Source: Pachysolen tannophilus NRRL Y-2460
Lineage: Eukaryota
DNA length: 64,000 nt
Reading direction: 5' to 3'
Assembly: GCA_001661245.1 (NCBI GenBank)
Contig: KV454014.1
Location: 124,001 to 188,000, forward strand
In this document: positions 1 through 64,000 of the stretch, piece by piece
Layout of the letters: every line of letters starts with the position of its first letter
Position numbering within the stretch: the first letter of the stretch is position 1
The notes under the pieces: generated by a model
Databases searched by the model: none
Told to the model about the DNA's origin: nothing
What the model saw: the letters and a program-made list of their open reading frames with translations, nothing else
Program-made: the position numbers and the translations under genes

Positions 1-3000
1 CTGATATTAGCAGTTATTAGGCTGCTGTTACTGCTGTTGTTATTTAAAATTGGAGTATTGCATGCAGTAGTGGCCATTCTCACCGGTAATGCTCGGCGTT
101 GCAAAGGTCTGTTTAGTTCATTTGTAAAACTGGTTGGTTCCTTGTGAACAAATTGAAGTGATGGTGGAGGATAATTATTGGGTTCGTCAATAGCGTCATA
201 ACTGTACGACTGTGATCTCATCCCCATCGGTGGTCTTGTTGGGTGTGGAGGAATGAAAGTACTGTTGAAAACTGGGGGAGTACTTTGAGGAACAACAAGT
301 GCAGGATGGGTAGAAGTCCTAAATTGTCGTGGATGAGGTTGAGGTTGTGGTTGCGGTTGTGGTTGTGGTTGAGTTTGTGGTAATATCTGTTGTTGATGTT
401 GATTTAAAAATGCATTAGTGAGAAAAGGATGAGCACCTCCATTTTGAGGGTATAACACAAATCTTGTTTGTGATGCAGGAGCTGAATTTAAAGCTTGCCA
501 AGGTTGACCATAATAATGCAGGAATTGTGGTTGCAAATCATTAGGTGTCTGGTTTGTATTAATATTCAAAGTATTAACATTGGCATTGACGTTGGCATTG
601 GCATAAATGTTGTAATTGTTATTATTATTGTTATTACTATTGCTGATATTGCTCTGATACCTTTGCGACCGATGAATATTTAACAGATTTTGGTGAGAAT
701 CACGATTCTGCATCGTCATTCCAATATTGTTGAGCTGATGTTGAAGGTAATCTGGATCAGGAAACTTCCTAAAGCTGCTGCTACTAACACTTTCAGAACG
801 CACGAATCTATGCGAAGAACGTTGATTCTGCGATTCGACTTCGCCAAATGATTTTGATCTAGTTCTCTTGTGACCCAAAGTATTTTTTGAATCTTTAAAA
901 TTCCCCGTTATGACTTTTGAAATAAGTTTTGAATTTAAAACAGGTGTACTACACGTAGATTCAGACAGTGAGTCTGACTGTTCATTAATATCTTTAAACG
1001 ATCCTCTTTGAGATGACGATGCAGGAGTTTTATTTTGTTGCTTCTTGAACAAAAATTCCAAATCCTCCTTAACTTTATCTTCATCCACATTATCGCGATT
1101 GCCTTGAGTATTATTATTTGTGACATTTTCATCTTTAGTATGATATTTGATTTTCTTATTAATTTCAATAAGTTCATACTCAATTGATGCTCCATTTTCA
1201 GCAGATCTCTCGTGGAATTCCCAGATTAAGTGAAGCAGATCGGTGTTCAAGTTCTCCTTCGAGTGAGAAGTGTTATTATCAACTAGAGTTTGTGAAATTG
1301 TTATATCATTAATCTTATCGTCATCAGACCCATTCAAAATCCAGGTCAAGTATCCACCCCAAAATGAAGAATGAAATGGAATTTTAAGATTATAAGTAAT
1401 ATAATCATTTGAAATCAGCAGTGATGGCATTTTAAATCCAATAATAGGTTCCGATTTAGTTTCTATTAATTGATCTTTATTATAAATCTTGGTGAAACAT
1501 TTATAGTTCAATATTGATGGAGAGTGTATTTGATTTCGATTTTGAATTTTAACTGGAATATGAACTAATAATTCAACTGAAGATACAAAATTCCCCAAGG
1601 CCAAATCAAAATTTTTCTTGTTATTATTTGCTGACATTGGAGAATTGCTGTTATTACAGCTACCATTGGTATTACTAATCTCATTTAAAGAAATAAAAGC
1701 TTTAATACAAAGATATTTTTGTAAACTGCCATGTGCAGATGAGATCAGATCTTGAATACATGAAATGAGGTTCTGATTATTTTGAGTCAATTCAAATAAA
1801 GTACGATCATCTTTTGATGAAATTGTCTTGATTTTTTCATATGTTGATGTTTTTGATTTCTTAAATTCTGAAAATTTAAAGTTGTTACCATTATTATAGT
1901 TGAACATTAAATTGAATTTATTCAATTCAAATTTGTAATCATAAAAATATTGTTGAATCTCATTAACAGAACTAGAAGTTGTTGAAGCATGTAAATTGAT
2001 TAGTCCATCAAAATCTTCAATAAGAGAGGTTGTTAAAGTTTCTGGTTCATCATTTATTGATGTAGTTGAAGGTAGAGCAGAACCTGCTGCTATTATGCTA
2101 TCTTCTTCAACATCAATGCCAATACCGGTATTATCGTCATTGATATTTTTTTGGAAATCAAAGTGATCAATCAAATAGGATAAATCTAAAAATTTGGCTC
2201 TTGAAGGGTAACTCAACTTTAATGTTAACAAATCTTGTAAATTCTTAACATTTTTAGCTTTAAGTTTTTCGCAATGATTGATTAATTTAATTAATTGTGG
2301 ACTAGCGATTCTAGTATCATTGAGTTTCAAATATGATAATGTCTTTGTTATTAATTTGGACAGATAATCTTCATTAATCGAATCTTTTAAAAATTTCATC
2401 AAAAACTGATTTCTCGTTAAAATTTTATTTCCCTTCATTCCGTGTAAAAATTTATCATTGTAAAATTTATAAAAAAACTCAACGTATAAATTCAACCCTT
2501 CAATTATTTTACTTAAAAATAATGGGCTCTTTTGTTGACTAAAAGTTGGTGTAGTTTCTTGGGTTAATAAAGAAGACTTGTACGGTCCCAGATCTTTATT
2601 ATTTGCAATATTTGTCTTATCATTAAGCGGTCTTCTACTCTGACCACTTATGCAAGAATTTAATATACTTGGAGTTGAAGCAGCTAAATGCGAATTAAAT
2701 TCCAATGGTGAAATAAGCGATTCTGGTGTCAATCCATCAATGGACTCGCTATCAAAATAAATGTTAGAACTAACAGACTTGGAATCAATTTTCTCATTGT
2801 TATCTTCATCAGGTAAAATTGAAAACATTTCATGAGATGAAAACATATTATGTAGCCATTCGTCGCTCTGATTATCCGATTTCGCATCAGCAGCAACACC
2901 TGTTGACACGGCTGCCTCTGTTTCTGCTTCTGTTTCTGCTTCCGCTTCTGCATCTGCTTCAGCTTCTGCATCTGCATCTGCTTCCACTTCCACTACACTA

Positions 3001-3470
3001 CTATCGCTACTACCGCCACATCCATTGTGAGGATTCACATTTTCAGCTTGTTCCACATGCATGATTATATCGTTCAAGAAATCAGGATTTGTATCTGCTT
3101 CCTCTTCGTCAGTTTCGTCATCAACACTGGTCTTTTCTCCATTCCAATCATGATCTTGGTCATGATCTTGGTCATGATCTTGGTCTTCATTCTCATCATC
3201 ATTCTCATCACTTTTACTCAGTGCGTTATTCTCAGACTCTTCAGCCAAATCAAAATCCATATTAACATATAGCGAAGATGAATTCTTCCCATTCTTTTCA
3301 AATTCCTTCCCTATTCTGTTCTTTCTTCGACTAGAACTTGGCGGTGTATATACCGGATCCTGATTCTCCTTATTATTGTTGCTATGGATTGTATTTCTCT
3401 TAAAATCAATACCTAAACCAGATATTCCCTTATGAGCACTAACTGGAGTTTGAGGAATATTAAAGCTCAT
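1..3470 (-). CDS. Large hypothetical protein (>1150 aa), 3' end runs off the window; acidic/low-complexity N-terminus, PQ-rich C-terminal part
   Basis: ATG at 3470 (MSFNIPQTPVSAHKGISGLG...). The frame was spot-checked as open at ~3420, ~2400, ~300 and 1-120. It is absent from the ORF track, presumably because it has no stop inside the window. Contains DQDH, AEAE and PQPQ repeats; family not recognised. Confidence 0.8.
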   Translation of the reverse strand, partial: MSFNIPQTPVSAHKGISGLGIDFKRNTIHSNNNKENQDPVYTPPSSSRRKNRIGKEFEKNGKNSSSLYVNMDFDLAEESENNALSKSDENDDENEDQDHDQDHDQDHDWNGEKTSVDDETDEEEADTNPDFLNDIIMHVEQAENVNPHNGCGGSSDSSVVEVEADADAEAEADAEAEAETEAETEAAVSTGVAADAKSDNQSDEWLHNMFSSHEMFSILPDEDNNEKIDSKSVSSNIYFDSESIDGLTPESLISPLEFNSHLAASTPSILNSCISGQSRRPLNDKTNIANNKDLGPYKSSLLTQETTPTFSQQKSPLFLSKIIEGLNLYVEFFYKFYNDKFLHGMKGNKILTRNQFLMKFLKDSINEDYLSKLITKTLSYLKLNDTRIASPQLIKLINHCEKLKAKNVKNLQDLLTLKLSYPSRAKFLDLSYLIDHFDFQKNINDDNTGIGIDVEEDSIIAAGSALPSTTSINDEPETLTTSLIEDFDGLINLHASTTSSSVNEIQQYFYDYKFELNKFNLMFNYNNGNNFKFSEFKKSKTSTYEKIKTISSKDDRTLFELTQNNQNLISCIQDLISSAHGSLQKYLCIKAFISLNEISNTNGSCNNSNSPMSANNNKKNFDLALGNFVSSVELLVHIPVKIQNRNQIHSPSILNYKCFTKIYNKDQLIETKSEPIIGFKMPSLLISNDYITYNLKIPFHSSFWGGYLTWILNGSDDDKINDITISQTLVDNNTSHSKENLNTDLLHLIWEFHERSAENGASIEYELIEINKKIKYHTKDENVTNNNTQGNRDNVDEDKVKEDLEFLFKKQQNKTPASSSQRGSFKDINEQSDSLSESTCSTPVLNSKLISKVITGNFKDSKNTLGHKRTRSKSFGEVESQNQRSSHRFVRSESVSSSSFRKFPDPDYLQHQLNNIGMTMQNRDSHQNLLNIHRSQRYQSNISNSNNNNNNNYNIYANANVNANVNTLNINTNQTPNDLQPQFLHYYGQPWQALNSAPASQTRFVLYPQNGGAHPFLTNAFLNQHQQQILPQTQPQPQPQPQPQPHPRQFRTSTHPALVVPQSTPPVFNSTFIPPHPTRPPMGMRSQSYSYDAIDEPNNYPPPSLQFVHKEPTSFTNELNRPLQRRALPVRMATTACNTPILNNNSSNSSLITANI

Positions 3471-4594
3471 TTTTCTTGCTTTTAGTCCAATTTCTTCGCT
3501 CTATTTTTCGCTCTATTTTTCAGCTAAACTCTATTTCAGACTAACCTATTTCGATAACGAAAGGTAAAAACAAAAAAAAATGGAAGACACAGAACAACAA
3601 GAAAGAGTAAACAATATATATATATATAATAAATATATAAATATTGTTAAGAGCGTTTCCATTTAATAAAAAAAAAAAAACTACAAGGAAGCTTACCTCT
3701 CAAACACAAACAAAAAAGAAAAAAACTTTTTATAATATAATATTATGTACGTTTTTACCCTTGCTATGTGTGTTTTTTTATCTTCCCTTTGTTTTTCGCC
3801 TGAATTGCAGGATCCCGATTTCAAGATAGAGTTTTCGTATAATGCAAACATCTGATAGCAATATTGATTCACAATTCTCGTGTTTTCCAGCTCGTGTTGT
3901 TTACCATCTCATTGTAAATAATAAGTAATAATAGAGCCATCTTCTCCATGTTGGAGAAACTAGAGGGAAAAAAAACTTTAATCTTCTCCGTGTTTATATC
4001 CGTGTTTAAACATGTTTACCTTTCTTATACCAAAAAAACTCACTTAAATCGTGCTATTTGAATAAGTAACGCACACACACACATATTGATGTCTCTGTTC
4101 TCCGTCTTCTGATTTGAAAAATCCCGGAGAAGTTTGGTGTATGTCTTATGTTCGCATGTTTCTCCGTTGTTTTTTTTTTTGTTTTTATTTTTCTTCCGCA
4201 TCAAATAGGAAGAAAAACGACACGGAAACCATGAAAGGATAAGAGAGTGTGACACGGGAGCAAAATGTGAGCAAAATGGGAACAAGATGGGAACAAGATG
4301 GGAGTGTCATGAGAGCAACACGAGTACGACACGAGAATAACACGAGTATTGGGAAATGGAAATGTATGATGAATGTAGGAGAGATAGATGGATGAGAGTG
4401 ACACCAGAATGACTAAAGGTCACCAAAATGACGAAAGGTGACACAGCTCATGGTGAACTCACTATGAGCTGTAGGTGAGTTTTGGTGTTTTTGATAGCTA
4501 GCGTCTAATAGCAACAACACGTATATATAAAGTTATGAACCAATAACCAATAAATGCATGGATTGCATAGGTTACTTGTATTTGATGAGAAACT

Positions 4595-5734
4595 TTATAA
4601 TTTTTGTGAATTTTGTGGACTTTTCATCAGATTTTCAAAATAAGTTACACCAATGTTTGAGTTATAATTTTCACAAGCGCGGTTAACTTCTTTGTTATCT
4701 TTATTTATTATACTTGTAAAAACGAGCACAATTTGTTCCAGTATGAAAATCAAACATTTTGAAAAAATTTGTTGTGAAAACCCCGATATATTATATTGAT
4801 CGTTGATTTCAACAATTAGTGAAACAAGTAATTGTATAAATGGGTAAGCAATATAAAACAAAATTTTACATATTGTAATTATTAAGCGAGCTATTATTTT
4901 CACCAAGAGGTTTCCCTTTAAAGAATTATTAAATGGTGGATCCCAAATTTCTTCCCTCAGTTTTTGATTAAAACCATGGTTATACTTGTAATTTTGTCTA
5001 AAATCATCAATTAATTGATTATCATTTAAAAAAATTTCCAAGATTTTAAATTTCAGTTGCTCATTTAAATTTGCAAATGTTTCTTCAAATTGATGATTTG
5101 AATCATCATCAACTGAATTCATCAATATTAATAATGCATCTGCATATAGTTTATCATAAAGCTTTGATCCTAAAGTTTTCCTACCACCTTTCCGAAGACA
5201 CAGAGATAACAAGTTTAAACCAACACGAGTGCCAACACCAGAACTAAAGGTGGTGCCAACACTAGAGGTGGTGCTAGAACTTGCATCAGCGCTATCTCTG
5301 GTATTAGCTGTAAGAGACCCCGTAACATCACAAGTTGTAACATTATTTTCAACTCCCACCGCTGTTGGTGTTTCCGGTGGTGTCAAGACCTCATCACCCC
5401 CTTCTATAGCCGCTGTCACATTAAATTCTTTATTTTCCGTATTAGTTGCTACCTCATCTCTATTACGTTGTACTAACCTATCTCTAACTTTTTTGAAAAA
5501 AATTTCATTAGACAAGTCTTTAGACTTGTCTAAAGACAGGTCTAAAGATTCAAAATTATCATCATTTGAATTAATCATGTATAAATCATCTTCTACTTCT
5601 TTGTCTTGTCTCAGAGGTAAGACATTGAAAAAATCATGAGGCCTCAATTTCTCAATGAAAACCTCACTTTTCGGAGTAAAAGAAACATAATCATCATTGA
5701 TTTGCGCTGCAGAATTTAAAACTGATCTAATCAT
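4595..5734 (-). CDS. Hypothetical protein, 379 aa, with hydrophobic (probably membrane) segments near the C-terminus
   Basis: Long ATG-initiated ORF with an S/T-rich middle and hydrophobic stretches (LLVKIIARLIITICKILFYIAYPFIQLLVSLIV). No family recognised. Confidence 0.75.
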   Translation of the reverse strand: MIRSVLNSAAQINDDYVSFTPKSEVFIEKLRPHDFFNVLPLRQDKEVEDDLYMINSNDDNFESLDLSLDKSKDLSNEIFFKKVRDRLVQRNRDEVATNTENKEFNVTAAIEGGDEVLTPPETPTAVGVENNVTTCDVTGSLTANTRDSADASSSTTSSVGTTFSSGVGTRVGLNLLSLCLRKGGRKTLGSKLYDKLYADALLILMNSVDDDSNHQFEETFANLNEQLKFKILEIFLNDNQLIDDFRQNYKYNHGFNQKLREEIWDPPFNNSLKGNLLVKIIARLIITICKILFYIAYPFIQLLVSLIVEINDQYNISGFSQQIFSKCLIFILEQIVLVFTSIINKDNKEVNRACENYNSNIGVTYFENLMKSPQNSQKL

Positions 5735-6213
5735 ATCTTTAAAAAATTAATAAACTAAATAATATAAAGAAACTTATTATTATTAACTAGTTTAATTCTG
5801 TTAAACTTGCTTTGTTTTTAAGGCCATTTTTTAGTCATTTTTTTTACACTACAGAAAATTAAGACGATAAGAAATTGCTAATCTAAATTTTTTTTTAACT
5901 ATTAAAACAATAATATTAAACGATTAACTATTAATAATTAAACTTACAATCTACTCCTTAATCACTGGGAGATGATTTTGGAGTACTTTTTTTATATATA
6001 TATATATTAATTCACTTGATAATATTAACCTACTTATCATAATCAAAATTGTGTGGCTAAATCACAATTATGCAAGAATATCCACAGATGTTTAAATCAA
6101 GAAATGATAAGTACAAGATAAAAGAAATAAGCAAATTTTTGAAATGATAAATTATTCTTTGCTAATTATCAATTTTCAATTATCAATTATTGATAAAAAC
6201 AATTTCTCTATTC

Positions 6214-7776
6214 ATGACCATTGAAACAGATATTAAATCAATTGCTATTATAGGTGGTGGACCAGCAGGTTTAGCTTCGTTGTACGAGTTACTTCATGTA
6301 TTAAAAGATGGTAGATCTATCTTTGATATTCGGGACACTACTGAGTATAAGTTAAAGAATGAATTATCATTTGAAGAAGTTGTATTATTTGAGAGAAATA
6401 GTTCTATTGGTGGGTTATGGGCAAGGACTGAGGCTGGTAAGAAGGATAATTTAGAGACTAAACTTGGGTTACCTTGTTTAAAAAAAGAGAATTATGATGA
6501 TCCAGAAAAATTTCTTCAAAAAATTGATATACCAGTAGGAGTTAATAATGCAACTTTTGAAAAACCTATTGAAACTATAAATGATTTTTTCGAAGATGAA
6601 TCTAATTGTCGTTGGAGTGGGTCTGGTATATATGAAGGATTATTTACCAATGTTCCAGATAAGTATATGAAATTTTCATATTCTAGTGATAGTGATAGTG
6701 ATAGTGCAAAGACAAAAAATTATCCGAAATTGAATAATCTATCACCATTTGAACAAGTGACACTGACATTAGAAGAGGTTGTTAGTGATAATCATTTAGA
6801 ACCACATATTAGGTTAAATACTTCAGTAGAACTTGTTGTTAAACGTGGGGATAAATGGGTGGTTACATTAAAAAATACTATTAATTCAAGTTCTATATGT
6901 AAATGGTATACACAAGAATTTGATGCTATTGTAATTGCTAATGGTAAAAGTATACCTTTAATTCCTTTTATTCCTGGATTGAAAAATTTTTATGAAAAAT
7001 TTTCTAGAAAAATTGATATTAGACATTCAAAGACTATTTCAAATCCAGCAAATTTTGTTGAAAAGGGTAAAATTTTATTTATTGGTGGGAATATAAGTGC
7101 AATAGATTTAATTCAATATTGTTTCCCAAGAAATCTTGATCCCGCTTCAATTTTTGTATCTAGAAAAAATGAAACAAATTCTACATCATCAGAATGGGTA
7201 AATATCTTGGGATATTCTTATGGTATTAAAAGAAAACCAGAAATTTCAAAATTTAATGATAATGGTGATATTATATTTAGTGATGGTACAATTGAATCTA
7301 ATTTTGATTCTATTATATTTTGTACCGGATATCATATGCATTACCCTTTTTTAGATGATAAAGAACGTAATTTTTTGAAAAGGGCAAATGATTTTTATCT
7401 ACATACATTTTCTCCACATGATCCTACTTTAGCATTGGTTGGAAATTTATTTACTGCATTTTATTTTAATAGAGCTGAAGCATCACTGGCACTGATTGCA
7501 GGTGTTTGGAGTGGATTTAAAAAATTACCTCCTAAAAATGAACAAATTGAATGGATTAAATTTAAACTGCCATCAAAATATCCTATTTGGGATGTTAAAG
7601 AACAATTTATTAAAAATTTATTAGAATATGCCCCTAATGGTAGAAAAAATCCATTAGATATAATTGATAAACAAGATGATTATATAAAAGAATTTAATAT
7701 AGCTCATCAAACTTTGATAAAAATTTTTCTAGATTTAAAAGAAAATTTATATTCTCCAAAAGATATTTATATTTGA
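6214..7776 (+). CDS. Flavin-containing monooxygenase (FMO family)
   Basis: FAD motif IAIIGGGPAG, FERNSSIGGLW, YEGLFTNVP, FDAIVIANG and IIFCTGY. First ATG is 6214; the track starts at TTG 6190. Confidence 0.9.
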   Translation: MTIETDIKSIAIIGGGPAGLASLYELLHVLKDGRSIFDIRDTTEYKLKNELSFEEVVLFERNSSIGGLWARTEAGKKDNLETKLGLPCLKKENYDDPEKFLQKIDIPVGVNNATFEKPIETINDFFEDESNCRWSGSGIYEGLFTNVPDKYMKFSYSSDSDSDSAKTKNYPKLNNLSPFEQVTLTLEEVVSDNHLEPHIRLNTSVELVVKRGDKWVVTLKNTINSSSICKWYTQEFDAIVIANGKSIPLIPFIPGLKNFYEKFSRKIDIRHSKTISNPANFVEKGKILFIGGNISAIDLIQYCFPRNLDPASIFVSRKNETNSTSSEWVNILGYSYGIKRKPEISKFNDNGDIIFSDGTIESNFDSIIFCTGYHMHYPFLDDKERNFLKRANDFYLHTFSPHDPTLALVGNLFTAFYFNRAEASLALIAGVWSGFKKLPPKNEQIEWIKFKLPSKYPIWDVKEQFIKNLLEYAPNGRKNPLDIIDKQDDYIKEFNIAHQTLIKIFLDLKENLYSPKDIYI

Positions 7777-8737
7777 GAAAGAAAAAAAAAGAAAATTTGT
7801 ATTTGTTTACATACAATTGAATTGTCCTTTCTTATTACTATATAATCACACCATAATGTTTGTTTTAGATAGTGGAGAAAAACGGGATAAAGGACATTTT
7901 TATTCAAATAAGGGGTGGTCGTCGTCGTGTTTGGGGCAAAAAAAATGAAAAGAAAAAAAAAGAAATCAATAATACCGCCCCGGATAGGGAACCACGGAAA
8001 AGGAGGAAGAACGAGGTAAGATGAGGCCGAGAGTATGGCCAAAAACCCGCGAAAGCTCAAGGGAAAGGAAAAAAAAAAAGGGCAAGAATAAGGAAAGAAT
8101 AAGGATGGGCCGTGGACCTAAATTCCTATACAAATACACACAACCTTAAAAAAAATAACCCGCGAAAACATTGGTCCAAGCCTTCTTCTCTTGCCTGCCC
8201 GTTTTTTTGGCCCTGCCCTTTGTATTTTTTTGTATTTTTTTGTATTTTGGCCTGGCTCTTTTTGGCCTTAGTACCCCCTATTATCCCCTATTGTTTTAGG
8301 CCTATTATCCTTCTATTGTTTTTTTTTTTCTTACTTTCGCTTCCCGCCTATTTTTACTCCGAAACCCGTTTTCCCAAAATCATACGATAAAAATCTTTAT
8401 GTCCTTGAAAAATTTCTTTTTTAGTATAGGTAGAGAGAGATATTTGAATACTTATTTTTTTTTCTCATACGAGATTTATTACATCTAGTTAAAATATGAT
8501 TAATTAGCCATAATATTAGCAACAATGACCAGTTTTTTTTTTTTTTTTTTTTTTTATATATGATTTTTTCGTTTTTTTTCCTTTAATAAAGAAGTAAAAG
8601 TTTTCTTTTATTTAAAAAATATTATTTATATATATATCTTTTATTTATTTTTTTAAAAGAAAGATTTATTTTGTTATTTAATATTTTTGGAAGATTTAGA
8701 TTGGGTATTAATCTAATAAGAAAGTATTAAATATAAC

Positions 8738-8770
<33 letters not shown>

Positions 8771-8823
8771 TCAGACCTATACATATTTTTAATTTTTAAT
8801 TAAAAGAATATAATATTTTCAAT

Positions 8824-11800
8824 ATGTCTTTGAATTTTGACGATTACGATTCAATTCTATCATCCCTATCGCTGGGAAATAATAATAATGGGAATGATCA
8901 GAAGCAGCAGGTGCAGCTGCTGCAAGACCAGCAGATGTTTTTCAACCAACAAGATCAATTAGATTTAAATAATACTTCATTATTTAGTAATTTTAATCCA
9001 GCAACAACAATACATTTGAGTGATATTAACCCTCAATTTAATAATAATAATAATAATAATAATATGGGAAATACAAATTTCGAAAATGATGAAGGTACAT
9101 TATCTTCTTCAACTTATAATTCACTTTCCCCTTCAAATTATTCAAGCGGATCTTCACCAGATGGAATGCTATTTGGGAATGATAACTTCCAACAACAACA
9201 AATGATGGTTAACGATTTCAACTCATACCAAAATCATCAGCAATCACAACAACAGCAGCAACAACAACAACAACAACAACAATACGATGCAAACATTAAC
9301 GTTGATGGATTACTCAGTACAGATTTTAATTTCGATAATAGTAACACCACAAATAGTTCAAATTCTACAAATATTAGAGATGGAAATGTTATAGCAGTTC
9401 CAGATTTATTTAACGGTGTTTCTCTGAGTGATTCTACACCTTCTCCAGAATCTTTAAGATCATCCCCACTGGATACACTTTCACCAAAACAACAAAAATC
9501 TAAAAGAGGCAGAAAAGTCTCAGTTAAAAATGAACCGGGTTCTTTATCAACTACAACTTCAGGCTCAAGTGTAACAACTTCTGGAGGTGTTACAAAACCT
9601 GGGAAGAAAATTAAATCTTCTCATAATTTAATTGAGAAAAAATATAGAACAAATATTAACTCTAAAATAATAGAGTTGAGAAATTGTGTTCCTGCGTTAC
9701 GTATCTTGATATCAAAGAAGACTAATGATAGCAGCTCAGTTGAAGGTGATGAATTCAGTAATGACTATGAAGGTGAAGGTTATTCTGATGATGAAAGAAA
9801 ATTGGATGGTTTAAATCCTGCTAAAAAATTAAACAAGGCAACGATTTTATCCAAAGCAACAGAATATATTAAACATTTGGAATATAAGAATCAGTTACTT
9901 TCTAGAGAAAATGAAAAATTAAGAGAAATCATAGTTAACAGCGGTAGTATCCAAGATCCAAATGTTTTGCAACAGGGAATGATGCAACTGCAATTTAATG
10001 GTATGGGATCTCAACAACAGCAGCAACTGCAGCAGCAACAAGTACAGCGTCTGCAAATGCAGCGTCAGCAGGCTCAGCAGCAGCAACATCAACAACAACA
10101 ACAGAGGCAACAAGCTTCGTCTTCATTGACAAATAACTTGTTGGTTGGTGGTCTTACCTGTTTAGTTGGTGCTTCGACTTTAGACGATTTCGGTGGTTCT
10201 GGTAACGGCGGAAGTTTTAGAAGAAGTTTATTCTCCATTCCAATCTTTTCATTTGGAAGTTCACAACCTTCATCCGTTATGTTCCGTCCATTGTTGGGAT
10301 TATTCAAGATTTTCTTGGTATTGGGTGTTATGTTTTACTTGGTTGAACCATTATTCCACAAGAGAGAAAAGAAGAAGGGTCAAGAAGAGTCGAATTCTAC
10401 ATTTGATGAATTGGCTTTAGATTGGGAAAGTGTTATCAATGGATTTAAAGTGTTACAAAATCCAAAAGAATTTTTAATAAAGCAGTTTAGTATCACTGAA
10501 GTTCAAGCATCAGCACCTTTCTTATTATCTTCACCATATGGTTCAAGTGGACGTTCCTTACCAAGTTTGTATCTTAGTTTTATAAAACTTTGTGTTTCTC
10601 CAAGTACTATACATACATTGATGTTCAAGACATTATATTTGAGATATATTTCTAGCAAATCAATAATTGGTGTTAGTTATATATTGGATAAGATGGCTGC
10701 AGTATATTGGAATAGGGCAAAGAAATTCATGGATTCTTCAAATGAAACTCTTGATAGTTCTATTAAGGAATTATTATCAGGTTATGAATACCGTGAAGTT
10801 TTTGATATGCATTCAGTTTATGGGAAGTTTGTTGATTTACTTAAAAAACAAGATCAGTATAATGATGAAGAAATAGAAGAAGAAGACGAAGAAGATGATG
10901 ATATAGAATCAGAAGATGAAATAATTTTAAAACATTGTACATCACCTTTTGAAATTCTTGTTCAACTTATTCTTACACAATATTTCCAAGAATCATTAAA
11001 GAGTTTGGTTGATTTAGAAACTTTAAATAAATTATTGGTTGAAAATAAGAGTAAAGAAGAAGAAGATTCTGAAGAAGATTCTTCAACTTCAACTTCAAGT
11101 TCCACTTCTACAGAAACAGATAAGGCTGAAATTAAAGAAGAAGTTGAAACTTTGAAAAATTTTATTGATGAATTAGTTTCTAAATCTTTTAAATTATCTG
11201 AAAAGAACATCAAATTTCTTACATTAAAATCATTAATGGAACCAACAAATGAAAATGTAAGTTTATTGATGTCTTCAGTTTCAAGTGCATCAAAAATTTC
11301 ATCTCATAATATTAATGTAAATTCATTAGTATGTTGTTTAATTAAAAATCAATTATTATATTCTGAAGAAGAAGATAAATCCAAATTGTTAATCTTATTA
11401 AACAGATTAAGTTTACCATTCAAGATTTCACATTCTTCATCAGCAAGTAATATTGATTTATTTTCATTTGCTTCATTATATTCAATGCTTAATCTTTTAC
11501 CAAAAGATTTTAAGCAACAGAAAATTGGTACTCAAGAAGAAGATTCTACAGAAACTGAACATGATGATAAATCATCTTCTGTTTCTACTGTTTCCACTGT
11601 TTCTACAGATGCTCATGTTTCATTAGAAGACGAACATAGAAATGTAACTTCTGATTCTTCTTCAGATGATCTTGATGAAAGTAGTGATGAATTTGATGAA
11701 GAATCTGATGAAGGGATTTCAAGTGGTGATAGTACCGTTGAAGAAATGAGTACAGTTTCTTCAAAAAAAATGAGAAGATCAAACGCACGCAACTCCCGCA

Positions 11801-11976
11801 GCCTTGCCAATAACATTGATAGCAAGTTAAACAATTTAATCGTTGATATCTTGTCTACTTTAAGAATCTACATTGGTCAAAAGAATTCCCATATTGAAAA
11901 TGAAAAAATCAAATACTACTTGGTCAACTCTTTTGTTACCCAAATTGTTGCCTTAAACTCTACATATCAGGAGTAG
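8824..11976 (+). CDS. SREBP-type bHLH transcription factor (Cph2/Sre1-like) with central hydrophobic segments
   Basis: Basic region SHNLIEKKYRTNIN has the SREBP-diagnostic Tyr, followed by KLNKATILSKATEYIKHLE. Q/N-rich N-terminus, two hydrophobic segments and a long C-terminal domain. Confidence 0.88.
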   Translation: MSLNFDDYDSILSSLSLGNNNNGNDQKQQVQLLQDQQMFFNQQDQLDLNNTSLFSNFNPATTIHLSDINPQFNNNNNNNNMGNTNFENDEGTLSSSTYNSLSPSNYSSGSSPDGMLFGNDNFQQQQMMVNDFNSYQNHQQSQQQQQQQQQQQQYDANINVDGLLSTDFNFDNSNTTNSSNSTNIRDGNVIAVPDLFNGVSLSDSTPSPESLRSSPLDTLSPKQQKSKRGRKVSVKNEPGSLSTTTSGSSVTTSGGVTKPGKKIKSSHNLIEKKYRTNINSKIIELRNCVPALRILISKKTNDSSSVEGDEFSNDYEGEGYSDDERKLDGLNPAKKLNKATILSKATEYIKHLEYKNQLLSRENEKLREIIVNSGSIQDPNVLQQGMMQLQFNGMGSQQQQQLQQQQVQRLQMQRQQAQQQQHQQQQQRQQASSSLTNNLLVGGLTCLVGASTLDDFGGSGNGGSFRRSLFSIPIFSFGSSQPSSVMFRPLLGLFKIFLVLGVMFYLVEPLFHKREKKKGQEESNSTFDELALDWESVINGFKVLQNPKEFLIKQFSITEVQASAPFLLSSPYGSSGRSLPSLYLSFIKLCVSPSTIHTLMFKTLYLRYISSKSIIGVSYILDKMAAVYWNRAKKFMDSSNETLDSSIKELLSGYEYREVFDMHSVYGKFVDLLKKQDQYNDEEIEEEDEEDDDIESEDEIILKHCTSPFEILVQLILTQYFQESLKSLVDLETLNKLLVENKSKEEEDSEEDSSTSTSSSTSTETDKAEIKEEVETLKNFIDELVSKSFKLSEKNIKFLTLKSLMEPTNENVSLLMSSVSSASKISSHNINVNSLVCCLIKNQLLYSEEEDKSKLLILLNRLSLPFKISHSSSASNIDLFSFASLYSMLNLLPKDFKQQKIGTQEEDSTETEHDDKSSSVSTVSTVSTDAHVSLEDEHRNVTSDSSSDDLDESSDEFDEESDEGISSGDSTVEEMSTVSSKKMRRSNARNSRSLANNIDSKLNNLIVDILSTLRIYIGQKNSHIENEKIKYYLVNSFVTQIVALNSTYQE

Positions 11977-12525
11977 ATTCCATTACCATAACTTTGTTTT
12001 ATCCGATTTTGAATTTGAATTTAATTTTGTTTTTATCTTTTAATACGGTATTATTTATATATATATATATATTAAGTTTATTATTATTATGGCTTGAGTA
12101 TTTTTTATTTTTAAGAAGTTGATTCAACTCATTCAAATGGTTGTTTTTTTTTTCTTTTCTGTTCTTTTCTTTTACTTTAACATCTTCAATAGTTTACTCT
12201 ATATTATTTATATCATCACTTTTTATTTAGTTGATTCATCATCATCATTTTAATTAATAGCTTTGTAAAATTATTTGGTATTATTCCTAGTCGTGTAATT
12301 GTATGCATCCTTTATCGGGAATCGGAATTGATCATTTTATAGCAAATACAAAAATATTATTAATAATTGGATTATTCTTTAATATAAATATATAGATATA
12401 TATATATTGGTTAGTTGGTTAGTTAGTTTGTGAATTAAAGAGATTTGTATATTAATAAAAAGAATTTTAAAAAAAAAGAGAAAGAAAAGGTTGTTTTTTG
12501 GTTGTTTTTTATATTATTATTGAAT

Positions 12526-13197
12526 ATGATTTCAAATAGGTTAATTACGAGATTACCAATTAAAAATTACACTTCAATACCAATTATGAAGATGAATATT
12601 ATTAATTTTGGTTTTAAATTTAGAAAATATTCAAAACCTGTTGATAATTCTTTTTTCATTCCAGTTTCTCCCAATGAAGCTAATAAATCAACATCTGAAC
12701 AAAATTTTAATATTAATTTATCACTTGATGCTTCTGATAAATCTTCTTCTGCGGCTGTATCTGCAATGATGATGCCATCTTTAGAATCTATATCAGATAA
12801 GATTAAAGTTGAAGATGAAGATAATTATAAGCAATTACCTGAAGATTCACTGTTTATTGAACAACATTATGATGAATTGAAAAAATTTAAAGAATTTTTA
12901 ATTAATACTTCAAATAAAAAAAATGTTACTTATTTTAAAGATTTTAGTTCAAGTGAATTATTAGAAAAATTGGATAAATTTATTGATAATTGTATTAAAC
13001 CAGATCATGAATTATTAAAACAAGGTAAAAAATCAGATAAAGATATGGATGGAGGAGAAAGAGAATTGGAATTTTTCCAAAAATTTAAATATAATTTAAA
13101 AATTACTTTAAGAATGAATGGTGGACATACTTTTATATTAGATGTATTGATGCAAAATAAAGAAGCATTTGATAATTTTGATAAAAATAAAAATTGA
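12526..13197 (+). CDS. FMP23: Mitochondrial Fmp23-like protein
   Basis: YKQLPEDSxFIEQHYDEL and LRMNGGHTFILDVLMQNKEAFD match Fmp23 as recalled. Basic presequence-like N-terminus from ATG 12526. Confidence 0.8.
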   Translation: MISNRLITRLPIKNYTSIPIMKMNIINFGFKFRKYSKPVDNSFFIPVSPNEANKSTSEQNFNINLSLDASDKSSSAAVSAMMMPSLESISDKIKVEDEDNYKQLPEDSLFIEQHYDELKKFKEFLINTSNKKNVTYFKDFSSSELLEKLDKFIDNCIKPDHELLKQGKKSDKDMDGGERELEFFQKFKYNLKITLRMNGGHTFILDVLMQNKEAFDNFDKNKN

Positions 13198-13672
13198 TTA
13201 TTGATCGTAAATCATTGATTGATCCCCATTAATTATTATCTATATATATATATATATATACTATATATATTTTATTTATTATTTATGGATTTATATATTT
13301 ATAATATTCTTTTTTAAATTGAAACTATTTGTGTATTGAATCATTATATCCATTAAATTGTATAATGAATTAAAATTATAAAAAAAAAATTTACTAAAAA
13401 TACCCACTTAAAACAGATAATCAAATTTAAAAAAAGAAAAAAAAAAATTATCAACCCTTTCCCTAATCAATAACAATTCAAATAGTTATCAATTAATCTA
13501 AAAGAATAAAAAAAAAAGAAAAAAAAAAGAAAAAAAAAAAAACTCCATCCTTAAAAACATAATTAAATTCAAAAAAATACAACTCAAAAACTTTTATAGT
13601 ACAAATTTAAAAAAAAAAAAAAATTCACTCTTCGCATTCACTTTTCAAATAAAAAAAAAATAAAAAAATCCA

Positions 13673-13895
13673 TTAAAAACCTAATTCTGGAAACTCGGAT
13701 GATTTAAATCTATTCAACTGATTGAATTGGTTAAACTGTTCCAATTGACTTTGGCTAAACTCATTACACTTGTCATTAGGAATATAAAACTTTTGCTCTT
13801 GTTGCTGTGGAACAAACTGTTGTTGTTGTTGTTGATGTTGTTGCTGCTGATGTTGCTGTGCTGCAAACTGTTGTTGTTGCTGCTGTTGCTGCTGC

Positions 13896-13927
<32 letters not shown>

Positions 13928-15796
13928 TTGTTGTTGAAGTTGCGGAAAAATAACGTTTCTGGTAATATGGTAAAATGCATCATCCAAGGGTACAAAATCA
14001 TCACTATCCTCTAAATGGACGCACTCTGGAGTCATTGGCCTTACCATTACATTTCTGTTTATATTCATATTATTGACATTCCCTGGAATAGCATTACCCA
14101 TATTTATAGGAACCGTTTGAAATTGTGTTGGTCTATAGTAAAAAGTATCAACAGAGTTAGTTTGGTCAAGTTGGGAATTTGGATACCTAAACTCTGGTGA
14201 TTGGCTAAATGAAATAGGTGAAAAAGGTTGTTGTTGTTGTTGTTGTTGTTGTTGCTGTTGTTGCTGTTGATTATTGTTAGTTATAGTTGTACTTGTAGTT
14301 GCACTTGAACTTGTACTTGCATTTACTGATGATTGTGGAGTGTTGGTTTCATTAATGTTATTACTCATCATAACAATTGGCGGTGGTGTTGGTAAAGAAA
14401 TAACATCCAATAATCTTGATCTTTTACCAGTTTTCTTTTTCCCTGTATTTTTACATTTATAACCAGAAGGTAAACTACTACATTTACCACTTTCAATATG
14501 AGTTTCAACCCAAACTTCATTATTTGGGAAACTTAACCCACATAATCCACACCATCCAACCATTCCTGTTCTATCAGCAGATTTTATTCCTTGAGGATAT
14601 TTAAAATGTCTTGATTTTAAATGAGTCTTATAAGTATCTCTTCTTGAAAATCCGCCTGTTGCATGACACCTATGTTGAGATAATGGGTCATAAAATGGAC
14701 AACAATATGCTTTTGAAGAAGAATGCTTCTTTACATGACGTGTTAAATACCCTCTTATACGGAACGTTGAAGGACAATAAGGACATGTATAATTTTTCAA
14801 GTTTTTTTTATTTTTCTTTGCTGCACCATTATTACCACCAAAAGAACCAACGGCTTCCATGTCAACTTCCAGTTCCGACTCTCCATCTTCATCTTCTTCA
14901 TCTTCTTCTTCTTCTTCATCGACATCGAGATCGACATCAACATCTTCATCGTCAATGACATCCCTGTCATCATTCTCGCCATTTAAAATCTCTGTATATG
15001 CTGACGACGATTGGGATTTCAGTGAAGATTGTGGGGATAATTCAATTAACTTGTCTGGGGATAATGTATTAGCAGGCGATGCCAACTGTTCCTTCTTTAC
15101 CAGGATCCCAGCACCATTTCCACAATTTGTAGTAGTAGTAGTAGTAGTATTAGTAGCTGAAGTAGGAGCACCAGAAGTATTAGGAGCTACTGCTGCTGCT
15201 GCTGAAGCTGCTGAAGCTGAAACTTTTCCCAAAATCGCGGTGCTATTATAATCATTTGCACTGGTATACGTCTCTGAGACAGGTGAGAAATTTGTAATTG
15301 CATTTGTGTTATTATTATTATCATTATTATCATTATTATTATTATTATTAATTTCTTCCACAAACCTCCATTCAATTTCACCATTATTATTCTTTACAGG
15401 TACCAATTTTGTTCCTAAAGAAGTTGAACAAAACTTTAAATCCTTTGAATTACAATCCTCGAAATCAAACCGATTAGGAAATAAATCTTTAGCAATACGA
15501 GAACAATTACTATCACTAATACAATCATTTATTCCATCTTTTTCATTAATATCAATATTATTTTCACCATTTTTAAAAAAATTAAACCCCTTCCCATCAT
15601 TTCCATTAGTCTTTGCCTTGTTAAACTTTAAACCAGGTCTTAAATAAAGTAATAAAAACCCAGCAATATTCAATACCGCGCTTATATAAAAAACAATACA
15701 TTGAAAAATAAAACTTCTTTGAATAAAACTCGATACCCATATGGCAATCCGAGTTGATCCTTGACTTGATGTCAAGTTAATATCTGATGAAATCAT
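13673..15796 (-). CDS. STP2: Stp1/Stp2-family C2H2 zinc-finger transcription factor (SPS amino-acid sensing)
   Basis: CPYCPSTFRIRGYLTRHVKKH...CHATGGFSRRDTYKTHLKSRH...CGLCG...HIESGKC gives three Stp-type fingers. N-terminal DLFP motif and poly-Q/H tracts. First ATG 15796. Stp1 vs Stp2 orthology is not resolved. Confidence 0.85.
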
Positions 15797-16632
15797 ATAA
15801 ATTATTAAGCGCCAATACAAAAAAATGAAAAAAAATTAAACAAACAAAAAAAAAAATATAAAAAAAAAAAAAGAGAGATTAAATCAATTAAATTAATCAA
15901 TCAATCAATCAATCAATTAAATAATCTTTATTCTTAATTAAAGCAAAAGAAGCAAATTAAATCAATATCAATTTTTTTTTATAAAAAAAAAAAATTTATA
16001 TTAAAAAAACCATATAATAATAATTATAATATTAAAATTTTAAAATCACTTGATTAAAAAAAGAGAAAATTGATATTTTTTATTTATTATTATTACTATT
16101 TAATTACTATTAAAAACTACCTTTGTTGTAAAATTGTTTTTTTGTTCCTTTTTTTTTGGTTATTTTTGGGAAAAAATTTTTTTTTTTTTTTCTTTTTTCT
16201 TTTTGTGGTTGTTAAATTTTTTTTTTTTTTAATGCCGCGAGAAATAAAATAAAATAAAAAAAAAAAAAATTTAATAAAAATTAAAAGGGACAATATAAAA
16301 ACGTTTTGTTTAAGCATAAGGTTACAGAGACTGCGCTGATTGTTGTATAGAAAGCGCTGTATTAAGCGTTGCGCATTTACTTTTTTACAGTGGTAAGCAG
16401 TAGCGTGCGCATGAGAGGGACTTATGCGCGTACCGCGTTTGTATAAGCCACCTGCGCTGCTCATGTGCATTTATATGCGCACTCTTTTTCTTATCTTTTT
16501 TATCTTTTAGCAATTTCTACTACTATAATTAATACTAGACTACTTACATAGTAATTGAATATTATTAATATTATATACTTGAAATATATAAAAAGTTTTT
16601 CTTTTTTCTTTTTCTTTTTCTTTTTCTTTTTG

Positions 16633-18147
16633 TTAGACATTACGTAACTCGATATTATCTCCCAGATCATCTAGTCTATCATATTGAAATTCTTTTTTTT
16701 CTCCTGAAGATAAACTTTCTTCATATCTATGATAATTATACCAAAAAATATCCAATAATGTTACTAATAATCCAATACAATTAATAAGATTTAAACGATC
16801 TCCAAATATAAAACTTGATATTGTTATTGTTAATAATTCTTTAAAAATTCCTGAAATTGAAAGTGTTAAAAGATTTGCATGTTGTAAAAGTGTAAATTCA
16901 CTAAGAGTCATTAAAAACAGTAAAATTCCAGGTATAATTATTAAAATAATTGTTGTTAAAATACCTTTTTCTAACCATATTTTAGAATTTAAAAAATTTT
17001 GGAAACCTTCAATAAAAGTTCCAACAATTAAAAGTGTTAAAAACATTGATGGTGAAAGATAAAAAATTGTTAAAATTGGATTTTTAGTATAAATATTTTT
17101 TTTTAATAAAATTTGTGTTAATGCCCATCTTAATCCAGACATACATGAAGAAAATAAAACTAATAAACATCCAAAAAAAATTTTTGCAGCAATAATTCTA
17201 TTTTGTAAATCAATTTCAGATTTTTGTTCATCATCATTAGTTAAATTATTTGTAATTGAAGTATCATTTTTTTGTTGACCCCAAACCATCATTATAACAC
17301 CAATTGTCATAATGAAAACAATACTTAATAATCTACCACTCATTTTTTCTAATTTAAAAACAATCCCCCATAATAAAACAAATACAATTGATGAAGATTT
17401 TACCATAGTATATAATGATAATGTAATAAATTTAAAAGAAAAATTTCCAAACCCAATATCAGCAGCAGATGAAAGAGAACATGGGAAAATTTGTAACATA
17501 TAAGTTTTAAATCCAATTAAATAACTTCTAGTTGTTGGTATCAACGGCACTTGATTTAAATCCAATATTTCATCTTCAACAATCGATTCCAATTCTTTTG
17601 TATTATTCCCAACCCCATTAATACCTCCTAAATTTATATCATTCATATTTTCATCAATATTATCTACTATAGGATAATTACAACAACTACTATTTCCCTG
17701 TTGTTGTCCTTCTCCAATTTTTATTAATTGTTTCTTATTTAATCTAAAAGTTGGAGAAGCTAATAAACATGCTCCACTAAGTAAAAATAAAATTAATTGA
17801 TGGAAACTTGTTATTATTATTGGAAATGAAAATTGTAAATTTGGATTAAACATCCATTTATTATATAAAGATATACTTATTGAAAAAATATACCAAAATA
17901 TAATTGAAATTATAATCGTTATAGTATTTGAATTAGAAGAATTTAAATTTGATTTCAAATTAGAATTAATAAATGAACTTTTTACCAGTGTTAACCCACC
18001 AATAGATTTACCATTATTATTATTATTATTATTATTACCACCACCACCACCACCACCATCAACAACTTGTGAAATCTTTCTATGAACCATATTTATACTA
18101 TCAATTGTAAAATTCTTATTCCCAATCGCTTGTCTACCACTAGACAT
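16633..18147 (-). CDS. YMD8: Nucleotide-sugar/triose-phosphate transporter family (Ymd8/SLC35C2-like)
   Basis: WYIFSISISLYNKWMF, FPIIITSFHQ, ADIGFGNFS, YTMVKSS, SGLRWALTQILL and SISGIFKE, with about 10 TM segments. Confidence 0.85.
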   Translation of the reverse strand: MSSGRQAIGNKNFTIDSINMVHRKISQVVDGGGGGGGNNNNNNNNGKSIGGLTLVKSSFINSNLKSNLNSSNSNTITIIISIIFWYIFSISISLYNKWMFNPNLQFSFPIIITSFHQLILFLLSGACLLASPTFRLNKKQLIKIGEGQQQGNSSCCNYPIVDNIDENMNDINLGGINGVGNNTKELESIVEDEILDLNQVPLIPTTRSYLIGFKTYMLQIFPCSLSSAADIGFGNFSFKFITLSLYTMVKSSSIVFVLLWGIVFKLEKMSGRLLSIVFIMTIGVIMMVWGQQKNDTSITNNLTNDDEQKSEIDLQNRIIAAKIFFGCLLVLFSSCMSGLRWALTQILLKKNIYTKNPILTIFYLSPSMFLTLLIVGTFIEGFQNFLNSKIWLEKGILTTIILIIIPGILLFLMTLSEFTLLQHANLLTLSISGIFKELLTITISSFIFGDRLNLINCIGLLVTLLDIFWYNYHRYEESLSSGEKKEFQYDRLDDLGDNIELRNV

Positions 18148-19126
18148 TATACGGTTAATAAAATTTCACTTTATTGAGAGATAAAGAACCAAAAAAAAAA
18201 ATAAATTTAAAAAAAAAAAAAATAGATAAATACTATTTATTAGATTAACCTCGCCTTGCTTATATTTCAAATCCTTCTTCATGCATTGCAAAAAACACAC
18301 ACTGAAAAAAATCTTATTGTGTTTTAAATAGAGACAAAAATCTTTAATACTACTAAAAAAAAGGGTCATATAAAGAACCAATTTCAAATGGACCACTACA
18401 CGACCCATTTTTTTAATTTTTTGATTTTTGTTGATCTCTAATACACTACCCACAAATTACCAAATTTTTTAATTTTTTTTTTATGATGACGCAGTTGTTA
18501 CAAGTCCGGTCATATTACCCTTTTTAGATGTCGTGCATGGCATATCATCCCCTCTTATATTCTTTTTTAATTTTTTTAATTTTAATTTTTTATTGTTATG
18601 TCTCAAAAATCTTAAACGTTGTTGTCATTGTTGTTCATGCACTACGTATTCGGAAAAATTTTTTAAAATTTTTGCTTAAAAAAAAAAATATAAATAGCCA
18701 ATAATACCAATAAATTAGCCATGTAAATAATACCCGAAATTCTTACGTACATACATATATATATAAATATATATATATAAATTTAAATTTTATAAATATG
18801 TATCTTTAATATAAAAATATATATTATTATTGATTGTTGAAGAGTAGTTTATCAACTTTCTTTCTTTCTTTTTCATTTGGGGTGGTTTTTTGTTTTCTTT
18901 TAGATTTATTTGGATCTTCAGCCGTTCTGTTTTATTACCCCACTTTTCGTGCTTGTACTTTTTTTTTTTCCCGTTGTAATAATCATCATCATCATTATTA
19001 TTGTTAATACTAATAATAGCTTTAGTCTTTTTTTCTATTATTTAAAGTTTTTTTTNTTTTTTTTTTTTTCAATTGCATCATCTGGTCATAAATATTGTAT
19101 TGTTATAGAAAAATATACCATGAATA

Positions 19127-21082
19127 ATGAACAAACTAAAGATTTTACAACTGTTATTATTATGCACACTACTATTGATTTTCCATAGCGGCTCAAGTCC
19201 GAGCTTGATTATACTATTTGGAGTTGAAGCTACAACTTTCAATAGTTCTTCATTTCCAATAATGTTATTCAACAATTATCATAATAGGGTGTATACTGCG
19301 AATCTTTCAATTGGAGTTGCTCTGCAAGATGTTCGATTAAGGTTGGATATTTTACAAAGTGATTTATGGGTAATGGATGCAGATTATTTTGACGATTGTG
19401 CAGATATTGATCAAAATGGAGGGAAAGAAGAAATTTCTTCTACATCAACAACAGCTTCTGTGGATGAAAGTAGTAGTACGAGTGTAACTAGTACAGCAAG
19501 TTCTTATTATTCTAGTGCATCTGCTTCTGGAAATAGTTCTTATGAAGAAAATTCTTGTCTGCTGTATGGTGTTTATTATCTGAACGATTCCGAAACATCA
19601 TCTTCAGCTTTATCACTGTATTCACTGGTTGATTTGAATTATATCGATGTTATTGGTTATTACGTGAAAGATGATGTTCAATTTGAAAATTTTAATGGAG
19701 ATGTATTAATGAATTTATCTTCAACTATCTTTGTTAGTGCTAATTATTCAAATGTTGAAGTTGGAGGACTTGGTCTTGCAGCAACATATTCTTCAAATTC
19801 AGGTTTTTTAAATTCACTTATAAATAATAATGTCATCAATTCATCTCTGTATTCGTTGTATTTAGGAGGTTCTAATGCAGAATATGGAGAATTGATCTTG
19901 GGAGCAATAGATCCTTCTAAATATATTGGAGATTTGGTGGAATTTGATTTCATTCCTTTGGATGATTTAACTATAAATGAAGTTACTAATGATTTACCAA
20001 TTGTCCCACTTACTGGAATGTCAGTTATGTCAATCTCTACTGATGAATCTTATTATATTTCTTCTTCAGAAAATGTTACTGCTTACCCTGCAGCTTTAGA
20101 TACTAGAACTTATTATAATTATATCCCAAATGATATGTTGATCGAATTGGCTGTTCAATTAAATTCTTATTATATTGAAACTTCTCAAAGATGGGTTGTC
20201 GAATGTGATATTGCAAGTTTAAATGCAACTATTGATTTCAAATTTGGAAATTTATCTATAAGTGTTAAATTGGATGAATTGATTTATTATGCCTATGATA
20301 CAAATGGAACAGCATTGGTTTTTGAAACTACTGGGTCTCGTGCTTGTTTCTTGGCATTTTTACCAAGTGATTTTGAAGGTTTTGTTTTACTAGGAACACC
20401 TTTCTTAAGATCAATTTATCTAGCGGTAGATAATGAGGGTAAGAAATTAGCAATGGCACAGGCAAATTTAGGTAAATATGAAGCCATATACAGTGAACTC
20501 AATCCTGGGACAACATTAACCTCGAAAAGTGAATCCGCAGTAACCCTGATCACTTCTTATTTGTTATACGAAACAACTTCAGGGAGTTCCGAAACTACAA
20601 CCACAACTACTTCATCATCATCATCTTCATCTTCTTCTTCTTCTTCATCATCCAAGTCCTCTTCATCCAAGTCCTCCTCGTCATCTTCTGGTTCTTCTTC
20701 CACTTCGGAATCCGATGCAGATAGCACAACTATAGATACTTCATATTCTCTAGAAACAGGAGCATTAGAAGCAATCAGCTCAGATTATATACCATATGCC
20801 GTAACAAATAACATCACAGCATATGACGAGTTAACATTAACCAGATCCACAACTTCTCCATCGGGTTCAGCAAACCCTGAAGAAACTGCAATCGTTTCAG
20901 ACGGTGAAATTTATTTTACTTCACCACAAACCACAGGGACTACTACATCAGGCACCTCTTCTTCAAGTTCTAATGGAGGGAAAAGCATAAAATTCATGTT
21001 TAATACCAATGATCTTAGTGCTCATTTTACAATCTTAGGATGGATTTTCATCGTTACAATTGGCATATTAGTTCTCCTTTGA
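19127..21082 (+). CDS. YPS7: Yapsin-like (Yps7-type) aspartyl protease homologue, predicted GPI-anchored
   Basis: Signal peptide; YTANLSIG, LDILQSDLWV, AYSLYL (with CTG=Ala), GELILGAIDPSKYIG, LDTRT and LLGTPFLRSIY. Ser/Thr stalk and hydrophobic C-terminal tail. Confidence 0.8.
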   Translation: MNKLKILQLLLLCTLLLIFHSGSSPSLIILFGVEATTFNSSSFPIMLFNNYHNRVYTANLSIGVALQDVRLRLDILQSDLWVMDADYFDDCADIDQNGGKEEISSTSTTASVDESSSTSVTSTASSYYSSASASGNSSYEENSCLLYGVYYLNDSETSSSALSLYSLVDLNYIDVIGYYVKDDVQFENFNGDVLMNLSSTIFVSANYSNVEVGGLGLAATYSSNSGFLNSLINNNVINSSLYSLYLGGSNAEYGELILGAIDPSKYIGDLVEFDFIPLDDLTINEVTNDLPIVPLTGMSVMSISTDESYYISSSENVTAYPAALDTRTYYNYIPNDMLIELAVQLNSYYIETSQRWVVECDIASLNATIDFKFGNLSISVKLDELIYYAYDTNGTALVFETTGSRACFLAFLPSDFEGFVLLGTPFLRSIYLAVDNEGKKLAMAQANLGKYEAIYSELNPGTTLTSKSESAVTLITSYLLYETTSGSSETTTTTTSSSSSSSSSSSSSSKSSSSKSSSSSSGSSSTSESDADSTTIDTSYSLETGALEAISSDYIPYAVTNNITAYDELTLTRSTTSPSGSANPEETAIVSDGEIYFTSPQTTGTTTSGTSSSSSNGGKSIKFMFNTNDLSAHFTILGWIFIVTIGILVLL

Positions 21083-22319
21083 ACATTATTCAAAAAAAAG
21101 CGAAAAAGTTACAAAGTTTTTTTTATTTTTTCTGTTTTTGTTTGTCATTGTCATTGTCATTGTCATTTTCTATTAGATCTTTTTAAAATACACAATTTAT
21201 ATAATTTCCTTTTTCTTTTCAAGTATTTTCATACATTTGGTCATTTTAGATATTTTTTTGCCAGCCAATTGTCTTTTATCTTTTTTCTTATTTTTTTTTT
21301 TAGCTACAGGGTAGCTAGCTAGCTGTATTGATCCTAATATATAATTTTTATAAATTTGAAAAACTAATCAAATACTTGGGTATTCCAACATTAAAAGAAG
21401 AGATTTATCCAATTCACAAACAATTTTAATCAATTTAATCAATTTTATTATTTCAATCTATTTCACATCTTTCTTACTCTATGCATAAATAGACATTTCA
21501 AAATTGTAAATCTATAGTGAAAAAAAATGTTTAATACCGTTATTATTTAACCAACCATTAAGGGACAAAGTGAAAAAAATAACATACAGATTTAATTATC
21601 ATCTCTTTATCTCTTTTGATAAAAATTCTGCCTCTCAGTCTCCGATTATCTGGTTTATTCCCCAACCATATTCACCAATATATTCTATACTATTCTCTTG
21701 ACTTTGATTCTCGTTTAAAAATTTTTTTTTCATCTAAATTTTTCACGGTATTAAACATTTCGATGTCCTCGGAGTTTATTTTTTTTTTCAACTAAGAAGA
21801 AATATACCAAAAGTATTGATCATTTAAACTTGTTTTCCAGACGAATTGAATGATATGATGAAGAAAACTGGTGGAAATTTTTGGAATTTTTGAAATTGAA
21901 TTGAATTCAATTATTCGGTTAATAGTTAAGTATTAAAATTGTTGAACATTTTTCATTTTCCATTTTCCATTTTTCCATTTTGTTATCTTTTGTTCATTAA
22001 AAGAACCTTTTCAATTAGATCTTTTCCTTGAATTCCTATTTTTTTTTGAAAAGATGAAAAAATATTCTTGCAGAAAGTTCAAGTTATACTAAATTCATTT
22101 TGAGCTAATAGTAAGTAATAGTAACTAACTAGGTTACTAAGATAGAAACTGTACAGTAATTAAGGTGAAAAAAGTTAAAAACAAGAAACTAAAAAAAGAA
22201 ACAGGTTTCCTAATAGCCAATACAATTTTCTTTTTTCTTTTTAGATGAAATGTATTCACAATCAATGTCTCTGTTATACTATTATGTACAAACTTAATGG
22301 AATAAAATTTTGACTATCA

Positions 22320-25300
22320 TTAGCTTAAAGTTTCGGTCCAAGTGGCATCTGCTTCCCAACAGTAGGCACTTATAACACATTGAACAATCCATTCCCAACC
22401 AACTATTTTTAAAACTAAACCACTCAAGTCATAGGGATGATTAGCGGGAACTAGCTCGCCATTATTAATTAGGTTATGCATTTTCCTTTGGTTGTTAGAA
22501 GAAGGAATCTTGGCTCTAGATGTTCGTGATATGAAATTTAGTGATTTATATGCATTTGAAAGTTGATTGTACATTTCCAACGGCTTTGTATTATAAACCA
22601 AAAAAAATTCATCTTCATCAGAACCATTATTATCCCTTTGTCTCATTTCTAAATATTCTCTAGCTTTTTCAAGGATTTTTTTATAATCATTACAAAAATC
22701 AATTGATTTAGCACCTAATGCAAAAAATAAAAATTCAACAATTTTTGGTTTAACCATATTGTCATTATTTAATATTAAAATTCTATGATTCTTCAAAATA
22801 TTTGAATTATTATCTAATTGATTGATTAAAGGTAATTTAAAATTGTTTAATTTCAATTTAAAATTAAAAATATCATAACTCTTGACTATATTTATTTTTT
22901 TAGAATACCCTGAAGGTAATAAATAACTTGTCCATTTTTCAAATAAATATCTTTTATCTTTAACTTTAATACAATCATGTATAAAACTTTCTGACAAGAT
23001 AGGCCATCCCAATGATAATCCTTGTAAATATTTCTCACTGCGACAATAGTTATTTGATATCACTGCAGCAAATTTATAGCCAGCCTTATCGTATGGATGT
23101 TTCAATTTAAATGATAAAAAAGGTTCTCGTAATTTTATCAATATTTCTTCAAATCCATTATTCAATACTAATCCTCCATTTTCTTGAATTAACCTGGTTA
23201 ATTCTGATTTTGAATTGTCATTTGAAATTCCTTTACTGCTATTGTTGGTATTAGTCAACACAAATATCGAATCAGAAAAAATCTTATCACCATTTGAACC
23301 TGAATTATTTGAACCTGAACCATTTGATGAAACACTCAGAATTGAATTTGGAGTTGGAATTTTCTTAGTTGGACTAGTATAAACAAATTTCGATTGTTTA
23401 TAAAGTACATTGTTATTTTTTTTAGATGGAGTTCTTGGTATTAGTTCAATATTGATATTTTCACCACTTGATCTACCACGAATAGGTTTGGATATATTCC
23501 CTAATAAATCTGCTAATGGATTTTCATTTTCTTCAAAAATCTCTATACCTGACTTCCTAGATTTCCATTGGTTCGAAGTCATGAAAACACTTGACAACTT
23601 GTATTTTTGCTCATCTCCATCTATAGCTTTGGAATTCTTATTCAAAGATTTAACATAAACAGTATCATACCCTCTCATACATATGATATTTTCTTCGTCA
23701 ACCTCACCTGATCCATCTCGTTTCTTTTCCTTCGATAACCCAGTAACAACAAAATTTTGACTCTTAATATTTGAAGATAATATTCTAATTTTATCCCCAA
23801 TTCTTATATCTAATGAAGACATAATATTCTCTGGCCTTAAAGTTACAACTTGGTCTGCAAAAATCAAATCAATACCACAAGATAACTCTTCTTTAATCAA
23901 ACTAGGATAGTATTTATTTTCAATTCTTGCCCAAACACTATTTGGAAATTTCACATCTTCTTTCGAAAGAGATTGCTTTAATTCCTGACGTAGTATATGC
24001 TTTTCATTTTCTTTATTTTTCAAGTTTTTAACCAAGTTCGAAAAATGTTCACTTCTGTGTGGTAATTTTTGGGAATCATCTGATTCAGATAACTGTGTTA
24101 GTGGACTATCATCGTAAACCATCCTCAGAGTTTGTTCATCACTCTTGCTATCTTCAAACTCAACATCTGGAGAATTCTCATCTTTCCTATATTCACTTCT
24201 TTGTAAGCCAGCATGGGTCGTATCTTGTATATCTTGTGTATCTTGTGTATCTTGTGATTGAGTCAATTTCGATAATTTCAGGCTTCTCCTTTTCTTTCTT
24301 TTATCATCGTCTATAACCATGGATTCTTCTTGTTCTTCTTCTGATTCTGATTCTGTTAATTCTTGAGTAACGTTACCGTTAGGAGATGAAATTGCATTTC
24401 GTGCACCATTTGAAAATGGTGAAGAATTAATTTTAATTTTATCTTTTATTATTCGTGTGGTCTCATCTTCTATCTTTTTTCCAGATGAAGTCCAGCCAAG
24501 CGCAACTTCAGGCTGTATATTTGCTTCTCTTGACTTCAATGATGTACCTCTTTTATTGTCTTTTTCTTTTAACAAGTATTCTAGTTTTGTTACAGCAGGA
24601 GATGAGTCAGGTACCACTCTTGGAGAAGAAGAAACACCTTGATGCTGACAATTTGCTGAAGAGGATAATGAAGAAAGAGATTTTGTATGAAGATTTTGTT
24701 GTTGTTTCTGTAAGACTGACAAAGGCGAATTGAAATGGGACAATTTTTGTAAAAGAGTTTTCTTATTGGTTTTTGATGGAGTATTCAAATCTGATAAACT
24801 TTTTGGTAAGTAAGGTGAAATAACATTATTTCTAAACTTCTTATTGGAAGTATTATCTTCCATGTAAATAGAACCTTCAGATTTCTCAGTTTCCTCGGCA
24901 TGTCTTCTTTTCAAATGTAGTTGATGTTTTATTAAACTGTCATCTGCAATACCATCAAACATTTTGATAGATTTGTCTTCTTGTTCTTCTTCTTCTTCAT
25001 CCTGATCAGTGATAGTAGTCTTATCTTTCGAACTACTTATCAATTTCGAGCGACCCATATTCATCAAAGAATCAGATTCTGTATCTTGGTGGTCCTGTTT
25101 AGTTTCTTCTTCTTCTTCTTCTTCTTCGTAATCAGATACGATTTCCATTCTTTGAGATTTGGAAAAATCCAAGATCTTGTCAGTATCATTAGTAGACAAA
25201 AAATCTTCATCATCTTGTTGAGATATTATCGTCTCTGTTACATTTCCGTTCGAATCTGAGTTCCTTCTCTCACTGGTATCAGGAACTTGAACATCAGGTT

Positions 25301-26312
25301 CTGAACCCAGCTGTGTCACAGGAATCTCTATGTCCAGCGTATCATCTTTTATATATTCATGTCCATTACTGCTACTAATTATTTGAGTATCCGCTATTAG
25401 TTGTGTATCGGCAACTCTATCGCTACTGTCTATTACTTGAGTATCATTAAGCTTGAAATCTTCAAATTTTTCAAGTCGTATATTTAATTTTTCATCAAAA
25501 TTTTGACTTAATTTAAAGCTATCTTCAATTCTACCATTTTCTTCATTTTCTTCATCTTCTATTAGCTGAGTGTCTCCTAGCACTATTCCATTAGATTGAG
25601 ACTCAGATTCATACTCCATTGGTTGCATGTTTAACTGTTCTTTCCGCATTTTTTCAAATAAATTATGAGATATTTGTCCCGGTGTGGTTAAAGAATTATG
25701 TGAAAATGTCAATTTATTATTATTTGTATAATTTCCAGTATTTCTCAATATAGTTCCCAATATATTTTTGGTACTGCTTTTTGATAATTGTGCTAATGGA
25801 GTATTCAAAATAACTGAGGGACTTTCATCAAAGGGATCCTTTAACTTATTTATCCAAGGTGTTGTTGTAGTATCATTATTTGAAGAAATATCAAGATGTA
25901 TCAGTTCTTGATCTCCATCCTCATGTTGATTCAAACAACTTTTACTATCAATTTTTCCCCTTTTTTCTTCTTCTTCATTTCGCCCTTTTGAAATACCATT
26001 TGAATCAAAACTCGAAACATCTTCTACTGATTCAACTTTATCTTGCACTGTTAAACTTTCATGATTAGTACCGTCATTTGACATATTAGGTAAATTTGTT
26101 TGCGGTATTATTGATTTATTTATGTCTATTGAAAAATTATTATTTGATACTTCTTCCCTTTCCTCATCTGTTTGTAATGAAGGTAAATTATCAAAATCAG
26201 TTCCTATTGCTGTTGTTGCTATTGAAATAGACTTTGTCTTTTCGAAACTTGTCAAAATACTATCAGGTTGATCTGGTTGTCTATCTGCTATTCTTTGAGT
26301 ATCATTATCCAT
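22320..26312 (-). CDS. RAD9: DNA-damage checkpoint adaptor Rad9/Crb2/53BP1 (TQ cluster, Tudor, tandem BRCT)
   Basis: DTQ repeats; Tudor-like VWARIENKYYPS...LDIRIGDKI; BRCT motifs LIQENGG, RSEKYLQGLSLGWPILSESFIHDC and WEWIVQCVIS. Confidence 0.88.
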   Translation of the reverse strand: MDNDTQRIADRQPDQPDSILTSFEKTKSISIATTAIGTDFDNLPSLQTDEEREEVSNNNFSIDINKSIIPQTNLPNMSNDGTNHESLTVQDKVESVEDVSSFDSNGISKGRNEEEEKRGKIDSKSCLNQHEDGDQELIHLDISSNNDTTTTPWINKLKDPFDESPSVILNTPLAQLSKSSTKNILGTILRNTGNYTNNNKLTFSHNSLTTPGQISHNLFEKMRKEQLNMQPMEYESESQSNGIVLGDTQLIEDEENEENGRIEDSFKLSQNFDEKLNIRLEKFEDFKLNDTQVIDSSDRVADTQLIADTQIISSSNGHEYIKDDTLDIEIPVTQLGSEPDVQVPDTSERRNSDSNGNVTETIISQQDDEDFLSTNDTDKILDFSKSQRMEIVSDYEEEEEEEETKQDHQDTESDSLMNMGRSKLISSSKDKTTITDQDEEEEEQEDKSIKMFDGIADDSLIKHQLHLKRRHAEETEKSEGSIYMEDNTSNKKFRNNVISPYLPKSLSDLNTPSKTNKKTLLQKLSHFNSPLSVLQKQQQNLHTKSLSSLSSSANCQHQGVSSSPRVVPDSSPAVTKLEYLLKEKDNKRGTSLKSREANIQPEVALGWTSSGKKIEDETTRIIKDKIKINSSPFSNGARNAISSPNGNVTQELTESESEEEQEESMVIDDDKRKKRRSLKLSKLTQSQDTQDTQDIQDTTHAGLQRSEYRKDENSPDVEFEDSKSDEQTLRMVYDDSPLTQLSESDDSQKLPHRSEHFSNLVKNLKNKENEKHILRQELKQSLSKEDVKFPNSVWARIENKYYPSLIKEELSCGIDLIFADQVVTLRPENIMSSLDIRIGDKIRILSSNIKSQNFVVTGLSKEKKRDGSGEVDEENIICMRGYDTVYVKSLNKNSKAIDGDEQKYKLSSVFMTSNQWKSRKSGIEIFEENENPLADLLGNISKPIRGRSSGENINIELIPRTPSKKNNNVLYKQSKFVYTSPTKKIPTPNSILSVSSNGSGSNNSGSNGDKIFSDSIFVLTNTNNSSKGISNDNSKSELTRLIQENGGLVLNNGFEEILIKLREPFLSFKLKHPYDKAGYKFAAVISNNYCRSEKYLQGLSLGWPILSESFIHDCIKVKDKRYLFEKWTSYLLPSGYSKKINIVKSYDIFNFKLKLNNFKLPLINQLDNNSNILKNHRILILNNDNMVKPKIVEFLFFALGAKSIDFCNDYKKILEKAREYLEMRQRDNNGSDEDEFFLVYNTKPLEMYNQLSNAYKSLNFISRTSRAKIPSSNNQRKMHNLINNGELVPANHPYDLSGLVLKIVGWEWIVQCVISAYCWEADATWTETLS

Positions 26313-26622
26313 TTTTTAAAAAGTACTAAACGCGTAGTCTGTTAAAGTCAACACATCTATAAAAGAAAACACACACACACACAAATATTAATCCCCCTTC
26401 CTTCTAAAGATACTATCTATATATATATATACTTGAAGAAGCTAATAGTATCCATCAATGTATAGGTTTATAATTTACTAATATTATAAAAGAATTTTAC
26501 TAAAGTTGAAAAAAGTTATGCGCGCAGTATTATTATTACTATATAATATTTAATACCAATTTGAAAAATTTATATATATTTACAAATACAAAATTTTTCT
26601 AGTTATTGTTTTCGGTTTCTCT

Positions 26623-27837
26623 TTAGCTATTTTTACCATCTTTAGTATCATTAGAATCTTCTTTATTTAAGATCATCGAACTTTCATCAGCATCTTTCAT
26701 AACAACATCTTTTTTAGTGGAATTTTTATTATAATAATCAATAAATTGTTCTTCAGTAAAATTAGGGTATTTTTTCAAAAGAGCTTGATGTAAATCTTTT
26801 AATGTGCTTGATATTGTAATTAAAAATTTATAAGTTTCATATAATTCTTGAATTGTTGTATTAAATTTAGAAAAATCACTTTTCTTTGGTAATATTTCAG
26901 GATGTTTTAATATTATTGATGTATAAATAATACCTGATAAATAAATTTTACCAATTTCAAATCTTAAAAAGCAACCAAATTTTATTGATTCTTCCATAAA
27001 TCCAGTTATACTTGTCATTATTTCTGTTTTCAATATTTGATTATCTCCAATAATTGTAGGAAGATAACTAGCATAATTTTTTGTTAATTCATAAGGTGAT
27101 TTTAACATTATATCAAAACATAATACTTCCATTAATTTTTCTTCTAATCTATCTATAGTTTCTTTCCATTTCCAATATTCTTTTGTATTACTATCTACCA
27201 CGAGATTCATATTTTTACTTGAATGCCTTGCCACTGGTATAATCAATTCTTTATAACCTCTACGATTTTCTTGTACTTTACATGCTAAAAAAATTGCAGC
27301 AGCTGCTACTTCATAATGATGATAATGTTTAAAAGATCTTCTCATGAAAAATCTATGGAAATAAACACAAGAAGTATAAATTGTAACATGAAATAAATTT
27401 AAATCTCTAGTAACTTTAAGTATAAATAATATACCTTTATACCTTCTTGCAATTTCATCTTCTAATGGAATTCCTTCTAATCTTGATGGAGTTGTATGTA
27501 AAATATCAGGAATTGAAAAAATCCAAGAATTTGTACCCACATCTATAAGTGATGGCCAATATATATCATTAAAATTTTTTTGAGATTCTTCAATTTCAGA
27601 TTTATCAATATGTAATCTTTTGGAAGCTGAAGGGATATAAGAATCTCCATTTCTTGATATTCTAGTATTATTATCATTATTATTATTATTATTATTATTA
27701 AAAATTTTCCTTGATGGACTTATTTCTCTTGATCTACTATTATTGTTACCACGATTATTCCTGTACCTTCCACGTACATCATCTTTACCAGATGATCTAT
27801 CAGGTGTTCTTGAACTTTTTACTGCATCATTCGACAT
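26623..27837 (-). CDS. BUR2: Transcription cyclin (cyclin T/K family, Bur2/Pch1-like)
   Basis: W.FS...TPSRLEGI..EDE..RR.KG..FI, TSCVYFHRFFMRRSF, AAAAIFLACKVQE and LEEKLMEVLCFD. Confidence 0.78.
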   Translation of the reverse strand: MSNDAVKSSRTPDRSSGKDDVRGRYRNNRGNNNSRSREISPSRKIFNNNNNNNNDNNTRISRNGDSYIPSASKRLHIDKSEIEESQKNFNDIYWPSLIDVGTNSWIFSIPDILHTTPSRLEGIPLEDEIARRYKGILFILKVTRDLNLFHVTIYTSCVYFHRFFMRRSFKHYHHYEVAAAAIFLACKVQENRRGYKELIIPVARHSSKNMNLVVDSNTKEYWKWKETIDRLEEKLMEVLCFDIMLKSPYELTKNYASYLPTIIGDNQILKTEIMTSITGFMEESIKFGCFLRFEIGKIYLSGIIYTSIILKHPEILPKKSDFSKFNTTIQELYETYKFLITISSTLKDLHQALLKKYPNFTEEQFIDYYNKNSTKKDVVMKDADESSMILNKEDSNDTKDGKNS

Positions 27838-27979
27838 ACCAAATAAAATAAATAATTAAATATTCCAGTATAAGAATTAGAAATATAATTAGATAAAATA
27901 TAGCATATTTTGTATATAATACATTTTCCATTATGGTATTTTCACCTGCTAAAAGGGAAAGAAAATTTGCTGGCGCAAA

Positions 27980-28131
27980 GGCGGAAAATTAGGCGGAAGA
28001 ACGGGCGGAAGAACGGACGGGAGTTTGGACGGGAGTCTAGGCGGAAAAAGAAAAATCAAATTCAAGTGTGCAGGCGGAAAGTCAAGGCGGAAATTAGGGC
28101 GGATGCATTGGGCGGAAGTGTTCGGCGGAAG
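27980..28131. repeat. Degenerate 12-13 bp periodic GGCGGA array upstream of the cyclin gene
   Basis: GGCGGA at 27980, 27992, 28004, 28040, 28073, 28086, 28098, 28111 and 28124, with GACGGG variants at 28016 and 28028. Confidence 0.85.
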
Positions 28132-30139
28132 TCTGGGCTTGCCCAACAGGTACATTAAAAAAAATGATTAACGGTATTAAATATGAATTTCAACAATATC
28201 ATGGACCTTGACTACAATTACAACTTTGAAATATCACTTTGATAAAGTATACGAGCTAATCAATTAGATTATTTATAGAGTTTAATTAAAATCCAAAATA
28301 AAAATAAACTCTCCCTTATGATATTTATAGAATAATAAGTGAAAAAAAAAAAAACGTTCGCCTAAGTGAAAGAGCACAAGGGTCTATCTATATTCAAAAA
28401 CTTATCATTAAGATAATAATAATATAATTGTGGCTTGAATTATTTAAAAGAAAAATTCTTTAACCAAATTAGTAATAGTACTATTGTGAAAAATAATAAT
28501 AATTTTAATAAAGATCAACAAATGTATTATTATGCTGCTTCTACTGTTACAGCTACTGCTACAGCTACTACTACTGCTGCTGCTGCTGCTGCTTTATTCA
28601 GAACTCTACTATAACAATCAACTGCTTAGATTCGCCAGTTATTTTCTTCTTTTCTGCATAATTTCTATTGTCTTAGTTATTTTGGAACATATTTATTTAA
28701 TCTGTGTTATTTATTTGACAAGGATGTAGATCTATTCCACAAAGATTCTCGCTCTCGCTCGGGAAAAAAAGAAAAGCAAAACGAAAAAAAAAATTGTTTA
28801 TTTATCTATACTTTTTGGTGGCAAATCAGCATGGTGTGACTTAAAATAAAATAAAAACATGGGTTATTGGATTGAAAAATTCAATAAATGAATTTGAATT
28901 TGAATTGAATTGAACTATTCACTCATCAATGGAAAAAGAAAAGTTATTATTAAAAATGCACGATTTATTATTTATCTACAATTATTTTTAAAATATTTAA
29001 ATAAATTAATATTCATATTAGGCGGCTATGTCCACTAGAAGATGAATTTCAAATAATAACTAACTATTACTTTTAATTGATTATGAACAGTACTTTTCAA
29101 TTTTCAATTTTCAATTTTCAATTTTTTTTTTTGATGAAAAAAGAAAAAAGAAAAAGGTAGATCCATCCTCTTTTTCCGTGCTTCAACTTCAAGCCTCTTT
29201 TCTTAAAAAAATCTCTATCTTTTTGTCTATTTATCTAATGTCTTTTAAACGTGTTTGTTGAACCGAGATCTCAAATATGTACAGTACCAAAAAAAAAAAA
29301 AAGCATACATACATTATGCTAAAAATGTCCATATAATCGATAAATCCATCTACAACACATAAATAAAGCCTTTTACCGGGCATTGTACAATTTTAATAGT
29401 TTGTTTCAAATTCTTAAAATGTTCAAATGCCCTTTCCCCTTCTCTCCCCCTCCACCCCTCCTTCCCTCTTTCCTCTTCTCTTCCCTCTTCTTTTGCTTCT
29501 CCCTCTCCTTTACCCAAACTATTTAAAATATTTCAGTTATCCCAGAGCGGCAAAACTAACGCTTTTTTCGGCCATGATACCTACAGTAAGTAAGTACATT
29601 TTCTCTCGGCTATTATTATTAAAAAAAAAAGGCTTTGTCCTCAAAGTAGTTGGTAATGCACGACTTTAATAAGCTAATCTTCTATACATAAGCCCGATTA
29701 CAAACATAAAAAGTTGTCGGGCATAGGCAATAATAATAAAACAGAATAAAACAGAATAAAATAAAATAATTGGACTTGTGGATTGTAAGATTTGAGAAAT
29801 TAAAAAAAACCAAAACAACAATATTCTTAAAACTCATTCGATACGCTTTGCAAAAATTTTTTTTCTTTTTATTTTTTTTGGGTGAATATTTATCCCTATA
29901 TTCACGGCTGGGGCCCACCACCCATGGTGCCTGGTCCCTGCCTTTTTTTTTATATATATTTATTTTTTATTCTTCAAATTTTGTCTCTTTTTCTCTTATC
30001 TTTTACGCCTGCATACTGAAAATAATATTGGACGCAAATCCAGCCGCACAAAGAAAAATAAAAAAAATAAAAATTTTTATTTTCTCAGAACTCGGTACTT
30101 TATTTATCAAACTTAAATAAGCGGAATCTAATAGTAAAA

Positions 30140-30171
<32 letters not shown>

Positions 30172-31724
30172 AATTATTTTATTCTTCTTTTTCTTTCTTA
30201 TTCATAAGAGGAGAAAAGAAGGTTAAATAAAAGAAAATAAAAAAAAAACGAAAAGTCTATAAAACTTGAGTATTGTATTAATTTTTCGAGACGAGTTGAA
30301 TTAAACTGATTTTTATATGCAGGTTTGTTATAAATATTTCGATTCAAGAATTGACATTTCTAAAAACAACAATAATTAAAAATTATTTATTCTGAAAAAA
30401 CAAAAAAAAAAAGAAAAGAAAAAAATTCGTACCTCCGAGGTTTCAGTTAAGCAAGATTTTATAATTTCTTTATAACAGGAGGAACAAAAACACCAATAAC
30501 CACACAATCAGTACATTTGATCTATATAGACGAACGATGGTAACTATGGTACCTCAGTTGGTGAAAAATTAAATAAACACAAAAAAAAAATTAACACAAA
30601 AAAAAAACAAAATCTAAAATAAGTCTGAAGATCTACGTTTTTCTTTTTTCTTTTTTTTTTTTTTACCCATGTTACATTACAAACACGTAAAGAGGGAAAT
30701 AAATTGATAATAAGAAAAAAGAAAACATAAAAGAAAAGTTTATAGATGGATTGAATATCTGTTTTTTTTTCTTTTCTGTGTTCAGCGCTTATTCTATAAA
30801 TACCATATTTAGAAAGACAATTAAATTTCCTACATGGGCGCTGCAAAAAATTACAAAAATCAAACATATAAGAATAATTTTTTTACTTCAATCTACATCT
30901 ATCTATCTATCTATGTCTTTCCGATCCGACTCCGTTGAGTGTTTTTAACCCATATCGTGCCCATGTACAATCTCTCTCTTTTTTTTTTTCTCTTTCTCTC
31001 TTTCTCACCTACATATTATTCAGAACACACACACACACACACACAGAGAAAAAACAAAAAAACCAAAAAAGCGCTACGTCATAACTAAAGTTCAAAACCT
31101 TAAAGGTTAAAATTAAGATCAGCAATGTAATGATATGCACGCGTTAACAAAAAATTGAAACTTTATTTTACTTTTTTTTTTTTTTTTATTATTATTTTTT
31201 TTGTTTTTTTAATGTAGTACAATTTCGCTCAGTCAAGATTTGAAGAAGGAAACCAAAAAAAAAAAAAAAAAAGTTATAAATATCACCACAGATTTCGTAA
31301 TATTAAAAATTTTTTTTTGTTTTTCTTCCTCTATTTCGAAGTTATTCATTGTTATTGTTATATAATAGTTTTTATATGTTTCCTTTTGTATCATAAAGAT
31401 ACGATTAAAGAGGTTACATTGGAATTCATATTCGGTGGAATAGAGGGTAGTTTTTTAACTTTTTTTTTTTTGTTAAGCGCTGTTACTTTTTGAGTCTTTT
31501 GAATAGTACTAATTATTAATTAGTACTTATTATTAATTACTTTTTACTGCTTACTGCTACCTTATCTATCTACTTTACCTATCTATATCTATATCTATAT
31601 ATACATATATAGATATATATATATATGAATATAGTAGATATATATGTTGTGCGTAGGTTGATAATCTTGGACATATATATATATATATATATATATTGAT
31701 ACATACACATCAGTTAATTCAATA

Positions 31725-33176
31725 ATGGCTGGACTGGGTTTAGAAAATGGTAATGGTAATGCGGATGCTGATTTGAAATCAGCAGCGCTGTTATCGACGA
31801 ATCGGCAACTGTTGAATTTGAATTTACAGCTTCAGCAACAGCAACAGCAACAGCTGCTGCTGCAATCGGTTAGGTTGCCATCAATAATAAATACAAACTC
31901 AAATGCTGGTGCTACGGTTAGTGATTGTGCAACTGGTATTAATTCCCCGGGAAAATCTCCTTTACATTCACCAAATGATAGAAGTTTACCAAATACATTA
32001 TTACCGCCGTTAAACCCACAGTTGTTTGTTTCAACAAATAAATCGGTTAGAAGAAATACTTTACCAATACTGTCTTCATTGATGGAATTTTCTAAAAATT
32101 CTCAAAATAAAAATTCCGTTGGTTGTATTAATCATGGAGAAATTGGGAATCATCATATTAATCTTAAATCAGATAAATCGCCACCAATAACATTACCGCC
32201 AATATCTTCAATAGCACCCTTGACTCCAAACTCACTTACACCACCACCAGAAAATCGCTCTAATGAAGAGCAAGTTAACCAGCAAGTTAACCAACAGGTT
32301 AACCAAAGACCAATTAATCAGGCACGTTCGTCTTCAGAACTGTGCTATCAACATCTGCAACAACTGCAGCAGCAACATCAACAACAACAACTGCATCAAC
32401 AGCAACAACAGCAACAGCATTTACATCTGATGCATCATCGCTTTTCTCTACCAGCCGCTGGACCGGCTCCTTCATCACAACAACAGATTTATACACCTCA
32501 ACTCCTGCAAATGCAAAATCAACAACAACCACAACAACCACAACAACAACAATATAATCATTCAGGCCCAGTACCCGCTCCTACACCTACACATCAACAA
32601 TTTTTATCACATAATCATATTATTGCTCCTCAACATTATCAACACCATCAAGCTTATATTCAGCAAATGGATTATCAAAATTTTGCAATACCACGTAATG
32701 GATCAGTTGCTCCTAATCATATACCCCAAGATGCAAGTACTATTTTTTATCAAGGCTATGGGTATCCTTCACTTCAACTTTATCAATTAAATACTGGTCA
32801 AAATGTATCCACAACAGCAACAACAGCAACAACAACAACAAATCCAACTTCTTTTAATTCTAATGTAGTGACAATTGATCCAAAGAAAAAAATTAGAAGA
32901 CGTACTAGAACTGGTTGTTTAACTTGTAGAAGGAGAAGAATTAAATGTGATGAAAGGAAGCCACATTGTGTTAATTGTGAAAAGAGTAAGAAAGCTTGTT
33001 TAGGTTATGAACAACCACCTTTTCAAAATAGAAATAGAAAAATCAGAGGATCACCAGTAATTATTTCAGATTCTAATGAGGGTAATAATAATACTGATAA
33101 TAATACAAATTCAAATGACAATCTATACATGGATCATAAGATTATTTCAAAAGAGGGTGTTGGAATTAAAAGTTAA
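31725..33176 (+). CDS. Zn(II)2Cys6 transcription factor with C-terminal cluster and Q/H/P-rich prion-like region (Wor2-like architecture)
   Basis: [38 protein letters not shown] near the C-terminus. Repeated LPSI/LPPL/LPPI motifs. Confidence 0.9.
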
Positions 33177-35999
33177 AAATGGGAAGAAAGTATTTCAAAT
33201 TAAGCTTATTATTAATAATATTATTATATGCTGCATCTATATATTTATCAAACTGGAGTTTTTTTGTTTTTTTTTTTTTTTTATTTTATTTTAGTTTAGT
33301 TTAGTTTATTTTATTTTATTTTATTTTTCTTTTGCCAATATAAGATATTTTGCTCTTTTTTATTTCAATATATAATATATATATATATATATATTAGGGT
33401 GTCGAATTGAACAATTAATTTTTTTTTACTTTATTTTTTTTTGGTGTTATTATTGTTTATTGTTGTTGTGTGCCTATAATATGATTATAATTAATTTCAA
33501 ATGTAAAAATTTTTAAAAATTTGTATAAATTTCAATCTTTCTCGGGATAAGTAATTTAGTCTCAAAGAAGTTTTTTAACAGTCATGGATTTTCGGATTTA
33601 CAATCAATACTAAATCGAGTTATTGCAGGATAAAAGTGGGAAGGTACGGAGAATTTTGGAGACTCTAACCGACCCTAATAAATACTGGAATTATTAATAA
33701 CTCCTCCGTTTACAAAAAAAAAAAAAAAAAAAAAAAAATAACAATAATTTATCATACAATAATACAAATCCATGATTGTTATTAAAGAGTTTTTTTATAA
33801 ACACAAGCGTGATATCTATCTATTGCCAATTTTTTATTTATTTTATTTTTTAATTATTTTTTCGTTTCTGCCAGGTACGTGCGTATTCCATATACGTATG
33901 AATGAATGAATGAATGAATGCACTTGTTTAAATTTTTTTTTTTTTATTTTTTTTTTGCCAGCTTAATGCCTTATTAACTACTACATCTGCAAAAAATGCA
34001 TTTAAAAAAAAAATAATAATACTAATAAAATTTACAATATATTAAATGTTTTTTTTTCTTTTTTCTTTTTTTTTTTTCTTGCTATTGGTAAGAAAATTAA
34101 CTCATTGATTAAAAAAACTGAATTCTTTATCAATCATCCTTTGGTTTTTTTAAAAAGAAAGTACAATTTTTTTTTTTATCTTATTCTAATGTATGCGAAT
34201 AATCCAGGATGGAATTAAGTTGGATTATTATTAGTTGAAGTTAAAATAATATGCATCATGTAGTTTTTCATGCAACCAAATTCAGGGATTAGTGAGTTGA
34301 TACTAAAAAAATCTTGTAGATCGAGAGAACGAAAAAGAAACAAGAAACTTATTTTTGCCGCTGATGGTTTTGGTTGATCATGAAAACAGTGGGAAACAAA
34401 GAAAAGTTTTCTAATATGAATGAATTAGTTTAATTGTAAATAAATAAAAAAGTAAATTGATAAATTGCGTATATATATGCATTGAGGATAGATTTCATCC
34501 AAGATCCAAAAAAGTATGTGTAAAGAAAGAGAAAAATTTTTTTTTTTTCAACTAGGAAGATCGCGAGGGGCTAAGCGATAGGCAGCTACAGTACAGCTGT
34601 AGTATTCCTACAGCAGTACTACAGCAGCAGTATTAGTAGAAGAAGCAGCAGGGTTAAAAAAAAAAAAAAAATAAAACAAAGGTAGGTAAGTAAGTGACTA
34701 GTAATATTTTTCTTTTTTTTTTTTTTTTTCAAGCATAGCTTTTTACCAATTGCGAAAAAAAGAAAAAAAAAAACTTTTCAAAATTATGCAATAATTATTA
34801 AAGCGAGAACCGAAACTTTAATTTTTTGATTTTTAAGCACGTTTGAATGTATGAAAAACCGTAAAAAAAGGTCGTTTAATAGGTTCTTACGCGGCCGCCA
34901 AACGTTTAGTACCTATTGACCATCTACTTACTTAATCTCAAACGCCATTGAAACTACAAAAATGAGTGAATTTTGTTAAAAGTTTTTTTCTTCTCATTGC
35001 TTTTGCTATTACCATTGCAATTGCAATGGTAATTGTTGGTGGTAATTAAAGCCAACACTAAATAAAGAAATTTTTTTTTCTTTACTTACTTATCTCTTTT
35101 CTCCTAATTTGGGATTCTGAATTCTGAAAAAAGAATGAAAAAAAAAATTTTACAATTTTTCTTTTAACCCATTTTAGGAAATTTACCAATTCTGAAACTA
35201 AAACTATTTTTAAACCCTAGATAAACAAACCAATTTTAAAAAAATGAATTAGATTACAAACTTCAAGATCAAAAATTGCAGATATCATAGATAATAAATA
35301 ATAAATAATAAACAAGTAAGATATTGGAATCTTACTTATAAAGCTTAAAAAAAAAATTATTAAATATAAAGCAAAACGGCTAATTGAACCAATTTCTTTT
35401 TTTTTTATTATTATTTATTACATCTTAAAAACACCAGAATGTAGATTATTTTTCGCCACCAAAATAATAATAATTATAGCACATTTACTTGTGATTTTGT
35501 GTATTTCTTGGCTTCAAAACCTTTTCATTGTGATATCATTTAAAAGTGGGAGGGAAAATGGGAAAATGGAAAGAAAACAGGGGTGTTCTGTATAGAAACT
35601 TTTTCTTTGTTTTTTCTTTGTTTTTTTTGCCAGCCTCGGATCTTAGATTTGCCCCAAAACAGAAACAAATAGCCCCTTTGTTTTAGGAAAGCGCCCTCGT
35701 GTTAAAAAACTTGTTCCTCGGGTGTCATCAAATGTCATCAGCAACGACATTTGACGTTGCTGATGACAACCTTTGATGACGTAATCTCCACAGCCCCAAT
35801 AATGTTTTTTTTCTTTCTACACTACCTTTAATTTTAAGGGGCTGTTGGAAATTTTTTGTGTGCCTTTAATTTTTCAATTGTTACGTAGCAGGTTAACAAG
35901 AAGAAGTAAAATAAGCCTGGGAATAAAGATTTAATATAAATATATAAAGAAAAGAAGTTTATATAATTAAAAAATATAAGCAATGGAAATTAGATCAAG

Positions 36000-37673
36000 A
36001 TGAGATTAATCTTGTTAATTTTTTCCATTTTGGCAATTACAATTGCTGAAAGTATAAGAGGTGTTGCTCCTGAAGGTAAGTTTTAAGTTTTTTTTTCCCA
36101 TCCCACCCTCCTCCACAATGATTTATTTTATTTAATTGATGATATTTAAAACTAACTATTTTTTTATTATTATTAAAAAAATTGTTATTGAATAGATGAA
36201 AAAAAATATATTCCAAATGAATATAATCAATGGGCTTGCTTGAATAATCCAGAAATTATAATTGATTTTTCAAAAGTGAATGATGATTATTGTGATTGTC
36301 CCGATGGAAGTGATGAACCTGGAACTTCTCTGTGTATTAATGGTCGATTTTATTGTGAAAATAAAGGTTATATTTCAAGTTATATTCCATCTTTTAAAAT
36401 AAATGATGGAGTTTGCGATTATGAACAATGTTGTGATGGGAGTGATGAATATGGTACTCCAATTAATTGTCCAGATAGGTGTAAAGAAATTAATGATGAA
36501 TATTTAAAACTGATTTCTATTAAAAATGAAATAACTAAAAAAGGTTTACTGAAAAAACTGCAATTACTTAAAAATGCAATTTTTGAAAAAGAAAAATTAT
36601 TAATTATAATTGAAGAATTAAATAATGAAATTTTTAAAAAAAATGAATTATTATCAAAATTAAAGATTGAATTAAAAGAAAATCCAGAATTAAATGAAAT
36701 TCCAACTTTAATTGATAAATTAAATCCAAAATTAAATAAAATTAATGAATTATTAAATTTAAAAAATTTACAAATTAATTCAAATCTTGAAAAAATTTCA
36801 AATTTAGAAAAAATTTTAATAAAATTAGTTGAAAATTATAATCCAAATTTTAATGATATAGCAGTTAAAGAAGCTGTTAAAAATTATCAAGATTATTCAG
36901 TAAATAAAGATGAATTAAATGAAAATATTTCTAATCAAGATGAAAAAAATCAAATTATAACAGAATTAATTGATGAAATTAATAATTTTGATTCAGAATT
37001 TTCAATTGGAAAAACTGATTCATCATTAAATTGTGAATGTGAAAATAAAAATTTTCTTGAAAGATTAGAAGAAAATTTTGAATATTTACTTGATCAATTT
37101 TTAGGAACACTGGATAATTCAAATTTTAAAAATGAAAAAATTCAATTAAAAAATAATAAAAATAATAAAAAAAATAATAAAAATTTAAATGGTGGTAAAC
37201 ATAATTCTAAAATAGAAGAATTAGAAAAAGAAATTGATAAATTATCAAAAGATTTAAATTATTATAATTCTGAAATCTCTTCACAAAAATATGGACCAAA
37301 TGATATTTTAAGAGCTTATAAAGATAAATGTATAAATAAAATTTATGGTGAATATAATTATAAATATTGTTTCACAGATGAAGTTAAACAAGAAGGAAAT
37401 GGTCATAACGTATTAATTGGTAAATTTGATAGAGTTTCAAATAATATAGCTGAAGAAAAATTACAAATCATTTATGAAAATGGTGCTAAATGTTGGAATG
37501 GACCTATTAGAAAAGCTATTATAGATGTTGAATGTGGTGCAGATGAAGAATTATTAAGTGTTACTGAACCTGAAGTTTGTCAATATTTTTTCAAAGTTAA
37601 AAGTCCAATTGCTTGTTTTGAATCAAATGATCAATTAAATCACAATAGTGAAGTCACAAGAGATGAATTATAA
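36000..37673 (+). CDS. GTB1: Glucosidase II beta subunit; join(36000..36075,36196..37673)
   Basis: Exon 1 encodes the signal peptide MRLILLIFSILAITIAESIRGVAPE. LDLa-like VNDDYCDCPDGSDEPGTS(A)C, MRH domain YENGAKCWNGPIR...EPEVCQY and C-terminal RDEL. Confidence 0.92.
36076..36195 (+). other. Spliceosomal intron of GTB1 (120 nt)
   Basis: GTAAGT at 36076, branch point ACTAAC at 36151-36156 and TAG at 36193-36195. Splicing restores the frame (G|AT=Asp) and the signal peptide. Confidence 0.9.
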
Positions 37674-37969
37674 ATTCTGAACTCTATTTACTTCTTTTTA
37701 TAAAGAAATAATAAATTATAAACTAAATTAAAAAACATATTAAAACATTCATTCAAATGTGTCGTTATCAATGTAGACCACCTACCTACTAAATTAAATT
37801 AAATTAAAAAAAAAAAAAAAAGAAAAATAAAACCAAAACCTCTGTGAACTTCCAAAAATTAAAACCAACCTAGACCTAATAATCCAAATCTTTCACCAAT
37901 AAAATAATAAAATATATGAAAAAAAAAAAAAAAAACTTTCCCCACCCCACCATGATAATCCGATAATCG

Positions 37970-38794
37970 TCAACTTACAAAATAAACCTTATGTCCAACA
38001 ACTTTAGCATTTAAAAGAACTTTTTTTGAAGGTCTTTCTGATTTTGATTTGAAACCTTTAACAGAAGAATAAGTCATTTTAGAATCTTGTTCACTTTCTT
38101 TTAAATTTTCAAAAAATTTAACTGTTTTTAAAAAATCATCATAACAAGAATTTGAATTTTTAAATCTAATGTAATGACTTTTCTTAAACTTGTACTTTAT
38201 CAAGAAATTTTTCAATATATTTGATAAATTTTCCTTTTCTAATTTTTGAATCTTATTCTTTATTTGCTTTGTAGTAATTGGTTTTGTCAAATATGATAAT
38301 TCTTCTTCATTTAAATCTTCAATGTTATCAAAAACAGGTTTTATAATACCTTTTTCAATTAATTCCTTTTTAGATGGTCTCTTACTTAATAATCTATCCA
38401 ATGAATTTCTTTTAAAAAGTTTGGTTAATAATGTAATAACTTCAAAATTATTAATAACCCCATCATTTGAAAGAAATCGTTGATTAAGATACATTCTATA
38501 AGACAACACTCGCCAATTATAAAGATCAAGTAAAGATGGCCTTAATTCAAACCTAAACCAATTGTTCAATCTGATTCGAACTTGTGAATTTCTTTGATTT
38601 AATAAAAAATTAAAATAATATTGTGTTATTATCTGATTAAAAAATTTACTAGTACATCTTATATTCTCCAAATCATCAAAATCAAGATAACCAACTACCA
38701 GTAAGATTAATTCCAATGGTAAATTCAAAATACAAAACTCCTTAGCAATAATAGGAGAAACGTTATAAGTGTAATATGTTAAATGATCTTTCAT
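37970..38794 (-). CDS. F-box protein with RPEL-like repeats
   Basis: F-box ILNLPLELILLVVGYLDFDDLENIRCTSKFF. RPEL-like LDRLLSKRPSKKELIEKGII and a weaker RPSLLDLYNWRVL. Confidence 0.78.
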   Translation of the reverse strand: MKDHLTYYTYNVSPIIAKEFCILNLPLELILLVVGYLDFDDLENIRCTSKFFNQIITQYYFNFLLNQRNSQVRIRLNNWFRFELRPSLLDLYNWRVLSYRMYLNQRFLSNDGVINNFEVITLLTKLFKRNSLDRLLSKRPSKKELIEKGIIKPVFDNIEDLNEEELSYLTKPITTKQIKNKIQKLEKENLSNILKNFLIKYKFKKSHYIRFKNSNSCYDDFLKTVKFFENLKESEQDSKMTYSSVKGFKSKSERPSKKVLLNAKVVGHKVYFVS

Positions 38795-39300
38795 CTTTTC
38801 AATTTATAACCAAACAATCATTAGACAAAAATTCTTCTTGAAAACTCACTTCCTCTCCAAGGCTAAAAAAAACAAACAGAAAACAATCAAATCTATGATG
38901 ATGATGATGATGATGACAATAAGTAAAGATTAAATCAATTGAAATTATGCTTTTCAATGACTCTAGCGATTGGTATATATGATTAATGGTTTGAATTTAA
39001 TTATCAGCTTATTTATGAATTTTTTTGGCTTTAAAACATCCGATTATCAATACAATACAACAATGATAATAACTTTTCTTTCTTTCTCTTTCTTTCTCCA
39101 GTTGTCTCTCTAGTTCTCTTAGAGAAGCAATAAATAGTAGCAAATGGATTATAAAACCATATAAATCAATTGGTTTTAAATATGAAATTAATATATATTT
39201 TAAATCATTTATTATTTATAAAAATTGTTCGATCGCGTTAGCTCACTATATTTGAAAAATTGAACAAAATTTCAACAATTTTTACAAACTTGAATAATAG

Positions 39301-41031
39301 ATGATGGTTGGAGGAAAGAGAGCTTCGAATAGAGGTTTAGAATCTTTTGTTGAAGAAGGAGGAGTTTTGAAAAAAAATAAAGTAGGTAAAACTGGTGAAT
39401 CTGATAAAATTGGTTATAACGATGAGTTAAAACTGATTGGTGATAGTTATAGAGGTTATAAAGTGACTAAACCAGGTGAATTATTGGATGTGTTATCTAT
39501 TGATGAGATTGATTTTGAACAATTTCTGTCCAAATATGTTCTTGCACATAGGCCGTGTGTTATCAGGGGAATAATACCGAATATTCAAATTTCTAAATTC
39601 AAATCAGATGAAATAATTGATACTTTGAAATATATGCAATTTTTACAAGTTGAAAGAAAGAACAAAGGTGGGTTTGGATTAGGCACTTCAAGATGTAAGA
39701 TGACATTGGAAGAGTTGTTGACAAAATTTAAAAAGGGAGATGAAGGTTGGTACTTGACTACTCAATATCTGGAAGATGAGCCAGGTGATGAGCTAGAAAC
39801 TGGACCAGAAGATGATGATACTGGTTCTGAGGTACGACAAGTTGATGAAAGCGATAACGATTCCGAAGAAGAAGAAGAAGAAGCGGGTGAGTTATTTCCT
39901 TCCGAGATCACTGATGGGTTTTCTGATACTAGTTCAATAAACATGAATGACATGCATGATGATTTCGAAGAAGATGAAGAAGAAGAAAATGATGAAAATG
40001 ATGATGATGATGATCCGGTTATTGGCTTTGCTGGTAGAAATGGTTTACGTATATCAGAAGCTAGGGCAAGAATAAAAGAATTACTTCAACCGCCATTAGT
40101 TGCACTTGCAAAATCACCACTGGTATTACCAATTAAGACTTCATTGCTTGATTTTTTAATTCCTCAACAAATAAATTTATGGATGGGATTATCCAAACCG
40201 ACATCCAAAGATGGGAATGAAAATGAGAATGGGAAGTTTCCCATTGATGAATCGAGTTCTGATTTAAATTTAGGAAGACGTGTGCCAGGAGGTGGTTCTT
40301 CTTCAGGTTTACATCATGATCATGCTGATAATTTATATATACCTATTCAAGGTTTCAAGAGGTTTACTTTATTTTCACCTTCGAATTGTGGGGATCTTTA
40401 CACTGTTGGAGATATCTCTAGAGTTTATAATTCCGGGGTCATTGATTATAAGAGAAATTCCAATGCTCCAAATTGGAGACATTTGAGAGCCGATGGTGCA
40501 ATTATAACAGAGGTTGCACGATATAAATTACAAGAAGAGTCGAATAAATTAACTAAAATTGAAAAGAAAGAATTACTTGATTTAATCACCGAAGAAGAAG
40601 AAGGAGAAGGAGAAGAAGAAGAAGAAATTAGTGATGTTTCAAAAGATTTGGATCCTCCTTCGTTTTCACGTATTCCTTCAGCTCTTTTACATCTTGATAA
40701 AGTTAAAGATTTGGAAACAAAACGGAAAATCCAAGAATATGCTAAAGAAAAATTCCCCAAATTTCTCCCAATATCCGAAAATAAGATTGTTGTTGATTTG
40801 AAACCAGGAGAAATGTTGTACTTGCCTGTAGGTTGGTTCCATGAGGTAACATCGTTTGGTAAAGAAGATCAAGATAATAAAGATAATATACATATTGCTT
40901 TAAATTACTGGTTTCTTCCACCAGATGGTAAAGATTTATCCAAACCATATTCCGACGACTATTGGAGTAAAGATTTTGAAAGAACTACAAAATCAATTGA
41001 ATTGCTTCAACAGGGAAGGTTTACCATATAA
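39301..41031 (+). CDS. JmjC/cupin-8 domain 2-oxoglutarate/Fe(II) oxygenase
   Basis: RPCVIRG, QINLWMG, SSGLHHDHADNLY, GFKRFTLFSP, LKPGEMLYLPVGWFHEV and ALNYWF; the HxD...H triad is intact. Confidence 0.88.
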   Translation: MMVGGKRASNRGLESFVEEGGVLKKNKVGKTGESDKIGYNDELKLIGDSYRGYKVTKPGELLDVLSIDEIDFEQFLSKYVLAHRPCVIRGIIPNIQISKFKSDEIIDTLKYMQFLQVERKNKGGFGLGTSRCKMTLEELLTKFKKGDEGWYLTTQYLEDEPGDELETGPEDDDTGSEVRQVDESDNDSEEEEEEAGELFPSEITDGFSDTSSINMNDMHDDFEEDEEEENDENDDDDDPVIGFAGRNGLRISEARARIKELLQPPLVALAKSPLVLPIKTSLLDFLIPQQINLWMGLSKPTSKDGNENENGKFPIDESSSDLNLGRRVPGGGSSSGLHHDHADNLYIPIQGFKRFTLFSPSNCGDLYTVGDISRVYNSGVIDYKRNSNAPNWRHLRADGAIITEVARYKLQEESNKLTKIEKKELLDLITEEEEGEGEEEEEISDVSKDLDPPSFSRIPSALLHLDKVKDLETKRKIQEYAKEKFPKFLPISENKIVVDLKPGEMLYLPVGWFHEVTSFGKEDQDNKDNIHIALNYWFLPPDGKDLSKPYSDDYWSKDFERTTKSIELLQQGRFTI

Positions 41032-41525
41032 TACAAATTTAAATCAAGTCTACAATCTAGTTTACTTTTTATCCTCTATAATATAATCAGTTTCCACCAC
41101 CTAATCTTTCCGCCTACCAACTTGGCGCCTACTAACTTACCGCCCAACCCGCCGCCCGTGAAAATCTCTGATAATGTCTTTTTCTTTTTTACTTTTCTTT
41201 TTCTCTATCTCTCTTCCCCCCGGTTTGCCTCGGTATTTCCATTTCGAGCTTTGTGACTGTGTTTTTTCCCTCTTTCCCGATTGGGAAAGAGCTCAATAGT
41301 ACCAAATTCCAATTTCAACTTTAACCTTTTTTTCTACACACACACATATACACATACACACCCCCACCCCTCGTCCACAGCCCTTAAAAAGGACTAATTA
41401 ATCCGAATAGGAAGATAACTCCGTGTATCTAAACAATCAAGTTTTTGTATACAACATGGTGAGAGGTTGTTAACTCACTCATTGAGCAAAGGGGTTTTTT
41501 TTAAAAAGAAAAAAAAAAAAAGAAA

Positions 41526-41860
41526 NNNNNNNNNNNNNNNNNNNNNNNNNNNNNNNNNNNNNNNNNNNNNNNNNNNNNNNNNNNNNNNNNNNNNNNNNNN
41601 NNNNNNNNNNNNNNNNNNNNNNNNNNNNNNNNNNNNNNNNNNNNNNNNNNNNNNNNNNNNNNNNNNNNNNNNNNNNNNNNNNNNNNNNNNNNNNNNNNNN
41701 NNNNNNNNNNNNNNNNNNNNNNNNNNNNNNNNNNNNNNNNNNNNNNNNNNNNNNNNNNNNNNNNNNNNNNNNNNNNNNNNNNNNNNNNNNNNNNNNNNNN
41801 NNNNNNNNNNNNNNNNNNNNNNNNNNNNNNNNNNNNNNNNNNNNNNNNNNNNNNNNNNNN
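41526..41860. other. Assembly gap (N run) flanked by a duplicated ~190 bp segment
   Basis: Run of n characters; 41334-41525 reappears at 41861-~42050. Confidence 0.97.
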
Positions 41861-43412
41861 CTACACACACACATATACACATACACACCCCCACCCCTCG
41901 TCCACAGCCCTTAAAAAGGACTAATTAATCCGAATAGGAAGATAACTCCGTGTATCTAAACAATCAAGTTTTTGTATACAACATGGTGAGAGGTTGTTAA
42001 CTCACTCATTGAGCAAAGGGGTTTTTTTTAAAAAGAAAAAAAAAAAAGAATACAAAAAACCACCCGCCCACCTTATCAACTCTATATGCAATTGCAATTG
42101 TTGTTGTTTTGTTTTTTTTTACCCCCTCCCACCTCCTGCCCATTTAAACATTAATACCTTTCTTGTTTTGCCAGTTTTTATACTACCCTCACTCACTACA
42201 TTCTTTTTACGCCTATATCCGATTCAGAAGGGTCATAATTAAAAAAAAGAAAGAAAAAAAAAAAAAAAAATTCAATAGGCAGGCCTTTTCAGGCCTTTTC
42301 AGGAGCTTGTGAAAAAAAAAGCTTAAGCCAATTATCAGGTGTTGATAAAAACTTTTTACTGAAAACGGTCCGGAATTTTTCAAATTACAGAGGTTTATAA
42401 ACTTGCATAATGCATATTACTACTTACAAAAAAAAGTGTCTTTTGAGTATCATTCTCTAAATTACGCTGTGGTTCCCTTGGTTTCACTACGGTATTATTA
42501 TTTACGCATTATAGCGAGCGACTCTTTGATTATTGTATTTGTCTATTTTTCACTTTTGTTACTGGTTTTTAAGGGAAAAGAAAACTTTTTCCTATATACA
42601 AAGTATGGTATCTATCTATTTTAACAATTTGATATTTTTTTAATTCAGGTTTTTTTATCTTTTTTCTTTAAAAAAGAGTTAACGAAATTGTGAAATAAGA
42701 GAAAAAATGTAAGCATAGTTTTTTTTTTTCCAATGATGATAATATAGTTTCCATTTGGATTATGAAAAGAAAAAAATAGAAGTTCAATATTAATACCAAT
42801 GTTTGTTTTTGATTTAGTTTCAATTTCCAGTTTTCTTTATTATTTTAAAAGAAATTGGTTTGAACTTTTTTTTTTTCTTTGTTTTTTTTTTCTGCTATTT
42901 TTCTTTTTTTGTTTGGTTTTTGATTTGTTTGTTTGGCTTTCGTTTTGTTTTTAACAATATAGAGAAGCTACGCTTTCAAAGATATTTATTAACTTAAATA
43001 TCAAACTTTAAAAAGTCTTGTTTTATTAAAAATTTGGTATAAAGGTAATTTTTTATTCATTTAAAAAGTTACTTTTCGTTTTCATATATTCTTGGACTTA
43101 TATATTTGGTTTTCCAAATTTTTCAACTTTCTTTAGTTTTTTACTTCATCTATTGATTGAACAAATTTGTTTATATTCAATTATTGTTGTTGTTATTGTT
43201 ATTACTGCTTAAGAAGTGAAATAAAGTATTGGAAGAAACTTATAAGTTCAAAAAGAATTTAAAGAAAACCCAACTCTTTAATAATCATACACTACTGCAA
43301 ATACTCTAGGTTTATATGGTTTCCGGTTCTTATCACTCTATTTTTTTTGATTTTTTGAAAAAAGGGAAAACAAAAAAAAAAAAAAAAAAAGAGAAGACAA
43401 ATATTTTAGACT

Positions 43413-44300
43413 ATGGCTTTAGCAAATAGCAGACCGGTTGGTTTTCCTGATCCAACTTTATCGCCTGACTTACACCAATTAGACTTGGCTGCTTCTCCGT
43501 CCTCTTCACCAAGCTCGAGATTTGAAAGAAGTGTTTCACCATCTTCAACTACATCGTCATTTTCGTCCGCATCGACTGCAGCAACCTCGGTGACCGGAAT
43601 TAGTAACGATTTGGGTGCTGATCCTGATAGAAAATCTTCGATTGCTACTGTCACGTCTGGTATTAATGCTGTAACTATTAATTCAGTTTCTACACCTCAA
43701 TCTCAACAAGATGGAGGAAATATTACACCAGAATCAATAGTTTCAAGTAATAATGGTAATGGTAATGGTAATAAGGAAAAAAAGAAAAAAGATCCTTCAG
43801 CAAAGAAAAATCCAAATAAGGTTTCATCAAGAATTAGTTCGGCAACTGGTATTTCAAGTGCAGTTCCTGTAACTGGAGAAAGACCAAGACCAACTGCACA
43901 TCCAACTATGGATGATGATGTCTTTTTCGCTATTTTCCAAATCTTATATGATCATGATTCTGAAGCTAAAGGTATGACTGTTAAACAAATTTGTGATGTT
44001 CTTGCTGAAAAACATCCAGAAATGGATAAATTATCAACAAAAACTTCAAATCTTGTTTCTGCGAAATTGAATGCTTATGTTAAAAGAGTTGAGAAAGGTG
44101 AAAAAGAAGTTATTTATGCTTTATCAAGAGATTGGGCAGATGCATCTCCAAAGAGAATGGTTTATGTTTACAGAGGTTTGTTAACCCCAGATTATTACAT
44201 TACCGCTCGTGCCATGTGGCAGAAATTGGAAGCTGAAGGAAATTTGTTTCCTGATAGAAGTAAAGAAGAAGAGAAAAAGGCAAAGAAGGTTGAAAAGAAA

Positions 44301-44334
<34 letters not shown>

Positions 44335-45179
44335 CAAGCTCAGGTTCAAGTGCTAGTCCTGTTTCTAACTCATCATTAGCTGCTTCTAGTTCTTCTGTCA
44401 CTTCAACTGGTTCTACTCTTTCTAACTCAAATTATAAAGGAACAGGATCTATTACAGGAATTGATATGAATGTTGATATTAAAAATTCTCTTGATATTTC
44501 ATCATTTTCAGATGGCTCTTTAGATTTGAGACTTCCAACTTTATCTATTCCATACTCTGTTGCTCCCGTTACTGCTTCCTTAGGATCCGCTTTAAATCTT
44601 GTAAAAGAAAAAGATGGTGATAGTTTAAATGCTGAACTTCCATTAATTGCAAAGTCAAATCACATGACTACATCTCATCCTTCTTCTTCATCTTCATCTT
44701 CTTCGTCATCTTATTATACTAGAAGAATGTTCACCCATCCAAAGACAAAAGATGAATTTGAATTAGATGAAATTGATACTTTTTACGATGATGAGTTTGG
44801 TGATATCGATTTTGCTAGATTATCTCAAAGAGATAATAAAAGATCAAAATCAATGTCTTTCTTGCCTAACAAAAAGGCTAGATACATTACCGCAGCTGCT
44901 GCGGCTCCAAGAATTGAAAGAAGAATTTCTGCTACTTCTCCAAAGATGGCTGCTGCTGCTGCTGCTTTAAGAGAAGCAGCAATCAAGGCTTTATCTCCAG
45001 CTGAATCTGGTGTTTCGAGTCATGGAAGATCGTTGTCTATTTTCAGTGTCTCTTCTGTTGACTCAGAACCTGCTGTCAGTGCAAAGTGGCTAAAAACTAT
45101 TCGTTCTGGTTTCTTAACTCAAGATATTTCAATGCCAGAAGAAGTCACTCTTGATGAATTGGATTCATTGTTCCAATGA
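43413..45179 (+). CDS. GDS1: Gds1-like protein
   Basis: PVTGERPRP, DDDVFFAIFQILY, GMTVKQICD, SNLVSAKLNAYVK, LSRDWADASPKRMVYVYRGLL, a C-terminal WLKTIRSGFLTQDI..PE motif and adjacency to CIR2. Confidence 0.85.
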
Positions 45180-46076
45180 ATCAACCCACTTTTATCTTTT
45201 AATTATTTTTATTTTTTTATTTTTTTTTTTTTTATTTCAACTATTTAAATCAGTTTTAGAGAAAGGTCTGATGAATTTTTTTAAAAAAAAAAAAAGCAAA
45301 AAGACAAACACGAGCAAAAGAACATTGGAACGTTACATGAAATTATGGGACTGAGGTCCAGAAAAGGATGAAGGAGAAGAAATGAAGGAAGTTATTAACG
45401 GGTTTTGTCTAATTTTTTTTTTTATATCAAAACAATTCAAGGGGTTTACTGATTTTTATTAGGAAAATAAAATAAAAAGGGGAAAGATGTGTTTTGTATA
45501 AAAGTTAATTTTTTCTTTTTTGATTTTGTTGTTTTCCAAGGGTTTGATTTTTTTATTATTTGACTATAAAGTTATTTTTTTTTTTCTTTCTTAAATGACT
45601 TGATGGCGTTCTCTTTATGAATGATATGGAATAAGAGTATATAGATTAAACTTTGGATTTGAAGAAGAAAAAGAGAAATAAAAAAAGAAAAAAAGTTTTA
45701 ACTTCTTGTTCTTTATTGATTAGTTTTCTTATTTTTTTTTTTTTTTTTTTTTGATTTTTGACTTTTAGCAAGACTTGATACTTTGTATTATAGAAGTCAA
45801 CAGACGATTTTTTGGTTGACTTCTTTTGATTACTATTCTTATTTACTGTTGTTGTTTTGTTTCTTTCTAATGAAAATACTTTTCTATGCTACTCTGACCT
45901 GTGTATAATATTAGTATGTTTTCTGATTCTATTATTAAAATGCGCTTAATACTTTTTGGAAAACTCTATAGACAAAAAAGATAAGAGAGTTTAGAGAGTT
46001 TAAAATAATAACAAAATGAGCTTTAAAAAATAAATAAATAATAATAATTAATATACTATGTGAAAAATAGAGTATT

Positions 46077-48077
46077 TCAAGTCATTTGGTACTTTGGACC
46101 ACCACCACCTTCTGGAACTTCCCAATCAATATCCTGTGTTGGGACTTTAATATCACAAGTTTTACAATGTATACAATTTTGAGAATTTATTTGGAATTTC
46201 ACACCTAATTCAGATTTTTCATCTTCAACATATTCATAAACACCAGCGGGACAGAACCTAGCCTCAACACCTTTATACTTTGGGAAACTAATCTTTGCAT
46301 GTTTTTCCAAATCTTGATTTGGGACTCTTAAATGACATTGTTCATCTTCCTGATGATATGTACCTGTTCTTGAAACTGAAGTCAAGATATCAAATGTAAT
46401 ATGTCCATCTGGTTTTGGATATTCAATTGGGGTATATTCACTTGCTAAATGAGTTTCAGAACTATCAGATTTATGATGTTTTAAAGTATAACTTTCAAAA
46501 CCTCTTGTAATCATTGTTATCAACCCTGATGCAACCATTCCTCCCCATACTCCAAATGGAGTTCCAAAAGATGGACGAACATTTCTTACTTCGTATAATT
46601 CATCATGAACCCATGAAAGCTTATAGTCTACTTCGTATGATTTTAATTCAATCGAATCCCACTCTTGATATTGTGGTAATATTTCTTCATCAGCTTCTTT
46701 TTCTTCAATTTCTTCATCTTCTTCAGGTTTTTGCAATGGGCCAACTTCTTGTAAAACTTCAAAAATGTTATCAGCTGCCATCATACCAGATTTCATTGCT
46801 GTGTGAGTACCTTTGATCTTTGGAACATTCATGAAACCAGCAGATTCTCCAACTAATACACCACCAGGGAAGTATAATTTAGGAACAGATTGGTATCCAC
46901 CTTCATTAAGTGCTCTTGCACCATAAGAAATACATTTACCATCTTCCAAGATATCTTTATAAAAAGGATGAAGTTTCATTTTTTGAAACTCTTGATAAGG
47001 TGAAATCCATGGATTTGCATAATCAAGACCCACAACTAATCCAACAGTAACTAATCCATCACCAAAATGATATTGGAATCCACCTCCATAAACATCTGAT
47101 GTCAATGGATAACCTAAAGTATGAGCAATATAACCTTTTTTAAAATTTTCTGGTTTAACTTCCCATACTTCTTTTAATCCAATTCCATAAGTTTGATTTT
47201 GTTTACCTTCTCTTAATTTAAATTTCTTGATCATTTTTTTACTTAAAGATCCATGACAACCTTCTGCTAATACTGTCATTCTTGCAAGAAATTCCATACC
47301 TTTTTCAAATTCAGGTTTTGGAACTCCTTTCTTGGAAATACCCATATCTTTAGTAACAACACCTTTAACACCACCTTTAGTATCATAAAGAACATCATCA
47401 ACAGAAATACCAGCATATATTTCAACCCCCAATTCCTCAGCTTTTTCAGCAAGATATTTTACAACTTCACTCAATGAAGCAATATAATTTTTCCCCTTAT
47501 TTATCATTTGAGGAGGCTCTGGAAGTGGAATAGCAGTTCCTCCTTCAAATAAAAATTTCATATGATCTTCTTCAACTAAAGTAACCAAATCTGGTGGAAG
47601 TGGTATTCCTCCCCCATTTTCATCATAAAATTCACTATCTGGAAATAATTCTCTTAATGCTCTTGGCTCCAATACTGCACCAGACAAGATATGTGAACCC
47701 ATCCCCGGGGCTTTTTCCAATATAACAACTCTTAAATCACCATTTCCCTTTTCATTATCCAATTGCTTCAATCTGATGGCAGTAGCTAATCCGGCAGGAC
47801 CTCCCCCAACAATACAAACATCTACAATATCACTTGCTCTTTCTTGTCGAAGCATCTCCTGTTCTTCCTCCGACATTTCATCAAAACTCACCTCCTCAGA
47901 TTTTTGGAAAGCTCTACTTGTTGAGAATGTCCGATAATTTCTAATTTTACTTTCATAATTCCAATTTTTCAACCTCAATTGTAATGGCATAGATGACGAA
48001 ATAGACCTAGAAACATTTTTCAAAAAAATACCTCTACGAAAAATTATTCTGGGTACTATCGATAACCCCAATCTCAT
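46077..48077 (-). CDS. CIR2: Mitochondrial ETF-ubiquinone oxidoreductase
   Basis: DVCIVGGGPAGL, GSHILSGAVLEP, YGARALNEGGYQSVPKL, NVPKIKGTHTAMKSG and the 4Fe-4S motif FCPAGVYE...NCIHCKTCDIK. Confidence 0.96.
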   Translation of the reverse strand: MRLGLSIVPRIIFRRGIFLKNVSRSISSSMPLQLRLKNWNYESKIRNYRTFSTSRAFQKSEEVSFDEMSEEEQEMLRQERASDIVDVCIVGGGPAGLATAIRLKQLDNEKGNGDLRVVILEKAPGMGSHILSGAVLEPRALRELFPDSEFYDENGGGIPLPPDLVTLVEEDHMKFLFEGGTAIPLPEPPQMINKGKNYIASLSEVVKYLAEKAEELGVEIYAGISVDDVLYDTKGGVKGVVTKDMGISKKGVPKPEFEKGMEFLARMTVLAEGCHGSLSKKMIKKFKLREGKQNQTYGIGLKEVWEVKPENFKKGYIAHTLGYPLTSDVYGGGFQYHFGDGLVTVGLVVGLDYANPWISPYQEFQKMKLHPFYKDILEDGKCISYGARALNEGGYQSVPKLYFPGGVLVGESAGFMNVPKIKGTHTAMKSGMMAADNIFEVLQEVGPLQKPEEDEEIEEKEADEEILPQYQEWDSIELKSYEVDYKLSWVHDELYEVRNVRPSFGTPFGVWGGMVASGLITMITRGFESYTLKHHKSDSSETHLASEYTPIEYPKPDGHITFDILTSVSRTGTYHQEDEQCHLRVPNQDLEKHAKISFPKYKGVEARFCPAGVYEYVEDEKSELGVKFQINSQNCIHCKTCDIKVPTQDIDWEVPEGGGGPKYQMT

Positions 48078-48244
48078 ATTGATATTTTCACCTCAAGATA
48101 AACTCTTCCAAAACTCTCTTCAAGATCAACAATTCTACCTTAAATTTGGTTTATACTCGGTTGTTGTCGATGCTGACTTAATGAGAATTTTTCACATGGT
48201 CCATTTACTGACCAAAAATTTTCTTTTTTCTTTTTTTGCTTTAT

Positions 48245-48294
48245 ATCACGTGAGGTCCACGCAACCATCACAAGAAAAGAGATCAACCAATTGG
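48245..48294. promoter_or_regulatory. Candidate Cbf1-type E-box (ATCACGTGA) and CCAAT box in the CIR2 promoter
   Basis: ATCACGTGA at 48245-48253 and CCAATTGG at 48287-48294, 170-220 bp upstream of the CIR2 ATG. Confidence 0.45.
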
Positions 48295-48672
48295 ATTTGC
48301 TGGTTTTCAAATCAACAGATGGAGGAAGAGATTATAATTATATTGATATATATATGATATTATATATTTATTTTGTGATAAGAAGTAAGCACAAGAGTAT
48401 AGATGAGATTTTCTACCAGAGAAACCAAAATTTATCACTCATAAAAATAAAAAAAAAAAAAAAAAAAAACTTTGCAAAAAAATTGAGCAAAATAGCCGTT
48501 AACCCATCATCATAGAATAGAAGAAAAAAAATTCTACAAACAGACACACATATATATATATATATATATATATGTAAGTGTTTGTGTGTTTGTATGTGTA
48601 TGTGTATGTGTGTGTAAGTGAGTTGTTTGTTTTTTTTTTTTTGTTTTGTTTTTTTTTCCTTTAAAACTACTT

Positions 48673-51354
48673 CTAATGAACTTCTTCTTTGACCAAAATA
48701 GTTAATAGCCTTTCTTCTTCATCCATATCTAGCCAGAAATCTTTAGCCATGGTCCAATCTTCGTCACCAGCTAAGTCTATGTAATCTCCATCATCATCTT
48801 TATATTTTAATTTTGTATTTACAGTGACAGCAAATTCGGGAATTGATCTTTCTAATTTTAAGAAAACTAAAGCTCTCATCATACTATAGCTTGAATTTTT
48901 AACAACTGAAATGTGGAAACTTTCATTACCGTACAAGATTCGAACTTTTACATCTTCATCTGAATTAGAAGATGCAGGTGATGAAGTCATGCTTAAACCA
49001 TTCATTGGTGTTATTATTGAATTTATGGAGCTTGATGTTCTATTATTATAAGCATTTGGAGTTGAAAAAGATCTAAATTTTTCTGGTGGACCTCCAGCAC
49101 CAGAAGATGAAGAATTACCACCTAATGATCCATAATTATGACCATTATTATATTCTGTTATATGATGATCTGACAGTCGACGGAATCCATTATTATTAGT
49201 TCCAACAGTATTAGTAGTATTACTTGGAAGTTTTGAAGCACTTCCAATAGAAGCTGTTCTAGGTGCTGCATTAATAAATTCTTCTTGATATGAATTAAAT
49301 GAAGTTCTAGCAGATGCATTATTACTTAAAGGTGAATAAGTATCAAATTCACTATTTCTTCTAGATAATGAAGAGTTTAACTCTTCAGTTAAATTTCTTA
49401 AACAATTTTCCCATTGTGATCTACTTTCTTCTGATTGAAATCTTAATATGAAAACACCTGTATCTTTACTACCTGTCCAACTTATAGTTAAATAATGCCC
49501 TGTTACTCCATCTTTCTTATTACTTGTTGTTAAATTATCTATATTTGCAATGAAAATCCTTCCTTTTAATTCCAATTGATATGGTTTAATATTATTATTA
49601 TTATTATTATTTCCAATTCCATTACCAATACCATTACTATTAATTGAATTATTATTATTATTTAAAGAAGCATTTGATGAACCACCATTATTATTATTAT
49701 TATTTAATGAACTTGTTGATTTTTTCCTAATATCCAAAATATTTTTCTTTGTTGGTGGAATAATTTCACTAAAGAAAAAAATTATTTTTTCAAAAAGATA
49801 AGCTTTAAATTCTCTTTCTGGTCTAGTATCTGTTACACCTAATGTACCATGAAATAATAAATCACCAAAATTTGAAGGAGAATAACCTCTCCAATCTCTT
49901 ACATTATCTAACAAATATTTAAAATGATTAACATTTTCAGCTCTTCTTTGAACTTCATTAATATTATTTGCAAAATTTTTAGCAGCTTTTAAAGCTTTAA
50001 TTAATTCATTATAATTTAAACATGTTGAATCTGAATATTTTACTAAATCTGATAATAATAAATGATATTTACAAACTCTTTGAATTGGTTTAATAAGAAA
50101 ATATTGTAATTCATCTGGAACACTTATTAATGTTGAACTTCTTCTTAAATTATTTACTTCTTGAACAATTAATTCATTTGCAGCATTTAAACCAACAGGC
50201 CATGCTTCATATGCTTTAAATGGGAAAGAAATTGCATGTAAAAAAACTGAACCTATTCTTTGATAAGATTCAGAAACTTTTGCATTTAATTCTAATCCAA
50301 CAAGAAATTTTCTTTGAAAATCAACAATTTCTGTTAAATTTGGAAATAAAATATGTATCAGTTCTGGAGAAACTAATTCTGCTTTTTCTAATTCATATTT
50401 AAATTGTAATAAAATTTCTAAATGTTGAACATAAGTTCTTTCACTTTCAACAATTTCTTTAATAACTTTTGATCTTGAATCTGGAGTTTCTAATTCATAA
50501 ATTTGTGAAATTTTTGGATATTTTAAATCTAAAACTAAATTAACAGCTTTAATAACTTTTAATAAATCATTTGTACTATCAGAATAAACATCTGAAATAG
50601 TAAATAATTTATCATCAACTGTTTTTAAATGTGTTTTACAATAATATAAAAAATCATAAACACTTTTTTTACAAATTCTTAAATCTGTTGATGTAAAAAT
50701 TTCAATTTTACCAGCATTATTTAAATTTAAAGAATTAAATATAACACAAAGTGGTGCTCCTTGTTGAAATAATTTCCAAACCACTGTAACAGGATCAAAA
50801 CTTACTTTTGTAGGTAACCTTCCAGCTGCAAAAGTATATAAATTTGTTGAAGTAGCTGCAAACAGATCTGATGAATTAGAATTAGAATTAGAATTAGAAC
50901 TCAATGGAGTCTGTGGAGACCATGTATTACTAGCCACAGTACTTGAACCCCCAAACGATAACGAATTATAAGATTTCCTCATACTACTTCTTGAACTATT
51001 CCCATTATCATTATTGACATTAACATTAACATTAGTATTAGTATTGACATTATTATTGACATTAGTATTATTCCCTTGAAAATGTCTAAAAGACTCTTCC
51101 AATTGATCTAATGCCAAAGATTGTTGTTCAACACTCAATTCAGCTGTAGACCTAGCAAAAACCATATAAGTATCCATTCCAGGAACTTTCTCTAACCTCT
51201 TTAACAAAGTAAGGCATATATAATATAACGATTCACTAGCATCTCCTTTAACATTCATAGCTAATGAAGCTGCAGGTAAAACCCCTTTCGAATTCGTCTT
51301 AATATTGATTGGTAAGCTCGAGCTAGAGCTCGAAACAGAACGTGATGCTGTCAT
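48673..51354 (-). CDS. CDC24: Cdc42 guanine-nucleotide exchange factor (CH, DH, PH, PB1)
   Basis: DPVTVVWKLFQQGAPLCVIFN, CKKSVYDF, EIVESERTYVQHLE, LIKPIQRVCKYHLLL, YLFEKII and PB1 KYKDDDGDYI. First ATG 51354. Confidence 0.95.
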   Translation of the reverse strand: MTASRSVSSSSSSLPINIKTNSKGVLPAASLAMNVKGDASESLYYICLTLLKRLEKVPGMDTYMVFARSTAELSVEQQSLALDQLEESFRHFQGNNTNVNNNVNTNTNVNVNVNNDNGNSSRSSMRKSYNSLSFGGSSTVASNTWSPQTPLSSNSNSNSNSSDLFAATSTNLYTFAAGRLPTKVSFDPVTVVWKLFQQGAPLCVIFNSLNLNNAGKIEIFTSTDLRICKKSVYDFLYYCKTHLKTVDDKLFTISDVYSDSTNDLLKVIKAVNLVLDLKYPKISQIYELETPDSRSKVIKEIVESERTYVQHLEILLQFKYELEKAELVSPELIHILFPNLTEIVDFQRKFLVGLELNAKVSESYQRIGSVFLHAISFPFKAYEAWPVGLNAANELIVQEVNNLRRSSTLISVPDELQYFLIKPIQRVCKYHLLLSDLVKYSDSTCLNYNELIKALKAAKNFANNINEVQRRAENVNHFKYLLDNVRDWRGYSPSNFGDLLFHGTLGVTDTRPEREFKAYLFEKIIFFFSEIIPPTKKNILDIRKKSTSSLNNNNNNGGSSNASLNNNNNSINSNGIGNGIGNNNNNNNIKPYQLELKGRIFIANIDNLTTSNKKDGVTGHYLTISWTGSKDTGVFILRFQSEESRSQWENCLRNLTEELNSSLSRRNSEFDTYSPLSNNASARTSFNSYQEEFINAAPRTASIGSASKLPSNTTNTVGTNNNGFRRLSDHHITEYNNGHNYGSLGGNSSSSGAGGPPEKFRSFSTPNAYNNRTSSSINSIITPMNGLSMTSSPASSNSDEDVKVRILYGNESFHISVVKNSSYSMMRALVFLKLERSIPEFAVTVNTKLKYKDDDGDYIDLAGDEDWTMAKDFWLDMDEEERLLTILVKEEVH

Positions 51355-51790
51355 TACCAAAAACACTCAACCTAAATATATATATATATATATATATATA
51401 TTTTACCTTTATGATTTATAAATTATTATAATTAATTCGTTGTTTTTTTTTTTCTACTGCGAAAAAAAATTTCTAAAACGGAAAGGGGAAAGAAAGGAAA
51501 ATCTCATACAACAACAAAAAAATACAAATACAAAGAAAGAAAAAAAAAATACAAACAAACAAACAAAGAAACAAACAAAACAAAACAAACTTTTTAATCA
51601 ATTAAAATTAATCAGCAACTTTTATTCTATCAATTCAATTGAAATATCTAATACTTTTAAATATAAATTATGATAAATCAATTTCTATCCGCCAATTAAA
51701 AATAAACTAATAATATATTTATATATATATTTATTTGTATAAAGAAATTCAAAAATTTTTTTTTTTTTTATTTAAAAAAAATGAAGTTTT

Positions 51791-51806
51791 TTTTAACGCG
51801 TTAAAA
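51791..51806. promoter_or_regulatory. MCB-like element (ACGCGT) within the perfect palindrome TTTTAACGCGTTAAAA upstream of CDC24
   Basis: Seen directly in the sequence; function inferred from the MBF consensus. Confidence 0.4.
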
Positions 51807-52032
51807 GGTAGTGTGGTTTTTGTACAAAAAAAGGTGAAAAAAAAGAAAATTTTTTTTTTTTGTTGTTATTAATTTAGGCGGCATCAGCGGTGTCAGTGGG
51901 CGGAAGAGAAAGAAAAAAGTGGTGGAAGTGTGGGCGGAGTGAGCGGCGTGAGCGGTATCAGTGGGCGGGCGGCCACTGACTGCTGGCTGAAGCCACTAGC
52001 CGCTAGAGGCTCAGTTGGTGCTGGGGCTCAGT

Positions 52033-52070
52033 AGCTTCAGTGGCTTCAGTGGCTTCAGTGGCTTCAGTGG
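52033..52070. repeat. Short tandem repeat (GCTTCAGTG)x4 in a GC-rich intergenic island
   Basis: gcttcagtg gcttcagtg gcttcagtg gcttcagtg. Confidence 0.85.
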
Positions 52071-52190
52071 TTCTGCGGCCCTGCGGCCCCGCCCTTTATT
52101 TCCGCCCTACACTCCCAACGAAAAGCTCCTGCTCTTGCTCCTGCTCTTGCTCCTGCTGTTGACCAGATAAAAGAAAAAAGTGAATTAACT

Positions 52191-53429
52191 CTAAGTGTCC
52201 TTTTTTTGTTTCAACATCTTATTTGCAGTCCAAACAGTTCTATCCAAGGCATAACCCATTGTAAGTACTCCTCCCACAGCGCTGCATGCTCCTAATAAGA
52301 ATGAAGAAAGACTTTTCAAATATTGTTCTCTATTTATAACTTTTAATGGAGAAATATCAAAATAAAAAAAAAGTGAAGGAATACCACCTCTTGCATGTAA
52401 AGTATGTGGATGATCTTCATCTTTACCACCTTGAAGTGGTCTATCATGATAAGTTGAAGAAAATTGGTTTGTTTCTAAAGTATTACCATTTAAAAATTCA
52501 TACCTTGTAGCAACAACTTTTAAATAATATGAAAATAAATGATTTTTTTCATTTTTAATAACTTTATGACCATCTAAAGGATGAGTAGAAGTAACAACAT
52601 CATTTTTAGTATTTTTAACCATTTCAATTTCTCTACCTTCATGTGGATCAGGTCCAAATGAAAAATGATTAATTTCATGATCAAAATTAAATCTATTTTC
52701 ATGCTTATAATAAAGTGACATATCATGAACATGTTTCCCAGGAATTGTAAGTGATGAACCTGGTGCAAAATGTAAATTACCTGCAAGTCTATTTATTTCA
52801 ACAGTACCTTTTATACGACAACCTTCATCTAATCTTTGATTGATCTGCTCAACATATCCTGATTTTTCACATTGCTCAATATCTTTACCATCATAAAAAG
52901 CCCATGCTACTTGAGCATAAGCAGCTTTAACAGATTCACATGTATTACAACAGACTTTATCTTCAAGTTTTTTTTGATCATTACCTTCTTGAGATATAGC
53001 TCCATAACAAGAACCACAATAATTTGGATCATTAGTTGTAATTAAATCTTTAATATCTTGATTTATAATAAATTCTCCACCATCTAATTGCTCTCCATCA
53101 GGGTTAAGCCTATATTTTTGAAATCCAGATTTTAATAAATCTGCTTGTAAATCTCCTGAAACATCCATTATATCTAACGTTAATAAATCACATGGCATAT
53201 TAGGAAAAGAAACATCAATATTTATATCCAATTTCTTACTCCGATCTCGATCAACAACTAACTCCGGTCTTATGGCTATCGTCCTATAATCAATCCATTC
53301 ATTCATAATTAACATTAAAACAACTAAAATACACCCTACTGTAATTAAACCTCCTGAAGCTGTTCTAACTTTTGCATCTTCAACCGTCTTGGCAAAAGCA
53401 TCAAGATTCAACAATCTCGGTTTGGCCAT
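52191..53429 (-). CDS. ERV46: ER-Golgi vesicle protein Erv46 (ERGIC3)
   Basis: LDAFAKTVEDAKVRTASGG, CGSCYGA, CCNTCESV, EGCRIKG, GNLHFAPG and a C-terminal KKxx signal (KKDT). ATG at 53429. Confidence 0.95.
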   Translation of the reverse strand: MAKPRLLNLDAFAKTVEDAKVRTASGGLITVGCILVVLMLIMNEWIDYRTIAIRPELVVDRDRSKKLDINIDVSFPNMPCDLLTLDIMDVSGDLQADLLKSGFQKYRLNPDGEQLDGGEFIINQDIKDLITTNDPNYCGSCYGAISQEGNDQKKLEDKVCCNTCESVKAAYAQVAWAFYDGKDIEQCEKSGYVEQINQRLDEGCRIKGTVEINRLAGNLHFAPGSSLTIPGKHVHDMSLYYKHENRFNFDHEINHFSFGPDPHEGREIEMVKNTKNDVVTSTHPLDGHKVIKNEKNHLFSYYLKVVATRYEFLNGNTLETNQFSSTYHDRPLQGGKDEDHPHTLHARGGIPSLFFYFDISPLKVINREQYLKSLSSFLLGACSAVGGVLTMGYALDRTVWTANKMLKQKKDT

Positions 53430-53834
53430 CTTCACAATTCAAAATAAAAAAAAGTAAAAAAAGTACCTAAATTCCAATATCTGAAATTGACCTCACTAAT
53501 GCTACACCTATACTTAATTAGATTTTAGATTGATTTTGAATTTTACTCAACTGAACTAACTGGTGGTACTTTTTATTATTGCATACGTATTCCCCGAGAA
53601 GGTGAAAATTTGGAAAAAAAAACTAAAAAAAAATAAAAATTAAAAAAAAAAAAAAAAAGCGGGAAAAAAAGCCCTAAAAAAAAATATTTAGGCGGCAAAA
53701 ACGGGCGGAACGAGGGCGGAACAAAGGCAAAACTGGCGGGAGAATTGGCGGGAACACTTGGGTAGGACTTGTGGAAATGGTTGAAAAGGTGGAACTGGTG
53801 GGAAAGGTTTTCCCCTACCACTTAGGTGTCCTGC

Positions 53835-56800
53835 TTAGACAGAAGCTGCCGGAGCTCTGCCTCCTGCAGTTCCTAACAAGTAACTATGTTGCAATTCCTG
53901 ATCACAACTATTACAATATTCTATTAAACTTTCTGTATTTGCTAGCATCTCCCTTACTGCATCGTCTTTTAAAGCTGCTGTATTTCCTAAAATTTCATCT
54001 TTAACAAAATGACATCTTTTAACTTCATTTAAAATCCAATTTTTCCATTCTCCATATGCTAATTCTTCTTCTGCCTTGTTGATGATTTTCAAATTAACCA
54101 AGAGCTCATTTCTTTTCAATCCTAATTCAATAAAAGTTTTCTTCAAATTTTCAATTGTTTTATATGAATTATCAGGCAGCAGCAGTTGCATCTGGTTGTG
54201 TTTTTGAGAATTTGTATTATCATCATTTACAAAATTTTCATTTAAATTTAAAATAAATGAATTATTTTTAAATTTATGGAAACATTGTGATTCAGAATTA
54301 TTGTAAGACATAGTTTCACCATTCGATATTAAATCTTCAATATCTTTTAAATATATGGCTCTTTGCATGATATTAGATGTACGTTGAAGAGTATACTGAT
54401 CCATCATCTTACCAACTTCTCTCACAGTCCAATAAGAAGTTGTAGTTCTAACACTTATATAGACATTATAAAAAGTTGATAATCCTAATAACATTACCAA
54501 GACCCAATGAAGTCTGATTCCTTTTAAAAAAGTGGTGAATAACGATAATAAAATTATGAATAAAGTCTTGACAATATAGAAAAAAGTACTTAAAGATTTT
54601 CTTAATGAAGCTCCGGCAACAACAGACCATCGAACATATATTAAATCTTGATTTTTTCTTTCTCTTTGTATCTTGTCAGCTAAACCAGGATTTGTTTCAT
54701 CATCCACTTGACTAATCTGTCCAAATAATCTAATCGCCTTCACTACTTTACCATGAGACCCAATTATTCTAATAGCTTCATTAATATCTTTATCCAATTT
54801 TTTCTCAGTTTTTATCCTAGAAGTGGCAATCATAATCTTGTTGTTTACAAAATTTATACATTTACAAATAAAATTAAAGTTCTTGTTATCACCGAGATAA
54901 TCAACTTTAGTATATATCAAAAGTTTACAATTTTTAACATTTAAAGAATATATTACAATTCTTGTCTGAACTTTAAATGCTGTAGAACATGGGAATTTGA
55001 AAAATTGAGTTTCTTGAATAATATTGTAATACTTGCTATTAATAACATCTTCAATTGTTTGATTTATAATTGTAGTTTGAAATTCATAATCATCTAATAT
55101 AGTATCAGTTTTAAAAGATCTAAGTAAATGATGAGTATTTTTATTTAATCTCCATAATGACATTGGAATATTTTCATTTCTCATATCAATAAAAGGTAAT
55201 ATTTTTTGCAATACAAAAGAATCATCACCTAAAAGAAAATGAAATAATGCTTTAGAAGGTATTTCATAAATTTTATCCCATATTAAAGTCATTTCATTTT
55301 TATAATTTGTCTTCATCTGTACTTGAGAATCATCATCAATAGATTTAACAAAAGATGGAATAATTTTTTTATGTCTTTCTTTAAATGAATTTTCATTTCT
55401 CTCCTTCTCTTGTAGCTCATGTGATATTCTAATATTTTCAAATTCCTCAATTAATTCTTTTAAATTTTTCTGTTTAGAAGGTTCTAATATCTTATTTTTA
55501 ATCAATGCTGAAAATTGATCTTTAATCAATTTCCCAGAATCTAAAAATAATTTTGCTCTAATTGTTAATCCACTAATTTCATAAACTTTTAAAACATCAC
55601 AAAATTCATCTTCATAACTCTCAAATGATACAATTTCACTTAAAGGTTTAAATAATAAGCTTATAAAATTCATGCTATTCATATAAAAATAAACATTTTT
55701 TTCTGTTACAAAACATCTACCGGATAATTCTTGTTTACTATTTGGTAACCAAATTGATCTAAACTCTAATAAAAGATGCTCATTTGGAACAACTACTGAT
55801 TCGAATAATGACTTTAATTGTACATCAAAAGGTTTTAAATAATTTGGATAATAACTAGGGTATCTTTCAGAAAAAGATTTCTTTGGTTCAATTAACCATT
55901 TTTGTTGCGTTTCCTTTGATGGTATCAGTTCTGGTTCATTCAACAAATAATACATTCCCCAATTAACAGACCCCCATATATTGGCAGTTATAGCACTGGG
56001 TATTGTTGTAGGAGATAAGAATGAATTCGATACTACTGCTTCTTTAGTCAATTGAGTTACTGTTGGAGTATTTAATAATATACGTGCAGTTAATCCATCA
56101 GTTAAAAATTCCGAATCTTTTGTCACATATTGTGATAAATGATTTTGTATTATTGAAGACATAGAATTTTCTTGATTTATAGTAGTCAATTCCATATCAA
56201 TAGAAGTATTAGCGGTAGAAGCAAATTCATTAAGTAAAGGTGGATACCTACCAAATGCAGAATCATCATTCCCATTCAGTTGAGTTTGTTCTGATAATAT
56301 TTTTTCTTTTACAACTTTGAAACATTTCAACCAACTTTTCAATTCATATAAAGTTTCCAGTTGAAATATAATTGAAGATTCTATTGTTTTCAATTCAAAA
56401 CAAAACCTTCTTTCTTCATCTGGACAATATCTAATATTACATAATAAAACTCCAATTTTATCTGTTTCCTGAACAAAAGTTTTTGAAGGACTTAAAACCA
56501 AGAGTCCAAATATTCCATCTTTAATAAAGACCCATCTTCTTACCCAAACTTGACGAACTGGTTTCCCTGTGCTAGTCTTCATAAAGAGCCATCCATGTTT
56601 TTCATAAGTAACTTCAGAAAAATTATCTAATAAAGTTGATGAATTAATTAATGTAGAATCATGATCACTTAATTGACGTGAAGGTTCAAATTGTTTTATT
56701 GTACTTTCTTCTGTTTGCTTTCTAGATGCATCCATATCTTTTGATAAAGTTTTCACAGAAAAATCAAATGATTTGTAAAACATTTTAATTCTTTTTGTTT

Positions 56801-57551
56801 TAAATCTAAATTGATCAGATTGTTTTGTATGTACATTAACATTTATATTTTCTTTCCAAATCAAATCACTTAAATCTACTAACATAAAATTTATATTTTT
56901 AGATAAATTTGATATTGCCACAGATATATCTAAACAAACATGAATATATTGTTTTCTAATCTCTGATAATTGGAAAGCATCTTCTCTTAATGCTGAAGGC
57001 TCTTTTGTCTTTGGTTGAGAATTATAACGTGATAAGAATAAATCATATTTATTTTGAATTGTTTCATAAATCTTGCGAAGATCTTTATAAGGTTTTATAT
57101 CTTTTTTCAAAACATTCATTAATAAAGCTTCAATATCATTTGTTACACCAAATAATTTAAAAATCTCTTCTAAAGACTCTTTCAAACCAATTGAAGTATA
57201 TACCAACATTGGCATTGTATAATCTTGATCCACTAATCCATCATTTAAAAAATTTGCTCTTAATTGATCCAATACTACATTAAGAAATTCTTTAAATTCT
57301 TGAAATCTTTGAGGATATTTTGAAGCCAATTTTAATAACCCATCTAACCATTGTTCAAATTTCTCAATTTGATTATTTAAATGGTTCATTGAAGCCCTAA
57401 AAGTTGGAGAATCTAATGCTGCTTCTTTAAAACTAACCGATATTAACTTTAAAGATTTTGTTGTAGTTTTCTTTGAATGTGCAACTGCAGTTGCCACTTG
57501 ATTTGAAGTTGAAGAAGCATCATGGTCGCTAGTCCTAATGGATGGGGACAT
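53835..57551 (-). CDS. SIP3: Sip3/Lam1 family (BAR, PH, StARkin/VASt, TM) membrane contact-site protein
   Basis: FKEAALDSPTFRAS, EPSALREDAFQL, PH EKHGWLFMKT...WVRRW...RRFCFE, ANIWGSVNWG and a C-terminal TM region. Confidence 0.9.
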   Translation of the reverse strand: MSPSIRTSDHDASSTSNQVATAVAHSKKTTTKSLKLISVSFKEAALDSPTFRASMNHLNNQIEKFEQWLDGLLKLASKYPQRFQEFKEFLNVVLDQLRANFLNDGLVDQDYTMPMLVYTSIGLKESLEEIFKLFGVTNDIEALLMNVLKKDIKPYKDLRKIYETIQNKYDLFLSRYNSQPKTKEPSALREDAFQLSEIRKQYIHVCLDISVAISNLSKNINFMLVDLSDLIWKENINVNVHTKQSDQFRFKTKRIKMFYKSFDFSVKTLSKDMDASRKQTEESTIKQFEPSRQLSDHDSTLINSSTLLDNFSEVTYEKHGWLFMKTSTGKPVRQVWVRRWVFIKDGIFGLLVLSPSKTFVQETDKIGVLLCNIRYCPDEERRFCFELKTIESSIIFQLETLYELKSWLKCFKVVKEKILSEQTQLNGNDDSAFGRYPPLLNEFASTANTSIDMELTTINQENSMSSIIQNHLSQYVTKDSEFLTDGLTARILLNTPTVTQLTKEAVVSNSFLSPTTIPSAITANIWGSVNWGMYYLLNEPELIPSKETQQKWLIEPKKSFSERYPSYYPNYLKPFDVQLKSLFESVVVPNEHLLLEFRSIWLPNSKQELSGRCFVTEKNVYFYMNSMNFISLLFKPLSEIVSFESYEDEFCDVLKVYEISGLTIRAKLFLDSGKLIKDQFSALIKNKILEPSKQKNLKELIEEFENIRISHELQEKERNENSFKERHKKIIPSFVKSIDDDSQVQMKTNYKNEMTLIWDKIYEIPSKALFHFLLGDDSFVLQKILPFIDMRNENIPMSLWRLNKNTHHLLRSFKTDTILDDYEFQTTIINQTIEDVINSKYYNIIQETQFFKFPCSTAFKVQTRIVIYSLNVKNCKLLIYTKVDYLGDNKNFNFICKCINFVNNKIMIATSRIKTEKKLDKDINEAIRIIGSHGKVVKAIRLFGQISQVDDETNPGLADKIQRERKNQDLIYVRWSVVAGASLRKSLSTFFYIVKTLFIILLSLFTTFLKGIRLHWVLVMLLGLSTFYNVYISVRTTTSYWTVREVGKMMDQYTLQRTSNIMQRAIYLKDIEDLISNGETMSYNNSESQCFHKFKNNSFILNLNENFVNDDNTNSQKHNQMQLLLPDNSYKTIENLKKTFIELGLKRNELLVNLKIINKAEEELAYGEWKNWILNEVKRCHFVKDEILGNTAALKDDAVREMLANTESLIEYCNSCDQELQHSYLLGTAGGRAPAASV

Positions 57552-57622
57552 AACTTGAGCTAATCAAAGGGCACACAGGCAAAAACAAAAACCAAAAAAA
57601 AAAATTCAATGGAATTGATGAT

Positions 57623-57659
<37 letters not shown>

Positions 57660-58005
57660 TGGGGTTTTGGTTTAATTTTTATTTTTTAGTATTTTTATTT
57701 TTTCTTTACATTTTGGCTGTTCTTCTCGCGGGCTGGGTTTCCGCGGCAGGCCCGGCAAAAACCTAAGGGACATTGGGCAGCCAAAAAAGGCGGACAGAGG
57801 GGAGAGCGGACTGGGCTGGCAGGTTGCCTTTACTGCTCCAGATGTTTAGGTGGATCTCACCAGCCATCGTCCGCTTCTAGTGCTGCTGTTGCTGTTGCCG
57901 CCGCCTAAAAGAAAAAAAACACTTCTACAATTTCAGCATAAAGCGAACTTTTACTGAACAATTTTATACAGAAAATATATATATTTATATACATGGACAT
58001 GGAGT

Positions 58006-59018
58006 CTATACGTTTGAAAGAAGATGACCAATTTGTTGGAAATAATTTGGAGTAACCAATTTTTCAATTTCTTCCTTTGTCAACCATCTAAATTCTTTAA
58101 TATTTTGTGAAGGTTGTAATTGAAATTTACCTGCCAATATATGTGATTTAATCAAGTATTCTCTTGAAATATTAGTTTCATCATCATTATTAGCATCATT
58201 AGAATTTGTATCTATAATCAATTTTTTATCCTTTGAATATTTTAAAACTGCTGTTGGAGTATTAGATACAGTCCAAGTTTTAATTAAATCACCACCAAGT
58301 TTCCTTAAACCTTCTTCAGCAACGATATGTAATGGTTTTAAATCTTTTTCTAATTGAAATGATGGGAATTTCCAAATATTATTTTCATTTGTATTTATAA
58401 CAAGGTATAAAGTACGTGATAATTTTCTTTCTAAACTTTTAAAATCATTTAATTCATCAGATTTTGTAATTCTTGAATTTGGTTGTATTGGTCTTGAAAT
58501 ACTATTTGAATCTTCTTGTCCTGAAGTTGAAGAAGTTTCTTCTCTTGGAATAATAATTTCTTGTTTATATCTTCTTTCTCTATTATGCATTATATCTGGT
58601 ACACCTTTAGGAAACCAAACACCTGGTTGTTTTGAAACAGGTCCTCTTTGAGCATCAAGAAAACGACGTTCTGCTAAAGTACCTTTTCTAAAATAAAAAA
58701 ATTGAGGAAAAGTCCACATAAGACGACGTGAAAGTTCTTCCTGGTATTTGTAATATTTTTTTTCAAAATCATTCATATCCAGTGTTACAATTGGATTTCT
58801 AGATAAAAGTATTCCAGCATTTATTAATGAATTAGAATTTGAAACTTCATTCTTTAATACTAAACATGATGAAAAATTTCTCTTATTTATACCTATAATC
58901 AAAAAAAAGAAAGTAAAGTTAGTTAATGTCTCTTTTAAGTTTTTTCTGTTTTATTCAACAAATTTTTTCACTTTAACTTACTATTACAACTACTACCTAT
59001 TCTCAAATTCTTGAACAT
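58006..59018 (-). CDS. MRPL17: Mitochondrial ribosomal protein mL46; complement(join(58006..58892,58982..59018))
   Basis: EKKYYKYQEELSRRLMWTFPQFFYFRKGT, SLERKLSRTLYL and WLTKEEI. Exon 1 (MFKNLRIGSSCN) supplies the missing ATG. Confidence 0.92.
58893..58981 (-). other. Spliceosomal intron of MRPL17 (89 nt)
   Basis: On the minus strand: GTAAGT at 58981, AACTAAC at 58924-58918, a polypyrimidine tract and TAG ending at 58893. The join A|GT=Ser is in frame. Confidence 0.88.
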
Positions 59019-59867
59019 ATTGGAATCAATACTCTGGATTAAATACAAATAAAAGCACAATCAAAATACTTATAGAAGTATAATCCAACCTCTTGTGAAA
59101 AAAAAAAATGGAAAAATGAAAAAATGAAAAAATGAAAAAAATAATGTCCGATTGATTAATTCTATAATACCATTAAATTTTCACCCATAAATATGATTGA
59201 TTTACTTAACCATAATAATCTCTCGTCAATTCTCTCACCAATTCAGGTTTAATTCGATGAAAAGTTTTTCTGTGTTTCCAATGCACGACCTAAACTTTTA
59301 TTTTGCCAAGTTACCCGGAAATGGACATTTGGACATTTTGGACATTTTGCGGATCTTTTTACTGGACATGAGCCCTGTTGATCGTATAGTACACTAAAAA
59401 ATTTATATTGTCACGGGTTTTTGTTTTTAAAATGAAAAAGAAAAAAAAAACGCTGCCAAAATTTGAAATTTTAACCGCGGTTAAATTCAAATTCAAATTC
59501 AAATTCAAACGGAAAAGGTATAAAAGGAGAAGGTTTCGCTGTTTTTCTCATATAATAAAACAAAAGAAAAAATAATATTAAAAGAAAGTGGCCATTTTAT
59601 AAAAAATAATTATTAAAATTAATTAATTAATTGGTTAATTATAATATTAATTCAATCTATATATATATATATATATATATATTCATATATTAGTCAATCA
59701 ATCGTTGTGAGAAAAAAAGAAAAGAAAAGAGAGGTTACACGTAAATTTTTAATTATATAATATATTTGTTTCCTGTAATTAAAATTAAAAGCTTTCTTTG
59801 TCTGTTGTAATATATATATATATATATATAAAAATTATATATATATAAAACAGCATTAAAAACTAAA

Positions 59868-59899
<32 letters not shown>

Positions 59900-60002
59900 A
59901 CCATCAGATATTTGATTAATCTGAGTAGTTAATAGTAATATTTTAAAAGTCTTTTTTAATAAATATAAAAGAAAGTAGTCGAATCGAGTGATTTAAAAAA
60001 AA

Positions 60003-62003
60003 ATGTCAATTGAAGAATTTGAGGTCATTTTAAAAGAATTACCAAATTTGAAAGCTCCAGGAGTTTCTGGATCACGTATTAAAAAATTAACAGAATTAGC
60101 TATTAGTAATGTTTCAGATGAATCTAAAATTGTACAAAAATTATATATTCAATGTAAGGCAACTCCTTCAACTCATAAATTAGGTATATTATATGTTATA
60201 GATTCAATAGTAAGAGCTTATGTTGAAGAATGTAAAAAATTAAATTTATCAATTAATGAAGATGCTAATGATGGCACTTTTGCTTCTGGTGTTTATAAAA
60301 TCTCAACTATAATTGAAAATTTAATTGATGATTCAATGGTTTCTATATTAGATTCAAAACAACGCGAAAAAATTGGTAAATTAGTAGATATTTGGGAAAG
60401 AGCCGGTACTTTTGATGGTTCAATTATTAAATCAATCAGATCTAAATATTTTAAAACAACAACTCCACCAGGTAGTCCTCCACCTTCAATAGTAGGAACT
60501 GGAACCACTGGAACTACTAGAACCACTGAAACTACTGAAATCAATAGTAATCTGAGTAATAATGTTGCTTCTAATAGTAATAGTGGTACTAATAATAATT
60601 CACCAAAACCAAATTTACTGGATCCTAATGCTATATTACAAGCTTTAGTTTCTTTAAATGGTGGAAATTCTGCTCTAAATAGTGGTGGTTCAGGTACTAC
60701 TTCTGTAATGCCTTCAAGTAGTAATGGTTCTTCTTTAGAACAACAAAAGGCAGCAGCTTCTGCTTTCCTTAATAATAATACTGGTAATAATAATGGTAAT
60801 ATTCAACAGCCAACAAATTTGGCTGATCCAAATGCTATTTTTAACATGTTACAACAAATGAATCCTCATCAACCTTTGAAAACTTCAAAACCAGAACCAA
60901 GACGTGGTCGTCATGAAGATAATAATAATTTTTCAAGAAGATCAAGATCAAGATCTCCAAGTCTTAATAATAATAGTAATAATAATATCAATATCATTAA
61001 TGGAAATCATACCGATGATGATTTTAGACAAAGAGAAACTCCTGAAGTATATGAAAGAAATGTTCCAGGTACTGCTCATTATAGACCAAGACATTTCTCT
61101 TATGATAATTCAATTCCTGCAGGTTCAATAAAAGTAATGAGTAGAACTTTATTTATAGGAGGTGTACCAACTTATATGGATGAAAGAGAATTAGCTTCAG
61201 TTTTAAGACCTTATGCAGAGGTACAAAGTGTTATTTTAAATAATGAAAGAAAACATGCTTTTGTAAAAGTTTATTCTAGAGCAGAAGCAGAATCTGTAAT
61301 ACAATCTTTTAATAAAAATGGTAATTTAGCATTAAGAACAAGGTGGGGTGTTGGTTTTGGTCCAAGAGATTGTTGTGATTATCAACATGGTGTCAGTATT
61401 ATCCCTATTGCAAGATTGACCGATGCTGATAAACGTTGGATCGTAAGTGCAGAATGGGGTGGAACTGGTGGTGAACCTTTGGTTCCAGGTTTATGTATAG
61501 ATGAACCAGATATTGAAATTGGAGCTGGTGTTTCATCAAAAGCCATTTCTAGAAAAATGCCAACAAATAGTGCAAGAAATGGTCCAAGATCAAATAGACC
61601 AGGTGAACCTTTGGAAAATGTTGTTAGGGCCTCATTTATGGAAAATAATAATTTCGGAAATGCTAATGGTGGTAACGGTAATGGATTCATGTCAAATAAT
61701 ATCAATAATCCATTACAAAATTTGTTCCAACCTCAACAAGCTGGTCAACCTTTAAATTTTAATTCCCCACCTCAAGGTTCAATTGCTCCTAATCTTAATC
61801 CAAATAGTGGTATGGGAGGTGGAAGCAGTAACGTTAATTCAATCATGCAAAGTTTAGCTGCAATGGTTAACAACAGCAGTAGTAATGATAACAGCCGTGC
61901 GGCTCCAGTTCAACAACAACAACATCAACAACTGCCTCCTCAAACAAATGGTTTGACTCCGGAATTAGCAAAGTTATTAGAACAAATGAATAAAAGCAAT
62001 TGA
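60003..62003 (+). CDS. NRD1: Nrd1/Seb1 RNA-binding termination factor (CID + RRM)
   Basis: PGVSGSRIKKL, HKLGILYVIDSIVR, RSRSRSP, SRTLFIGGV and LRTRWGVGFGPRDCCDYQHGVSIIPI. Confidence 0.96.
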   Translation: MSIEEFEVILKELPNLKAPGVSGSRIKKLTELAISNVSDESKIVQKLYIQCKATPSTHKLGILYVIDSIVRAYVEECKKLNLSINEDANDGTFASGVYKISTIIENLIDDSMVSILDSKQREKIGKLVDIWERAGTFDGSIIKSIRSKYFKTTTPPGSPPPSIVGTGTTGTTRTTETTEINSNLSNNVASNSNSGTNNNSPKPNLLDPNAILQALVSLNGGNSALNSGGSGTTSVMPSSSNGSSLEQQKAAASAFLNNNTGNNNGNIQQPTNLADPNAIFNMLQQMNPHQPLKTSKPEPRRGRHEDNNNFSRRSRSRSPSLNNNSNNNINIINGNHTDDDFRQRETPEVYERNVPGTAHYRPRHFSYDNSIPAGSIKVMSRTLFIGGVPTYMDERELASVLRPYAEVQSVILNNERKHAFVKVYSRAEAESVIQSFNKNGNLALRTRWGVGFGPRDCCDYQHGVSIIPIARLTDADKRWIVSAEWGGTGGEPLVPGLCIDEPDIEIGAGVSSKAISRKMPTNSARNGPRSNRPGEPLENVVRASFMENNNFGNANGGNGNGFMSNNINNPLQNLFQPQQAGQPLNFNSPPQGSIAPNLNPNSGMGGGSSNVNSIMQSLAAMVNNSSSNDNSRAAPVQQQQHQQLPPQTNGLTPELAKLLEQMNKSN

Positions 62004-62336
62004 ATTTTTCCTTTTTTTTTATTCTTTTTCTGTTTTTATATATATAGTCTTCTTGGTAATAAAAAACATGAATTCTTTTATTCGGTTTTGTAGTATTCTG
62101 TTCTTTTTTAGAGCGGCTGGAAAAGTCAAGACATGAGTCTCTTCAATGAGATGATCAAGACAACGAAAGAGAAAAGAAAGAGTAGAATGTGATAATTCAA
62201 TCTCTATCAAAAATAATATTTTACCTGATGGAGGGTGGTATTAAGATTGGGAAATGGACAATCGATAGATTTCTTTACAATAAAGTTATTACACTAGATA
62301 AAGTACAATATATATCAGAAAAGTTTTCAAATTTTT

Positions 62337-63551
62337 TTATAAACCTTCTTTTGCTAAATTATCTATAATATCTAAATATAATGCCACTGCGTTGAACTTT
62401 GGTTTTTCTCCTAATATTGCTTCAGAATAATATTTCCTTATAGTGTTTGTCCAATTAATCAAATCCAAATGATCAACATTCTCCAATGTTCCTAAATATT
62501 TCCCCCATTTAGAAGATTCTACACCAACCATCCCATCATTATCCCCCTGAGTCTCATAGATGATTTTCCATGAGAAATAAAACACATTATAAAAACTTGG
62601 TACAAACCTTGAGCCATAACTAAAATATTTGACATTGGAATCATCAGGTACTTCTTTATTAAAATGATTATTGACATAATCTGTAGTCAATTCGAATATG
62701 CTTCTTGGTATGATTTTTTGTAATGGGCCTTGTTTCACTTCCTTATCACTTAATTTAAAGTTGTTGATAATATAATCAGCCATTCCTGAACCATGATGAG
62801 GAGATGAAATTGTAGTCAAACTCATAACTTTATAATTTTTTTGTTCTATTTTTGAAATCAAATATCTTGCATCTAATCCTCCCATTGAGTGAGCTATTAA
62901 GTTAACCTTTATTGGTTCATCTTTAGGATTTTTATCTGTACCAGAATCTTTACCTTCCTCATGATAAATCAAATTTGCATCATCTTTTGTATCTTGTCTT
63001 AATTTAATAATCTTTGTCTCTATGAACTTGTTTAATGCATTTGCTCTTTCTTCTATACTACCAAAAGGAGGTACTCTTGCTACTAATACAGTACATCCTT
63101 TCAGATCTAAAGCTTCCTTAATACCATGCCAATAATTAAAATAAAACCCTCCATTTTCCTCCGCTAATTCTTTTCCAACAGATTCTGCTGTTTTACCAAA
63201 TGATTGATTTAAAGATATGTTGAAATTATGTAAAAATCTTCTTATAGGAGGAACAATGAAAAGTCTATCAAACCCTGAAAACCCATGGCATAGCACTATG
63301 GGATACTTTGGTGTTTGATAGTCATCTCTTAGACCTGAAAATTTATCAACAATAATTATGTCCTCTTCGTTACTGACATCTCTGGTACTATTGGCAAAAT
63401 TTCTGCATGATCCATCTCTACTATGCAACGACAACTCATAATGACGAGTAGTAACAACAGTTAAGGGCACCAAGCTCAAGAAATAATGATGGCGAAACTT
63501 GGGGATCATTCCTTTCATTTGTAGGGATATCAATGATATTCTAGGGATCAT
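62337..63551 (-). CDS. TGL2: Mitochondrial triacylglycerol lipase (Tgl2-like)
   Basis: PKYPIVLCHGFSGFD, YWHGIKEAL, VNLIAHSMGGLDARY, LTTISSPHHGS, NDGMV and DHLDLINW. First ATG 63551. Confidence 0.9.
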   Translation of the reverse strand: MIPRISLISLQMKGMIPKFRHHYFLSLVPLTVVTTRHYELSLHSRDGSCRNFANSTRDVSNEEDIIIVDKFSGLRDDYQTPKYPIVLCHGFSGFDRLFIVPPIRRFLHNFNISLNQSFGKTAESVGKELAEENGGFYFNYWHGIKEALDLKGCTVLVARVPPFGSIEERANALNKFIETKIIKLRQDTKDDANLIYHEEGKDSGTDKNPKDEPIKVNLIAHSMGGLDARYLISKIEQKNYKVMSLTTISSPHHGSGMADYIINNFKLSDKEVKQGPLQKIIPRSIFELTTDYVNNHFNKEVPDDSNVKYFSYGSRFVPSFYNVFYFSWKIIYETQGDNDGMVGVESSKWGKYLGTLENVDHLDLINWTNTIRKYYSEAILGEKPKFNAVALYLDIIDNLAKEGL

Positions 63552-63737
63552 TTTGAAAAAATTAAGAAATATCAAAAAAAAATATAAAAAAATAGAATAC
63601 AATTTAATATATTTGCAGTACAAATTATTTTATGAAGCAATTAACTTATATAAGATATAAACTTGACAATATAATTCTAAATGATTTTTAAAACTATACA
63701 AGAGGATCTAGTTTATTTTTTTTTTTTTTTGGTTCTT

Positions 63738-64000
63738 TTATTTCCCACTAATCTGTTTAATCATAAACTCTTTAACAAAATCTAAATTATTTAAAATATC
63801 AACACCAAGAGATCTTGCCTTTACTATAGGCATAAAATCAGTACTGTAAATCTTGTGTAATTTATCAACAACTCCAAGCAAGACGTGGTTTTCAGGCCAT
63901 CTTTCACTGAAATAAGGTTCCAAACTTAATGGGCTACCAATGTCCAAACCTCTTAAGCTAGCTTTTTCTAAAGCTTTAACTAAAGATTTAACATCACCTT
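63738..64000 (-). CDS. COQ6: Ubiquinone biosynthesis monooxygenase Coq6, C-terminal part (5' end outside the window)
   Basis: GDVKSLVKALEKASLRGLDIGSPLSLEPYFSERWPENHVLLGVVDKLHKIY matches the Coq6 C-terminus as recalled. Confidence 0.85.
   Translation of the reverse strand, partial: GDVKSLVKALEKASLRGLDIGSPLSLEPYFSERWPENHVLLGVVDKLHKIYSTDFMPIVKARSLGVDILNNLDFVKEFMIKQISGK

Follow-up and report, generated by a model that had tools for sequence, protein, structure and literature searches.

In the window, by which I mean the whole analysed stretch of 64 kb, 22 genes or parts of genes can be recognised, and 18 of these contain in-frame CTG codons (Table 1). A scripted codon count over the window genes gives 88 CTG in 13,930 codons, or 6.3 per 1000, which is about four per gene; the four genes without any CTG lie at 26623-27837, 43413-45179, 46077-48077 and 52191-53429. 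ARAGORN found no tRNA gene in the window, Rfam gave no match there, and a Pfam scan of the 78 open frames of 55 codons or more that lie between genes found nothing above the cut-off.

Table 1. Window positions of the CTG codons and of the gene discussed in the text
Feature	Position	Strand	Remark
Range covered by all 88 in-frame CTG	521..63104	.	18/22 genes or gene parts
Flavin monooxygenase (FMO), two CTG	7486-7488 and 7492-7494	+	both in conserved Ala columns
FMO counter-example CTG	7567..7569	+	hydrophobic column
YMD8-like sugar-nucleotide transporter CTG	16918..16920	-	transmembrane helix; uninformative
Yapsin-like gene, two adjacent CTG	19559..19564	+	after conserved Cys; small-residue columns
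Yapsin-like counter-example CTG	19625..19627	+	column mostly Ile in relatives
Yapsin-like gene CTG	19847..19849	+	precedes conserved YSLYL motif
GTB1 (glucosidase II beta) CTG	36330..36332	+	Cys-rich DGSDEPGT-x-x-C motif; conserved Ala column
F-box domain CTG	38699..38701	-	only Pfam domain of 11 with Leu above Ala
CDC24 gene	48673..51354	-	3 CTG, first bases 50865, 50361, 49176
SIP3 CTG	56358..56360	-	PH domain; conserved Ala column
MRPL17 (mL46) CTG	58780..58782	-	upstream of first in-frame ATG; uninformative
TGL2-like lipase CTG	63102..63104	-	uninformative

The original prediction, that CUG is read as alanine, cited eight CTG codons as sitting at alanine positions of their protein families. 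All eight are in-frame CTG codons of the genes named (for genes on the minus strand, the coordinate cited marks the codon's first base as read on that strand), and as alanine columns four of them are clear, the yapsin site is weakly so, and those of YMD8, TGL2 and MRPL17 carry no information. In GTB1, alanine stands opposite the CTG at 36330 in all three distinct solved homologues that were aligned (human, mouse and Chaetomium-type chains), and the Pfam PRKCSH-like scores of this protein are A 187.4, T 185.8, S 185.5, V 183.3, L 182.8 and G 182.4. The SIP3 column at 56360 holds A 94, T 16, V 6, C 2, S 1 and no leucine among 119 homologues, with Pfam PH scores of A 42.6, T 41.2, V 40.6, S 39.9, L 39.3 and G 38.7, and at each of the two FMO columns, 7486 and 7492, 26 of 33 homologues have alanine. 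The yapsin column at 19847 is one of small residues with a plurality of alanine (A 3, S 2, G 1, T 1, V 1; 8 homologues). For the YMD8 site the Pfam UAA scores are G 46.0, T 45.1, A 45.0, S 44.4, V 43.4 and L 43.0, and the TPT scores L 41.1, T and V 40.5, A 40.3, S 40.2 and G 39.8. The TGL2 codon at 63104 faces Q, R and Q in three bacterial lipase chains, and Pfam rates serine slightly above alanine there within a spread of 1.3 bits; the MRPL17 codon at 58782 faces S in the mL46 of S. cerevisiae and R in that of Neurospora, with Pfam MRP-L46 scores of A 130.7, T 130.7, S 130.4 and L 128.5.

Several further CTG sites bear on the same question, and some of them are counter-examples. At the two adjacent CTG of the yapsin-like gene, the first column holds S 4, A 3 and T 1 of 8, with alanine in the three closest relatives, and the second is mixed among the same 8 homologues. 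The FMO column at 7567 contains L 10, I 5, F 4 and V 4 of 32 homologues, and the yapsin column at 19625 contains I 6, S 1 and Q 1 of 8. The F-box domain scores L 34.9, S 34.8, T 34.1, V 33.4, A 33.3 and G 31.8, so that leucine is ahead of alanine by 1.6 bits. For the gene at 3-3470, with its 10 CTG, the homologue search gave one protein only (P0280), in which five aligned CTG face S, N, L, Q and L. The CTG sites of the cupin/JmjC protein, of TGL2 and of MRPL17 fall on variable residues in aligned solved structures.

The consensus residue at CTG columns, a check that the original prediction had proposed, was assessed over 161 homologues of three proteins (34 of FMO, 119 of SIP3 and 8 of yapsin, where Ser-rich words swamped the candidate list), for every codon represented by 10 or more aligned columns. 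Every assessed codon recovered its standard amino acid with CTG as the sole exception: over its 14 columns alanine scores best, at +6.7 bits, followed by serine (-5.0), threonine (-12.7), glycine (-18.1) and leucine (-30.8), which puts leucine 37.5 bits and serine 11.7 bits behind alanine. Leucine is the most frequent homologue residue in 2 of the 14 CTG columns (FMO 452 and one in the yapsin signal peptide), against 131 of 225 columns of the other leucine codons (Fisher p = 0.0016). Alanine is the commonest in 4 of the 14, against 12 of 222 columns of serine codons (p = 0.009), and in this respect CTG does not differ from the true alanine codons (39 of 86, p = 0.38). The claim that conserved leucines use codons other than CTG also holds: the 62 columns with at least 70% leucine are occupied by TTA (35), TTG (17), CTT (3), CTC (2), CTA (1) and non-leucine codons (4), and by CTG in no case. 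At the same threshold, CTG occurs in none of 35 serine columns versus 3 of 24 alanine columns. The signal in the position of CTG exceeds chance. A search for relatives with the same code, in which leucine was counted at conserved alanine columns, gave no signal in the closest homologues.

In the Pfam test, 11 proteins with 38 CTG codons were each translated six ways, and the summed scores again rank alanine first (A 994.4, T 990.1, S 988.1, V 973.9, G 972.7, L 972.5 bits). Alanine scores above leucine in 10 of the 11 proteins, and its total lead is 21.9 bits over leucine, with modest margins of 4.3 bits over threonine and 6.3 bits over serine. The column and Pfam tests have three proteins in common and are therefore not independent; taken on these partly shared data, they place leucine roughly 22 to 37 bits and serine 6 to 12 bits behind alanine. 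Judged by such sequence scores, leucine is ruled out firmly, and serine and threonine only moderately.

Three window proteins have public copies, with alanine at 13 of 13 CTG positions (FMO P0010, 4; SIP3 P0160, 6; CDC24 P0281, 3), although a public annotation is the choice of its depositors and not an independent measurement. The translation of CDC24 under NCBI table 26 has a letter-for-letter match in the public collection (NCBI, UniRef, nr, MetaClust), whereas an exact look-up of its table 1 translation in that collection found nothing. As these copies have alanine at all CTG, the deposited record is therefore already on table 26. Exact look-up of the yapsin, TGL2, YMD8 and cupin proteins gave no match under any table tried; the likely reason is that the published gene models do not coincide with the open reading frame calls used here.

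The phylogenetic position of the window was assessed with one gene, SIP3, in a tree of 28 rows. The query is sister to the Kuraishia/Komagataella/Pichia group (SH-aLRT 96; the three Leu2 rows are long-branched), and both together are sister to the Ser1 yeasts (SH-aLRT 92). The query thus lies outside Ser1 and Ser2, with Saccharomycopsis and Ascoidea placed elsewhere. By E-value the best named SIP3 match is Saccharomycopsis crataegensis, and the Saccharomycopsis SIP3 has 40% identity in BLASTP. The position of the query in the tree matches that of the CUG-Ala clade, which PMC5951914 describes as sister of the Leu2 (Pichiaceae) group and outside Ser1 and Ser2.

Two likelihood tests that rank alanine first, public copies that carry alanine and the tree position together support both the proposed reading of CUG and the proposed membership of the Pachysolen (CUG-Ala) clade. 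The window very probably derives from a CUG-Ala budding yeast of the order Alaninales, either Pachysolen tannophilus itself or a close relative, which translates CUG as alanine according to NCBI table 26.

A reading of CUG as serine, the code of the Ser1 or Ser2 clades (NCBI table 12), would suppose that the alanine-like columns simply accept any small residue. Serine does come second or third in both likelihood tests, it leads in two CTG columns of the yapsin, it scores slightly above alanine in Pfam for TGL2 and the F-box domain, and the best named SIP3 match is itself a Saccharomycopsis. However, serine stays behind alanine in the column and the Pfam test alike, conserved serine columns are as free of CTG as reported above, and serine is rare at the four strongest CTG columns (1/119, 3/33, 1/33 and 0/3); the SIP3 tree and the alanine in the public copies also speak against serine, and I consider this reading highly improbable. 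The standard code, under which CUG is leucine and the alanine-like columns are chance events at a rare codon, can draw on the two columns where leucine is commonest and on the preference of the F-box domain. Against it stand the large deficit of leucine in both tests, the significantly different column frequencies of CTG and the other leucine codons, and the complete lack of CTG in the conserved leucine columns. It is already strongly disfavoured, and I give it next to no chance.

Alternatively, CUG could be decoded ambiguously, mostly as alanine with some leucine or serine, resembling the situation in Ascoidea asiatica, for which stochastic decoding of CUG as serine or leucine has reportedly been found. 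Four of the 14 CTG columns have L, I, V, M or F as their most frequent residue (FMO 452, yapsin 167, yapsin 9 and SIP3 425, where methionine leads with 28/115), against 13 of 86 columns of true alanine codons; leucine faces two of the five aligned CTG codons in P0280, the homologue of the gene at 3-3470, and the fidelity of decoding is beyond the reach of sequence data alone. However, 4/14 versus 13/86 is a small difference at few sites, and CTG is found in no conserved leucine column. In addition, mass spectrometry of Pachysolen peptides identified alanine at 97.2% of 907 fully supported CUG positions, as stated in PMC4937558, and I regard such mixed decoding as very unlikely. There is a small chance that CUG is not a clean alanine codon and in a measurable minority of cases gives leucine or some other residue, which would account for the four columns with a hydrophobic commonest residue.

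Set beside known systems, the alanine reading fits the Pachysolen clade (Pachysolen, Nakazawaea and Peterozyma, table 26) best, and I found no feature in the window that differs from it. In both, CTG occurs at conserved alanine columns and is absent from conserved leucine and serine columns, the genome stands beside the Leu2 (Pichia/Komagataella/Kuraishia) group, and public protein records show alanine at CTG. The share of genes with CTG is also alike: PMC4937558 gives CUG in 80% of Pachysolen genes, with 16,824 CUG in 5,288 genes, close to the proportion in the window. With the CUG-Ser1 yeasts (Candida albicans and relatives, table 12) the window shares a CUG that has moved away from leucine, a rare CTG and a sister-group relation in the SIP3 tree; in those yeasts, however, CTG marks serine columns, whereas here serine trails alanine in the scores, no conserved serine has CTG, and the query falls outside that clade. 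The CUG-Ser2 yeasts (Saccharomycopsis, Ascoidea) also have a reassigned CUG in a budding yeast background and include the most similar named SIP3 homologue, but the SIP3 tree separates the query from them, and the column pattern in the window is one of alanine and not of serine or leucine.

By analogy with the literature, CUG would be read in this organism by a tRNA with anticodon CAG that derives from an alanine tRNA and is charged by alanyl-tRNA synthetase. For Pachysolen, PMC4937558 describes a tRNA-CAG with the body of an alanine tRNA, having the G3:U70 pair and no long variable arm. The original CUG codons for leucine would have been lost, and the present CTG codons may have arisen anew, mostly where alanine is tolerated.

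Nuclear genomes very rarely reassign a sense codon, and CUG as alanine is known from one small clade of yeasts. The code seen in the window is already known, and the window adds no new biology, because the reassignment was published in 2016 (PMC4937558) and the public record already has alanine at CTG. The case also shows that 64 kb of raw sequence are enough to recognise the code, and for the window a translation with the standard table would introduce 88 wrong residues in 18 of the 22 genes, including conserved alanines of GTB1, SIP3 and the flavin monooxygenase.

Each of the eight codons on which the original prediction had based its reading of CUG as alanine is an in-frame CTG of the gene it was ascribed to. 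Over 22 genes or gene parts, 88 of 13,930 codons are CTG (6.3 per 1000), with at least one in 18 of the 22 genes (82%) and about four per gene. Gln codons are common beside them: 24 of the 88 have CAA or CAG as a neighbour, vs. 7.4 expected. The Zn-cluster factor gene has 13 CTG in 483 codons, mostly within poly-Gln runs, which become Gln/Ala-rich tracts under NCBI table 26 (CUG as Ala; tables 1 and 12 have Leu and Ser); a single base change turns CAG into CTG.

All searches were run with CTG masked as X in the query, so that the alignments are not biased by it. As predicted, Ala stands opposite CTG 36330 of GTB1 (glucosidase II beta) in 3 of 3 distinct solved homologues shown, opposite CTG 56360 of SIP3 in 94 of the 119 homologues, the others having T (16), V (6), C (2) or S (1), and opposite CTG 7486 and 7492 of the flavin monooxygenase (FMO) gene in 26 of 33 homologues at each site. 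At 19847 in the gene of the yapsin-like aspartic protease, Ala holds a plurality (3 of 8), but the column is mixed (S 2, G 1, T 1, V 1), and three further examples proved uninformative: the residue at the MRPL17 site is S in the S. cerevisiae protein and R in that of Neurospora, the TGL2 site has Q, R and Q in bacterial lipases, and at the YMD8 site the Pfam preferences conflict. After a conserved Cys, yapsin CTG 19559 faces S 4, A 3 and T 1 of 8, the three closest relatives having Ala.

In a calibrated test, each window codon was given a log-odds sum for all 20 amino acids over aligned columns at least half filled, in alignments of FMO (34 homologues), SIP3 (119) and yapsin (8). Apart from CTG, no codon that fills 10 or more columns departs from its standard amino acid, and only six rarer ones mismatch, on 1 to 9 columns each (TGC, GAC, CAC, CGA, CGT, ACG). 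Tabulating the 14 CTG columns, as the prediction had proposed, puts Ala first (+6.7 bits), ahead of Ser (-5.0), Thr (-12.7), Gly (-18.1) and Leu (-30.8); five further CTG sites of these genes were dropped, as they have a residue in less than half of the homologues. The conserved Leu positions that the prediction had checked were said to use other codons, and CTG is indeed absent from all 62 columns in which Leu reaches 70% and from all 35 in which Ser does, but occupies 3 of the 24 with Ala at that level. Leu is the commonest residue in 2 of 14 CTG columns vs. 131 of 225 columns of other Leu codons (p = 0.0016), and Ala in 4 of 14 vs. 12 of 222 Ser-codon columns (p = 0.009), with no difference from Ala-codon columns (39 of 86, p = 0.38). 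The CTG observation is thus real and beyond chance.

For 11 proteins that have a CTG within or close to a Pfam domain, and 38 CTG codons between them, CTG was translated six ways and the family covering it was scored, which gives summed Pfam bits of 994.4 for Ala, 990.1 for Thr, 988.1 for Ser, 973.9 for Val, 972.7 for Gly and 972.5 for Leu. The lead of Ala over Leu, Val and Gly is large (about 21 bits); Thr trails by 4.3 bits and Ser by 6.3 bits, a moderate margin. Ala outscores Leu in 10 of the 11 (all but the F-box protein) and scores at least as high as Ser in 9 (all but the F-box protein and TGL2). As three proteins are common to both tests, their scores should not be added.

However, some sites run counter to Ala. 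The column of FMO 7567 is hydrophobic (L 10, I 5, F 4 and V 4 of 32 homologues), six of eight homologues have Ile at yapsin 19625, Leu scores best at the F-box CTG, and five aligned CTG of the gene at the left window edge face S, N, L, Q and L in its sole homologue found. Judged from these alignments and profiles, Leu is firmly excluded for CUG, and Ser and Thr only moderately; tree position and public annotation together close most of the remaining gap for Ser and Thr. Decoding of CUG could also, with low probability, be mixed, which sequence cannot decide; for Pachysolen tannophilus, mass spectrometry placed Ala at 97.2% of 907 fully supported CUG positions, according to PMC4937558.

The predicted clade membership is supported by a SIP3 tree built by maximum likelihood from 28 rows (the query, five close homologues, and 22 named yeasts and outgroups). 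The query groups there as sister of Kuraishia, Komagataella and Pichia (SH-aLRT 96), though this is one gene and the three Pichiaceae rows are long-branched. Together they are sister to Babjeviella and the Candida/Debaryomyces yeasts (SH-aLRT 92). Wickerhamomyces, Lachancea, Trichomonascus and Nadsonia are also in the tree, with clade labels that are general background. Saccharomycopsis and Ascoidea, placed elsewhere in the tree, are labelled Ser2 following 10.1101/2023.07.05.547863. PMC5951914 puts Pachysolen, Nakazawaea and Peterozyma in the Ala clade, divided deeply within the Pichiaceae from Leu2 (Citeromyces, Kuraishia, Komagataella, Ogataea, Pichia), and the query's place matches that of the Ala clade there.

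The window's own proteins are present in protein collections. The public copies of FMO (P0010) and SIP3 (P0160) have Ala at 4 of 4 and 6 of 6 CTG codons, and the table-26 translation of CDC24 (three CTG) is found letter for letter, with NCBI, UniRef, nr and MetaClust as sources, whereas a table-1 version of it is missing. The depositors, I infer, annotated with table 26, a choice of theirs rather than an independent measurement; with Ala at CTG in public copies, the question of novelty is settled. The yapsin, TGL2, YMD8 and cupin proteins had no exact match in the collections under any table tried, probably since the deposited models and the ORF calls here do not agree. Five SIP3 homologues from run assemblies (P0225, P0233, P0239, P0256, P0257) carry Leu in 3 to 4 of the 14 columns where Ser is conserved, as would be expected if their collection had applied the standard table to CUG-Ser yeasts.

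The window is an ordinary chromosome arm of a budding yeast, AT-rich (A 22,147, T 22,993, C 9,671, G 8,853, N 336), with 21 ORFs of at least 150 codons and, in addition, the GTB1 frame, which has no ATG at its start; the majority of frames are named by Pfam. Upstream of the first ATG (58776), the mL46 frame remains open and still matches its homologues; this gene and GTB1 probably each start in a short upstream exon with an intron after it. The 64 kb contain no tRNA gene, nor any other RNA gene recognised by Rfam.

Features of the window
Feature	Position	Strand	Basis or remark
Edge protein	3-3470	-	at least 1156 aa
Flavin monooxygenase			Pfam
Helix-loop-helix protein			Pfam
FMP23			Pfam
Sugar-nucleotide transporter (predicted as YMD8)			Pfam
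Lone N	19056		
Yapsin-like aspartic protease	19127-21082	+	Pfam
RAD9			Pfam
Cyclin			Pfam
Gene-poor stretch	27838-31724		
Zn-cluster factor	31725-33176	+	Pfam
Gene-poor stretch	33177-36191		
Glucosidase II beta (GTB1)	36192-37673	+	Pfam
Gene-poor stretch	41032-43412		
Assembly gap	41526-41860		335 N
F-box protein			Pfam
Cupin/JmjC protein			Pfam
GDS1			Pfam
ETF-ubiquinone oxidoreductase			Pfam
CDC24			Pfam
ERV41/46-type protein			Pfam
SIP3			Pfam
Mitoribosomal mL46 (MRPL17)	58006-58884	-	Pfam
NRD1			Pfam
TGL2-like lipase			Pfam
Terminal frame	63741-63998	-	86 codons, no CTG

The three gene-poor stretches (2.4 to 3.9 kb), without Pfam-matching open frame or Rfam match, adjoin genes of regulatory proteins (cyclin, Zn-cluster factor, GDS1), and many overlapping ORFs are listed at about 41.4-41.9 kb because of the N run. 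The edge protein, which continues beyond the window, has no Pfam family and a single homologue (34% identity) in a collection of 5.8 billion proteins, and appears lineage-restricted. The terminal frame, open to the window end, has no Pfam match at E 0.001 and reads like a piece of a further protein-coding gene. The yapsin-like protein, aligned with eight homologues, lacks both canonical catalytic motifs: the corresponding positions read D-T-G-S and D-T/S-G-T in the five more distant homologues, but D-I-L/I-Q/N and D-T/S-R-T/S in the window protein and the three relatives closest to it. From its sequence, it may be a non-catalytic protease homologue.

For Pachysolen tannophilus, PMC4937558 counts 16,824 CUG positions over 5,288 predicted proteins; 80% of these proteins have at least one, and CUG is found mainly where alanine is conserved. 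The window agrees in CTG frequency per gene and in conserved Ala columns. The decoding mechanism in this yeast is presumably that of the published work, with CUG read by a tRNA of anticodon CAG that derives from an alanine tRNA and is charged by alanyl-tRNA synthetase. The predicted reading of CUG as Ala is very probably right; it is a rare code, published in 2016 and already in use for this record, and is correct, not new.
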